Positions 1 to 56,232 of a DNA stretch of 56,232 bases are shown here, in pieces. Source of the DNA: a virus (lineage: Duplodnaviria > Caudoviricetes). Positions within the stretch are counted from its first letter, which is position 1. Every line of letters begins with the position of its first letter. The position numbers were made by a program, and so were the translations under genes. The notes beneath the pieces were generated by a model. The model was not told the DNA's origin, ran no database searches, and worked only from the letters and a program-made list of their open reading frames with translations. Location of the stretch: the IMG/VR virus record IMGVR_UViG_3300028027_000068, positions 1 to 56,232 of that record, one strand, 5' to 3'.

Positions 1-23
1 CTATTACTACTAACGGAGAACAT

Positions 24-287
24 ATGTCACTCACAATAAATGCATGGCGCGAACAACGAGCATGCGCAGGAATGCCAACAGCAAATTTCTTTCCACAAAC
101 ACGCGGCATCGCAAAGAAGACGATTGCAGTCTGTGATGAATGCCCAGTCAAATGGGATTGTCTCAACTACGCAATAATTAACGGTATCGAACACGGAATC
201 TGGGGTGGAACAACAGAGACGCAGCGCATCCGTATCATTCGTGCATATCAAAAGCTCGCCGGCCGCCCGGAGCCTGTCGGAATTTAG
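24..287 (+). CDS. whiB: WhiB-family Fe-S transcription factor
   Basis: Four-Cys pattern C-x22-CxxC-x5-C and GIWGG turn motif (HGIWGGTTETQR); GGAG RBS upstream. Confidence 0.92.
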   Translation: MSLTINAWREQRACAGMPTANFFPQTRGIAKKTIAVCDECPVKWDCLNYAIINGIEHGIWGGTTETQRIRIIRAYQKLAGRPEPVGI

Positions 288-294
288 GAGAACA

Positions 295-2259
295 ATGCCA
301 GACAAAGAAGATGTTGGATATGTGTTTATATCCGGTGACCAGTTAGTTCTAGATTTCCCTTACGACAAAGTTCTTGTAGCGAAATTAAAATCAATACCTG
401 GAGCGAAATGGGACAAGCTCTCTAAAGTCTGGCGAGCACCGATGACGTCGGTTGAACAAATACGCGACTATGCAATTAGCGCCGGCATGAATGTTGAGCG
501 AGACATAATTGTGTTCGATGTGCCTAAAGCAAAGAACGAAGCTTTTGGTCTTCGTGAAGATGGAAACTGGATTTATTTGGGCTTTGCTTACGACCCGGTA
601 AAGGTGCGTTCAGTCAAGTCTTTGCCTGGAGTTACGTGGCATGCAAAAACAATGGCATGGCGAGTGCCGTCAACCGCTATCCAGGAAGCAATCACTTGGG
701 CGGACAAGTTTGGCGAAAGCGTGCCAGATGAATTGCGCGGCAAAGCTAAGGAAATATCTGACGAACAAGACAAACGCACAGACGCATCTAGGTCTACCGA
801 CGCAGAAATTCATATCGCCGGCATTACCGGAGAGCTTCTTCCGTATCAGCGAGCTGGTGTTGCTTACGCACTGAACGCAAAACGTTGTTTCATTGCTGAC
901 GACATGGGGCTTGGAAAAACACTGCAGGCCATAGCAACCGTTGAAGCAAACTACGAAGCAGATAGCAAAACGTTTCCCGTTGTTGTTGTATGTCCCCCAA
1001 CTCTTGTTCTTAACTGGGCAAAAGAAATTAACAGGTGGGCCCCCGACAACATAGTGAAGACAATAGTTAACCGTAAGGATTTTCCAGACAAAGATAGCTA
1101 CGACTACTTGATTGTTGGTTATTCCAACATTACTCATTGGGAAAAAGAACTCAGCAACCATTCGTCCTACATCTTCGATGAATCACATTACGCAAAAACA
1201 CCAACGGCGCAGCGAACAAAGAGTGCAATAAAGATTGCAAAGACCGCACACAAAGACGGACTTGTTTTATGTCTTACCGGAACACCGATAACAAACAAGC
1301 CAGCTGAATACGCATCACAGCTTGACATACTTGGGGAACTGAATAAGTTTGGTGGACTGTGGGGCTTTTACCGTCGCTACTGCGGAGCGTTCCGTGACAG
1401 GTTTGGACAGTGGCATATTGACGGCGCGACAAACCTAGAAGAACTAAACAAAACACTTCGGTCGGTTTGTTATATTCGGCGTACCAAGGGCCAGGTTCTT
1501 ACAGAGCTACCTGATGTTCGCCATACGCCCGTCTATATACAGATGGACGCTAAATCAACAGCCGAGTACAAGAAAGCCAAAGACGACATTGTTAAGTATG
1601 TGATGGAGCGCGCTAAAGAGATTGCTAAAGAACTCGGTGAACCAGTTGGTTCTAGTGCGGTGCGAGCAAAGATACGTGCCGAATCAAACGAGCACCTTGT
1701 ACGCATATCGGTATTGCGACGATTGGCCGCAAAGTCCAAGACAAAAGCCGTAGAAGAGTTTGTTGATTCACTTAAAGACGCTGGGGAGAAGTGTGTGATA
1801 GCCGCTCATCACCGGGAGATAGTTAGCGACCTCGCAGCGAAGTACGGGAATCGAAAGATTCAAGGTGGTATGGACGTTGCTGAAATCGAAGTAATGAAAC
1901 AAGAGTTCCAAGAGATGTCTACCGAAGATGCGCCGGTAATTGTTTTATCAATACAGGCAGCAAAAACAGGGCATACTCTGACCGCGGCGTCTAACGTTTT
2001 GTTCGTTGAGCTCCCCTGGACACCCGCCGATGTTGACCAAACTTATAGTCGATGCCACCGGTTAGGCCAAAAAAACGCCGTAAACGCAATTTATTTTCTA
2101 GCAGAAAATACCATCGATGAGGAAATTTTCTCTTTAATTGCCCAGAAACGAGACGTTGTAACCGCTGCAACTGAAGGGTTTGCGGCAGAATCTACAACAG
2201 AAACAGTTGCACAAAAGCTCATAATGGACTTATTTGATTTAGGCGTAGCTACAGCTTAA
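295..2259 (+). CDS. SNF2-family helicase with two N-terminal HARP-like repeats (SMARCAL1-like)
   Basis: LLPYQ, ADDMGLGKT, VCPPT, DESH, LTGTP, QxxxRCHRLGQ motifs; start moved to ATG 295 behind AGGAG. Confidence 0.9.
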   Translation: MPDKEDVGYVFISGDQLVLDFPYDKVLVAKLKSIPGAKWDKLSKVWRAPMTSVEQIRDYAISAGMNVERDIIVFDVPKAKNEAFGLREDGNWIYLGFAYDPVKVRSVKSLPGVTWHAKTMAWRVPSTAIQEAITWADKFGESVPDELRGKAKEISDEQDKRTDASRSTDAEIHIAGITGELLPYQRAGVAYALNAKRCFIADDMGLGKTLQAIATVEANYEADSKTFPVVVVCPPTLVLNWAKEINRWAPDNIVKTIVNRKDFPDKDSYDYLIVGYSNITHWEKELSNHSSYIFDESHYAKTPTAQRTKSAIKIAKTAHKDGLVLCLTGTPITNKPAEYASQLDILGELNKFGGLWGFYRRYCGAFRDRFGQWHIDGATNLEELNKTLRSVCYIRRTKGQVLTELPDVRHTPVYIQMDAKSTAEYKKAKDDIVKYVMERAKEIAKELGEPVGSSAVRAKIRAESNEHLVRISVLRRLAAKSKTKAVEEFVDSLKDAGEKCVIAAHHREIVSDLAAKYGNRKIQGGMDVAEIEVMKQEFQEMSTEDAPVIVLSIQAAKTGHTLTAASNVLFVELPWTPADVDQTYSRCHRLGQKNAVNAIYFLAENTIDEEIFSLIAQKRDVVTAATEGFAAESTTETVAQKLIMDLFDLGVATA

Positions 2260-2260
2260 G

Positions 2261-2289
2261 TTGACAACCCGAAACTGCTAGGGTATAAT
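2261..2289 (+). promoter_or_regulatory. Perfect sigma70-type promoter
   Basis: TTGACA (2261-2266), 17 nt, TATAAT (2284-2289), upstream of the muralytic enzyme gene. Confidence 0.85.
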
Positions 2290-2372
2290 TTACAGATACC
2301 ACTACTGCCATAGTACGGGCCGCGAGGCTTAGCCCCACCCGTCGTCCCTATCCCTCTACAGAAGGAATCTGT

Positions 2373-3356
2373 ATGACTATTCGTCGTCTATTTATATCTA
2401 TTTGTGTTACGTCACTGCTTGTAGGTCTTATACCTGCACCGGTGCTAGCTGTAGATGCAACAACTGAAACAACCGTTCCAGTTAAGCGTCCACAGACGAA
2501 GCCTCTTGATTCTGTTTGGTACTTACGGGTAATGCCTACTAGTACGATTCACCCGGAATTGATTGAGCAATTACGTACCCGTAAGGCTGGTTCGGTAAAG
2601 TTTTGGGAGGCAGTCTCCTGGTGCGAAACTAATCACAAATGGAATGACGGCGGATATTTCTCTGGCGGCCTGGGTATGGCTCAGTCTGTATGGGAAGGCT
2701 ACGGTGGACGACAGTTTGCGTCTCGTCCATCTAAAGCAACCAAGGAAGAGCAGATTATTGTTGGTAACCGCATGGCGTTTTTGGGCTATCAAACAAAGAA
2801 CATATTTCGTACTCTTGAGGACAAGTTAAACAACCGCCCTTTCTTCCGCCCTGCTATTGGGTGGCGTAGTTCAAGCAATTGGGGCAAGGGTTGTGCTAAC
2901 TGGAAGACCCGTAAACCATTGCGAGACAGGTACACCGAGGCAGGCATGGCCGAATGGCTAAAGACTCGTCCGGTATCGAACAGCTCAGTGAAGGCAGCGG
3001 AAGTGCGCGGAAAAGTTTCTTCTCAAGGTCTCCGTAGCGCGGAGGTCAAGAGTTGCCCTCAGTGGGAAAAGCAACTCAAAGCAAACGGTTTGACACCCGT
3101 CAAGAAGTTTAGTTACATAATGTGGCGTGAGAGCCGCTGTCAAGAAAAAGTTGTTTCTAAGAAAAACTCAAACGGCACGAGGGATTATGGTTTACTCCAA
3201 ATCAACTCGTCATGGCGAACAGTGACCAGGAACGTGTGCGGTGGGAAGACTCTTGATGTTCTTCTTGACAACCGATGCAATCTCAAGGTAGCCAAGTACC
3301 TCTTAGACAATGGCGGCATTGGTCATTGGTCGGCCACTTCGGGCTCAGCAAACTAA
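2373..3356 (+). CDS. Secreted peptidoglycan hydrolase: Rpf-like transglycosylase plus C-terminal lysozyme/SLT-like domain
   Basis: Signal peptide; WEAVSWCET...GGL...W..YGG...ATKEEQI (Rpf-like); IMWRESRC...NSNGTRDYGLLQINS (SLT/lysozyme-like). Confidence 0.82.
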   Translation: MTIRRLFISICVTSLLVGLIPAPVLAVDATTETTVPVKRPQTKPLDSVWYLRVMPTSTIHPELIEQLRTRKAGSVKFWEAVSWCETNHKWNDGGYFSGGLGMAQSVWEGYGGRQFASRPSKATKEEQIIVGNRMAFLGYQTKNIFRTLEDKLNNRPFFRPAIGWRSSSNWGKGCANWKTRKPLRDRYTEAGMAEWLKTRPVSNSSVKAAEVRGKVSSQGLRSAEVKSCPQWEKQLKANGLTPVKKFSYIMWRESRCQEKVVSKKNSNGTRDYGLLQINSSWRTVTRNVCGGKTLDVLLDNRCNLKVAKYLLDNGGIGHWSATSGSAN

Positions 3357-3500
3357 CTAAGGCTTACCAATTGTGCGGTAAGCAGCGTAAGCGCTAAACC
3401 CGACAGCAAGCGCGGCAAACAGCGGTGGGAGCAGCAGCACGTATACGCCACTGAGAGTCATTATAAGCGTCCAAATTAGGCGGCGGTCTTCCTGGGTCAT
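3357..3500 (-). CDS. Small membrane protein (47 aa)
   Basis: Read by eye: MTQEDRRLIWTLIMTLSGVYVLLLPPLFAALAVG..., hydrophobic, directly after 3503-3715. Confidence 0.5.
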   Translation of the reverse strand: MTQEDRRLIWTLIMTLSGVYVLLLPPLFAALAVGFSAYAAYRTIGKP

Positions 3501-3502
3501 AA

Positions 3503-3715
3503 TCAGAGTTTAATGCCGTACGTCTTGCGATAGTACGCCATCAGGGCCTTCTCTGCCTTAGGGGTGCCATGGGTGCTGTAAACACGCCCACCAAGCGCTT
3601 CCGGGGGCATGATTTTGTACGTATTGTTCTTCGCGTGAAGCACTTTAAACCCAAGGCGAGACAGCTCCGAGAAGAGCTCCTTGATTGCTTTAGTACCATG
3701 ATTCCTTGCGGCCAC
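3503..3715 (-). CDS. HicA-like protein
   Basis: 70 aa basic protein, L...GF.V...NNTYKI.P.....STHGTP pattern like actinophage HicA-like proteins; AGGAG RBS before GTG. Confidence 0.55.
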   Translation of the reverse strand: MAARNHGTKAIKELFSELSRLGFKVLHAKNNTYKIMPPEALGGRVYSTHGTPKAEKALMAYYRKTYGIKL

Positions 3716-3861
3716 AGTATTCTCCTTTTGTTTCGGTCCTCCTATTAAACAGGATATTTACTGAAATTGCAAATCTAAAGAATTTCTTATTTGGGGGTTG
3801 CACATTAACCAGCTTCGTGGATATGGTGTCTGTACCCCATCAACAAGTTAAAGGAACAGTT

Positions 3862-4092
3862 ATGACGGAATATCAAGAAATAATCGCAGACAAAACAAAG
3901 TCAAAGCGAGGACGCAAGCCGCTGCCAGCCGCAGAAAAGGCACGCCGTATGGAAATCCAGAAGGAAAAGAACCGCCTTCGCCAGGAAGCTCGCCGCCGGG
4001 CATCACTCGTGCTTCAGCATCGCTATGCAGATGAATTCGACGCTCTCTACAAGGTAGAGTTTGCAAACATCGAATTGACTAAACAGTCATAA
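3862..4092 (+). CDS. Small basic DNA-binding protein (AT-hook-like KRGRKP plus helix)
   Basis: ATG 3862 behind AAGGA; followed by a terminator hairpin. Confidence 0.6.
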   Translation: MTEYQEIIADKTKSKRGRKPLPAAEKARRMEIQKEKNRLRQEARRRASLVLQHRYADEFDALYKVEFANIELTKQS

Positions 4093-4124
4093 GACCTCAT
4101 GCAGCCGTTTAGGCTGTATGTACC

Positions 4125-4170
4125 GAAGAGACCCCTGGACACGCCCCCCTTTAGTTCAGGGGTCTTTTCA
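4125..4170 (+). terminator. Rho-independent terminator
   Basis: aagagacccctggac...gttcaggggtctttt inverted repeat ending in a T run. Confidence 0.65.
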
Positions 4171-4171
4171 C

Positions 4172-4245
4172 GGGCCCTTAGCTCAGTTGGTTAGAGCGCC
4201 GGACTCATAATCCGTCAGTCCTGGGTTCAAGTCCCAGAGGGCCCA
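4172..4245 (+). tRNA. tRNA-CAT, probably tRNA-Ile2 (lysidine type)
   Basis: GGGCCCT acceptor, TAGCTCAGTTGGTTAGAGC D arm, CT-CAT-AA loop, GGTTCAAGTCC T arm; resembles ileX-type tRNAs; no encoded CCA. Confidence 0.9.
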
Positions 4246-4306
4246 CTCATAAGAAAGAAAAACTTAAACAATGAACACACAGTTTCGAATATGCGCTTAA
4301 TCACTC

Positions 4307-4379
4307 GGGCTAGTAGCTCAGTGGTAAGAGCAGCACTCTTATAAGGTGCTGGCCGCGGGTTCAATTCCCGCCTAGCCCA
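4307..4379 (+). tRNA. tRNA-Ile(TAT)
   Basis: GGGCTAG/CTAGCCC acceptor, gcact-CT-TAT-AA-ggtgc anticodon arm, GGTTCAATTCC T arm. Confidence 0.9.
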
Positions 4380-4398
4380 CTACACCTATACTGTCGTT

Positions 4399-4722
4399 AT
4401 GGTTATTGACCTCGACAAAAACACCTTCCACGAACTAATCGGCAGCTCAGTCAAGCCGGTAGTAGTCCAAGTATGGGCTGCATGGTGTGGACCGTGCCAG
4501 TACTTCAAACCAATCATGGAGCAGATTGCTGCCGAGTATGGAGAAGATATTGAAGTAGCGCGTCTGAATCTAGACGAAGAGATTGAAACAGCCAGAGAGC
4601 TGAACGTAATGGACATCCCAACTGTTATCGTTTTCAATAACGGTCGTCAAGACAAGGTAATCGTCGGAGCTCACGAAAAAGACGACATGGTTACTTACTT
4701 GGACAAGTATCTAACCCGTTAG
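4399..4722 (+). CDS. trxA: Thioredoxin
   Basis: WAAWCGPC active site, IPT motif, 107 aa. Confidence 0.93.
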   Translation: MVIDLDKNTFHELIGSSVKPVVVQVWAAWCGPCQYFKPIMEQIAAEYGEDIEVARLNLDEEIETARELNVMDIPTVIVFNNGRQDKVIVGAHEKDDMVTYLDKYLTR

Positions 4723-5165
4723 AGGGTTTCTTCTCGCTTCTTCCATGTCAGTTCTGGAGTTGCGTAATAAGTAGTGAACTGCATCCGGTAGTCAGCAATG
4801 TCTTTGTTGCGTACCCATGTCCACGCGTACGGGCAACATGGAGGAGTAGCGATGCCGTCGTCTGAGTCGTGTTCGTTGCGGTTTGGATGGCCGCCGTTTA
4901 CCCGGGCAATCTTTGCCAACGCAGGAAACGTATCAAGCAACTTTACGCAGCAGTCATGACACATGTGCACCATGTAAGGAGATGAGTCATACTCAGCAAT
5001 GCTGTCTACGCTGCCGAGGTCACGGTCAGGGATGCAGTCTGTAAACCCTCCATAGTGGCCAAGCGAAAGCCAGTCAAAGCTCCAGCCATAATCAATGTAG
5101 TTGCCTTCTTGCGGGTCTGAATCTTGAGCGACACCACATAGGTCGCACGTCTTTGTCTGTTGCAT
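4719..5165 (-). CDS. Cys-rich hypothetical protein (probable zinc binding)
   Basis: CxxC, CHDCC, CC motifs; leaderless TACACT 7 nt upstream. Confidence 0.6.
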   Translation of the reverse strand: MQQTKTCDLCGVAQDSDPQEGNYIDYGWSFDWLSLGHYGGFTDCIPDRDLGSVDSIAEYDSSPYMVHMCHDCCVKLLDTFPALAKIARVNGGHPNRNEHDSDDGIATPPCCPYAWTWVRNKDIADYRMQFTTYYATPELTWKKREETL

Positions 5166-5210
5166 GTTACACAGTGTAACGCGTAGCTATTAAACAACAA
5201 CCCGTACAAC

Positions 5211-5242
5211 AAAAAAGCCCGACCCCACTAGGAGGCCGGGCT
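5211..5242 (-). terminator. Rho-independent terminator
   Basis: Minus strand agcccggcctcc-tagt-ggggtcgggct-ttttt. Confidence 0.75.
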
Positions 5243-5258
5243 AGTTCGCAGTTCTGAA

Positions 5259-6146
5259 TTAGAACAATTTTGCTTTAGTGGAGATTTGTGGCCACTCGGA
5301 GATTGATGTCCATGGACGCATCACCTTAATCTCTTGACCTTCTACCCATGAATTGAATCCACGAATATAGGTTGCAAGGTTGTCAGTGGTGACTCCACCG
5401 TTCTTGGTATCTCCGTTGCGGATTACCCAGTTGCGAAGTGCAAGACGTGGGTCGCCGGCGGTCATTGCTTCACCTGTAACCATTGCGTTAAGGAAGGCTT
5501 CGACTGTTTCGCGCTCTCCGCGCTCTTTAGCAACCATTCCAGCAAAGATAATCCACGCTGTACGGATGCCACCGATTGCGGAGTTAACCAAGCGACCGTG
5601 AGAGTATGCCCATTGAACGTCGTCAAAGTTTTCGCGCGTGTAGTTGAGCACGTCTTCGCCGCTGACAAGCTGAAGGTTGTCCCTGTTGCGAGGGTTAAGT
5701 CCAGCCTCCAAGACGATGAAGTACTTCACGGCAGGAGCGATATGCGAACCGCCCTTAATGCCGGCCATAGATAGAACATCGTGGTTGCCACGAGCTTTGC
5801 CGCGGTCGATAACCGAGAACACTGACTCATCAAGGTCAGACACGGCAAGAGTCTTGAACGGAAGTCCTGATTCTACGCAGGCGATAAGACGGTGCTGACC
5901 GTCAAGCAGGCGTACTTCGCCGGTAAGCGGATTGAGAGAGGTCTTGATTGACTCTCCGTTGACTTTCCATTGACTGCGCTTCATTGCATCCGTATACATG
6001 CGAACACGAGTGCGACTAATAGGGCGATTTTGTGTGTTGGACTTCAGGAGAAGTTCAGCCATCGCTGGGGTGATTGTGACGATTGACACGTTCGGGTCTT
6101 GTGAGACCTTAGTGAACATGCCCTTAAGTGGGTTATTGATATCCAT
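5259..6146 (-). CDS. ParB-like / DGQHR-domain protein
   Basis: ITPAMAELLL..N..NRPIS, W..NGE, LLDGQHRL; start reassigned to ATG 6146 downstream of TTGACG-17-TTTAAT. Confidence 0.75.
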   Translation of the reverse strand: MDINNPLKGMFTKVSQDPNVSIVTITPAMAELLLKSNTQNRPISRTRVRMYTDAMKRSQWKVNGESIKTSLNPLTGEVRLLDGQHRLIACVESGLPFKTLAVSDLDESVFSVIDRGKARGNHDVLSMAGIKGGSHIAPAVKYFIVLEAGLNPRNRDNLQLVSGEDVLNYTRENFDDVQWAYSHGRLVNSAIGGIRTAWIIFAGMVAKERGERETVEAFLNAMVTGEAMTAGDPRLALRNWVIRNGDTKNGGVTTDNLATYIRGFNSWVEGQEIKVMRPWTSISEWPQISTKAKLF

Positions 6147-6206
6147 GAGCACTATTAAACAGGGTCCGGATAAGAACGTCAACCCCTATTCGAGAATTTT
6201 TTCTAA

Positions 6207-7121
6207 CTAAATAACCGGAGGGTTGAGAACGCTCTCAAAGAAGGAATGAATTTCCTTAACGATTAGTCCTCGGTCACTGGAGTCGATAGTTATATCTTCA
6301 AGACTAGTTACGTCAATCTGACGCTCAGTGAACACAGGACGCCCGTTATCCAAGTAGCGATACTGCGCAGTAGTTGTAACTATGGGCTCGTTATGGCCAT
6401 AGGTAATGCTTGATACAGCTTGATATACGTCGCTATCGGGCCTAGTGAGAAAGTCTTCTCCAAGGTTTGTACCAGAAAACTCAACTACTTCTTCAATGCT
6501 CTTGAATTCACGAACATAGGTATCCGACACAAGGGAGATGATTGTTGGTTCGCCGTAGAGTGCATAACAATCGACCAGCATCTTTCGAATAACCATAAAC
6601 GCATCCTCGTCTTCGTCGACAAATATTGGACAAAGATTGATTGAGTAGTCCTCAAGTGAAGACACGTCGTTATTAATTGGAGCCGCCATATAAATCAGTG
6701 TTGCCGGAATATCTATCGGGCCGCCAGCATCGTGGCACGCTTCAATCTTTTGCATCTCAATACGGGATGTCATCTGTATCGCAATACCGGCAAGTGCCCG
6801 TACTCGCAGCGATTCCCCCTCTAGTGCTGGAATGTTGTCGATGCCGCTGTGCTCTTCAAAGTGACTCATAGCTACGTTGAGAAAAACCGTGTTTTGCATA
6901 AATTCAAGCATTTCCATCGTGAAGTCGCCGTCACTCTTCATTACTTGATAGATAAAGCGCATTTTGTCTTCGGTCTCTGGGTCGTCATAGATATCCCACC
7001 CGTTACTCTCCGTCACCTGGTGAATGAAGCTATTTAGCGTTTCCATGATGCTTGATGACTCAGCGCCACCAACTTCACACATCTCTTTAAAGGTCATTGT
7101 TTCGTCGTCGTAATTAAACAT
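6207..7121 (-). CDS. Acidic hypothetical protein
   Basis: Long ORF; likely start MFNYDD at 7121, 6 nt after TATATT. Confidence 0.65.
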   Translation of the reverse strand: MFNYDDETMTFKEMCEVGGAESSSIMETLNSFIHQVTESNGWDIYDDPETEDKMRFIYQVMKSDGDFTMEMLEFMQNTVFLNVAMSHFEEHSGIDNIPALEGESLRVRALAGIAIQMTSRIEMQKIEACHDAGGPIDIPATLIYMAAPINNDVSSLEDYSINLCPIFVDEDEDAFMVIRKMLVDCYALYGEPTIISLVSDTYVREFKSIEEVVEFSGTNLGEDFLTRPDSDVYQAVSSITYGHNEPIVTTTAQYRYLDNGRPVFTERQIDVTSLEDITIDSSDRGLIVKEIHSFFESVLNPPVI

Positions 7122-7206
7122 GGAGCAAATATACGCGAGTTGCACTAATAAAGCAAGGCGGTCACATACAATTTGGATAAATTGAGTAGAAATGACAGAG
7201 GGCTTT

Positions 7207-8235
7207 ATGGCACATGAATTAGACTTCACAAAAGACGGCAAAGCAAGAATGGCATACGCCGGCCATGTGGTCCCTTGGCATCGTCTTGGCACCTCTGTCC
7301 GTGAGCTACAGACCGTAGAGGCAATGCTTGCAGCCTCGTATACCGATTACGACGTGATTCTAACTAAAGTCGCAGCAGTTGACGACAATGGCGAACTAAT
7401 AAGAAACACTGATGGCAAACCCGTAATGATTGAGGATTCGCGCGCAACCCTACGCATGGATACCGACGGCACGTTTGACGCCCTGGCTACTGTCGGAACC
7501 CGTTATGAGGTTCGCCAAAACAGAGAGGTACTGGAGCGCGCCATGGCCGTTATCGGAGCTTCTGATGGAGACGCGGTAATAGACACCTGCGGAGCCCTTC
7601 GTGGTGGAGCTCGGTTCTTTGCGACCATAGACCTTGGCGCAATTGTTGTTGACCCGGCTGGTGTTAACGACAAGATTGCTCGCTACCTGGTTGTATCAAC
7701 TGGGCATGATGGCATCTGGCCGATTCGCTACGCAAACACCGACATTCGGGCCGTATGTAATAACACTGTTGTTCTTGGTCTCCGCGAAGCGCAGCGCGTG
7801 TTCACTGCTCGTCACACTCGTAACGTCGACTTTGCAATGGATGATGCGCGAACAGTTCTCAACCTCTCTACCGCGTGGTCTGAAGCGTTCACCCGGCAAG
7901 CAGAACAAATGCTACGTATCAATACGTCTCCTGCAACAGGGAACATAGACAAGGTTCTCAATGGTTTGTACCCAATTAAGTCAGAAGAGACGGAGAGGCA
8001 ACGCCGGCGTCGTGAAGGAATACATGACACCATTCGCGCCCTGTATTCAACAGACAAAAACGCTGCACGTTTCGGACACAATGGATGGGCGCTAGTTAAT
8101 GCAATTGGTGAATACTTAGACCACTTTCGCGAATCAACTCCGATGGAGCGCGCTGCAGCAAGTATGGACGACACTTCTCACGCAACACGTATGAAATTGC
8201 AAGCGTACGACCTGGTGTTATCATTGAGTCGATGA
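7207..8235 (+). CDS. DUF932-family phage/plasmid protein
   Basis: MAHEL...PWHRLGT N-terminus, GALRGGARFF, IRAVCNNT, RHT motifs. Confidence 0.85.
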   Translation: MAHELDFTKDGKARMAYAGHVVPWHRLGTSVRELQTVEAMLAASYTDYDVILTKVAAVDDNGELIRNTDGKPVMIEDSRATLRMDTDGTFDALATVGTRYEVRQNREVLERAMAVIGASDGDAVIDTCGALRGGARFFATIDLGAIVVDPAGVNDKIARYLVVSTGHDGIWPIRYANTDIRAVCNNTVVLGLREAQRVFTARHTRNVDFAMDDARTVLNLSTAWSEAFTRQAEQMLRINTSPATGNIDKVLNGLYPIKSEETERQRRRREGIHDTIRALYSTDKNAARFGHNGWALVNAIGEYLDHFRESTPMERAAASMDDTSHATRMKLQAYDLVLSLSR

Positions 8236-8702
8236 GTGATAACAGCTTCGACGGTGATGATGACTTCCTAGAAGACGACTTTGACGGCGAATCATTTATG
8301 GAACAGTTGATTAGTTTCAAGCCATCAATGATGGATGAGTACAACAACGAAGACGGTGTATTTAATTCTTTAAATGACATCGCTCAGTTCGTTAAAGAAC
8401 ATTACGGAGACGGCGGCATGTACTCACTGATGTGTGCAGTAGAAGCACAGACTGGGTGGAGCCTAGAAATAGTTGGCTCAAAGAGTGACCTTGAGCAATC
8501 GTTATGGAACCAGTACGGCATATTTGATGAACGCGCATGGCTAAAGGCTCGCAATTCCCCATACTGGGACATGATGGTTAGGGAAGTGTATTCCGTATCA
8601 AATACTTGGCAGCAACATATCGTTGCATCGATAGCCGACAAGCAGGTACCATTCCCCGTACGAATCAAACACGCATGGCGGGTATTGACGCGACGCTTCT
8701 AA
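8232..8702 (+). CDS. Hypothetical protein
   Basis: 156 aa ORF, ATGA-coupled to upstream gene. Confidence 0.65.
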   Translation: MSDNSFDGDDDFLEDDFDGESFMEQLISFKPSMMDEYNNEDGVFNSLNDIAQFVKEHYGDGGMYSLMCAVEAQTGWSLEIVGSKSDLEQSLWNQYGIFDERAWLKARNSPYWDMMVREVYSVSNTWQQHIVASIADKQVPFPVRIKHAWRVLTRRF

Positions 8703-8737
8703 TGCTTTAGAGTCGCTCAATTGCGGCAAGGAGCATT

Positions 8738-9028
8738 ATGCAATTGGACAATCCACCACGTAACGGAGCATGCACCGGCAAACCCGTTAGCTGGTTTTAT
8801 CCGGACCCTAGAGGGCGTGGGATTACCCGTGAAGCTCGACTTGCTTTACAAACTTGTAAGTCGTGCGCGGTAAAGGACGACTGCGGAAACTATGCACTCA
8901 AATGGGAACTTCACGGCATATGGGGCGGCATGACCGAACGTGAACGACACGTAATTCGCAATCAACTCGGAATTATGCTAGAAATTCCTGGCTACCAAGA
9001 CCCAATACTCACCAGGAAACGTAAATGA
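8738..9028 (+). CDS. whiB: WhiB-family transcription factor (second copy)
   Basis: C...CKSC...C and HGIWGGMTERER. Confidence 0.92.
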   Translation: MQLDNPPRNGACTGKPVSWFYPDPRGRGITREARLALQTCKSCAVKDDCGNYALKWELHGIWGGMTERERHVIRNQLGIMLEIPGYQDPILTRKRK

Positions 9029-10743
9029 CACAACAATCGCCAGTAGACAATGTACTAAGCAAGCTTCGCAACGTGAAGAAGGCTGGCTCCAACTGGCATG
9101 CAAGCTGCCCGTGTCGTGCTGATGACGATAACCCGTCGCTCTCTGTTAAGGAAGGTGACGATGGCCGCGTCTTGTTCTCGTGTCATTACGGCTCACCATG
9201 CAACGTGAACCAAATCTGCGAAGCATTGAACATGAAGGTCAAAGACTTGTACCCGGCAGAGAAGCAAATCACTGCCGCAACAGTGCAGAAGAAGAACAAA
9301 CTCGTCAAGGCTTACCCGTATCGCGATGAAGAGGGAACCCTGCTCTTTGAGAAGCTGCGTTTTGTTACTGAAGACGGCAAGAAGACATTCCGTCAACGCC
9401 GGCCTGACCCAAGCAACCCATCAAAGTATCTGTACGACCTTGATGGCGTACGAAAGGTGTTATACAACTTGCCCGCAGTGGTTAGGGCCGTGGCAGCAGG
9501 AGAGCCGATATGGATTGTTGAAGGAGAGAAAGACGCTGACTCACTAATTGCGCTTGGCATCACTGCGACAACAACAACACTTGGTGCTGGAGTTTGGGAA
9601 GCAGAACACACCCGTCCACTAATTGGTGCGTATATAGAAATAGTTGCAGACAATGACAAGCCTGGAATAGAACACGCACTAGACGTAGCAACGAAACTGC
9701 GCTCCGCTGGCTGCACAGTAAACACATGGGTTAGCAAGGACTTCAAAGATATATCCGACCACCTTGGCGCAGGCAAAGAGCTTGACGAATTATGCGAGAT
9801 GGATGAACAGGGTGACGTAGTAGTTCCCGACCTGGCGAGTGACTTCGTAAAGACAGTGCGCGACAAGATGCTAGATGTATTTCAGAACACCGAGCTCGAT
9901 GACTCTCAAGTCTTCAGTCGTCTTGCTCTGATTCTCGGCAATGCTCCAACGGAGAACAAGCGCGTGCATGATGGGCGTCTTGTTAAGTGGTCTGAGTTCA
10001 TCAAGGAAGAAATCGACGAGACATACCAGTGGGTTATCCCTGGTGTTATCGAAAAGCAAGAGCGAGTAATTGTTGTTGCCGCAGAGGGTGTTGGTAAAAC
10101 AATGCTTGCTCGCCAGATTGCAATTTGTTGCGCGGCCGGAATTCACCCGTTCACCTATCAACGCATGCCTCGTGTGCGCACGCTTACGGTTGACCTAGAA
10201 AACCCGGAGCGCATCATCAAGCGCACGTCCAGCAAGATTATGGCGGCAGCAATTGGACGCGGTTTTGAGACAGACATTGATGCACACCTTCTTATTAAGC
10301 CCGACGGCCTTGACTTGTGTAGCGCGGCTGATAGGGCAATGCTTGAAGCTCATATCGAACGCATTCGTCCAGAACTTATCTGTCTTGGTCCTCTCTATAA
10401 GTCGTATATCGATTCCGGAACCCGTACCTCAGAAGCTTTGGCCATCGAAGTGGCCCGCTACCTAGACCAGATTCGCGATGTCTATGGCTGCGCGCTGTGG
10501 CTGGAGCATCACGCTCCTCTTGGTTCGATGGGTTCACGCGACTTGCGCCCGTTCGGTTCGTCTGTATGGTCTCGCTGGCCAGAGTTCGGTATTGCCCTAC
10601 AGCCCGACCCGACAGCGCTGGAGGGGTTTACCTACGAGGTGCGCCATTTCCGAGGTGCTCGTGACGTACGTGAATGGCCGACTAAAATGAAACGAGGAAC
10701 TCTTTTCCCATTTGAGGTCCTCGAATTCATGAAGGTCGATTAG
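9025..10743 (+). CDS. DNA primase-helicase (Zn finger, TOPRIM, AAA_25/RecA-like)
   Basis: CPC...PSLS...C zinc domain, IVEGEKD and ADNDKPG TOPRIM motifs, Walker A AAEGVGKT. Confidence 0.88.
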   Translation: MTQQSPVDNVLSKLRNVKKAGSNWHASCPCRADDDNPSLSVKEGDDGRVLFSCHYGSPCNVNQICEALNMKVKDLYPAEKQITAATVQKKNKLVKAYPYRDEEGTLLFEKLRFVTEDGKKTFRQRRPDPSNPSKYLYDLDGVRKVLYNLPAVVRAVAAGEPIWIVEGEKDADSLIALGITATTTTLGAGVWEAEHTRPLIGAYIEIVADNDKPGIEHALDVATKLRSAGCTVNTWVSKDFKDISDHLGAGKELDELCEMDEQGDVVVPDLASDFVKTVRDKMLDVFQNTELDDSQVFSRLALILGNAPTENKRVHDGRLVKWSEFIKEEIDETYQWVIPGVIEKQERVIVVAAEGVGKTMLARQIAICCAAGIHPFTYQRMPRVRTLTVDLENPERIIKRTSSKIMAAAIGRGFETDIDAHLLIKPDGLDLCSAADRAMLEAHIERIRPELICLGPLYKSYIDSGTRTSEALAIEVARYLDQIRDVYGCALWLEHHAPLGSMGSRDLRPFGSSVWSRWPEFGIALQPDPTALEGFTYEVRHFRGARDVREWPTKMKRGTLFPFEVLEFMKVD

Positions 10744-10745
10744 TT

Positions 10746-11369
10746 ATGGCAAACAACAATGCTCTGTCCAGGGAATTCCTGGCAGAAAGAGACCTGCGCA
10801 TCTTTAAGATGAGACAGGCAGGCGTAGCCATCAACGAGATTGCGCGCCGATTCAACATGAGTTCCTCTTCGGTCAACGCGTCTATACGCCGTCAGCTTGA
10901 GAAGATGAACAGAGAGGCCCTCCTTGCCTACCCAGAGGTCCTCAGGCTTGAGCTAGAGCGCCTGGACGCCCTACAGCAGTCAATATGGCCCATGACGCAG
11001 CACAGGCGTGTAACGACAGAGGACGGCTCTGAGATGAACGTAGAGCCAGACATGAAGGCAATCCAGCAAGTCCTCTCAATTATGGACAGAAGAGCCAAGC
11101 TGCTTGGCATGGAGCAGAATAATGTCAATATTCAGCTAGACGTCAGCAATCAACAACTTCCTGTCAGGGCGGCGCTGTCTGGAGCAGAAAAAGACACAGT
11201 TGCACTGTCTGCCTTCTCCCCCGAGAACGAAGCACGCAAGCTTTTGGAGATTATGGGCCGCTCAGGTGTGCTGCCTCGTGAAACAGTTAATGCAATACTC
11301 TCTGATGGGAAGATTAACGACGAGATAATCGACGCTGAAGTGGTTGAACCAGAGGAAATAAATGAGTAA
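10746..11369 (+). CDS. HTH protein, putative terminase small subunit
   Basis: N-terminal HTH (EIARRFNMS) and ELERLDAL...D.KAI..VL.IMDRRAKLLG, a pattern typical of phage small-terminase-like proteins. Confidence 0.6.
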   Translation: MANNNALSREFLAERDLRIFKMRQAGVAINEIARRFNMSSSSVNASIRRQLEKMNREALLAYPEVLRLELERLDALQQSIWPMTQHRRVTTEDGSEMNVEPDMKAIQQVLSIMDRRAKLLGMEQNNVNIQLDVSNQQLPVRAALSGAEKDTVALSAFSPENEARKLLEIMGRSGVLPRETVNAILSDGKINDEIIDAEVVEPEEINE

Positions 11370-11682
11370 TAACGAAGAAATCGACAACATAGAGGCTGCG
11401 ATGGACAAACTTGCAGAGACCCTTGAACCAACCCGCAAGCCAAGCACTGGTTCTACTCCAGGTGAACCGGCAATGAAGCAGGTAATAATCCGAGCGACAG
11501 AATTTGACCAGGACAGATGGAAAACAGCTGCTGAAAAACAGGGTCTTTCGCTTGCTGAGTTTGTTCGTCGTGTATGCAACGAAGCAACCACTCTTGAGCT
11601 TGATTGTGCTCACCCACTACAGTTCCGCAAGACGTACCCGTGGTCAGAACGCTGCACTAAGTGCAACGCTCGTCTTCGTTAG
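11362..11682 (+). CDS. Ribbon-helix-helix protein with C-terminal Cys/His motif
   Basis: QVIIRAT...WKTAAEKQGLSLAEFVR; CAH...CTKC. Confidence 0.65.
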   Translation: MSNNEEIDNIEAAMDKLAETLEPTRKPSTGSTPGEPAMKQVIIRATEFDQDRWKTAAEKQGLSLAEFVRRVCNEATTLELDCAHPLQFRKTYPWSERCTKCNARLR

Positions 11683-11861
11683 CGATTAATAAGCTTTTCG
11701 TCAAGCTCGCTAAATAGGCGCTGATTGGCCTTGTAAAGCATGCGCGATGTGCGCTGTTCACGCTTTAGGAGCGTTGTCTTTCGGCTAACCAATGCTCCAA
11801 GCATGATGATTGTGATTATTGCTGCAATGTCTGCTGTTGTACGCATAAGTACGAACATAAC

Positions 11862-11900
11862 AAAAGCCCGAGGGTAAGTGGTGGATACCCCCGGGCTTTT
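11862..11900. terminator. Bidirectional terminator hairpin
   Basis: aaaagcccg.gggta...taccc.cgggctttt, just after the RNR stop. Confidence 0.75.
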
Positions 11901-11911
11901 GTTAGAAGCTA

Positions 11912-13840
11912 CTACTTGATTGGGCAAGCACCCGTAGCGCAGTTGTCCAAGTCAAGCTCGTCAGCAAATGACGAAGGCGAGATTGCCATGCTGAAGTCAA
12001 CCTTTGAGAGAAGCTTCTGATACGTCGCTTCGTCAATTTCTTCATAAGGAGGAAGTGGGAAGTTGTGGTCAGCATGCAGCAGGAACGATACGGACTTAAC
12101 ACCCGTGTCGTAGTTTTCTGAAAGCCATGTCTTGATGGCGGGAAGTTCTTCCTTGCGGTAGTACACAGTTACAGACACGGCATTGTCAGCCCAGTCTGTC
12201 TGCATCTTCTTAACCCATTCAAGCTGCTCTAGCGCTGTCATCTCTGCGGCGAGAACTGAACCCTCTGGAGACTGGCAAGGGAACTCAACAACATATCGCG
12301 AGTGGTCTTCGCGTCCGTCAATACCAATGTCCCATGTCACTTTGTATCCACGCTTGCGGCATGCGTCAACAAGAGGGTCAGCAGCACCAAAACGAACGCG
12401 GCGAATGTAGTGACGAGCAAATGCGGGATGCACTCCAGGTGTGACTCCTGGGAGAAGCGACAAGGTTCCGGAAGGCTGCACTGTCGTGAGACGTACTGAT
12501 ACTGGAAGATTGTTGTCGTGTGAATACTTGACGTCGTAATCACGCAAGTGTTGGTATGCAGGGTCAAGCCATGACAATTGGTCTGGTGTTGACTGCAAGA
12601 TACCCGTAATCGATTGTCCAAGTCGTGCATTCTTGCGAACGATTGCTGAAGTCTTCTCGTACGGGTAGTCCATGCGTGTGATGTTCTTCTGTGTCTTGTA
12701 GAGGAGCTCACTGATTTCTTTGAACTGTGCTAGTGACTGAATGTTAGGAAGAAACAGCGTTGCAAGGTTGCAAGACTCACCATCTGCAAGGCCAATCTCT
12801 GCGCATGGGTTAAAGCCTTCGATTGAGTTGTCAGTACGTACTTCACCAAGACGTCCAAACTTGCGTGCCAAGCGACGATTCACCAATCCGTATGGTTCAC
12901 CCGTGCCGTCGTATCCCTTCCACAACTCGGGTTGAATCTCATCGTAGTGGTCAGCGTAGATACTGTTGTTTGAGTTGGCACGATACGCAGGGATGTTTCC
13001 ACTACCCCAGTTCTTTGCACGAAGGAAGAGAACATCATCTGGGTCTCCAATAGCAATCTGTGCAGAGCGACGTGAAGAGCCCGACACAACAATCTTTCCA
13101 ATGATGTTGCAGATGTCGAGCACGTCGATTGAACGAAGCTTCTTGCCAATGCGGTTGTCCATCACTTTACAGATGTCACCAATGCCTTCGATGAGCGCGC
13201 CAGGTCCGCTTGCTGTTCCACCAAACGTCTTGAGTGGTGCTCCAAATTCACGAACCAGAATTGTTGAGTAAGAGAATGAACGACCCGTATCAAAGTAAGA
13301 CTTCAGCACGCTGTGCAAGAGACGACGCCATCCTTGACGTGAGTCGGGAACAATAATGTCTGCATCGTTGCTTCGTTCGTGAGTAATAACAACACCCGTC
13401 TTAACTTTTGGAAGGTCATGAATCTTGCTGCGTTCAACAGAGAAACCAACACCTCCACCAAGCATCAAGTAGTCAAACAAAAGTTCGAAGTCTTCTACTT
13501 TCTCGATGTTTGTGAAGTAGCAGTTGTTTAGTGAAGTTGCATTGAACTTCTTTACAAGTGGAGTACCAAGCTGCCACAGTGCGCGGCCAGAGAAGAGGCA
13601 ACGAAGATTGAACATGTGGTCGAACAGCGTTTCAGCTTCTTGTGTTGTGTATGGAACGCCAACTTCTACAGCGCCATCAATGACTCGACGAATGGTTTCT
13701 ACGAATGATTCGTTACGACCGGTACCTTCAATGGAGCGGCTGTATGTGCGGAGGAAAACGATTTCTCCGAGACCACCGAAGCCCCATGGTGGTGTTTGTG
13801 TCTTGTATTGTGCAATGAATTCGTCGGATAAAATCGACAT
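11912..13840 (-). CDS. nrdJ: Class II (B12-dependent) monomeric ribonucleotide reductase
   Basis: RTYSR, GGGVGF, RRSA, NPCAEI, TTVQPSGT, C-terminal CATGACPIK; likely start MSILSD 13840 after GAGG. Confidence 0.92.
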   Translation of the reverse strand: MSILSDEFIAQYKTQTPPWGFGGLGEIVFLRTYSRSIEGTGRNESFVETIRRVIDGAVEVGVPYTTQEAETLFDHMFNLRCLFSGRALWQLGTPLVKKFNATSLNNCYFTNIEKVEDFELLFDYLMLGGGVGFSVERSKIHDLPKVKTGVVITHERSNDADIIVPDSRQGWRRLLHSVLKSYFDTGRSFSYSTILVREFGAPLKTFGGTASGPGALIEGIGDICKVMDNRIGKKLRSIDVLDICNIIGKIVVSGSSRRSAQIAIGDPDDVLFLRAKNWGSGNIPAYRANSNNSIYADHYDEIQPELWKGYDGTGEPYGLVNRRLARKFGRLGEVRTDNSIEGFNPCAEIGLADGESCNLATLFLPNIQSLAQFKEISELLYKTQKNITRMDYPYEKTSAIVRKNARLGQSITGILQSTPDQLSWLDPAYQHLRDYDVKYSHDNNLPVSVRLTTVQPSGTLSLLPGVTPGVHPAFARHYIRRVRFGAADPLVDACRKRGYKVTWDIGIDGREDHSRYVVEFPCQSPEGSVLAAEMTALEQLEWVKKMQTDWADNAVSVTVYYRKEELPAIKTWLSENYDTGVKSVSFLLHADHNFPLPPYEEIDEATYQKLLSKVDFSMAISPSSFADELDLDNCATGACPIK

Positions 13841-13903
13841 GTAAACCTCATGTTTTGTTTGGGTGGACAATGATTGTACACCCGTGTGCATGAGAAGTAA
13901 AGC

Positions 13904-14200
13904 CTAAATAATCCCTAACTCTTTTGCTCGTGCGATTGTGACGTAGCTTCCGGCACGTGCTATGAGGACTTTCGACTTCGTAAACGGAGTGAGCTGCACT
14001 TCCTCGATGATGTCATTTTCTACAAGAATCTTTTGATTATCATTCATTGAACCCGCAGTAGCAGTTACGCCGAAGATGTGACTCGGTTCAGCTTCCGTTG
14101 TAGTGCAGTCGCCTGTCGTGTGTCCACAGATAATGCACGGCTCACGATTCGCCGGCATGAAAGGAAGGTCGCCATACAGCATCTGATAGTTGTCGCTCAT
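13904..14200 (-). CDS. Hypothetical protein with CxxC-H-C motif
   Basis: 98 aa ORF; TACCAT 6 nt upstream of ATG. Confidence 0.6.
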   Translation of the reverse strand: MSDNYQMLYGDLPFMPANREPCIICGHTTGDCTTTEAEPSHIFGVTATAGSMNDNQKILVENDIIEEVQLTPFTKSKVLIARAGSYVTIARAKELGII

Positions 14201-14326
14201 GCGTTAATGGTACGCCAGTTAGTAGTAGAGCCACATGTAGTACGCGAAAGCAATCCACCACAGTATTGCCGCGCAGGCGAAGTGCTTTAGATTTTTCATA
14301 CTCGTATATCTTACCCGTATGTAGTT

Positions 14327-14403
14327 TGGCCGGCAAGGCAGGATTTGAACCTGCGGCCTGCGGATTAGAAGTCCGATGCTCTATCCAACTGAGCTACTTG
14401 CCG
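14327..14403 (-). tRNA. tRNA-Arg(TCT)
   Basis: CGGCAAG acceptor, TAGCTCAGTTGGATAGAGC, CT-TCT-AA loop, GGTTCAAATCC, encoded CCA. Confidence 0.93.
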
Positions 14404-14453
14404 ATTTCTAATTATGCCCCTATGATGCTCTCCAGTCAAACAAGGGAGACACA

Positions 14454-14789
14454 ATGCCAAGCAAAGAATTACCGTGGGCAATTCGATATCCAGACTACGG
14501 GGTGCCATTTAAGGTCATCTCCTATGGTTCGTATGCACAGATACTGATTTACTATGCGGACTTTAAGAAGGGCCCGTTCAGCTACGAGGACCACATGACA
14601 CTGCGTTCGAAAGAGATTCGCAAAGATTCGTGGGTTAGTTCAGCAAAGAAACTTGTTGGGCTTCAGTGGCTCAAGCAACTAGATGATGGCAAGTACGTTA
14701 TTACTCCGCTTGGTTCACAAGCAGTACGTCGTATTGGCAACCGCAACGCAATTAGGCGTGCGAACCTCAAAGAGACTAAGGACGCTTAA
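14454..14789 (+). CDS. Hypothetical protein, possible winged helix
   Basis: GGGAG RBS; LV...WL......Y.IT..G wing-like pattern. Confidence 0.55.
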   Translation: MPSKELPWAIRYPDYGVPFKVISYGSYAQILIYYADFKKGPFSYEDHMTLRSKEIRKDSWVSSAKKLVGLQWLKQLDDGKYVITPLGSQAVRRIGNRNAIRRANLKETKDA

Positions 14790-15129
14790 ACCAGGCAAGA
14801 ACACGCTTGCGCAGTGAGGCTGACTTTATGTCGTTTGCTGTAATTAGTTCAGAGACAAAAGTTACGGCAGTTTGTGGGGCAACACCCGACACTGACTTGA
14901 TGAGCTCTTTGGCTTCAGTAACAACATCATCAACTTCTTTGCTGACACGTACTGTTGCTTCTTTTAGTTCTGCGCTAGAGCTAGACGTCTTAGATGGACG
15001 ACCAGGTTTTCTTTTAGCTTCTGCTTGTGCATTAGCTTTCTTTGCAGGGGCCTTAGAAGCTGCTGCCTTTTTAGCAGGAGCCTTCTTAGTAGCTGTCTTC
15101 TTTTGTGCTGGTTTCTTCTTTGCTGCCAT
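14776..15129 (-). CDS. Histone-like Lys/Ala-rich protein
   Basis: AKK/PAKK repeats and KRKPGRPSK AT-hook-like motif. Confidence 0.65.
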   Translation of the reverse strand: MAAKKKPAQKKTATKKAPAKKAAASKAPAKKANAQAEAKRKPGRPSKTSSSSAELKEATVRVSKEVDDVVTEAKELIKSVSGVAPQTAVTFVSELITANDIKSASLRKRVLAWFKRP

Positions 15130-15191
15130 GTGCCAGACATTATCACCCGTGATGCACCCGTAGTGAATGTACGTAAAGTAGCCTTGTCTTT

Positions 15192-15821
15192 ATGCGTGAA
15201 GGACCAAGAGCAGATGACACCATAGATAAGGTCGCCTTTGTGGTCGAGGCTGCATCGTTGGCAAAAGAGCTGATAGTCAAGGACGCCGGCATTGGTGAAG
15301 ACTTGACCTTTGGTCTATATGCATGGAAAGACGATTACCTTGTAGCTATCCTGCAAATGAGACCTGAGCATATGTGGATAGACAAGTACGAGCGATTCAA
15401 GAAGCTGACCAACGTGGCGTGTGTTCTTCGCAAGGCATGGAGTATTGATGAGTTTACTCTCGTGGCTGAGGGATACTGTAGTAGTGACCCGGAAGCTACC
15501 CGTGGCCTAGAGCTAGACGAGGCGTACGTGACGATGGACGAAGTGCGTTCATGCCTTACCTTTACTCACGTTAACGAGATAGAGACTGCGATAGTGACGC
15601 GGCCTTACAAACTAACAGTGCCGCGTAAGGTGGAGTATGACGAAGAGATGTACTTCCCTGGTCAGTCGATACTAAGACGCAAGGATGGCGTCATACCTGC
15701 AATGCTCCTAAGAGTGATTGACACGGTAGAACCTGACGATGTGCCTGAAGACGACGACGCTTACTATGAGGCGCTAGATGAAGGCCTGCACCAAGAAGGC
15801 TTTGTAGCGCAATGGTTCTAG
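15192..15821 (+). CDS. Hypothetical protein
   Basis: 209 aa ORF; TAGCCT 7 nt upstream. Confidence 0.65.
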   Translation: MREGPRADDTIDKVAFVVEAASLAKELIVKDAGIGEDLTFGLYAWKDDYLVAILQMRPEHMWIDKYERFKKLTNVACVLRKAWSIDEFTLVAEGYCSSDPEATRGLELDEAYVTMDEVRSCLTFTHVNEIETAIVTRPYKLTVPRKVEYDEEMYFPGQSILRRKDGVIPAMLLRVIDTVEPDDVPEDDDAYYEALDEGLHQEGFVAQWF

Positions 15822-15828
15822 ACATAGC

Positions 15829-16062
15829 ATGACAGAGCTTCAATGGTCTTGGCTATTGGCCAGCATGGGTATCGTAGGCATGTACTTCGTAGGCAAGAAG
15901 AGATGGGAAGCATTCCTGTGGCTGATTGTGATGGAGTGCCTATGGGTAGTGTTTGCTATACAGACAGGTACGTATGGGTTCATCGTTGGCTCTGTGTCCT
16001 ATGTGGCTGTGTATGCACGTAATGCAAAGCTGTGGAGAAATAGCAGCAAGAGTATTGACTAA
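15829..16062 (+). CDS. Small membrane protein, PnuC-like
   Basis: Three hydrophobic segments with W/G pattern like phage PnuC-like proteins. Confidence 0.45.
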   Translation: MTELQWSWLLASMGIVGMYFVGKKRWEAFLWLIVMECLWVVFAIQTGTYGFIVGSVSYVAVYARNAKLWRNSSKSID

Positions 16063-16091
16063 CCCATAAGGTCACCCGTATGCTGTGTGGC

Positions 16092-16280
16092 ATGAGCGAC
16101 TACGACAGGGACGACCTAGACCATGACCTATACCTAATGGTTAAGGCAGGGTTATTAGATGTGAACATGCGTGAGGATGGTGAGTGGGTATATCACGTCA
16201 CTGATGCATCGCTGAAGATGACAGAGGAAGAACGTGACTACATCATTAGTCACCTCAACGACTACGAGGACAAAGAGTAG
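16092..16280 (+). CDS. Small acidic hypothetical protein
   Basis: Start MSDYD at 16092, 7 nt after TATGCT with TTGACT at -35. Confidence 0.55.
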   Translation: MSDYDRDDLDHDLYLMVKAGLLDVNMREDGEWVYHVTDASLKMTEEERDYIISHLNDYEDKE

Positions 16281-16343
16281 TTCCACCCGTAGGTCACCCG
16301 TGATGCCGTTTGCCTGCCCTATGCGCCGGCCACGACTGAAACA

Positions 16344-16778
16344 CTAAGGCTTCATTGGGATGTCAGGAGAGTTGAGCTTGTACTCAACGTGTCCGACTAT
16401 TGCCGACGCCGGCACTGAACCAAAGTACGTGAAGCATCGCATGCCATATGGGTAGAAGTCAGAAGAGAAGTCTTCCTTAGAGTCTATTAACAACGTCTGG
16501 TCTAGGTCAGCGACACGTATCTTTACAGCTACTCCAGTGCTGAACCTGTCAAATGCTGGTGCTGTAATGTTCTTGCCATCAAACTCAAACTCAGTCACGC
16601 CATTGAGTCGTATGCCTCCTGTGAGGTTGATGAAACCAATAGCGTATGTGTCACGATTTACAAGCATGAAGCCTACGTCATCATTGCTATGAAGGCCTTG
16701 TTGTAGTGCTTCTTCTGCTTTGTCTGGCCATACTGGGGCATACAGATACTCAAGCGTGTCTTCTAATACTTCTGGCAT
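16344..16778 (-). CDS. Hypothetical protein (weak ART/Tpt1-like pattern)
   Basis: GGAGG RBS; LY....ALQQGL...Y.GSVPASAI. Confidence 0.5.
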   Translation of the reverse strand: MPEVLEDTLEYLYAPVWPDKAEEALQQGLHSNDDVGFMLVNRDTYAIGFINLTGGIRLNGVTEFEFDGKNITAPAFDRFSTGVAVKIRVADLDQTLLIDSKEDFSSDFYPYGMRCFTYFGSVPASAIVGHVEYKLNSPDIPMKP

Positions 16779-16985
16779 ATCACTAACCTCCAGTGGCTAA
16801 TTATGTATGTGCAGTTGTGCACACTACACTATCGCCGGCATCGACTATATATAGAGGGCCGTGCCCCATAAACGCGCAAATTTTTTTCACACGGCCGATT
16901 TGTGTGGGGAGACACACGCCGGTGCTTCATGGCTAATCCTCTAATAGATTTACCAGAACCACTCTTGGTCGTCATTTGGTCGTCG

Positions 16986-17240
16986 CTAGAAGTAGTCATC
17001 CATCGGTGGTAACGATGGCTCGCCGGCGAAGAGTATGTCACGCAAGACGGCAGCTATGCAGTTGCTCAGGTAAAAAGCCTCTTCGGCCTCTTGTTGTTTA
17101 CGGTTCGGTTCTAAAGAGCCGGATAGTTCGACCATTCGTCGCTGCCAGTGCTTCGCTGTTAGGTCGTGCTCGTTGTAGGCGTTGTGTAGTGCTTCATACG
17201 CTCGTAGGGCCTTTGCTTCGTCTGTCTTGTTCTCGTTCAT
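16986..17240 (-). CDS. Hypothetical protein
   Basis: 84 aa ORF in operon downstream of thyX. Confidence 0.55.
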   Translation of the reverse strand: MNENKTDEAKALRAYEALHNAYNEHDLTAKHWQRRMVELSGSLEPNRKQQEAEEAFYLSNCIAAVLRDILFAGEPSLPPMDDYF

Positions 17241-17280
17241 CCCTATTGTCCTTTAATGTCAATGACGCGGCTAAATGTAA

Positions 17281-17979
17281 TCAAGGGGCCACTCGTCCGT
17301 TATCTTTCCAAAAACCGTGAGTGATTGGCATCTTGTCTTCAAAAAATGTTTCGCATGCTGCTGCAAATTGGCGAATCTCGTGCTGAGCATCTTGTCCAAG
17401 ACGCAAGGACAGGAAATTCATCAGTGAACGAGCATTGACCGTCCAGTAGAACTCTGTGTACGCGCCTACCGGAATGACGCTACGCGCCAGTTCTTTGGCT
17501 AAGCCCTGGCTAAGGAGGTCCTGGTACGTATTCCAGGCACTCTCGTAGGCATTGGTCATGACGCTATCGATATGAGCGCATACGGCTTCGTCGTCAATCG
17601 GCTCGAAGGTGTAGCTGCCTGGCTTGCCGGTCTGGGTTCGCATGTCTTCCCAGTCGGGAACGTAGAACTCTTCAATCATCTCTGAGTAGCGGCCTGAGTA
17701 CTCGTTGAACGACCCCATGCGGTGTCGGAACCACTCGCGCGCGACGAATATCGGGCACTTGACATGAAACATGAAGCTATTGTGCTCAAACGGCGTTCCG
17801 TGACGGTGCTCCATCAGGAAGCGTATAAGTTGAACATCGGCCGGCGTCATCGATTCGGTTGACTTCCCAAAAGACACACGTGCCGAGTTAACAACACTAA
17901 TGTCCTTCGCCATTGAGTCCACCAGACGGACAAATCCATAGTCCAGTACTGTGTGCGTACTACCCATCCACTCGGTCAT
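17281..17979 (-). CDS. thyX: Flavin-dependent thymidylate synthase
   Basis: ARVS, HGTPFEH, REWFRHR...NEYSGRY, ARSL, AQHEIR motifs. Confidence 0.95.
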   Translation of the reverse strand: MTEWMGSTHTVLDYGFVRLVDSMAKDISVVNSARVSFGKSTESMTPADVQLIRFLMEHRHGTPFEHNSFMFHVKCPIFVAREWFRHRMGSFNEYSGRYSEMIEEFYVPDWEDMRTQTGKPGSYTFEPIDDEAVCAHIDSVMTNAYESAWNTYQDLLSQGLAKELARSVIPVGAYTEFYWTVNARSLMNFLSLRLGQDAQHEIRQFAAACETFFEDKMPITHGFWKDNGRVAP

Positions 17980-18130
17980 TATTTATATTCCCTCTTTGTT
18001 GTTCGGATTAATTTATCGAAACTGTATTGTTTTCCAGCTATTGTGTTTTTCATGTACATATAGATAAACAGGTGCCCAATTATGATTCCTAGCTCAAATG
18101 CTATAAATATCTGTAAAAAACTGGTGACCA

Positions 18131-18334
18131 TTACACTGTCGATTTCTTTATATCTAAGCCAAGAGAGTGAGCAAAAGCTCGAGCCTCATCTGGAGATACG
18201 AAGGTAGCCCCAATGTGGTGCGCACCAGAACGCTGGCGTATTAGTACCCACTCGTCTTTTTCGAACATCTTGACTACATGGTAGGAGTCATCTCCCTTAA
18301 TTTGGATTCCCTCGGAAACGAAGTCGTAAATCAT
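18131..18334 (-). CDS. Hypothetical protein
   Basis: ATGA-coupled small ORF. Confidence 0.5.
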   Translation of the reverse strand: MIYDFVSEGIQIKGDDSYHVVKMFEKDEWVLIRQRSGAHHIGATFVSPDEARAFAHSLGLDIKKSTV

Positions 18335-18564
18335 TTTTTCTCAGCTTTCATTTTCAGTTCGTATGCAGCTACGTGGTCAGCGCACTGACATACCTTGTCA
18401 TTTAGTTCGCACATCACGACATCGTAGAGACCCCAGGCGATTTCTTGCCATTCACTAGCAAGGCGCGTCTCATCAGCCAAATTGTTGAGTAGTTCACTGG
18501 CATGCTTGCCACAGATTCGCACCGGCTCAAAGCCGGCGAACTTACACCGGCATGGGAGCTTCAT
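18331..18564 (-). CDS. Hypothetical Cys-containing protein
   Basis: ATGA-coupled small ORF. Confidence 0.5.
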   Translation of the reverse strand: MKLPCRCKFAGFEPVRICGKHASELLNNLADETRLASEWQEIAWGLYDVVMCELNDKVCQCADHVAAYELKMKAEKK

Positions 18565-18746
18565 GATTCGTATCCAAAATAGCTATTAAGTGCCTTTGTT
18601 ACGATTTCCGCGCGCGCGCGAGAGACTCCACGCATCCAGTATTCAGCTGTCTTGTCGTCATGAAGAAGGATTACGTCACCCCATTCTTCTTTTTCATCGT
18701 CGTCGAATACGAATGATTTTTCGTGAAATATTAGTATGAACTTCAT
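18561..18746 (-). CDS. Hypothetical protein
   Basis: Likely start MKFILIF behind AAGGA. Confidence 0.5.
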   Translation of the reverse strand: MKFILIFHEKSFVFDDDEKEEWGDVILLHDDKTAEYWMRGVSRARAEIVTKALNSYFGYES

Positions 18747-18756
18747 TTTTTCCTTT

Positions 18757-19191
18757 TTAAGCATCATATTTTTGATTAGTGAGCATATCAAGCACATCTT
18801 CCGGAAATATCAAAAACCCCTTTGCAGGGTTGTCGCTTCCAGCAGCAAACATGCGCTTTGTACCCTCGTTAAATTTATCTGTATTAGAGCGTAAATAGCG
18901 CTTTAAACGGTCTACGGCTATTACGTGAAAAGCTCCATCTAGGGCGTACTGGTACACCCACCACTTAGCTTTTGTCACGTTTATGCCTGAATCAATCCAG
19001 GTCCCATGGGCCCCTGGTTGCTGCTGGGTTTCGACTGCCATGCGGCCATTCCGGTATCGGTCCGACTTGACCTCGAAAGAACCACTGGAAATATCGACCA
19101 AAAAATCGGAAATAAGACTCTCGCCCTTCTTCCCGTATTCCAGGTCCTTTCGCCAGTTCGGTTGCGGTATGTCGTAATCGTTGAATTTCAT
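18757..19191 (-). CDS. PD-(D/E)xK-like nuclease-fold phage protein
   Basis: G..GE, FEVKSD, AVET, SGINVTKAKWW motifs. Confidence 0.6.
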   Translation of the reverse strand: MKFNDYDIPQPNWRKDLEYGKKGESLISDFLVDISSGSFEVKSDRYRNGRMAVETQQQPGAHGTWIDSGINVTKAKWWVYQYALDGAFHVIAVDRLKRYLRSNTDKFNEGTKRMFAAGSDNPAKGFLIFPEDVLDMLTNQKYDA

Positions 19192-19335
19192 TTTCTTCCG
19201 TAACTAATTTCATCTGTTCTTTGCAGACTGGGCACCTGCCTATTCCTCGCACAATATGTGCGGTGTGTACTGGCCAGTATCGACAGCACTTAAGAAACTT
19301 GAGTGGACCATACTCAACTTCCATGCTTTCAAAAC

Positions 19336-19572
19336 TCATGCTGTGTCCACCCAGTCCCACGACCAGACACTAAATGGGTGTAGTCCAATACGAGAGGCAA
19401 GCCTGTCTGCCTCATATGGGTCAAGCTTTATTTGGGGCCGGCGAATCCACTTATTTATGGTCTTTTCCGGCATGTACAGGACGGCTGCAGCTTCTTCGGC
19501 AGTCAGCTCTGGCCCCATACTGTTGAGCAAGCGTCCAACATCAAGACGCGGTTTATTAGTCCTGCGCAGCAT
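19336..19572 (-). CDS. HTH DNA-binding protein
   Basis: AEEAAAVLYMPEKTINKW helix-turn-helix; ADRLA..IGLHP..VW. Confidence 0.65.
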   Translation of the reverse strand: MLRRTNKPRLDVGRLLNSMGPELTAEEAAAVLYMPEKTINKWIRRPQIKLDPYEADRLASRIGLHPFSVWSWDWVDTA

Positions 19573-19612
19573 GTTTTTCAGTCTTTAATATAAATCGTAA
19601 GGTCATGGACAC

Positions 19613-19641
19613 AAAGTAGTCCGAAGCCACACTGGTGTCAA
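19613..19641 (-). promoter_or_regulatory. Sigma70-type promoter
   Basis: TTGACA-17-TACTTT upstream of the HTH gene and thyX operon. Confidence 0.6.
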
Positions 19642-19800
19642 TAGGCATAACGCAACGCGTTAGCAAATATTAGGAGTACTGAACAACTCCGGCAGGCGCA
19701 GTTCTTGCTGTGAGGGCTTGAATAGCAAGAGTAAGCTCTTTAATAGCTATTTCAATTGAGGCAAGACGCTCATTAATTAGTTCGAGTTCATGTGAATAGC

Positions 19801-20031
19801 TCATTTGGAACCCCTTGATTTTTTGCTGTTAGCTTTAATCTTCTTAGCCAATTCTTCAACTGAGTTTTTGGCGCTAGAAAAGTTTAGCGCAACAGTGGCG
19901 TCTTCTGCCTGAACATCCTTAATGCCATTAGCTTCTATGTAGTCCATATAGGAATTACGCCAAAAACGTTGTACAGCGGCAGCCATTTGGTCGCCTTCTT
20001 TTTGGTTTTCTGGAGATTTAGCTGGGGTCAT
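19801..20031 (-). CDS. Hypothetical protein
   Basis: 76 aa, ATGA-coupled to the 1806 aa gene. Confidence 0.55.
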   Translation of the reverse strand: MTPAKSPENQKEGDQMAAAVQRFWRNSYMDYIEANGIKDVQAEDATVALNFSSAKNSVEELAKKIKANSKKSRGSK

Positions 20032-23000
20032 GGCCAGGTGCTTCCGGTTAGGTAGTTGGATAATTCGGGAAATGCTCTTGCGAGTATTGCTCGTTGATTG
20101 AAACTGAGCAAGTTTCTAGTCACTCTACTTGGAGAAAGTGCTGCAGTCAAAGTTTCTGATAACCATTCGGGAGGAGAGCTTGCTGCATAATCGCTGACGG
20201 AATCTTTAAGCATCATGTTTACAAAGCTCAGGTCAATACCGGCAGCAGACTGCCAACTTGGTTTGTTAAGCAGAGACAGAATAACATGCGCATCCTGGGC
20301 GTCTTGATTTTTAGGGTCTGCTTCTATGTCGAGTTTTGCTTTAGCTAAAGCGTTGTTGTGTATCGAGTGGGACGCCTCGTGCCGCAATACCGTCACAGGG
20401 CTACCCTCGTCAATAACCGCAGGCCTAGAGAACTTGCTCATTCTTTGTGTAGCAAGAACCTCGGTGTACCGCGTAATCATACTTAATGGGTCGTCTGGAA
20501 ATCTGTCTATGAAAAACTCCGGGCTGATTCCCCAATGCCCGCGAAGCAACAGTTCAGGGTCTTGGAGAGCATCGTTTACTTGTGCTCCCTTGGGAATAAA
20601 AGAACTACTACCAACCGGGAGTATTGCAGAAATACTACTGTTCATTAAAGTCACACCATTACCTGCTCCAGGCATGTTTTGTGCACGCACTTCTGAGTTG
20701 GGGAAAAACTTGGGCTTACCATCTGCTCCAGTTATTTCTTGAGCAGAGAAAATTGCAAACTGTGGAAATCCGTAAGTGTTGGCAAGAAGGTACATTTCCG
20801 GAGAGGCCATATACATCATCTCAATGTTGTACTGAAGCTGCTGTAAATGCCATGGGTTAAAATCCGGAGCGTAGTTGTTTAACCTTTTAGACAGGTATGT
20901 TTCTGCAGATATTCTTTGCTCGGCATTTACCATTGCTATGTACTGAGCCTTAGTCATCGGGCTTCCATCTGGATTTATGGCAGCAGGGTCTGCCTTCCAC
21001 TTATTGCTTTGGTTAATGTCGGCTAGGCGTTTAATAAAAACGGGATTGCGCTGAACATAGTTTTGCATTGCTCGTTCGCGAAGCGACTGCATGTCTTGAG
21101 CTATGAGGCCTTTTGTTATTTCGCGTATGTCGCCTAAACGTCCTAGATATTTTTCTTGAACTTTTGTTCCCATAGAGCCAGTAATTTTGGAACTCCTGCC
21201 CAGGTTTTTTTCAAATGTTCCTGTGATGGGGTTAAAGGTTTCAACCTGCTCAAGGGTGATTTTTTTAACTTTTGTTCGCTGTCCGTTGCGCTCTATGTAG
21301 TCAGTTGATGTTCTAACATACTTAAATCTTCCTTGCGTCACCTGCTCTGTAACGTCTGTAACCCATTCGCCACCGATGTTAAATTGATGCATATACTCCT
21401 CACCAGCAGCATCGCCAGTACGGGCTCCTGGGACTATCTCTAGTATTACTCCAGGGGTTGTGTCACCATCTACGCCAATTGCATACATTTTTGCTGTTTG
21501 CAGGTCTGAGGTAAAAGCCGACAACGGCAAAGTTATTATTTCGCCAGCTGAAAGATTCATCACCTGGTCCCCGGGAGTAACGTTTGAAAGCCCTCTATAT
21601 ATAGGGCGCATGTTCACTTCTTTACCACTATTAATGTAATTAAGACCTATGAAAGCATCACGAATAGCCCTACGAGCATCGTTCATTTCCGAACGAGAAA
21701 TATTCGGCGTTGTTCCGTTGCCAAGAAGGTCGTGAACGTGTGTGCCTTCATCGTCTCCCATGTATCCAGCAGAGCTTGGAAGAGGTTCACCCATTAGTGC
21801 AGCAGAAGCAAGACGCATGCCGTAGTTGCCGCGCCATCCAACCCATTCATCGTATGCATCTACCCACTCTGTATATTCATTAGGGTTTACATCAAAAGTA
21901 AAATCCAAATCTCCGTACTTCACGGTGACTGTTGAGTTTTTATTATCTTTTTTGACTACATCTATAGATGTTGTAATCTTTTTACCCTTAGTGGGATTTT
22001 CGTTAGCCATTGCGCCAGTAATAACTCCCGGCGTTTTGATTGTTTCACCACGTGCTGGAGGAGTGTCGGCATCTGTTTTTGGCAGTTTTGACCTTCTGTT
22101 TGCCCTAAGGGAAGACGGCTCAGTAGGCAGTACTGAAGAACTTGTAGCTCTTCTTCGTAGCTCTGCTCTGGTAAAGTTTTTTCCACGCCTAGGTGGAGTT
22201 ACTATCTCTGTTGGGTCAACGGGGTACTCGTCCTGAAATGCAAACCCACCTTCGTTTCTTCCTCCCGGTCGTGTTCTTGCCAGTACGTATTCATTAGCCC
22301 CAGTCGTGCTTAGGATTCTGTTTACAGTAGATACAGATATCTTATTACGTGCTGCAATTTCTTTTTGAGTAAACTGAGTAGACAAAAAGTCACGTACTAC
22401 GTCACGTTCTAATTTTTCTTTAGCGGCCCACCAGTCTGAAGACACTGCTCCAGATATTTTTCTTGTCTCTCTGCGTGCTGTTGTTTTGTTGGTCTTTGGC
22501 TTTGGTTTTCCAATTGAGCCTGACAGCTTTTGTTGAGCTGATTCTCTACGAGCCATAGCTTCGTGATATTTAGTCCAGTCCCTACCTCTGTCATACATTC
22601 CTCCATGATAAGCAATTGATTCCTCGCTGTAAGCAGGACGAGCTCCTAAGACTTTTATTTTGTCTTCATCAAAAACAATTACGTGACTTGACTCTGCTCC
22701 ATCTCCTGGAGTGTTAATCCAAACAATTCCATCGTGACCAGCGGCTCGTGCTAAAAGATTTAATTCTTGTGTGGCCAACCCGCCTGCATCAGAATGCATA
22801 TTTATTTTTCCGCCATTAACTATTTCTTCATAGTATTTAATTTGCTCAGGGCTTGGTTCGTATTTAAAGGTTATTTTTACTCCAGCAGGAGAATCGTCTC
22901 CACCTTTAGCCACGTCTAGCAAGAGTTTGTACAAACCGCGTACTTTTTCTGTACCTCCTAGTTGTTTTATGTACTCTTCTTGCCTTTCCTCGAGTGTGGC

Positions 23001-25448
23001 AGCCCTATTTTTTCTTTCTTTAGAATCATCCGGATACCATTCATGTGTGGTATTTTCGTCAGGCTCAAGTACTCCGACATTTACAACTATGGGGTTTTCT
23101 AGCTCGAGTCTTGCCACGAGTCGTCTTATTTTCTTCAGCTCCTCTGTCGAGTTGCGGTGTAAATCTTCACCATAAGCTTCGGCCATATAGGGGTCGCCAT
23201 CAAAAGAAAAATTTCCGCCTCGGCCAAAATTTCCAGAACCTCTGATTTCGTACTTCTTTGATTTTATTATTGATTCAATGTCTGCTTCACTAGTTGAATG
23301 TAGGCCTAGTATTTTTACCGGCTTTCCAGTTTCTAAGTCGTAAGAATATACTGGATGATTTTTGTAATTGACAGAAGGCTCAGCGTGCCCTTCTCCAAGT
23401 TCAGGGTCGTCTACAACAGGCCAGCCACCCCAAAAACCAATACTCTTGCCAACTGCTTCGGCATCTAAGTCTAATTTAGGGTCGTCTATATAATCAAGAA
23501 TTGACTTTGTTGGTTTCGGAGTTGTGCCAATAGAGCCCTTTAATCCTGTTGAAGACCTAGGTATTGTCATCCGTCCGTCTTCATCTGGCAGTCGATACTT
23601 GACTAAGGTTTTAAGCACCTCTCCTGGCTTAGAATTTCTTTCTTTCGCCAACTCGACAACCGTCTTGCCGGCGTCATACATGTCAAGTAGTTCTTGGTCA
23701 TCTTTTGGAATCTCGATTGATGAATCCCTGGTTGCAGTTGTTCTCTTGCGACCTTTTTGCGCAGACACAATATTGGAAACCCTATTTATGGTCATTCCTT
23801 CTATTTCTGCTATTTCTCTAGTCGTCTTTCCGGCATTGTGTGCGTCAAGGATACGCTTAGCTCGTTCGGGATTCGGCTTCCAACGCGGCTCTTCTGTTAT
23901 TTCGCCACGTTTGCGTGCTTGATTTAGGGCCCAGCCAACTCCCTGTACGGTTGTTCCTTCTGCTTCGGCTATATTCTTGCGACTTTCACCAGCTTTATAC
24001 CTTTGAACAATTCGCTTATCACGTTCTGTCATCTGTGCTGTTCTTGCCATTGCTCCAGTAACGCGAGAAGGTTTGGGGACACGTGGTGCTCCCGGTCTTT
24101 CAAAACGTGTTGCGTCTTGTACTTTTCCGTCGCCGTCGGCATCTATAGCATTAGGGTCAAACCGGTCAGGGTTATTTAGTTTGCGTAGAGACTTTTCATC
24201 AACGGGAACGTTTGCGCGCTTTTTTACAAAAGACGAATGCATTTGTCCTGTTTCCACAATATTGTTATCCACCATTGAGTGGAGATATGCAACCGCACGT
24301 TTTCTGATTGTTTTAGGCTCTTCAGATAGTGATTTTGTCTTAGGTCGAGAGTAAGTAATAGGGTCATCTATGCCGATTATTTGCCTCATTGTGTCTCTGT
24401 CTATCCACGCATCACGTTTTTCTTGGATTATTTCCCAAATCAATCTTTTGGCTTCTTGGGCTGTTTTAATTCCTCTTTTTTCGTCAACTTCTTCCCATGC
24501 CGCAAGTTGAGATGTCATTATTCTGTCAAAGAACCCCCATGCTACTTGGTCGATTATTTCGTCATCGCCTTCACTCACTGTTTCAGCAGCATGAACCATT
24601 GCTAAATAGTTAGCCCACTCTCCGTGCCTATCAAAGCCACGCCCGGTTCCAAGATGTCCGTAAAAGTCATGCATGACTTGTACGTATTCCATCTGATACA
24701 TCTCTGTGCCAAACATCATGTCGTTTGAAAGTCTTAAAAAACGTTCGTATATTGCATCAAATGGATGGAAAGGCGTACCTGGCATATATTGTTCGCCAAG
24801 AGATTCACGCATATCGCTATATTCGCTGCGTGGAAGAAACAGGCCATTGTCGGCTTTTTTGTACAACTTCTCACTGATTGTTTCGGCGTACGCGCGTTTC
24901 TCATTTTTGTTTTCTTTAAGATTTTCAAGAATAGCTTTATACATTCGTATTCTTGCTTCAGACGAGGGAATCCTTACGTTAGAAAAATCCCCATCAAAAC
25001 CAATCAATTCTCTTATCTCGGGGATAGGGGGAGCAACGATTGTAAAAATACCATCAGGTGACGGTTCGATTTTTATACCATTGACTAGGTCCATTATTCG
25101 TTTTTCGGACCATTGTCCTTTTGGGGTTACGTTTCTAATTCTAGAACGTTCAAAAAGTTCACGGTCTCCGCCGGCCATCTCAAATATAACCGAAGGTATT
25201 TTTTCCGGCGCTAAGTCATATAAGGATGGGTCCTTGATTAAAGCATCTATTATTTCAGGCACGGGTTGATTAATGTCAAAAGGCTTTGACATAGCCCCAC
25301 TAATAGTTCTTGCTGTTGCAGGGCGCTCAAACCTAGTTAGCTCTTGAACAATGCCGTCGTTGTCTCCATCTATGGCGTCCGGGTCGAACGCTTCTAATCT
25401 AGATGCACGACCTATTGTTGGAAGTTTTTTAATAACGCGGCGTGGCAT
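20028..25448 (-). CDS. Giant polyvalent protein: two FDP tags, zincin-like domain, HTH repeats, two ADP-ribosyltransferase-like domains, C-terminal HExxH peptidase
   Basis: MHDFYGH; HST...FGRG.NF...GHDGI...VIVF; YRGL...LSAFT...EQV; RHEASH...SDYA...PEWLSE. Confidence 0.75.
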   Translation of the reverse strand: MPRRVIKKLPTIGRASRLEAFDPDAIDGDNDGIVQELTRFERPATARTISGAMSKPFDINQPVPEIIDALIKDPSLYDLAPEKIPSVIFEMAGGDRELFERSRIRNVTPKGQWSEKRIMDLVNGIKIEPSPDGIFTIVAPPIPEIRELIGFDGDFSNVRIPSSEARIRMYKAILENLKENKNEKRAYAETISEKLYKKADNGLFLPRSEYSDMRESLGEQYMPGTPFHPFDAIYERFLRLSNDMMFGTEMYQMEYVQVMHDFYGHLGTGRGFDRHGEWANYLAMVHAAETVSEGDDEIIDQVAWGFFDRIMTSQLAAWEEVDEKRGIKTAQEAKRLIWEIIQEKRDAWIDRDTMRQIIGIDDPITYSRPKTKSLSEEPKTIRKRAVAYLHSMVDNNIVETGQMHSSFVKKRANVPVDEKSLRKLNNPDRFDPNAIDADGDGKVQDATRFERPGAPRVPKPSRVTGAMARTAQMTERDKRIVQRYKAGESRKNIAEAEGTTVQGVGWALNQARKRGEITEEPRWKPNPERAKRILDAHNAGKTTREIAEIEGMTINRVSNIVSAQKGRKRTTATRDSSIEIPKDDQELLDMYDAGKTVVELAKERNSKPGEVLKTLVKYRLPDEDGRMTIPRSSTGLKGSIGTTPKPTKSILDYIDDPKLDLDAEAVGKSIGFWGGWPVVDDPELGEGHAEPSVNYKNHPVYSYDLETGKPVKILGLHSTSEADIESIIKSKKYEIRGSGNFGRGGNFSFDGDPYMAEAYGEDLHRNSTEELKKIRRLVARLELENPIVVNVGVLEPDENTTHEWYPDDSKERKNRAATLEERQEEYIKQLGGTEKVRGLYKLLLDVAKGGDDSPAGVKITFKYEPSPEQIKYYEEIVNGGKINMHSDAGGLATQELNLLARAAGHDGIVWINTPGDGAESSHVIVFDEDKIKVLGARPAYSEESIAYHGGMYDRGRDWTKYHEAMARRESAQQKLSGSIGKPKPKTNKTTARRETRKISGAVSSDWWAAKEKLERDVVRDFLSTQFTQKEIAARNKISVSTVNRILSTTGANEYVLARTRPGGRNEGGFAFQDEYPVDPTEIVTPPRRGKNFTRAELRRRATSSSVLPTEPSSLRANRRSKLPKTDADTPPARGETIKTPGVITGAMANENPTKGKKITTSIDVVKKDNKNSTVTVKYGDLDFTFDVNPNEYTEWVDAYDEWVGWRGNYGMRLASAALMGEPLPSSAGYMGDDEGTHVHDLLGNGTTPNISRSEMNDARRAIRDAFIGLNYINSGKEVNMRPIYRGLSNVTPGDQVMNLSAGEIITLPLSAFTSDLQTAKMYAIGVDGDTTPGVILEIVPGARTGDAAGEEYMHQFNIGGEWVTDVTEQVTQGRFKYVRTSTDYIERNGQRTKVKKITLEQVETFNPITGTFEKNLGRSSKITGSMGTKVQEKYLGRLGDIREITKGLIAQDMQSLRERAMQNYVQRNPVFIKRLADINQSNKWKADPAAINPDGSPMTKAQYIAMVNAEQRISAETYLSKRLNNYAPDFNPWHLQQLQYNIEMMYMASPEMYLLANTYGFPQFAIFSAQEITGADGKPKFFPNSEVRAQNMPGAGNGVTLMNSSISAILPVGSSSFIPKGAQVNDALQDPELLLRGHWGISPEFFIDRFPDDPLSMITRYTEVLATQRMSKFSRPAVIDEGSPVTVLRHEASHSIHNNALAKAKLDIEADPKNQDAQDAHVILSLLNKPSWQSAAGIDLSFVNMMLKDSVSDYAASSPPEWLSETLTAALSPSRVTRNLLSFNQRAILARAFPELSNYLTGSTWP

Positions 25449-25714
25449 GATGACAATTACTTTGAAACTATTCCGTCTGGAATTACAGCAAATCTACATT
25501 TACCATTCGGTTCAATAGCTGCAAGCTCGTCTATTTCTTTTGAAAAATCATTCATTTTATTACTCCGTAAGAAAACTAATACAACATTATCCCATGTGGA
25601 CAAAACCCCCGGGCACTCTTGTTAAACAAGAAATCCCCCGCCTTCAATAACAAGGACAAGGGATTTCCTGGATAAGCCCTAAGGTAGGCATGTTTTAATT
25701 ATGCCATAGATAGC

Positions 25715-25751
25715 AAAAACCCCGCCCACACCCGAAGGTATGAGCGGGGTT
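25715..25751 (-). terminator. Rho-independent terminator after the major capsid gene
   Basis: ccccgctcatacc-TTCG-ggtgtgggcgggg-ttttt (cUUCGg loop). Confidence 0.88.
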
Positions 25752-25765
25752 CCGCTTAATGCTTA

Positions 25766-27094
25766 TTAGGCTGCTACTGGAGCGTTGTCGAACGTTACAG
25801 AGACAAATGACTCTGGACGCTTGACAGCAAGCGCGAGGCGCTGCTCAGCAAGGATGACAATCGCGTTACGCACGAAGAAGTCTGCATGCTGTTCCGAAAT
25901 ACGGATGCTTGCTTGTTCACGGTCGTAAAGTTGAGCACCTGTACCGAATGCACCGATAAGAGCCTGGCCTACTGGCATTGCTGGAGTGTCCACGACAGGA
26001 ACGCGCCAAAGCTTTGGCTCGCCACCCATTGCAACCGAAACTGCGATGAGGTACTGACCGTTTGAGTCCTTGGTAAGTTCGATGTCTTCCCAGTCCTGTG
26101 GGTTCAAAACGACACCAGTTGGTTCGTAGTAAGCCAACAGGGCAAGAGTTGCGGCACGGCGGATTGCATCAGCCTTTGTGTCTGCAACTGGTGCTGTTGC
26201 ACCGTCTGACCAGTCGTATGTCTGAATACCGGTGGTGTTCAAGATTCCGTTAAGGTTTTCGCCAATGCCGTCACCTTGAAGGATTTGGTAATCCTCTTGG
26301 AGACGAAGTCCGTAAAGGAGTTCATTGTCGATGATTGAACGCAATTGTGGCTCGTCAGCAAGCACGTTGCGGTGCGCTGCTTCCCAGTGAGCGAGTGTGC
26401 GGACAGGAGCCTGCTCACCAACGAACTGGAATGACGATTGTGGCTTAGCAGCAAATGCTGCACCATTACGCTCAGCTACGGTTCCGGCGTTGTTTACTGC
26501 AGTGGTACCTGGTGTTGTGAAACCGAGCATACGGAAGTACTCGATAACAGCAGCAGTTGTGGTGCGTGCAGGGAACAAGTCGCGAACGCGCTTTGTACGT
26601 GTTGGAGGCGTGACCATAGGGTCACGCTGGACTGTGCCGAATGAACCAGGGTTACCTGAAGGAAGCGCCGAGTAGACGTCCTTTACGTTGAATCCGGCAT
26701 TTGCAACACTGCTGTTCAATACGAACGGTGAAGCCATGTTTGCGCCATTACGACCACCCTGAAGGGACTTGAACTCTGGTGAGTCAAGGAACATTTGACC
26801 AAGAGACTTGGCTTCTGCTGGACGGAATTGTGCACTTGCATCAAATGAGCTGGATACTGAGCTCTGTGGCTCTGAGCCCCACTGCTCAACTGACTTCATT
26901 TGCTCAAGGCCATCAATGAGGCTCTTGATTTCGCGGATGTCCGACATATTGCGGTCGAACGCTGACTTCTGCTCAGAGGAAACGACAACAATGCCGTCCT
27001 CTATCTTAAATGAGTCTGCGATGGTCTTGTTGTCGGCCATCTTTACTCGGAGTGCGCTCTGAAGCTCACTCAATCTTGATTCGTCAAATGACAT
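25766..27094 (-). CDS. Major capsid protein, HK97 fold with N-terminal delta domain
   Basis: AE....KPQS, TLAHW, LADEPQLRSIIDNEL, ILQGDG.GENL.GI, F.RN...ILAEQRLALAVKRPESF; AGGAG RBS. Confidence 0.95.
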   Translation of the reverse strand: MSFDESRLSELQSALRVKMADNKTIADSFKIEDGIVVVSSEQKSAFDRNMSDIREIKSLIDGLEQMKSVEQWGSEPQSSVSSSFDASAQFRPAEAKSLGQMFLDSPEFKSLQGGRNGANMASPFVLNSSVANAGFNVKDVYSALPSGNPGSFGTVQRDPMVTPPTRTKRVRDLFPARTTTAAVIEYFRMLGFTTPGTTAVNNAGTVAERNGAAFAAKPQSSFQFVGEQAPVRTLAHWEAAHRNVLADEPQLRSIIDNELLYGLRLQEDYQILQGDGIGENLNGILNTTGIQTYDWSDGATAPVADTKADAIRRAATLALLAYYEPTGVVLNPQDWEDIELTKDSNGQYLIAVSVAMGGEPKLWRVPVVDTPAMPVGQALIGAFGTGAQLYDREQASIRISEQHADFFVRNAIVILAEQRLALAVKRPESFVSVTFDNAPVAA

Positions 27095-27222
27095 GATTTT
27101 CTCCTAATAAGGTTGTTGAAAAATTGAATGACCTATTGGCTCAGGTCAGCACCCAGCTTTTAGTTCTCTTACAAATCTAACACGGCATTTTTGCCCCTAG
27201 TGAAACTATTGTAAGTATTTAG

Positions 27223-27411
27223 CTAGAAGACTACGTTTGCGTCTATGCCAGATTTGTACATCTTGTCGTATTCCGCGCGGAGTTGACGAAATAGTTCTTT
27301 GTTTTTTTCTGTTTCTTCTATGCCGGCATCAGCAAGGCTTGTATTTCGCGCAGCTGCAAGTGCTATTGACTCAACATTTATTGCGGTTTTTAAAATTTTT
27401 GAATCTGCCAT
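27223..27411 (-). CDS. Small hypothetical protein after zeta domain (possible antitoxin/chaperone)
   Basis: MADSKILK ORF begins right after the zeta stop. Confidence 0.45.
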   Translation of the reverse strand: MADSKILKTAINVESIALAAARNTSLADAGIEETEKNKELFRQLRAEYDKMYKSGIDANVVF

Positions 27412-27413
27412 GG

Positions 27414-28415
27414 TTACCATTTTGCCGTTCTTGGAGCCGTTGACCACCAGTTGGTACCCCCAAAGAATACAGCCAATGCTGTTTCGTCGTGTTCAAACTT
27501 TAAATCTTCAGCAAGGGATAGTTTCAAGATAATTCTTGGGTTCGTTGGGTCCGTAGTGTCAACAAGTGTTAAATCGTCTAAATATCCACTTCTCCAAAGT
27601 TGTGGAATTATGCCCTGAATATTACTGGCCATGGTGCTCACTATGCCGGAAGGGACTCCACGTCCAGTTTCTTCTTCTCGCTTTTTAACTCTTTGAACAA
27701 GTGTTTGAGTTGGAGCTAGGAAGTAATTTGCACTTATTCTGTATCCAGAATCGCGCATATCAGAAATTGTTTGATATCCGTTATTAAACTGGCCGCTTGT
27801 GTCGTAGATAATTGGTAACGCATTTGCTGCTGCATTAACTCTCAGTTCCTCAGCAATGTTTCTCGATTCCTGGTGAACGTATGAAGCCCCACCAGGCGTA
27901 AGGGTTGATAGGTGTCCCTGATACTCGGGTATTATTAATTTTGCATCGTCCGGGTCAACCATTACGCTGCGTCCATAAAGGCCGTCAATCACTCTTGCGG
28001 CATCTCCAGGGAGACTGTCTCTGTAAATTGTTCCCTCGGATATTTTTTCTGCCCAGTCCCTGAAAGTGCTCTTCATACTTGCCGACGAACCGCCGAGTAT
28101 GGAGAAGACCTTTTCATCTACATCATCAACTCTAAGTAATTTTACGCGAAGTATTTCGGCTTCTATATAGGGCACCCATATCTCTTTTTTTCTTACTGGG
28201 TCATTGGACGGCGTTCCACTTGGAAATATACGCATCATTGTGTCGAGGTCTGATTTGGTCATCACGTCCGGATGAGGTAAACCAAGCTTGTCATGAAGTG
28301 AATAGTCTGGTTGCCACTTACCGGAACGTGAGTTCCCGGGTGATTTGCCCTTACTTAAACCGCGACGTACGTTGTCGCGCATCTGGTCAATCTGCTCTTG
28401 ACTATAAAAAGCCAT
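27414..28415 (-). CDS. Zeta-toxin-family P-loop kinase domain, probably expressed as a -1 frameshift extension of 28502-30589
   Basis: LGGSSASMKST Walker A-like, VDPDDAK.IPEY, HQES, IYDTS, R..R....GRGVP; frame is open upstream to 28520. Confidence 0.8.
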   Translation of the reverse strand: MAFYSQEQIDQMRDNVRRGLSKGKSPGNSRSGKWQPDYSLHDKLGLPHPDVMTKSDLDTMMRIFPSGTPSNDPVRKKEIWVPYIEAEILRVKLLRVDDVDEKVFSILGGSSASMKSTFRDWAEKISEGTIYRDSLPGDAARVIDGLYGRSVMVDPDDAKLIIPEYQGHLSTLTPGGASYVHQESRNIAEELRVNAAANALPIIYDTSGQFNNGYQTISDMRDSGYRISANYFLAPTQTLVQRVKKREEETGRGVPSGIVSTMASNIQGIIPQLWRSGYLDDLTLVDTTDPTNPRIILKLSLAEDLKFEHDETALAVFFGGTNWWSTAPRTAKW

Positions 28416-28454
28416 AGCTCCAGACAGTTTTGGTTTTCTTGAATTTGGACCAAT

Positions 28455-28514
28455 CGCCCGACTTACTGCCGCTTCACTCTGTGCTGCCGGCAGGTCAGGC
28501 GTTATGCTTTTTTT
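28455..28514 (-). promoter_or_regulatory. Candidate programmed -1 ribosomal frameshift signal
   Basis: In-frame A AAA AAA (28514-28508), 6 nt spacer, hairpin cgcctgac-ctgccg...cggcag-taa-gtcgggcg (28501-28455). Confidence 0.7.
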
Positions 28515-45700: not shown

Positions 45701-47906
45701 TAGTTTTAAGAGGCCCGGCTCCTCCACCCAGCACATAAGCGTCAGTAAGTGCCGTAAAGTCAATCCAATCATTTAAGTTTGCGGTTGACAGTAGGTCTAG
45801 CCAGTCTTGTTCTCTGGAAGACATTCCTCCGGCAGGTGTTCTAGATGAATTAAATATTTCTGGCTTTGTTAATAGTGATTGTATAAATCTGTTATTTGTT
45901 CTTTGATTTTGGGGAATTGCTGCAAGTATTTTTTTAATTTCATCTGGTGAATAGGCTGAAAAAATAGACTGAACGGTGTTTTTTCTTCGATTATCCCTAA
46001 GTCTATTTCCTCTTGCTACGATGTTGTCAAAAGTTTGGTCTGCGTAGTCTTCTGCAACCTGGTCGGTTATATCATCAATATTTCTATCGGGAATACCGTT
46101 TCTATCTGGGTCTCTAAATGTTCTTGCTGCTCTAGCAATTCTTCGTCGCACTCCTGGTTTATCTATTACGCTGGCGTTGTTTTCAGGCTTTGTTATGTCT
46201 ATCCCGAATACGCCCATCATTAATTCATCAAGGTCTGGGTGTGGACGTTCTCCGTTTGGTATACGCTGACTATTTAGTTCGTCAATAGCTTGTTGTACCA
46301 TCTCTGGAAATTCTCTTGCCGTTACATAGAATTCCGCTCTTGCTTCGTTGTCTAAAAAATCACCATTACGGTCTTTTGCATGTGCGTATTTTGAACCTGC
46401 AAGATGTCTTAGTAAGTCGCCTATTTCTTTGGAATATATTCCACTATCTGTAATCATCTTGTCAGTAATGTCACTATAAAACTTATCCCATATTGATTCT
46501 TTTTGTGCGTCTGTAGTTGCAGTGCTTAAATCAGTTTTGAGCTCGCCATACTTTTCATAAAGCCAATGCTGCTCAGGAGTTATTAGGCCAGCATTGAGCG
46601 CTCCATCAATATCTCCATTAGAAATATCTTCTATTCTTTGTATAGCGTCGTTGTAGTCCGTGTCGTTGATATCTATGCCAAAACGTTTAAACATTTCATT
46701 GAAGTCGGTCAGGTGTCCAAATTCGTGCACCCCAACCCATGAGCCAAAATCTCTAGGACTTAAAGGCTCTTCGGCGTTACTGCTTGCGCCAATACCTAAA
46801 TATTCTGGAGTCTCTGATATTTCGTAATATAGTTCTGTAAATTTTCTAGGATGATACCTAAACGTGACAAACGGGGTTCCTAAATCTTTTACCTCATTGG
46901 GGGATGCCTCAACTACAAAGCCTTCGTTGGTAGCTGCAAGAGTTTCATCAAACTGCCAAAAAATTTCAGAATTCTCTGCGACCTCTCTGTTTGTTAAGGC
47001 CTCGTACAGCATAGAAGTAACGAACGCTTCCCGTAGGTCTATATAGTCTGCCAGCTCTTTGCCAAATAGTCCATTTGTATCGTTTAGAAAAGTATCTAAA
47101 CTTTGTTCGTCCATTTTTGGATACGCACGCATCATTGCTTTTTTGGCGTTAATTGCAAATCTTACGTTTCCAAATGTCTGAGCGACAATTTTTTCTTTTC
47201 TTTTTTGGTTACGCTTAAAAGTTAAAAATCTTTTGGCTCCTTCATTTCCGCCAAATAGCATTACGCCGTTGTCGTCAATTCTTTCGCCAACATTTAGTCC
47301 AACTGCTCCAGATAAGTTTCTTTTACCCGAGTTTTTGGCAGCAGACCGTACTGCGTCAGCGGCATCTCCAGCAAGTGTTGCGGCAGATGGGACCATACAG
47401 TTAGACATTTGAAGGTCCGTAAACTGGTTAGCCGCCGGTGTTCCGGCAGGGCAACGAAGTTTACCCATGTCATCGACAGGAATACCTCTCCCTCTGGCAA
47501 CCATGGCTATCAGCGATGTTGCTCCAGGCATGTTGTTGATGGTTCTTCCAAGCACAGATTTGGAAGCCATTAGGCCTATTTCGTTAAGGCTTCTTTTTCT
47601 TTGCGGTTTTTCATCGTCTAGAAATTTGGAGTTAGCAGAGGGTTCAAGGCTCAAGGAATCTAGTTTTATGACTTTTCCTGGAGGGAGAAGCGGAATCCTG
47701 TCTCCTTCTTTCCAGTTTCTTACCCAGTGCTGGAACTTTGTCTTTGCTGGTTTTTGAGGTTTTTTTTCGTCTTTAATATCAGACGTGTTTTTTTCAGCTT
47801 TATAGCGTGAACCAGCACCAAAACCATTTAAATTAAATTCGTCAGAAGAAACGTTGTTAAGTAGTCGTTGTTCAATGTCGCTTAACTTTTTACGCGGTTC
47901 AGCCAT
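42765..47906 (-). CDS. Giant polyvalent protein: RCP motif, two HExxH zincin domains, R-S-E type ADP-ribosyltransferase-like domain
   Basis: RCPAGTPAANQF; VHEFGH...SKYA...EARAE; FRGL...LSAFT...EVV; IHESIH...SRYG...EINAE; start MAEPR after GGAG. Confidence 0.75.
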   Translation of the reverse strand: MAEPRKKLSDIEQRLLNNVSSDEFNLNGFGAGSRYKAEKNTSDIKDEKKPQKPAKTKFQHWVRNWKEGDRIPLLPPGKVIKLDSLSLEPSANSKFLDDEKPQRKRSLNEIGLMASKSVLGRTINNMPGATSLIAMVARGRGIPVDDMGKLRCPAGTPAANQFTDLQMSNCMVPSAATLAGDAADAVRSAAKNSGKRNLSGAVGLNVGERIDDNGVMLFGGNEGAKRFLTFKRNQKRKEKIVAQTFGNVRFAINAKKAMMRAYPKMDEQSLDTFLNDTNGLFGKELADYIDLREAFVTSMLYEALTNREVAENSEIFWQFDETLAATNEGFVVEASPNEVKDLGTPFVTFRYHPRKFTELYYEISETPEYLGIGASSNAEEPLSPRDFGSWVGVHEFGHLTDFNEMFKRFGIDINDTDYNDAIQRIEDISNGDIDGALNAGLITPEQHWLYEKYGELKTDLSTATTDAQKESIWDKFYSDITDKMITDSGIYSKEIGDLLRHLAGSKYAHAKDRNGDFLDNEARAEFYVTAREFPEMVQQAIDELNSQRIPNGERPHPDLDELMMGVFGIDITKPENNASVIDKPGVRRRIARAARTFRDPDRNGIPDRNIDDITDQVAEDYADQTFDNIVARGNRLRDNRRKNTVQSIFSAYSPDEIKKILAAIPQNQRTNNRFIQSLLTKPEIFNSSRTPAGGMSSREQDWLDLLSTANLNDWIDFTALTDAYVLGGGAGPLKTIDAVRKERKRVKLEKRNSRQAGTASNKLTKKITGSISNPRISKLSGSMGWVNTSSLPPWSNEPNAPKVENRVSAVLSPVENSEKALLQWGEDSFEIDTSIDPNELWKSEAFNEWATFHGNFAMRYVSAMLMGQDVPMSEGYGSETLDEGLKSIHDELVSGSMKGVDAAKQKRVRQEIEYAIAALRTLNLPENSKPYEIFRGLTGVPDDASILNLKKGDTFELPLSAFTASEDWAYEMGEFTENGQGVILKVLPGAHSTPTNAEYIQNPTETFDNYFEVVTAGRFELIEIDDVEGEQTVITLRQTDTFDPLTSKYSPVKRPKQKTSADKNPETDTEIDGATGFERPAPRREVSRLTGKIKTSVSSPVKYGLSEDKEVKKFDGFDHTAALESVNKIIREIETRHGKIKTVGDAAKALKTVFKKVRINHMGENHGPDGKSELGDRLTKSEQAAIAGILYTLNNSPHLKSRRLILSHEISDGSFSINGSTAIMPRIGQNGGPDFPEYGIRINIPFNENVAGAIIGEDMNSIDGVGNQVAKALLLHAQTLSPGQERDSYEQAALVSFFVGTSIHESIHALDMPQINDKIHKAAMQEDPSLQTERARIDHIFKQAGTRDEVLKTFVMRDAIDDVTSSNAMRAIGASMEYEANGPEEFLKNGRLSIDEVNKMKAEIEARRDEASSLLNDPLLDLGEQLQAMLIAQSMQSMIDNLDNTISQLTTLTDDLEENINNGTPEQSIMGTLHRSVYDRGLNYLSDVFPPGHPGYGTDVDLTVDPAGNMVALIDGDGNPVKELKATPEYMESTIISFIQAKDFHSASENAGFSLAGLKDLLDDANIERDTNGNESFSLTNQIQGIDPAQVDDLVDTLGQAYVAALSAEHWAPGIDDEAKWELIDWMRAISRYGSLTHFRYRNGLTTPSKQSIISAEINAELITSLILGAGAARTPMSSQVRGAIINILDWVYGGDSWKSILPDVSLEALKVK

Positions 47907-47974
47907 TGCTACTCCATATATTAACAACTACATCATTCAATTGTATTTGCCCGGAGCGCACCGGGAAAGTATAA

Positions 47975-48250
47975 CTAGGCTGTTTCAGTGTCCGACGAGA
48001 CTGGTGCCTCTTCAACGACTGGTGCCTCTTCAACGACTGGAGCTGTAGCTTCTGTTGCTTCACTGGTTTCAGCTTCTGCATCTTTTGCCTTCTTAGCTTT
48101 TGCCTTTGATTCTTTTTGTGGTTCTGCAGATTCGCTCAAAAGAGAGCCGATGCCGGATGGCGCTGCTTTGTCTTCCTTGTTTTCAATAGCAATATCTGCT
48201 TTGTTTGTCTGCTGAAAAACGCCTGTTGGGGCTGCATTCTTGTGCTGCAT
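47975..48250 (-). CDS. Low-complexity acidic protein
   Basis: APVVEE tandem repeat (18 bp unit); GGAG RBS. Confidence 0.6.
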   Translation of the reverse strand: MQHKNAAPTGVFQQTNKADIAIENKEDKAAPSGIGSLLSESAEPQKESKAKAKKAKDAEAETSEATEATAPVVEEAPVVEEAPVSSDTETA

Positions 48251-49596
48251 TATTTTTCTCCCTCTATGCCTTGCTCTGCTGTGAGCATTTCAAATTCAAG
48301 CAAATCATTAAGGAAAGATTCTTCTTCAGACTTTCCTTCCATCTTCGCTTTGTTCTTGTCTTCTGCTGGAACCCAATTGGTAGGGATTAATTCCTCGAGG
48401 CCAAGGTCTAGTGCGCGCTTCATGATGTGCGCCTTAGCTGCTTCTTTGTCTTTTGCTCGGCCATATGCTTGAACAGCATTGCGAAGGTCTGATTCATCCT
48501 TGATTGGGTACGAACCATCTGACATCGCGCTTCCGCTCTTTGCCATCTGGTCACGTGACTCTTCGTTATAAGCACGCTTGAGTGCAATCTCTGCTGCTTC
48601 GGCCTCGATGGACTCTGCTTCGTCAAGTGTGTACTCGTCGTAACCAAGAAGCTCACCGTCAAGGGAAACGAACACGTCGTACGACTTGCCGTCAAGACCC
48701 TCAATCTCTACCGCGTATGCATCAAAGCCTTCAAATACGTCTGGTTCTACAGCAACAACGTCACCGAATACGCTCTTTGTTGCAATCTCTGCAGCTTCTG
48801 AGAAGCTAATAAGGCTTTGGTTCTGCAGCCCGGACTTAACGTTCAAGACGTCCGCATTAAGCATGTGCCATCCCATTACCTCGGCTGTTTCACCATCAAA
48901 GAATATTTCAATTGGCTTGCCGTCTTTACGTTCAACATCAACAATGAAAAGGTCTGCATCGTCCGAGTAGCCGGAGTCAAGAACCTTGCCGCTGAACATG
49001 TCTTCAGCAATGCCTTCAATCTCTAAAATTCCAGGCATTTTTCCTTCGGGCATACATCCGCCTGGGCAGCTGTCGCAAACAGATTCACCCATTGGGTATA
49101 CCTTGCGCTCAAACTGACACATAAATACTTCGTCAGTCTCCATGTCTGCGGACTTGAATCCCATCGAGTTCAGGCGACGCATACGCATTTTCTTGCGCAT
49201 ATTTTGCATTGCTTGCGTTTCTTCTTCTGCTGGGTCCATTGACATCTTGGCTTCTTCTTCATCCATCGGCATGTCAGCTTCTTCTTCGTCCATGGCCATT
49301 GGCTTCTTCTTTTTGATGGGGAACATTTGCTCTTCTTCCTCATCGTCCATCATTGGAGCGGCGGCTTTGCGACTATTCTTCATAGGCATTTCTTCTTCGC
49401 CCATTTCATCTTCCTCGTCTGCCGCGTCTTCAAGGTCCATGTCTCCCATGTCCCCTTTAGCCATAACAGCCATTGCGCCGCACTTACCGCAGGCCTTGTC
49501 GCCAGCTTTAAATCCGCACTCAGACGCGTCAACGCCTTTAGCGCAGCTAGCTAAGCTTCCATCTGCGTTTAGTTTTACGATAGCTTTTTCCTGCAT
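48250..49596 (-). CDS. Acidic head-module protein (scaffold-like) with PepSY-like domain and DGSYPI...YGRA domain
   Basis: Met/Glu-rich tract; ISFSEAAEIA...GDVVAVE...YAVEI...DG...V.V...GE; AMSDGSYPI....DLRNAVQAYGRA; start MQEKA after GGAG. Confidence 0.65.
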   Translation of the reverse strand: MQEKAIVKLNADGSLASCAKGVDASECGFKAGDKACGKCGAMAVMAKGDMGDMDLEDAADEEDEMGEEEMPMKNSRKAAAPMMDDEEEEQMFPIKKKKPMAMDEEEADMPMDEEEAKMSMDPAEEETQAMQNMRKKMRMRRLNSMGFKSADMETDEVFMCQFERKVYPMGESVCDSCPGGCMPEGKMPGILEIEGIAEDMFSGKVLDSGYSDDADLFIVDVERKDGKPIEIFFDGETAEVMGWHMLNADVLNVKSGLQNQSLISFSEAAEIATKSVFGDVVAVEPDVFEGFDAYAVEIEGLDGKSYDVFVSLDGELLGYDEYTLDEAESIEAEAAEIALKRAYNEESRDQMAKSGSAMSDGSYPIKDESDLRNAVQAYGRAKDKEAAKAHIMKRALDLGLEELIPTNWVPAEDKNKAKMEGKSEEESFLNDLLEFEMLTAEQGIEGEK

Positions 49597-49835
49597 TATG
49601 GCTCCTTGTGTTGGATTGTCTTCATAAGACAACCTTTTTGATTTGTGCACCCTGCACACGGTTCGTAGCGCTTTTCGCCCGTGACTATGCACTGATACTT
49701 ATGTTGAATATTCGCTAATTGCCTTGAAGTAGCATAACCCATTGGAGAGCGTCCCTGGGTGTACTTCTCGTCACGAATACCGCCATTAACTGGCTTTGAG
49801 GATGGCCGGCCAGAAGGCTGACCGGCCTTAATCAT
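49596..49835 (-). CDS. Small Cys-containing hypothetical protein
   Basis: C...CAGC...C; coupled in operon. Confidence 0.55.
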   Translation of the reverse strand: MIKAGQPSGRPSSKPVNGGIRDEKYTQGRSPMGYATSRQLANIQHKYQCIVTGEKRYEPCAGCTNQKGCLMKTIQHKEP

Positions 49836-50170
49836 TTTAAATAGTTATTCATTCCTTTTACGGCTAGCTGAATAGCTTCGATTGTGTCCTCGGCAAGGTA
49901 GTCAGCATCAGTGATGGTGATTTTTCCTCCCGAAACAGTTGCATCAATGCCGTGGTAGTCAAGGACTGGGTCAATGATTGATTTAACCTCTCTAATCATT
50001 GATGGTGATGCTTTTAGCATTATTTGACTTGGCTCTTGTGAGCCGTCCGTGCCGACGGTTGATGGCATTAAGGAAAGAGTTACTTCGTTCCCCACAGGCT
50101 TAGTCATGACAACCTGGCCAGACTTGACCTCTATGTCCAGGGATTGGTTTATTGATATAAAAGCTTCCAT
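49832..50170 (-). CDS. Hypothetical protein
   Basis: 112 aa; VLDYHGI resembles VCDYHGI in the protease tail. Confidence 0.6.
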   Translation of the reverse strand: MEAFISINQSLDIEVKSGQVVMTKPVGNEVTLSLMPSTVGTDGSQEPSQIMLKASPSMIREVKSIIDPVLDYHGIDATVSGGKITITDADYLAEDTIEAIQLAVKGMNNYLK

Positions 50171-50180
50171 TTAATTACCC

Positions 50181-53100
50181 TTAATACTCTTCGTCTTTTT
50201 GTAAATTCTTTATATGAAGATTTAGGTTCTCTTTTAGCTGACGATAAGTCTGCTCGGTCTGATTAGCCACATCCCATAAATTCTGCAGGCGTGCAGCTTC
50301 TTTTGTAGCTTCTCTTTTATTCATGTCTTCCCAGCGCATCAGATGTTTAATAACGCCCTCTTCATCTTGCCAGCTGAGTCTTTCGGCAAGAGCATCGTTC
50401 CAGTCGTTATTTATCCCTCTAACCATTTCTTTCCATCTGGTTTTCAGGTCGTAAAGAGCATCTTCTGCTTCTTCTAGCGACAGGTCGTCAAACTTGGTGT
50501 CTGTAACTTTGTCATGCATATCCCAGGCTTCGTCGCCGTCTTTAGCATTAAGTACCTCATCTAGGGCTGAGCCAGGATTTCTCGCATCGACGTCTGGATT
50601 TTTCTTTTTTGCCCCCATGGCCCCTGAAATTCCGCCCCTGCTATCAGTGTCTCCACCCATGCGGTTGTCGTCCATTTCTGCGTTTTGGTAGTCACGTCGT
50701 AATTTAGCTAACTGACCTTGCAGACCTCGTATTTTGTCTTCCGGTAGATTGAAGTCTCGGGCTTGGGAGGATGCGTCTTCTGGGTTTCCAACCCTTTCGG
50801 TTATGGTAAGGCTATCAAATAGCTCCCGAGGAAGACCGGTACGTTCAACCATTCGTTCAATGGCGGCCTTTTCCCAGTTCTGAAGTTTAGGTGGGCGTTT
50901 TCCTGGCTCGTCCCCGCTCATGGCTCCTGAGAGACCAGCTCTTCTTCTGGCGTTTCTGGCAATTGTGAGTTCGTATTCCATTGGGGTCATCCCGGCAATC
51001 ATCGTTCCGCCGCCGCCGCCATCTATTGGAGCAACACGCGGTGTATCAGCCATGTCTCTTTGGAATTTTTTTCTTTGTGCTGGTGTCATGTTTTTAAGAA
51101 TGTCATCCATACTCTGTGGCTTGTCTGAGCTCATGGCTCCTGAGAGACCAGCCCTCTGTGGGACTCGTGGCTGTGACGGAACAGAAGGACGGGCTGGGGT
51201 TGGCGTAGAGGGAACGGATGGCTTGATTGGTACATCTTCTCTACGAGGAACCTGGATTGGTTTAACCTTGGGCATCATTTGAGGCGCTTTAGGAGCATCA
51301 GGGCGCTGAAAGGTTGTTCCCTCTTGAATAACCCTGTCTCCGTCAGCATCTATTGCGTTGGGGTCGAACCTATCCATTCTATTGGCTCCCATTTGGCCAA
51401 TGCGGCGAAGTTTTCCACCTACACCCTTTGCACTGAAACCTTCAGACATGTTTTGAGCAATATTCATTACTGCTTCGTAACCCTCTTCAGACAATGAATC
51501 GATAAACGGTACGGCGACTCCATCTTCAAGCTCTTTAAGCTCGATGCCGTGGTAGTCACATACGGTCTTTACTAATTCCATAGCTGCGGACTTTTCATCA
51601 CCAAGTGCACGAACAAACAGGTGGGCTCCTGGGGTCTGTTCTTTAAACATACTCCAGTCAATACTCGGCATTGAGGTTCCACATGTTCCGCCGCAGCCGC
51701 AGCCGCCGTGAGGTTTCTTTTCTACGTCTTCCATCATTTCACGATGTCCGTGTGCATACTCGCGTTCATCTTCGTCATCCTCCATGTCTGGGAAAGCGTG
51801 GCCTGGCATAATTCCGGCAGGCGTATTTACTGGTAAATAAACAGTTTCAGCACGAACCTGGTGCGGTTCACCAAACATAAATTCATCACCGTCAAAGTAG
51901 TAGGTGACCCTCATGGTTGTTGACTGTCCACCGTTACTTATGTCAAATATGACCATGTCTCTGTCGGCTGTTCTGATTTTCACAGGAGAGCTAAATCTTT
52001 CAGAAAGAGCTTTGGCAAGGTCTGCCATTCGCCCAACCGAGGTATTGGACATCGACTCCGGCGACTCGTATATAGCACTTTTTTCAGAGACTTGAGAGTT
52101 TTCATCCGTAATTGGGCCACCAACTACCCAAGCATCACACGTGCGAGAAGATGCGCACTTAAAGTCAAACGCTTCGCAGTACCCAAGCTCGGCGGCGTTA
52201 ATTACATCCCAAGCACTGTCACCAAGCTCACCGCCGGCTGCAAGGCCTTTTTGAATGCAGCTTTCCATGTCCGATGTCTTAATGAATACTGCGCAATTTC
52301 CGCATTTTTGTTTCTTTGCTTCAGTCGTATCGACATCCCAGCGAGATGCTTTTTTATTCCAAAATTTTTCATTTGCTTCTTTTGGATTAAGTGGGCCATA
52401 TCCAGCCGTCTCAATAGCTTTTTGTCTATTTTTAATATTTACGGAAACATCAGTTGTTGCTACTGGACACTTGTTTCCACCTTCAGCAGGGTCGGCTTTT
52501 GTTTTGTTTTTGCCATATCTGTCAAGCATTCTGCGACCTTTGGCAGCTAACTCTGCTGCGTCTTGGCGGTTTTTGGGTGCTGGCTCACCCCACGCTACGG
52601 CTGCAAGTGCAAGACGTGTTGGTTCCCCGTCTTCGTCGACCAGCGGGCCTGATGGATTTGTATAGAACCGAGTAAGGAAAGAACCCTTACGGCGCATCTT
52701 TTCAGGAGTGTCAGCAGGTCCTTTTACTCCGGGCTTCAGGTTTGCGCCTTCAGTTTCCTTAAAGTACTTGCGTCCTGCTGGAGTTAGTCCGCCTTTGGGG
52801 TCCTTTAGTTGTTGGTCCGCCTTTATGGATATGGTTCCAGTCAGTTGGTTTGCGCCATGAAGAACTGGAGAAACTTCATAAAGTTCCACTTCTTTAAGCA
52901 TATTGGCTTGCTGAGATGGGTCGAATACTGCATCAAGGGTTTTGTAACCAATAGACCATTCTTGTTCTTCGCCAAAGAACACAACGCTATTAAAGGCTTC
53001 CTTGCCTCTTTCGGACTTTAAGTTGAACTGAACACGTGCATATAGGCCGCCGATTCCAGCACGCTTCATCTTCATCGGAAGGCGCGGGTCGTTTGGCCCA

Positions 53101-53357
53101 ACTTCATAAATGTCGATAACCTTGCCGATTGGCTCGTTCCAGTTATGGCCCCATACGACACGAGGCTTACGGCGCTTAAGACTGCCTACAAACGCTCCAG
53201 GCAGACACACATCGCCTACTGAGTCTTTGTTACCAATACCGGCCACGAAGCATTCAACAATGCCTAGAGCCTCATCAACATTAAACTGACCTGGTATGGC
53301 TTTATATTCTGTAGCTTTTTCTTCAGTCGTTTGCATGTCTGTAAAAGATGACGGCAT
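50181..53357 (-). CDS. HK97-family prohead protease with long multidomain C-terminal extension
   Basis: D..GD...PGAF..SL, WGHNW..PIG, WSIGY, LKEVELYEVSPV..GAN; located next to portal. Confidence 0.9.
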   Translation of the reverse strand: MPSSFTDMQTTEEKATEYKAIPGQFNVDEALGIVECFVAGIGNKDSVGDVCLPGAFVGSLKRRKPRVVWGHNWNEPIGKVIDIYEVGPNDPRLPMKMKRAGIGGLYARVQFNLKSERGKEAFNSVVFFGEEQEWSIGYKTLDAVFDPSQQANMLKEVELYEVSPVLHGANQLTGTISIKADQQLKDPKGGLTPAGRKYFKETEGANLKPGVKGPADTPEKMRRKGSFLTRFYTNPSGPLVDEDGEPTRLALAAVAWGEPAPKNRQDAAELAAKGRRMLDRYGKNKTKADPAEGGNKCPVATTDVSVNIKNRQKAIETAGYGPLNPKEANEKFWNKKASRWDVDTTEAKKQKCGNCAVFIKTSDMESCIQKGLAAGGELGDSAWDVINAAELGYCEAFDFKCASSRTCDAWVVGGPITDENSQVSEKSAIYESPESMSNTSVGRMADLAKALSERFSSPVKIRTADRDMVIFDISNGGQSTTMRVTYYFDGDEFMFGEPHQVRAETVYLPVNTPAGIMPGHAFPDMEDDEDEREYAHGHREMMEDVEKKPHGGCGCGGTCGTSMPSIDWSMFKEQTPGAHLFVRALGDEKSAAMELVKTVCDYHGIELKELEDGVAVPFIDSLSEEGYEAVMNIAQNMSEGFSAKGVGGKLRRIGQMGANRMDRFDPNAIDADGDRVIQEGTTFQRPDAPKAPQMMPKVKPIQVPRREDVPIKPSVPSTPTPARPSVPSQPRVPQRAGLSGAMSSDKPQSMDDILKNMTPAQRKKFQRDMADTPRVAPIDGGGGGTMIAGMTPMEYELTIARNARRRAGLSGAMSGDEPGKRPPKLQNWEKAAIERMVERTGLPRELFDSLTITERVGNPEDASSQARDFNLPEDKIRGLQGQLAKLRRDYQNAEMDDNRMGGDTDSRGGISGAMGAKKKNPDVDARNPGSALDEVLNAKDGDEAWDMHDKVTDTKFDDLSLEEAEDALYDLKTRWKEMVRGINNDWNDALAERLSWQDEEGVIKHLMRWEDMNKREATKEAARLQNLWDVANQTEQTYRQLKENLNLHIKNLQKDEEY

Positions 53358-53440
53358 GATATGGCCCTTTCGACAGAACCCATAATAAACAATTAAATCA
53401 CTTGCTAGCGGAACACTTTAAGTAAAGTGCGTTACTTTAC

Positions 53441-56232: not shown

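Follow-up and report, generated by a model that had tools for sequence, protein, structure and literature searches.

A previously undescribed, phage-specific protein module of 23 to 25 residues, referred to here as the tag, recurs in five intact copies among the head genes of the window (the whole 56,232-nucleotide stretch of viral DNA analyzed). It is shared by the prohead protease and by otherwise different large proteins and contains a DxDxDG-type loop; a leader rich in Arg and Gly usually precedes the tag, and a Pro-rich trailer usually comes after it. By analogy with the capsid-targeting sequence (CTS) of phage T4, the tag is best explained as an addressing module for prohead cargo, with processing to follow; the probability of this reading is put at about 0.45.

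Tag copies in the window

All five copies fit FDP[ND]AID[GA]DxD[GR]x[VI]Q[ED]xxxF[EQ]RP, lie on the minus strand, and were recovered both with a degenerate DNA pattern and with a local HMM built from 44 tags. Copy 1 (FDPNAIDADGDRVIQEGTTFQRP; 51300-51368) occupies residues 664 to 686 of the 1058-aa protease protein, with its Phe at residue 664, and is preceded by a basic leader (51369-51428, minus strand). Copy 2 (FDPNAIDGDNDGTVQEGSNFERP; 30416-30484) is near the N terminus of a 695-aa protein, and copy 3 (FDPNAIDGDNDGVVQETTQFERP; 34393-34461) is N-terminal in a 1088-aa protein, behind the leader MPINNRISRRIGRLDR (34462-34509, minus strand). An 1806-aa protein holds both copy 4 (FDPDAIDGDNDGIVQELTRFERP; 25320-25388), at residue 21 after the leader MPRRVIKKLPTIGRASRLEA, and copy 5 (FDPNAIDADGDGKVQDATRFERP; 24093-24161), which is internal at residue 431. 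Three of the five window tags are N-terminal.

Across the whole record, the DNA pattern gave five reverse-strand matches and no forward-strand matches, and a reversed-pattern control gave none. The five copies scored about 63 to 71 bits with the HMM, and no score above noise was obtained in the rest of the window. An acidic site at residue 267 of the 1088-aa protein, matched by a loose regular expression, is unrelated to the tag. The coordinates of five intact copies listed in a preliminary description of this DNA were confirmed by both searches. Codons at identical residues differed in 78 of 167 pairs among the five copies, with a mean nucleotide identity of 71%; selection works on the tag peptide and not on the DNA. 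The motif is a portable module, as had been proposed, attributable neither to chance nor to recent DNA duplication and attached to very different payloads.

Head-block genes

The genes described here are all on the minus strand. The 748-aa portal protein (53441..55687; Pfam Phage_portal, 5.2e-52; phrog_2662 portal, 1.7e-103) is fused to a MuF domain (Phage_Mu_F, 2.4e-09) that forms its C-terminal part, with nothing after it; none of the five tag carriers of the window contained MuF in the Pfam search. The 1058-aa protease protein (50181..53357; Pfam Peptidase_S78, 5.8e-10, and DUF6321, 2.7e-28; phrog_80, 5.1e-26) comprises an S78 prohead protease domain (residues 10 to 196), DUF6321 (185 to 256), a Cys-rich middle, the tag, and a C-terminal module. 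A 480-aa acidic protein (48250..49692), rich in Asp, Glu, and Met between residues 80 and 160, has homologues that adjoin the protease in related loci, where its gene always lies after the protease gene. This protein matched no Pfam or PHROG family and is a candidate scaffold or core protein; a link to PepSY is a lead only, because just 14 to 17% of the members of viral neighbor clusters (Atlas) carry that domain.

The 1720-aa protein (42765..47927), with no Pfam or PHROG family, joins an N-terminal module to a second one that elsewhere forms a protein of its own. A 214-aa Cys/His-rich protein (41804..42448) and proteins of 681 aa (39751..41796) and 1513 aa (35213..39754) are encoded beyond it; one homologue of each of the latter two carries a tag, N-terminally (P0141) and at residue 152 (P0114), respectively. 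In the 1088-aa protein (31243..34509), the tag is followed by a NUDIX domain (residues 300 to 416; Pfam, 1e-15; phrog_1198). A 209-aa protein (30630..31259) is DUF3721-like, its Pfam match (1.2e-4) being under the curated cut-off, and the 695-aa protein (28502..30589), which has no Pfam or PHROG family, is a paralogue of the protease C-terminal module. A 333-aa Zeta-toxin-like P-loop kinase (27414..28415; Pfam Zeta_toxin, 8.7e-12) is also present. The HK97-fold major capsid protein (442 aa; 25766..27094; Pfam Phage_capsid, 1.1e-45, residues 163 to 435; phrog_10) has an N-terminal delta-like region of about 120 to 160 residues, based on alignments, and a conserved boundary block, GGRNGANM[AP]SPF. 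The two-tag 1806-aa protein (20028..25448) gave several matches to HTH and sigma-70 region 4 families (Pfam HTH_23, 1.8e-07; Sigma70_r4, 2.2e-05). With the tag HMM, the 1513-, 681-, 480-, 333-, 214-, and 209-aa proteins of the window were tagless, and the 1720-aa protein has a relic only, which weighs against the addressing reading.

Conservation and family status of the tag

The wider consensus of the tag is [FY][DN]P[ND]A[IWV]D[GA]DxDG[IL]VQ[ED]GTx[FW][EQ]RPA. Among 162 located tags, conservation was highest at D7 (162), D11 (162), E/D16 (162), Q15 (161), and D9 (159), followed by G12 (147), V14 (146), and G17 (131); a 36-row alignment contained 23 conserved positions, 10 of them invariant. 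Arg made up 18.2% of upstream flanking residues versus 7.8% overall, and Pro made up 9.6% of downstream residues versus 5.3%, so the basic leader and Pro-rich spacer of the preliminary description hold across the set of 162 tags.

No Pfam family covers the tag. Of the Pfam calcium-loop families, EF-hand_5 matched 3 of 36 tags (best E = 0.14) and Excalibur matched 1 of 36 (E = 0.034), all below significance, and dockerin was not among the Pfam matches listed for the tags. The best nonspurious match in the PDB was a polcalcin EF-hand (E = 0.62), likewise below significance; designed ankyrin repeats were matched spuriously through DPNAxDxDG. NCBIfam held no family for the tag and returned one chance-level match (E = 0.14). 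Among PHROGs, phrog_7924 (function not assigned) covers a 103-aa tail-module protein whose C-terminal part matches the tag, and the second tag region of the 1806-aa protein matches the same family.

The tag resembles the DxDxDG loops of EF-hand, Excalibur, dockerin, and bacterial TSP3 in its D-x-D-x-D-G spacing, its hydrophobic residue at loop position 8, and its acidic residue at loop position 10, and judging from this residue pattern the loop probably binds a divalent cation. The Excalibur pattern is DxDxDGxxCE. Unlike these families, the tag has no Cys, shows no evident flanking EF helices, and has Thr at loop position 12, and its invariant flanks, FDPxA and FERP, are specific to it.

Payloads, gene fusion, and gene fission

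Payload domains found on tagged proteins included NUDIX, HTH/sigma region 4, UvrD and DEAD helicases, GNAT, RNase_T, WYL, Zeta-toxin-like kinase, and ATLF-like domains. The carriers had been described as unrelated, which is accurate for these very different payload domains but not for three pairs of proteins with similar regions. Residues 654 to 1054 of the protease protein are similar to residues 27 to 499 of the 695-aa protein (28% identity, 6e-30), residues 414 to 670 of the 1806-aa protein resemble residues 1 to 266 of the 1088-aa protein, and residues 1151 to 1427 of the 1806-aa protein resemble residues 803 to 1083 of the 1720-aa protein.

Tags start ≤60 residues from the N terminus in 57 of the 162 located cases; the other 105 are internal, at module junctions. 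In two relatives (L020 and L040), a 209-like region, a tag, and a Zeta-toxin-like kinase follow one another in one ORF, whereas they are separate genes in the window, and the same fusion occurs in about 20 of the 150 best representatives. Relatives have the two units of the 1806-aa protein either fused or separate, L017 and L038 being examples of the latter. The breakpoints of gene fission and fusion fall just upstream of the tag.

The 1720-aa protein contains a decayed tag, ADKNPETDTEIDGATGFERPAP (44661..44726, minus strand), in which the putative calcium loop is lost and FERPAP is kept; its core, IDGATGFERP, spans residues 1078 to 1087 (nucleotides 44667-44696). This site, described earlier as a degenerate sixth copy, was not detected by the tag HMM but is a genuine decayed tag, because the module downstream of it is a separate protein with an intact N-terminal tag in 6/6 homologues found. 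In L022, the orthologous ORF is separate and begins with an intact tag, to which the relic aligns.

Distribution of the tag

A profile search of 1.84e9 representatives found the tag in 862 protein clusters at E ≤ 1e-3 and in 188 at E ≤ 1e-10, nearly all metagenomic. The 9-residue tag core was matched by 22 stretches in 185,579 prokaryote species genomes, about the chance level, and none was confirmed. The preliminary description would have been refuted by a motif common in non-phage or non-head proteins; this was not the case, because the great majority of tags lie in head-gene blocks and the tag is no widespread repeat of cellular proteins. The tag was found in 0/3 whole records of cultured phages, namely the nearest cultured relatives, Gordonia phage Gray and Brevibacterium phage Cantare, and Arthrobacter phage Salgado. 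In Gray and Cantare, the stretch from portal to protease holds cargo-like genes (toxin, HTH, RNA ligase) that are tagless, which argues against the addressing reading. The giant tagged proteins are encoded in an uncultured clade of 115- to 156-kb phages, whose hosts are probably Actinobacteria.

The profile matched 18 times in five relatives with long or complete sequences, and 15 of these matches were located between the portal and capsid genes or just beyond the capsid gene, a block whose portal-to-capsid part spans 24 to 45 kb in related viral genomes. The tag follows an S78 protease domain in 23 of the 150 best representatives, Peptidase_S78 was found by Pfam in 14 of 20 long tag carriers, and the protease-tag fusion lies beside portal-MuF in 19 of 44 viral loci. 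Several occurrences speak against addressing: 3 of the 18 copies fall outside the portal-capsid block, and in one cluster (P0084) portal-MuF is followed by three tagged modules, where an address seems needless. In a siphovirus-type contig, a near-identical tag forms the C terminus of the 103-aa protein of phrog_7924, whose gene immediately precedes that of the major tail protein, tagged 103-aa tail-module proteins being present in 4 of 44 loci, and small proteins carry tandem tags, followed in one of them (P0041) by PG_binding_1. The three outlying copies and the tail-module protein weigh against a strict form of the earlier proposal, which is supported in part.

These occurrences could also be accommodated if the tag were a small structural domain that virion proteins use generally, as a calcium-dependent hinge, linker, or knob, with no role in prohead sorting. 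Such a domain would stiffen or fold once particles reach calcium-rich water, or would function in the cell wall at the time of ejection. The near-invariant DxDxDG pattern and acidic loop position 10 are consistent with such a domain, as is the fact that EF-hand_5 and Excalibur were the sole hints from Pfam and polcalcin the sole nonspurious hint from the PDB. The tail-module protein, the three-tag portal-MuF fusion, the tandem tags with a peptidoglycan-binding domain, and the many head-block proteins that manage without a tag point the same way. We consider this explanation unlikely, as every match to known calcium-binding families was below significance and it accounts neither for breakpoints just upstream of the tag, nor for decay of the loop in the sole fusion in which an upstream module is present, nor for the close association of the tag with the portal-capsid block and with the protease gene.

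Proposed role in prohead loading and processing

In favor of the addressing reading, the protease must enter the prohead and has the tag in common with otherwise different proteins. In the giant multi-domain proteins whose genes lie between portal and capsid, the tag marks where each independently evolving unit of presumed cargo begins. As an address, it would attach to some conserved part of the prohead, the candidates being the HK97-fold capsid protein (through its interior or delta region) and the acidic 480-aa protein. Such binding would incorporate cargo and prohead protease alike into the prohead. Trimming or separation of the units by the S78 protease would follow at sites near the tags, the candidate in this clade being hydrophobic-[ST]-G-[AS]-M, 29 to 75 residues after the tag, and the payloads would be delivered together with phage DNA. 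In a bolder version that we regard as rather doubtful, the tag would be a universal cation-dependent cargo address of the HK97-fold phage capsid, the counterpart of the encapsulin cargo-loading peptide, and any polypeptide starting with it, protease included, would enter the prohead. If this were true, the clade would freely shuffle, fuse, and split kilobase-sized effector modules in its 24- to 45-kb cargo region, and the loop could serve as a calcium switch that is unoccupied in the cytoplasm, takes up the ion in the free virion, and gives it up on ejection.

Candidate processing motifs of the form [STG]G[AS][ML] numbered 12 versus 2.39 expected, with one located 29 to 75 residues after each of the five tags (all on the minus strand): SGAM at 51132..51143 for copy 1, with two more at residues 810 and 911; GGAM at 30251-30262 for copy 2; TGSM at 34357-34368 for copy 3; SGAM at 25290-25301 for copy 4; and TGAM at 24048-24059 for copy 5. 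More widely, G[AS]M is found behind some tags and not others (for 294 tags, enriched bins hold 32 occurrences), which counts against addressing combined with processing.

The tag might instead be the very site that the S78 prohead protease recognizes and cleaves. The giant proteins would in that case be polyproteins with a cut in every tag, perhaps behind V-Q-[E/D], a sequence similar to the hydrophobic-x-Glu sites at which T4-type proteases act. Near-invariance of V14, Q15, E/D16, and G17 and the junctional placement of tags in fusions with protease or portal are compatible with cleavage there, as are, in parts of two published accounts, the proposed release of polyvalent-protein domains by embedded peptidases (PMC5512222) and the cutting of SPN3US propeptides at a T4-like motif (PMC7411985). 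This reading is quite improbable, since 23 conserved positions with 10 invariant go far beyond what cleavage sites are generally known to need, N-terminal tags would free merely a 35- to 40-residue peptide, and the capsid protein, which must be cut by the same enzyme, has its boundary block and no tag. That the repeat is a by-product, either a chance likeness of acidic low-complexity sequence (acidic D/G-rich stretches are common, and designed ankyrin repeats were matched spuriously) or a DNA linker serving recombination between modules, was rejected as having almost no likelihood given the HMM scores (true copies, 55 to 80 bits; all else, noise), the absence of reversed-pattern matches, synonymous changes in 47% of identical-residue codon pairs, and the 862 profile-search clusters with the same 23 positions.

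The choice of proteins to be packed beside DNA in tailed phages is understood for few model phages, and we know of no portable, sequence-defined address in HK97-type (S78 protease) systems. If the tag is an address, it would account for an abundant environmental clade keeping and reshuffling 20 to 30% of its genome as giant delivered proteins, and it would offer a simple rule for spotting virion cargo in metagenomes and a compact means of loading foreign proteins into phage capsids. Even as a merely structural calcium-binding module, it would be an undescribed phage-specific domain of at least 862 clusters that merits a family entry.

Comparison with known systems

Encapsulins have an HK97-fold shell, a short conserved peptide on unrelated cargo enzymes, and cargo genes that adjoin the shell gene. 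As generally described, their peptides are short, usually C-terminal, and without a calcium-loop signature, whereas the tag belongs to a DNA-packaging phage with portal and protease. In HK97, a non-catalytic C-terminal extension of gp4 reportedly brings the protease into the prohead. A similar non-catalytic extension, the propeptide of SPN3US gp245, is proposed to carry the protease into the prohead, according to parts of PMC7411985. Unlike either, the protease extension here is 800 to >3000 residues long, includes payload domains, and has a conserved element in common with separate cargo genes. Parts of the same source describe many head propeptides of SPN3US/phiKZ-group ejection proteins as removed by the prohead protease and propose a targeting role for gp47; they mention no common module beyond the cleavage motif, whereas the carriers described here all have the tag as a single conserved domain.

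The T4 CTS is presented in parts of PMC7411985 as a short peptide common to internal and ejection proteins, which are incorporated via the prohead core, and as removed by the prohead protease. This sequence and the SPN3US propeptides, as far as that source covers them, offer a precedent for the mechanism proposed here. The N-terminal place of many tags, with a candidate cleavage motif close behind, would fit a model like that of the T4 CTS (IPI-III, Alt). Compared by description, the T4 CTS is about 10 to 20 residues long, strictly N-terminal, and part of the gp21 system; the tag has 23 to 25 residues plus flanks and a DxDxDG loop, is often internal, and occurs also on the protease itself and in an S78 (HK97-type) system.

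Polyvalent proteins are described in parts of the study by Iyer et al. (2017; PMC5512222) as giant proteins whose genes lie among those for the virion and which combine several domains (nucleic-acid-acting, regulatory, and toxin-like), some in MuF or portal fusions; they are predicted to be packaged, delivered, and released by embedded peptidases. Large tagged proteins with several conflict-related or early-function domains in the head block share this character. The words "calcium," "EF-hand," "DxDxDG," and "linker" do not occur in the text of PMC5512222. The assemblin-like peptidase is C-terminal in the parts of that account concerned, in contrast to the N-terminal S78 domain here (23 of 150 representatives), and no zincin-like metallopeptidase hub was present among the Pfam matches of tagged proteins. 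MuF polymorphic toxins have an N-terminal MuF followed by a variable toxin, unlike the window, where MuF is C-terminal in the portal protein. The tagged payloads are of the kind described, in parts of PMC5512222, for virion-delivered polyvalent proteins.

Conserved peptide tag in the head-gene block

A degenerate DNA pattern for the FDP...FERP tag matched the window five times on the reverse strand and not at all on the forward strand, and a reversed-pattern control gave no matches. These five intact copies lay exactly where the preliminary description had placed them, with one each in the protease, 695-aa, and 1088-aa proteins and two in the 1806-aa protein. A local profile scored them at ~63 to 71 bits, with the rest of the window not above noise. 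Among identical-residue codon pairs in the five copies, 78 of 167 differed in codon, and mean nucleotide identity was 71%, so the peptide has been conserved and the DNA was not recently copied. A chance or low-complexity origin was rejected from the reversed-pattern control, the profile scores, and the codon comparison, and a recent DNA duplication or recombination linker was rejected because the codon differences are synonymous changes.

The window comprises an entire IMG/VR viral record (56,232 bases; completeness estimate, ~38%), and its right-hand 36 kb forms a single block transcribed leftward. The block begins with a portal fused to MuF (53441-55687), followed by a 1058-aa protein with an S78 prohead protease and DUF6321 at its start (50181-53357) and by an acidic 480-aa protein (48250-49692). 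Next come proteins of 1720, 214, 681, and 1513 aa without a known family, a 1088-aa NUDIX protein, a 209-aa DUF3721-like protein, the 695-aa protein, and a 333-aa Zeta-toxin-like kinase. The HK97-fold major capsid protein (25766-27094) and the 1806-aa protein, rich in helix-turn-helix (HTH) and sigma-70 region 4 matches (20028-25448), complete the block. By profile, seven head-block proteins lacked an intact tag. The spacing between portal and capsid genes was 24 to 45 kb in the window (25766-55687) and in five long viral records (G002 and G006 to G009). Giant ORFs of up to 3988 aa (G002) filled this gap, so that the portal-capsid region took up roughly 20 to 30% of a 137- to 156-kb genome, an unusual head-module layout.

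The tag-bearing proteins (carriers) had been described as otherwise unrelated, which was not fully the case. The C-terminal module of the protease protein was paralogous to the entire family member of 695 aa (28% identical across 482 residues), and parts of the 1806-aa protein resembled the 1088-aa and 1720-aa proteins. A proposed sixth, degenerate site in the 1720-aa protein (IDGATGFERP, 44667-44696) received no profile score and was validated by homology. In the related viral locus L022, the orthologue of the downstream module of this protein is a separate ORF with an intact tag at its start. That tag aligned residue for residue with the window relic, which has lost the acidic loop and kept FERPAP, and all six homologues found for the downstream module carried an intact N-terminal tag.

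Conservation and distribution of the tag

Viral contigs scanned for exact matches to an 11-residue core yielded 44 loci, across which the 23-residue motif was conserved in full, as were its flanks. When a profile of 36 tags was compared to 1.84 billion representative proteins, 862 clusters were matched at an E value of ≤1e-3, 188 at ≤1e-10, and 5 at ≤1e-30. From 162 tags located in the best 150 proteins of this search, the consensus [FY][DN]P[ND]A[IWV]D[GA]DxDG[IL]VQ[ED]GTx[FW][EQ]RPA was derived. Positions A5, D7, D11, and R22 were invariant in the 162 tags, and Q15, D9, P23, P3, and T18 were nearly so. The 20 residues before these tags were enriched in Arg (18.2% versus 7.8%) and also in Gly, and the 30 residues after them were enriched in Pro (9.6% versus 5.3%).

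Nearly all tag sources were metagenomic, with contigs of up to 156 kb. Across 185,579 prokaryote species (one genome each), the core pattern occurred in 22 stretches, none of which was a confirmed relative; by rough arithmetic, the chance expectation for this 9-residue pattern is in the tens across ~1.2e12 translated residues. A generic bacterial calcium repeat was rejected on this result, and a generic repeat common in nonphage proteins, the outcome that the preliminary description had set against its own proposal, was not found. Whole-record profile searches found tags in five of five long metagenomic viral records and in none of three cultured phages (Gray, Cantare, and Arthrobacter phage Salgado). 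A tblastn search of cultured phages with the tag segment, which was weak owing to a short query with the low-complexity filter on, found none at an E value of ≤1, and an Atlas search with the tag region gave no usable match. As judged from these sequence comparisons, the tag is a new phage-specific module, present in at least 862 clusters and tied to the head-gene block and the prohead protease, and the clade bearing it is abundant and uncultured.

The nearest cultured capsid proteins (~50% identical) were those of Gordonia phages Gray and GMA6 and Brevibacterium phage Cantare, all of them myoviruses that infect Actinobacteria, and the NCBI name of one capsid homologue gave a Pontimonas MAG as its source; these relatives make an actinobacterial host likely for the window phage. 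The left part of the window carried genes of replication and nucleotide metabolism, together with a 327-aa protein (2373-3356) combining an Rpf-like transglycosylase (PF06737, 4.1e-13) with a lysozyme/SLT-like domain, which, taken with the cultured capsid relatives, hints at the same host.

Position of tags in genomes and proteins

In five long relatives (three at least 98% complete, 137 to 156 kb), 15 of 18 profile matches fell in the portal-to-capsid interval or a short way beyond the capsid gene. Of the three others, one was in a 2703-aa ORF located 15 kb beyond that gene, one in a 77-aa ORF remote from the head block, and one, which was divergent, in a 3082-aa ORF. These three count against a strict restriction of the motif to head modules. 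The 77-aa ORF (locus L054; 131378-131479 of long record G007, minus strand) ends in a divergent tag, FKADARDGDGDGMVQDGTKHERPAP, preceded by an Ala/Pro-rich stretch, and could represent either a genuine small gene or a remnant.

Homologues of the window head-block proteins were found in 31 of the 44 viral loci. The tag followed the protease, DUF6321, and a middle region in 19 of the 44, beside the portal-MuF and 480-aa proteins. In the window, the region of the protease protein between DUF6321 and the tag is conserved and Cys-rich (aa 296-420 and 550-562; KCGNCAVF...C...C and HGGCGCGGTCG), a composition that suggests metal-binding knuckles.

Tags started within 60 residues of the N terminus in 57 of 162 cases, and the others were at junctions. 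Among the 150 representatives, junctional tags followed the protease in 23 and lay between a 209-aa-like module and a Zeta-like kinase in ~20, and two or more tags were present in 42. The 3015-aa protein P0084 is a portal-anchored polyprotein with one tag at each junction, comprising portal, MuF, tag, GNAT, tag, module, tag, and module in a single polypeptide. Small proteins of 134 to 235 aa (P0018, P0041, P0045, P0068, P0083, P0090, and P0143) carried two tags in tandem, followed in P0041 by a PG_binding_1 domain. A 103-aa phrog_7924 protein (L050, 3984-4295; also L041, L049, and L051), whose gene immediately precedes that of the major tail protein on a siphovirus-type contig, had a C-terminal tag after an acidic Pro/Glu/Val-rich linker. 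Salgado gp63 (48 aa) matched only the N-terminal half of this protein and had no tag.

Payloads of tag-bearing proteins

Most payloads had no known family. Those recognized included NUDIX, HTH/sigma region 4, UvrD and DEAD helicases, GNAT, RNase_T, and WYL, along with Zeta-toxin-like, DUF3626, DUF7178, and an ATLF-like stretch; these differing families bear out the preliminary description of a tag joined to different domains. The same range of domains is ascribed in PMC5512222 to polyvalent proteins delivered by virions. In the two-tag 1806-aa protein, HTH and sigma-70 region 4 matches recurred at approximately aa 471-514, 587-618, and 1014-1047, and GerE and sigma region 4 matches were also present in related tagged giants; DNA- or RNA-polymerase-directed regulators may thus be among the delivered proteins.

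At least three independent fission/fusion events were identified, with the break just upstream of the tag. The partners separated or joined were the 209-like unit with the tag plus Zeta unit, unit 1 with unit 2 in the 1806-aa protein, and, in the 1720-aa protein, one module with the other.

Known relatives and putative function of the tag

No Pfam or NCBIfam model covered the tag. EF-hand_5 matched 3 of 36 tags (best E value, 0.14) and Excalibur matched 1 of 36 (E = 0.034). In the PDB, a polcalcin EF-hand was matched at an E value of 0.62, and higher-scoring designed ankyrin repeats were judged spurious, leaving no accepted relative of solved structure. The D-x-D-x-D-G-x-V-Q-[E/D] pattern of the tag is that of DxDxDG cation-binding loops, so the tag may reasonably be expected to bind metal. 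The motif is included in phrog_7924 (function unknown) and was not described in the literature searched, a search that covered main articles. The terms calcium, EF-hand, DxDxDG, and linker were absent from the text of PMC5512222, whose supplementary domain lists could conceivably mention the motif.

The tag is plausibly an addressing module for capsid loading, which, from genomic context, is the simplest account and the best available reading (probability, roughly 0.45). The prohead protease must lie inside the prohead, and it has in common with separate cargo genes the tag, which stands at the beginning of every unit that moves independently and has decayed in a fusion where the unit no longer stands alone. 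The C terminus of the HK97 protease reportedly has a targeting role, in work attributed to Duda and colleagues in 2013. The tag would act in the manner of the T4 capsid-targeting sequence and then be trimmed proteolytically, steps for which PMC7411985 offers precedents. Its likely receptor would be the interior or delta region of the capsid protein, which is at least 72% identical across relatives, and another candidate is the acidic 480-aa protein, which is encoded next after the protease and was not found in the compared regions of the tag-less Gordonia and Brevibacterium phages. The known precedents closest in kind are capsid-targeting propeptides and polyvalent virion proteins.

A less likely alternative is that the tag serves virion proteins generally as a cation-dependent structural element. 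It is favored by real evidence against the addressing reading, namely the tags in the portal fusion, the C-terminal tag of the 103-aa protein encoded before the major tail protein (absent from its 48-aa cultured Arthrobacter phage counterpart), the tandem tags ahead of a peptidoglycan-binding domain, and the seven head-block proteins without an intact tag. That V-Q-[E/D]/G within the tag is itself the protease site is less likely still, because the capsid protein is untagged and the 23 conserved positions of the tag greatly exceed what a cleavage site requires.

The 480-aa protein and a second short motif

Residues 80-160 of the 480-aa protein form a very acidic stretch rich in D, E, and M, and the protein also contains two PepSY-like repeats, with PepSY present in just 14 to 17% of members of its Atlas neighbor clusters; its true start is probably residue 33. 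Homologues followed the protease gene in those related loci that extended to this point, and the compared regions of phages Gray and Cantare yielded none.

A second short motif, approximately RCPxGxxxGGxF[ST]xxxxxxC, was present near the N termini of three head-block proteins without the FDP tag, of 681 aa (~121-143), 1513 aa (~184-205), and 1720 aa (~157-178). This three-way likeness was recognized by reading the sequences, and the strict regular expression matched nothing beyond the 1513-aa protein and two homologues of it.

Candidate cleavage sites

Hydrophobic-preceded [STG]G[AS][ML] sites, such as LSGAM and VTGSM, occurred 12 times in the window head-block proteins, compared to 2.39 in shuffled sequences (SD, 1.5; maximum, 7 in 200). 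All 12 were in tag carriers or the 1720-aa protein. One site lay 29 to 75 residues past each of the five tags (25290-25301, 24048-24059, 30251-30262, 34357-34368, and 51132-51143), with seven more elsewhere, and two sites bracketed the module common to the 1806-aa and 1720-aa proteins. The narrower [ILV][ST]G[AS]M followed only 9 of 195 tags. Among 294 tags, G[AS]M was found 21 times at 0 to 20 residues and 11 times at 40 to 60 residues past FERP, with ~3 per bin otherwise. Because enrichment was confined to these two bins, G[AS]M accompanies only part of the clade, and [ILV][ST]G[AS]M was rejected as a universal partner of the tag.

The capsid protein contained an invariant block, GGRNGANM[AP]SPF (aa 112-123), near the expected cut position of the delta domain, with N116 to M120 invariant in 24 homologues. 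The block bears a loose likeness to the G[AS]M motif. It is speculated that [STG]G[AS][ML] is a candidate prohead-protease cleavage site and that G[AS]M and the capsid block are protease sites, in which case GGRNGANM[AP]SPF may be the maturation site of the capsid protein itself.

Follow-up and report, generated by a model that had tools for sequence, protein, structure and literature searches.

Prohead proteases encoded in the head module act on one short motif that recurs in several head-associated proteins, as described for T4 gp21, phiKZ, 201phi2-1 and SPN3US gp245 in the parts of the literature available to us (PMC12991175, PMC10052503). In those parts, the motif follows an N-terminal targeting leader and lies in accessible stretches, some proteins carry multiple sites, and the protease tail has sites as well. 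T4 gp21 cuts after I/L-x-E (PMC12991175), and SPN3US gp245 acts on 14 sites in 9 head proteins, all with one motif, makes multiple cuts per propeptide and removes its own C-terminal propeptide by self-processing (PMC10052503). Polyvalent proteins, as set out in the accessible text of Iyer, Burroughs, Anand, de Souza and Aravind (2017), are giant multi-domain proteins that adjoin portal/MuF and head genes and are predicted to be processed by embedded or assemblin-like peptidases; that text names enzymes but no site, and the word 'linker' occurs in it 0 times (PMC5512222). Here, we describe an uncultured lake phage (IMG/VR record IMGVR_UViG_3300028027_000068; the window is the whole stretch analysed, 56,232 nt) whose giant multi-domain proteins likewise adjoin portal/MuF and head genes. 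It shares the recurrent motif, its position after a leader, multi-site proteins and sites in the protease tail with the prohead-protease systems, and Nudix, ART-like, zeta, HTH and zincin-like modules with the polyvalent proteins.

Viral polyproteins also repeat a short site at domain junctions, which a virus-encoded protease cuts (picornavirus 3C, potyvirus NIa, herpesvirus assemblin). By analogy the arrangement here would be alike, although the virus is a DNA phage whose substrates would be virion cargo and not a replication proteome, and the cut register is putative. Encapsulin cargo-loading peptides have a G-S-L core and are terminal and usually single. Judged by sequence likeness, the motif here may be similar, a short peptide of the Gly-small-aliphatic type in disordered cargo bound for the interior of an HK97-fold shell, but it occurs internally and in multiple copies, and the proteins have a tag besides.

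The genes concerned are the following (window positions).

53441..55687, minus strand: portal and MuF-like fusion, 748 aa (Pfam Phage_portal 5.2e-52, Phage_Mu_F 2.4e-09)
50181..53357, minus strand: 1058-aa protease protein (Pfam S78 prohead protease at residues 34-176, DUF6321 at 185-256)
42765..47927, minus strand: 1720-aa polyvalent protein (HEFGH module 211-773, ART-like module 792-1060, HESIH module)
42445..42768, minus strand: 107-aa ORF with basic N-terminus, uncertain member
31243..34509, minus strand: 1088-aa polyvalent protein (Pfam NUDIX 1e-15; AF2 models; alignment)
28502..30589, minus strand: 695-aa tagged protein (tag and Pro-rich spacer cassette)
27414..28520, minus strand: zeta-toxin-domain module (Pfam Zeta_toxin 8.7e-12; frame open from nt 28520, first ATG at nt 28415)
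25766..27094, minus strand: major capsid protein, HK97 type (Pfam Phage_capsid 1.1e-45)
20028..25448, minus strand: 1806-aa polyvalent protein (N-terminal tag; internal tag before residue 463; HTH modules 469-635 and 1004-1142; HEASH module at the C-terminus)

The motif has the consensus [LIV]-[ST]-G-x-M-[GSA], where x is Ala or Ser in this phage, and was counted with the regular expression [LIV]xG[ASG][MIV][ASG]. The sequence-only reading had counted about 20 copies, and all 22 hexapeptides that it listed are present on the minus strand between nt 51146 and 21168: seven in the 1806-aa protein, three in the 695-aa protein, five in the 1088-aa protein, three each in the 1720-aa protein and the 1058-aa protease, and one upstream of the zeta ATG. 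They are given below together with one weak, motif-like peptide.

51129..51146, minus strand: LSGAMS, protease residue 738, first copy there
50916..50933, minus strand: LSGAMS, protease residue 809
50613..50630, minus strand: ISGAMG, protease residue 910; homology to relatives L004 and L005 resumes here
47298..47315, minus strand: LSGAVG, 1720-aa protein residue 205
45591..45608, minus strand: ITGSIS, 1720-aa protein residue 774
45555..45572, minus strand: LSGSMG, 1720-aa protein residue 786, twin of ITGSIS at 774; L003 homology stops at residue 779
42646..42663, minus strand: ILGAVS, weak motif-like peptide in the 107-aa ORF
34354..34371, minus strand: VTGSMG, 1088-aa protein residue 47, 7 aa past the tag, in pLDDT<50 segment 35-52
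33784..33801, minus strand: IDGAMS, 1088-aa protein residue 237, in pLDDT<50 segment 236-244
32773..32790, minus strand: IVGSVS, 1088-aa protein residue 574, at the edge of low-pLDDT segment 577-599 (model 1) and inside 560-592 (model 2)
32734..32751, minus strand: LSGSMG, 1088-aa protein residue 587, module junction common to P0002, P0003, P0004 and P0006; insertion point in L084
31648..31665, minus strand: LRGGMA, 1088-aa protein residue 949, in pLDDT<50 segment 938-965
30248..30265, minus strand: VGGAMG, 695-aa protein residue 109
29894..29911, minus strand: LAGGIG, 695-aa protein residue 227
28742..28759, minus strand: LSGSIG, 695-aa protein residue 611
28410..28427, minus strand: LSGAMA, ahead of the zeta domain; the annotated zeta start codon encodes its Met
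25287..25304, minus strand: ISGAMS, 1806-aa protein residue 49, 5 aa past the tag
24045..24062, minus strand: VTGAMA, 1806-aa protein residue 463, past the internal tag; L091 homology begins here
23526..23543, minus strand: LKGSIG, 1806-aa protein residue 636; L091 homology stops at residue 645
22509..22526, minus strand: LSGSIG, 1806-aa protein residue 975
22440..22457, minus strand: ISGAVS, 1806-aa protein residue 998
22005..22022, minus strand: ITGAMA, 1806-aa protein residue 1143; module 1151-1437 also present in L004
21168..21185, minus strand: ITGSMG, 1806-aa protein residue 1422

The five big proteins (6367 aa in total) hold 21 matches against 0.58 expected from 2000 residue shuffles per protein, in which the maximum was 4. 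The 19 other ORFs (8681 aa in total; portal, capsid, early genes and the 1513-aa and 681-aa proteins among them) hold a single match against 0.87 expected, namely LGGGVG in ribonucleotide reductase; the motif is thus absent from the 1513-aa and 681-aa proteins, as had been noticed before, and from the portal/MuF-like protein and the major capsid protein. At each motif position the codons differ synonymously between copies, which indicates a signal at the protein level, not a DNA repeat, and selection acting on the peptide. The earlier impression that copies follow basic residues also held: K or R occurs in the five residues before the motif at 21 of 22 sites, counted from the site listing.

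The motif is predicted to sit in flexible linkers at domain and module junctions. The 1088-aa protein was modelled twice with AF2 (mean pLDDT 79 and 76, with ∼21% of residues below 50). All five of its sites fall within or border on pLDDT<50 stretches that separate confident domains, in line, for the one protein modelled, with the proposal that the motif marks domain boundaries. The order in this protein is tag, domain A (55-221), Nudix with a helical part (245-487), helical domain (597-703), a domain with H..HxDWWxFP (750-919) and a C-terminal domain (966-1077), and long predicted linkers at 142-155, 488-499 and 704-748 are free of the motif. By composition, 15 of 21 sites lie where order-promoting residues are scarcest (bottom quartile within the respective protein). 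G/S/P/R/K/N abound in the flanks of 86 non-redundant sites and D/E are depleted there, and Gly and Met are invariant in the site logo while flanks and codons differ.

As to what the motif separates, the labels given by the sequence-only reading stood in part. Nudix and zeta were recovered by Pfam, whereas inter-motif segments searched at E <= 1 gave NUDIX and HTH families only and no HicA, ART or peptidase families; whole proteins add Zeta_toxin, S78 and DUF6321. The HicA label was not confirmed, and ART and zincin are leads only. For the zincin, an Atlas feature search with residues 211-773 of the 1720-aa protein returned metallopeptidase clusters (Wss1-like, M90, ATLF; score 0.85, a lead only).

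Most of these proteins bear a tag of roughly 25 residues with the consensus RFDPNAIDGDxDGxVQExTxFERP. All four tags in the window caught by the tag regular expression have a site 5 to 50 aa downstream, and the internal tag of the protease (∼663-688), which that expression missed, has one ∼50 aa downstream; sites at 738, 809 and 910 and a helical C-terminal tail follow. Among relatives, an x-S-G-[SG]-[MVT] core lies within 75 aa after 10 of 12 tags, counted from the listing. This tag-then-motif order is like that of T4, where a capsid-targeting sequence is combined with a gp21 site. The claim that the motif belongs to tagged proteins is borne out for the tag-bearing head-module proteins, while the 1720-aa protein lacks an N-terminal tag and has only a vestigial internal one (∼1075-1090).

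Sites also mark where modules have been joined or split. Homology breakpoints fall within 15 aa of a site in 19 of 91 cases, against 9.3 expected (binomial p 0.002). P0002, P0003 and P0004 align to residues 1-584/588 of the 1088-aa protein and the 557-aa P0006 to residues 582-1084, with LSGNMG retained at its own residue 73, ahead of the module; in L084, ∼387 aa are inserted between the twin sites. Protease residues ∼650-745 have a homologous counterpart in the tag and Pro-rich spacer of the 695-aa protein, and this cassette is a duplication.

The copy that had been reported before the zeta domain lies upstream of the annotated ATG. The 695-aa ORF probably enters the zeta frame by a -1 frameshift conserved in L084, as the following sequence elements suggest.

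28508..28514, minus strand: A_AAA_AAA slippery heptamer, end of the 695-aa ORF; also present at this site in L084
28455..28501, minus strand: stem-loop, candidate frameshift stimulator, ∼6 nt downstream of the slippery site

The stem-loop folds at -26.5 kcal/mol (z -3.2) and its L084 counterpart at -32.1 (z -3.5). L084 has IAGSMA, in different codons, at the position equivalent to LSGAMA, so that a motif in the translated stretch before the first zeta ATG is kept in two phages.

G-x-M-[GSA] is also the core in IMG/VR relatives, where its flavour is specific to the contig. Their gene strands hold 165 matches (110 distinct contexts) against 29.7 expected, and the opposite strands 16 against 19.3, i.e. 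no excess. Within contigs, the residue class at position 4 agrees at 0.79 against 0.42 when shuffled, a value reached in 0 of 5000 shuffles; one shared trans-acting reader would explain such concerted codes. In some relatives the protease heads a polyprotein of 3190 to 3970 aa; those of 3222 and 3190 aa contain GP[VI]GxM 9 to 10 times. A G[FLM]AS flavour is found in a few contigs and never together with the G-x-M type (28 contigs with G-x-M, 6 with G[FLM]AS and 0 with both, of 161). Fewer than 3 copies of either type occur in 127 of the 161 contigs, many of which are short fragments; some relatives (e.g. L026, L033, L036) lack the motif within the ∼21 kb fetched, and it is absent from Gordonia phage Gray, which among cultured relatives has the closest capsid protein (50% identity). 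The S78 domain is 74-95% identical among relatives while the linker flavour changes, which implies tolerant specificity at the variable position or another reader.

Enrichment, confinement to tagged head-module proteins, linkers, tags and the lineage code fit release of modules by proteolysis, as the sequence-only reading proposed. We give an even chance to the motif being a processing site in the linkers of polyvalent cargo, with the S78 prohead protease as the likeliest enzyme and Gly as the probable residue before the cut. We suggest that polyvalent proteins enter the prohead by means of the tag and that the phage's own S78 (HK97/assemblin-type) protease, itself tagged and with three sites in its tail, would cut the motif. 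The scissile bond would probably lie just after the invariant Gly, with Leu/Ile/Val at P3, Gly at P1 and Met at P2'. Prohead proteases habitually combine a hydrophobic P3 with a specific P1, and the herpesvirus assemblin consensus is (V/L/I)-x-A↓S, whose hydrophobic P3 and tiny P1 would be mirrored by a motif cut after Gly. Cutting would remove or separate tags and split the giant proteins into Nudix, HTH, ART-like, zincin-like, zeta and unknown modules, which may remain in the head and then be injected with the DNA. S78 is favoured as the enzyme by analogy and from context.

Another cutter would be a zincin-like metallopeptidase (MPTase) module inside the polyvalent proteins, acting in the head or after injection. 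HExxH occurs at residues 401 (HEFGH) and 1311 (HESIH) of the 1720-aa protein and at 1690 (HEASH) of the 1806-aa protein, the first within the segment that gave the Atlas lead, and the accessible text of Iyer et al. argues that such domains autoprocess polyvalent proteins (PMC5512222). A cargo-specific enzyme would also suit a capsid and scaffold free of the motif. In the capsid protein, a conserved block EFKSLxGG(R/K)NGANM (residues ∼107-121, alignment of 80 relatives) lies where the delta-domain boundary is expected, but its LxGG(R/K)NGANM portion bears just a loose likeness to the motif, and SGSAMS of the putative scaffold belongs to a different conserved block, G.AL[PS]DGSYPI; the usual proof, one site common to both proteins, is therefore absent, which counts against our main reading. 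We nevertheless consider a zincin unlikely: Pfam assigns the segments concerned to no peptidase family, L026 encodes an HEAAH module yet shows no motif in the 21 kb fetched, and the placement of the motif, after tags, throughout the tail of the S78 protein and in protease-headed polyproteins, speaks for the head protease.

The motif could instead remain uncut and serve as a multivalent docking peptide that pins flexible cargo linkers to the inner surface of the HK97-fold shell, or to scaffold, portal or DNA, much as encapsulin cargo-loading peptides do. According to the logo, an extended strand would expose [LIV]-G-M on one face with the variable residue between; the G-[SA]-[LMIV] core is reminiscent of G-S-L in encapsulin peptides, GP[VI]GxM has, as they do, an aliphatic residue directly before Gly, and twin sites (574/587 in the 1088-aa, 774/786 in the 1720-aa and 975/998 in the 1806-aa protein) would give bivalent binding. 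The capsid protein is 72-94% conserved among relatives and variation is confined to the exposed motif position. Yet the separate conserved tag that regularly precedes the motif already resembles a targeting device, the standalone P0006 keeps a ∼70-aa leader plus motif, the propeptide pattern of cut head proteins, and sites mark junctions of gene fission and fusion, and docking, too, appears improbable to us. That the motif has no specific reader, being a compositional by-product of hinges rich in Gly/Ser/Ala or a remnant of linker cassettes that were duplicated, is suggested by the low-complexity flanks rich in G, S and P and by the duplicated cassette of the protease and the 695-aa protein. 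This we find very hard to credit, given the shuffle result within the same proteins, the invariant Gly and Met, the flavours that shift in concert within contigs and the opposite-strand frames at background.

Compared with T4, then, processing by the head protease would involve a Pfam S78 enzyme (HK97 type) in place of a gp21-type one and a Gly/Met-based motif without Glu. Compared with T4, phiKZ and SPN3US, capsid and scaffold lack a clean copy, and the sites, as read from sequence alone, divide multi-enzyme proteins and would not merely trim N-terminal propeptides. To the work of Iyer et al., this adds a defined junction peptide, specific to the lineage, and an N-terminal tag. If the proposal is true, processing of the kind known for T4 or phiKZ head proteins would in this lineage be applied to polyvalent effector proteins.

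The hexapeptide [LIV]xG[ASG][MIV][ASG] recurs in the linkers of the giant head-module proteins of this virus. Every hexapeptide listed in the sequence-only reading, which took them for cleavage sites that free effectors from polyproteins, was found between nt 51146 and 21168. The motif is strongly enriched: the regular expression matched 21 times in the five large proteins (the 1806-, 1720-, 1088- and 695-aa proteins and the 1058-aa protease protein, 6367 aa in all), where 0.58 matches were expected and the maximum in 2000 residue shuffles per protein was 4. The 19 other ORFs (8681 aa) gave one match against 0.87 expected, and so show no excess. As stated in that reading, the 1513-aa and 681-aa proteins, which are untagged, lack the motif. 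One further copy, LSGAMA, brings the total to 22; it is found just ahead of the ATG annotated as the start of the zeta ORF. By our own count from the site listing, Lys or Arg occurs within five residues ahead of the motif in 21 of the 22 copies. Leu, Ser, Gly and Ala are encoded by different codons in different copies, so that conservation is seen in the peptide and not in the DNA. A DNA-level repeat or internal start signal was ruled out, as the codons differ at every motif position.

The record is a 56-kb fragment from an uncultured virus with a CheckV completeness of 38%. Its left part carries replication and nucleotide genes on the plus strand (SNF2 helicase, primase-helicase, class II ribonucleotide reductase and ThyX), and the head module lies on the minus strand, as listed here.

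Genes of the head module, nt 55687 down to 20028, in order
1, minus strand, portal fused to MuF
2, minus strand, 1058-aa protein beginning with an S78 prohead protease and DUF6321
3, minus strand, 480-aa acidic protein
4, minus strand, 1720-aa protein
5, minus strand, 681-aa and 1513-aa proteins without family match
6, minus strand, 1088-aa protein with a Nudix domain
7, minus strand, 695-aa protein
8, minus strand, ORF with a Zeta-toxin domain
9, minus strand, HK97-type major capsid protein
10, minus strand, 1806-aa protein with HTH domains

The polyvalent proteins are encoded between the portal-MuF and capsid genes and directly past the capsid gene. The untagged 1513-aa and 681-aa proteins (window 35213-41796) sit amid the cargo genes with neither a Pfam or PHROG match nor the motif. 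By capsid protein, the cultured phages that come closest (∼50% identity) are Cantare, a Brevibacterium phage, and the Gordonia phages of the Gray/GMA6 group. In Gordonia phage Gray the motif is absent from the portal-to-capsid proteins, and a proteomic precedent was not found for that phage either. IMG/VR holds 222 relatives for the protease protein and 169 for the capsid protein, and 80 loci of each were fetched (160 loci, numbered with the prefix L).

To place the sites relative to folded domains, the 1088-aa protein was modelled by AF2 as two overlapping halves from alignments A3 and A2 of library homologues (mean pLDDT 79 and 76). The models show five or more domains that fold separately. 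Among the segments that fall below pLDDT 50 are residues 35-52, 236-244, 577-599 (560-592 in the second model) and 938-965, and the motif copies start at residues 47, 237, 574, 587 and 949. In this one modelled protein the proposed domain-boundary position held for all five sites, which fall in or at such segments between confident folds, while ∼21% of all its residues have pLDDT below 50. Three other low-confidence linkers (142-155, 488-499 and 704-748) carry no motif, indicating that it marks some junctions and not all flexible stretches. A cruder measure agrees: ranked by content of order-promoting residues within the protein concerned, 15 of the 21 in-ORF sites fall in the lowest quartile. 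When 86 non-redundant sites, taken from the window and from its relatives, were combined in a logo, the flanks proved rich in Gly, Ser, Pro, Arg, Lys and Asn, with acidic residues nearly missing just upstream of the motif.

Among the domains earlier proposed to lie between the sites, Nudix and zeta were recovered by Pfam, which also found HTH domains; HicA was not found by any search, Pfam and PHROGs included, and the ART and zincin labels stand as leads only. The ART fold is a good lead: residues 792-1060 of the 1720-aa protein have an Atlas score of 0.94, and 19 of 30 matches belong to the ADPrib_exo_Tox set. Searches of Pfam with 16 inter-motif segments, of PHROGs with nine proteins and of PDB sequences with the 1806- and 1720-aa proteins gave almost nothing past Nudix and HTH. 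Residues 750-919 of the 1088-aa protein (window 31753-32262) form a well-folded domain with an invariant H..H.DWW.FP...S pattern, for which Pfam holds no family and which also occurs as standalone ∼165-aa proteins in many metagenomes. The best fold match of the second 1088-aa model in Foldseek was Rv1873 (2jek), a weak one (E 0.22).

The sites also behave as junctions between modules in evolution. The five proteins were compared by BLAST with all ORFs of the 160 loci and the homology breakpoints were collapsed to 91, of which 19 lie at most 15 residues from a site (9.3 expected; binomial p 0.002). The clearest junction is that of the twin sites at 574 and 587 of the 1088-aa protein: locus L084 aligns to this protein as 193-584 and 589-1088, with ∼387 extra residues inserted exactly between the twin sites. 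In a search of 1.84 billion representatives, the library homologues P0002, P0003 and P0004 cover only residues 1-584/588, and the 557-aa homologue P0006 matches residues 582-1084 from its own residue 68 onwards. P0006 has LSGNMG at residue 73, so this standalone module retains a short leader and a motif ahead of it. Other modules recur in the same manner. In the 1806-aa protein, the stretch 1151-1437, delimited by sites 1143 and 1422, is found within a different protein of L004, and the stretch 463-645, delimited by sites 463 and 636, in L091. The protease protein shares its final 150 residues, from site 910 on, with L004 and L005. What corresponds to residues 1061-1720 of the 1720-aa protein is in L003, L004 and L005 an ORF of its own, tagged and 711 to 722 aa long, and the matching junction in the window has only a vestigial tag and LTGKIK. 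The Cys/His-rich 214-aa ORF (window 41804-42448) corresponds to a piece of the protease C-terminal extension in L026 (9971-, residues ∼510-590), another sign that head-module pieces fuse and split freely.

The motif is further linked to a peptide tag, RFDPNAIDGDxDGxVQExTxFERP, found in five places of the window. It is N-terminal in the 1806-, 1088- and 695-aa proteins and internal in the 1806-aa protein (before residue 463) and in the protease protein (∼663-688). The 1720-aa protein, which had been grouped with the tagged proteins, has no N-terminal tag. A motif comes 5 to 50 residues after each of the four window tags caught by the tag regular expression, and the internal tag of the protease, missed by that expression, has one ∼50 residues downstream. 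Among the relatives, by our own count, 10 of 12 tags have an x-S-G-[SG]-[MVT] core within 75 residues and two do not; the strict motif expression is matched in only two of the 12. The tag is probably a head-targeting or protease-recruiting peptide. It contains a DxDxDG-like loop, is not covered by any Pfam family and occurs widely among the polyvalent proteins of the library.

How the copy upstream of the zeta ATG could be translated is suggested by a slippery heptamer, A_AAA_AAA, at nt 28508-28514 (minus strand). The heptamer falls in the final codons of the 695-aa frame, where the two frames overlap by 19 nt; the zeta frame is open from nt 28520, which is two codons ahead of the heptamer. 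The product of a -1 slip would read KKSITPDLP...RKPKLSGAMAFYS, which places the motif before the zeta domain. A hairpin ∼6 nt downstream of the heptamer has a folding energy of -26.5 kcal/mol (z -3.2). Locus L084, the one relative with this arrangement on which the conservation rests, has the same heptamer and a hairpin of -32.1 kcal/mol (z -3.5), and its open -1 frame encodes ...GSGKIAGSMAFYP, with the motif upstream of the first ATG in different codons. BLAST with the zeta module gave 22 matches. In 20 of them the domain is part of a protein of 411 to 2557 aa, longer than the standalone ORF; the other two are the separate ORF of L084 and a truncated one at the L116 edge. That the zeta domain is found inside longer proteins argues that the stretch upstream of the ATG is translated and that the motif is selected there. 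From these sequence features, a -1 programmed frameshift probably joins the 695-aa protein to the zeta module (window 28455-28520; L084 6612-6700).

The motif extends to the relatives, where it changes its flavour from contig to contig. With the core expression [LIV][ST]G.[MIV][GSA], and with the 66 copies of an unvarying LTGTIS that ends the S78 domain left out, the gene strands of the 160 loci gave 165 matches in 110 distinct contexts against 29.7 expected; opposite-strand frames of the same loci gave 16 against 19.3 expected, showing no excess. The flavours seen are LSG[AS]M, ISG[RK]M, GPVGxM and G[FL]AS. The fourth motif residue is Ala or Ser in the clade of the window and Arg, Lys or Gln elsewhere; for example, L060 and L065-L068 have four copies each of ISGRMG. 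Agreement in residue class within contigs was 0.79 compared with 0.42 after shuffling, a value reached in 0 of 5000 shuffles (17 contigs, 82 sites) and inflated by common ancestry and internal duplication. The protease stands at the head of a polyprotein in L009 (3222 aa, with 9 G-x-M-[SAG] copies) and in L011 (3190 aa, with 10), the copies being mostly GP[VI]GxM, while six contigs carry G[FLM]AS[RST] instead. The two types are mutually exclusive: of 161 contigs, 28 have at least three copies of the G-x-M type, six of the G[FLM]AS type and none of both. The other 127, many of them short, have fewer than three copies of either, and some relatives show no motif within the DNA fetched. In the library, the tagged proteins P0009-P0015 have GLAS[ST]TG after the tag, and polyvalent proteins of up to 3688 aa have up to nine copies of the G-x-M type.

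The most likely enzyme to act at the motif, by analogy with other head proteases, is the S78 protease. Pfam places Peptidase_S78 at residues 34-176 of the 1058-aa protein (5.8e-10), whose gene lies between the portal and capsid genes, and its His block (WGHNW) and Ser block (EWSIGY) are invariant in 31 sequences. The sequence LTGTIS at residues 172-177 (window 52830-52847) marks the very end of the S78 domain, directly ahead of a variable insertion of 0 to 60 aa, and is LTATLS in some relatives. It was rejected as a copy of the linker code and left out of the motif counts, since it is constant in 66 relatives while the flavours change and lies inside the Pfam S78 profile; it is possibly an autocleavage site, or simply structural.

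We infer by analogy that the motif is a processing signal. A targeting leader, one short motif, accessible sites and sites in the protease's own tail are features that it has in common with T4/phiKZ-like head processing. The assemblin consensus has a hydrophobic P3 and a specific P1, and if this habit of the protease fold applies here, the cut would fall after the invariant Gly. In phage T4, gp21 cuts after I/L-x-E (PMC12991175). In SPN3US, gp245 is described as using one motif at 14 sites in nine proteins, with several cuts per propeptide, and as removing its own C-terminal propeptide (PMC10052503). With several unrelated effector or enzyme domains per polypeptide in a head-gene and MuF neighbourhood, our proteins resemble the polyvalent proteins of Iyer et al. 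2017, which were predicted to be processed by embedded zincins or assemblin-like peptidases; the account of processing given there names no cleavage site (PMC5512222).

That a zincin module instead of the S78 protease reads the motif is an unlikely alternative. HExxH occurs three times in the polyvalent proteins, with an Atlas metallopeptidase score of 0.85, and Pfam found no zincin or MPTase family in the inter-motif segments, so that the zincin identity of these modules is a weak lead. The motif also resembles encapsulin cargo-loading peptides, which dock on the inside of the HK97-fold shell, and it might be a docking peptide that is never cut, an explanation we consider doubtful. Several observations speak against a processing site: the S78 domain keeps 74-95% identity across linker flavours, the major capsid protein has no match to the motif expression, the scaffold-like acidic 480-aa protein has no true copy, and the motif is missing from Gordonia phage Gray and from the fetched DNA of some relatives. 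Complex prediction with the S78 domain (1-182, alignment A4) and a 36-aa twin-site linker scored 0.00, which is evidence neither way.

The capsid protein has a sequence block of its own, EFKSLxGG(R/K)NGANM(P/A)SPF (residues ∼107-121, window 26730-26775), almost invariant in 80 relatives of 71-94% identity; the EFKSLxGG(R/K)NGANM stretch, at the expected boundary of delta-domain and N-arm, is a candidate maturation site. In the 480-aa protein (window 48250-49692), a putative scaffold or head-assembly factor, SGSAMS was rejected as a scaffold site because it belongs to a different conserved block. The C-terminus of this protein has a conserved G.AL[PS]DGSYPI.DE.DL.NA..A.GRA block, which also occurs as a 168-aa ORF in L009, L011 and L056.

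Head-protease motifs and polyvalent proteins are both already known. What appears to be new in the searchable literature, supplements aside, is a junction code based on Gly and Met in a group of phages with an S78 protease, together with its tag, contig-specific flavours and use at effector junctions: among the papers listed on polyvalent proteins, prohead-protease motifs, phage polyproteins and freshwater actinophage ART, we found no description of the motif.

The flavours raise the idea of a fast-evolving and private cleavage code embodied in the linker peptide, whereby close lake phages with near-identical protease and capsid rewrite all their cargo junctions in concert; we regard this as improbable. 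If true, such a code could stop cross-processing in co-infection, and would let effector modules swap in and out as ready-made cassettes. It could also outpace host sensors that use decoy loops for prohead-protease activity, as reported for CBASS (PMC12991175).

If the motif is cut as a processing signal, it would provide a concrete rule, open to testing, for the conversion of giant polyvalent proteins into many separate injected enzymes by phages with HK97-type proteases, and would define the mature products, that is, the start and end of each effector. The junction code would then let cargo proteins be spotted in metagenomes, and the tag and site together could be used for loading foreign proteins into such capsids. 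The lineage-specific flavours would be a natural experiment in the co-evolution of a viral protease and its substrates.
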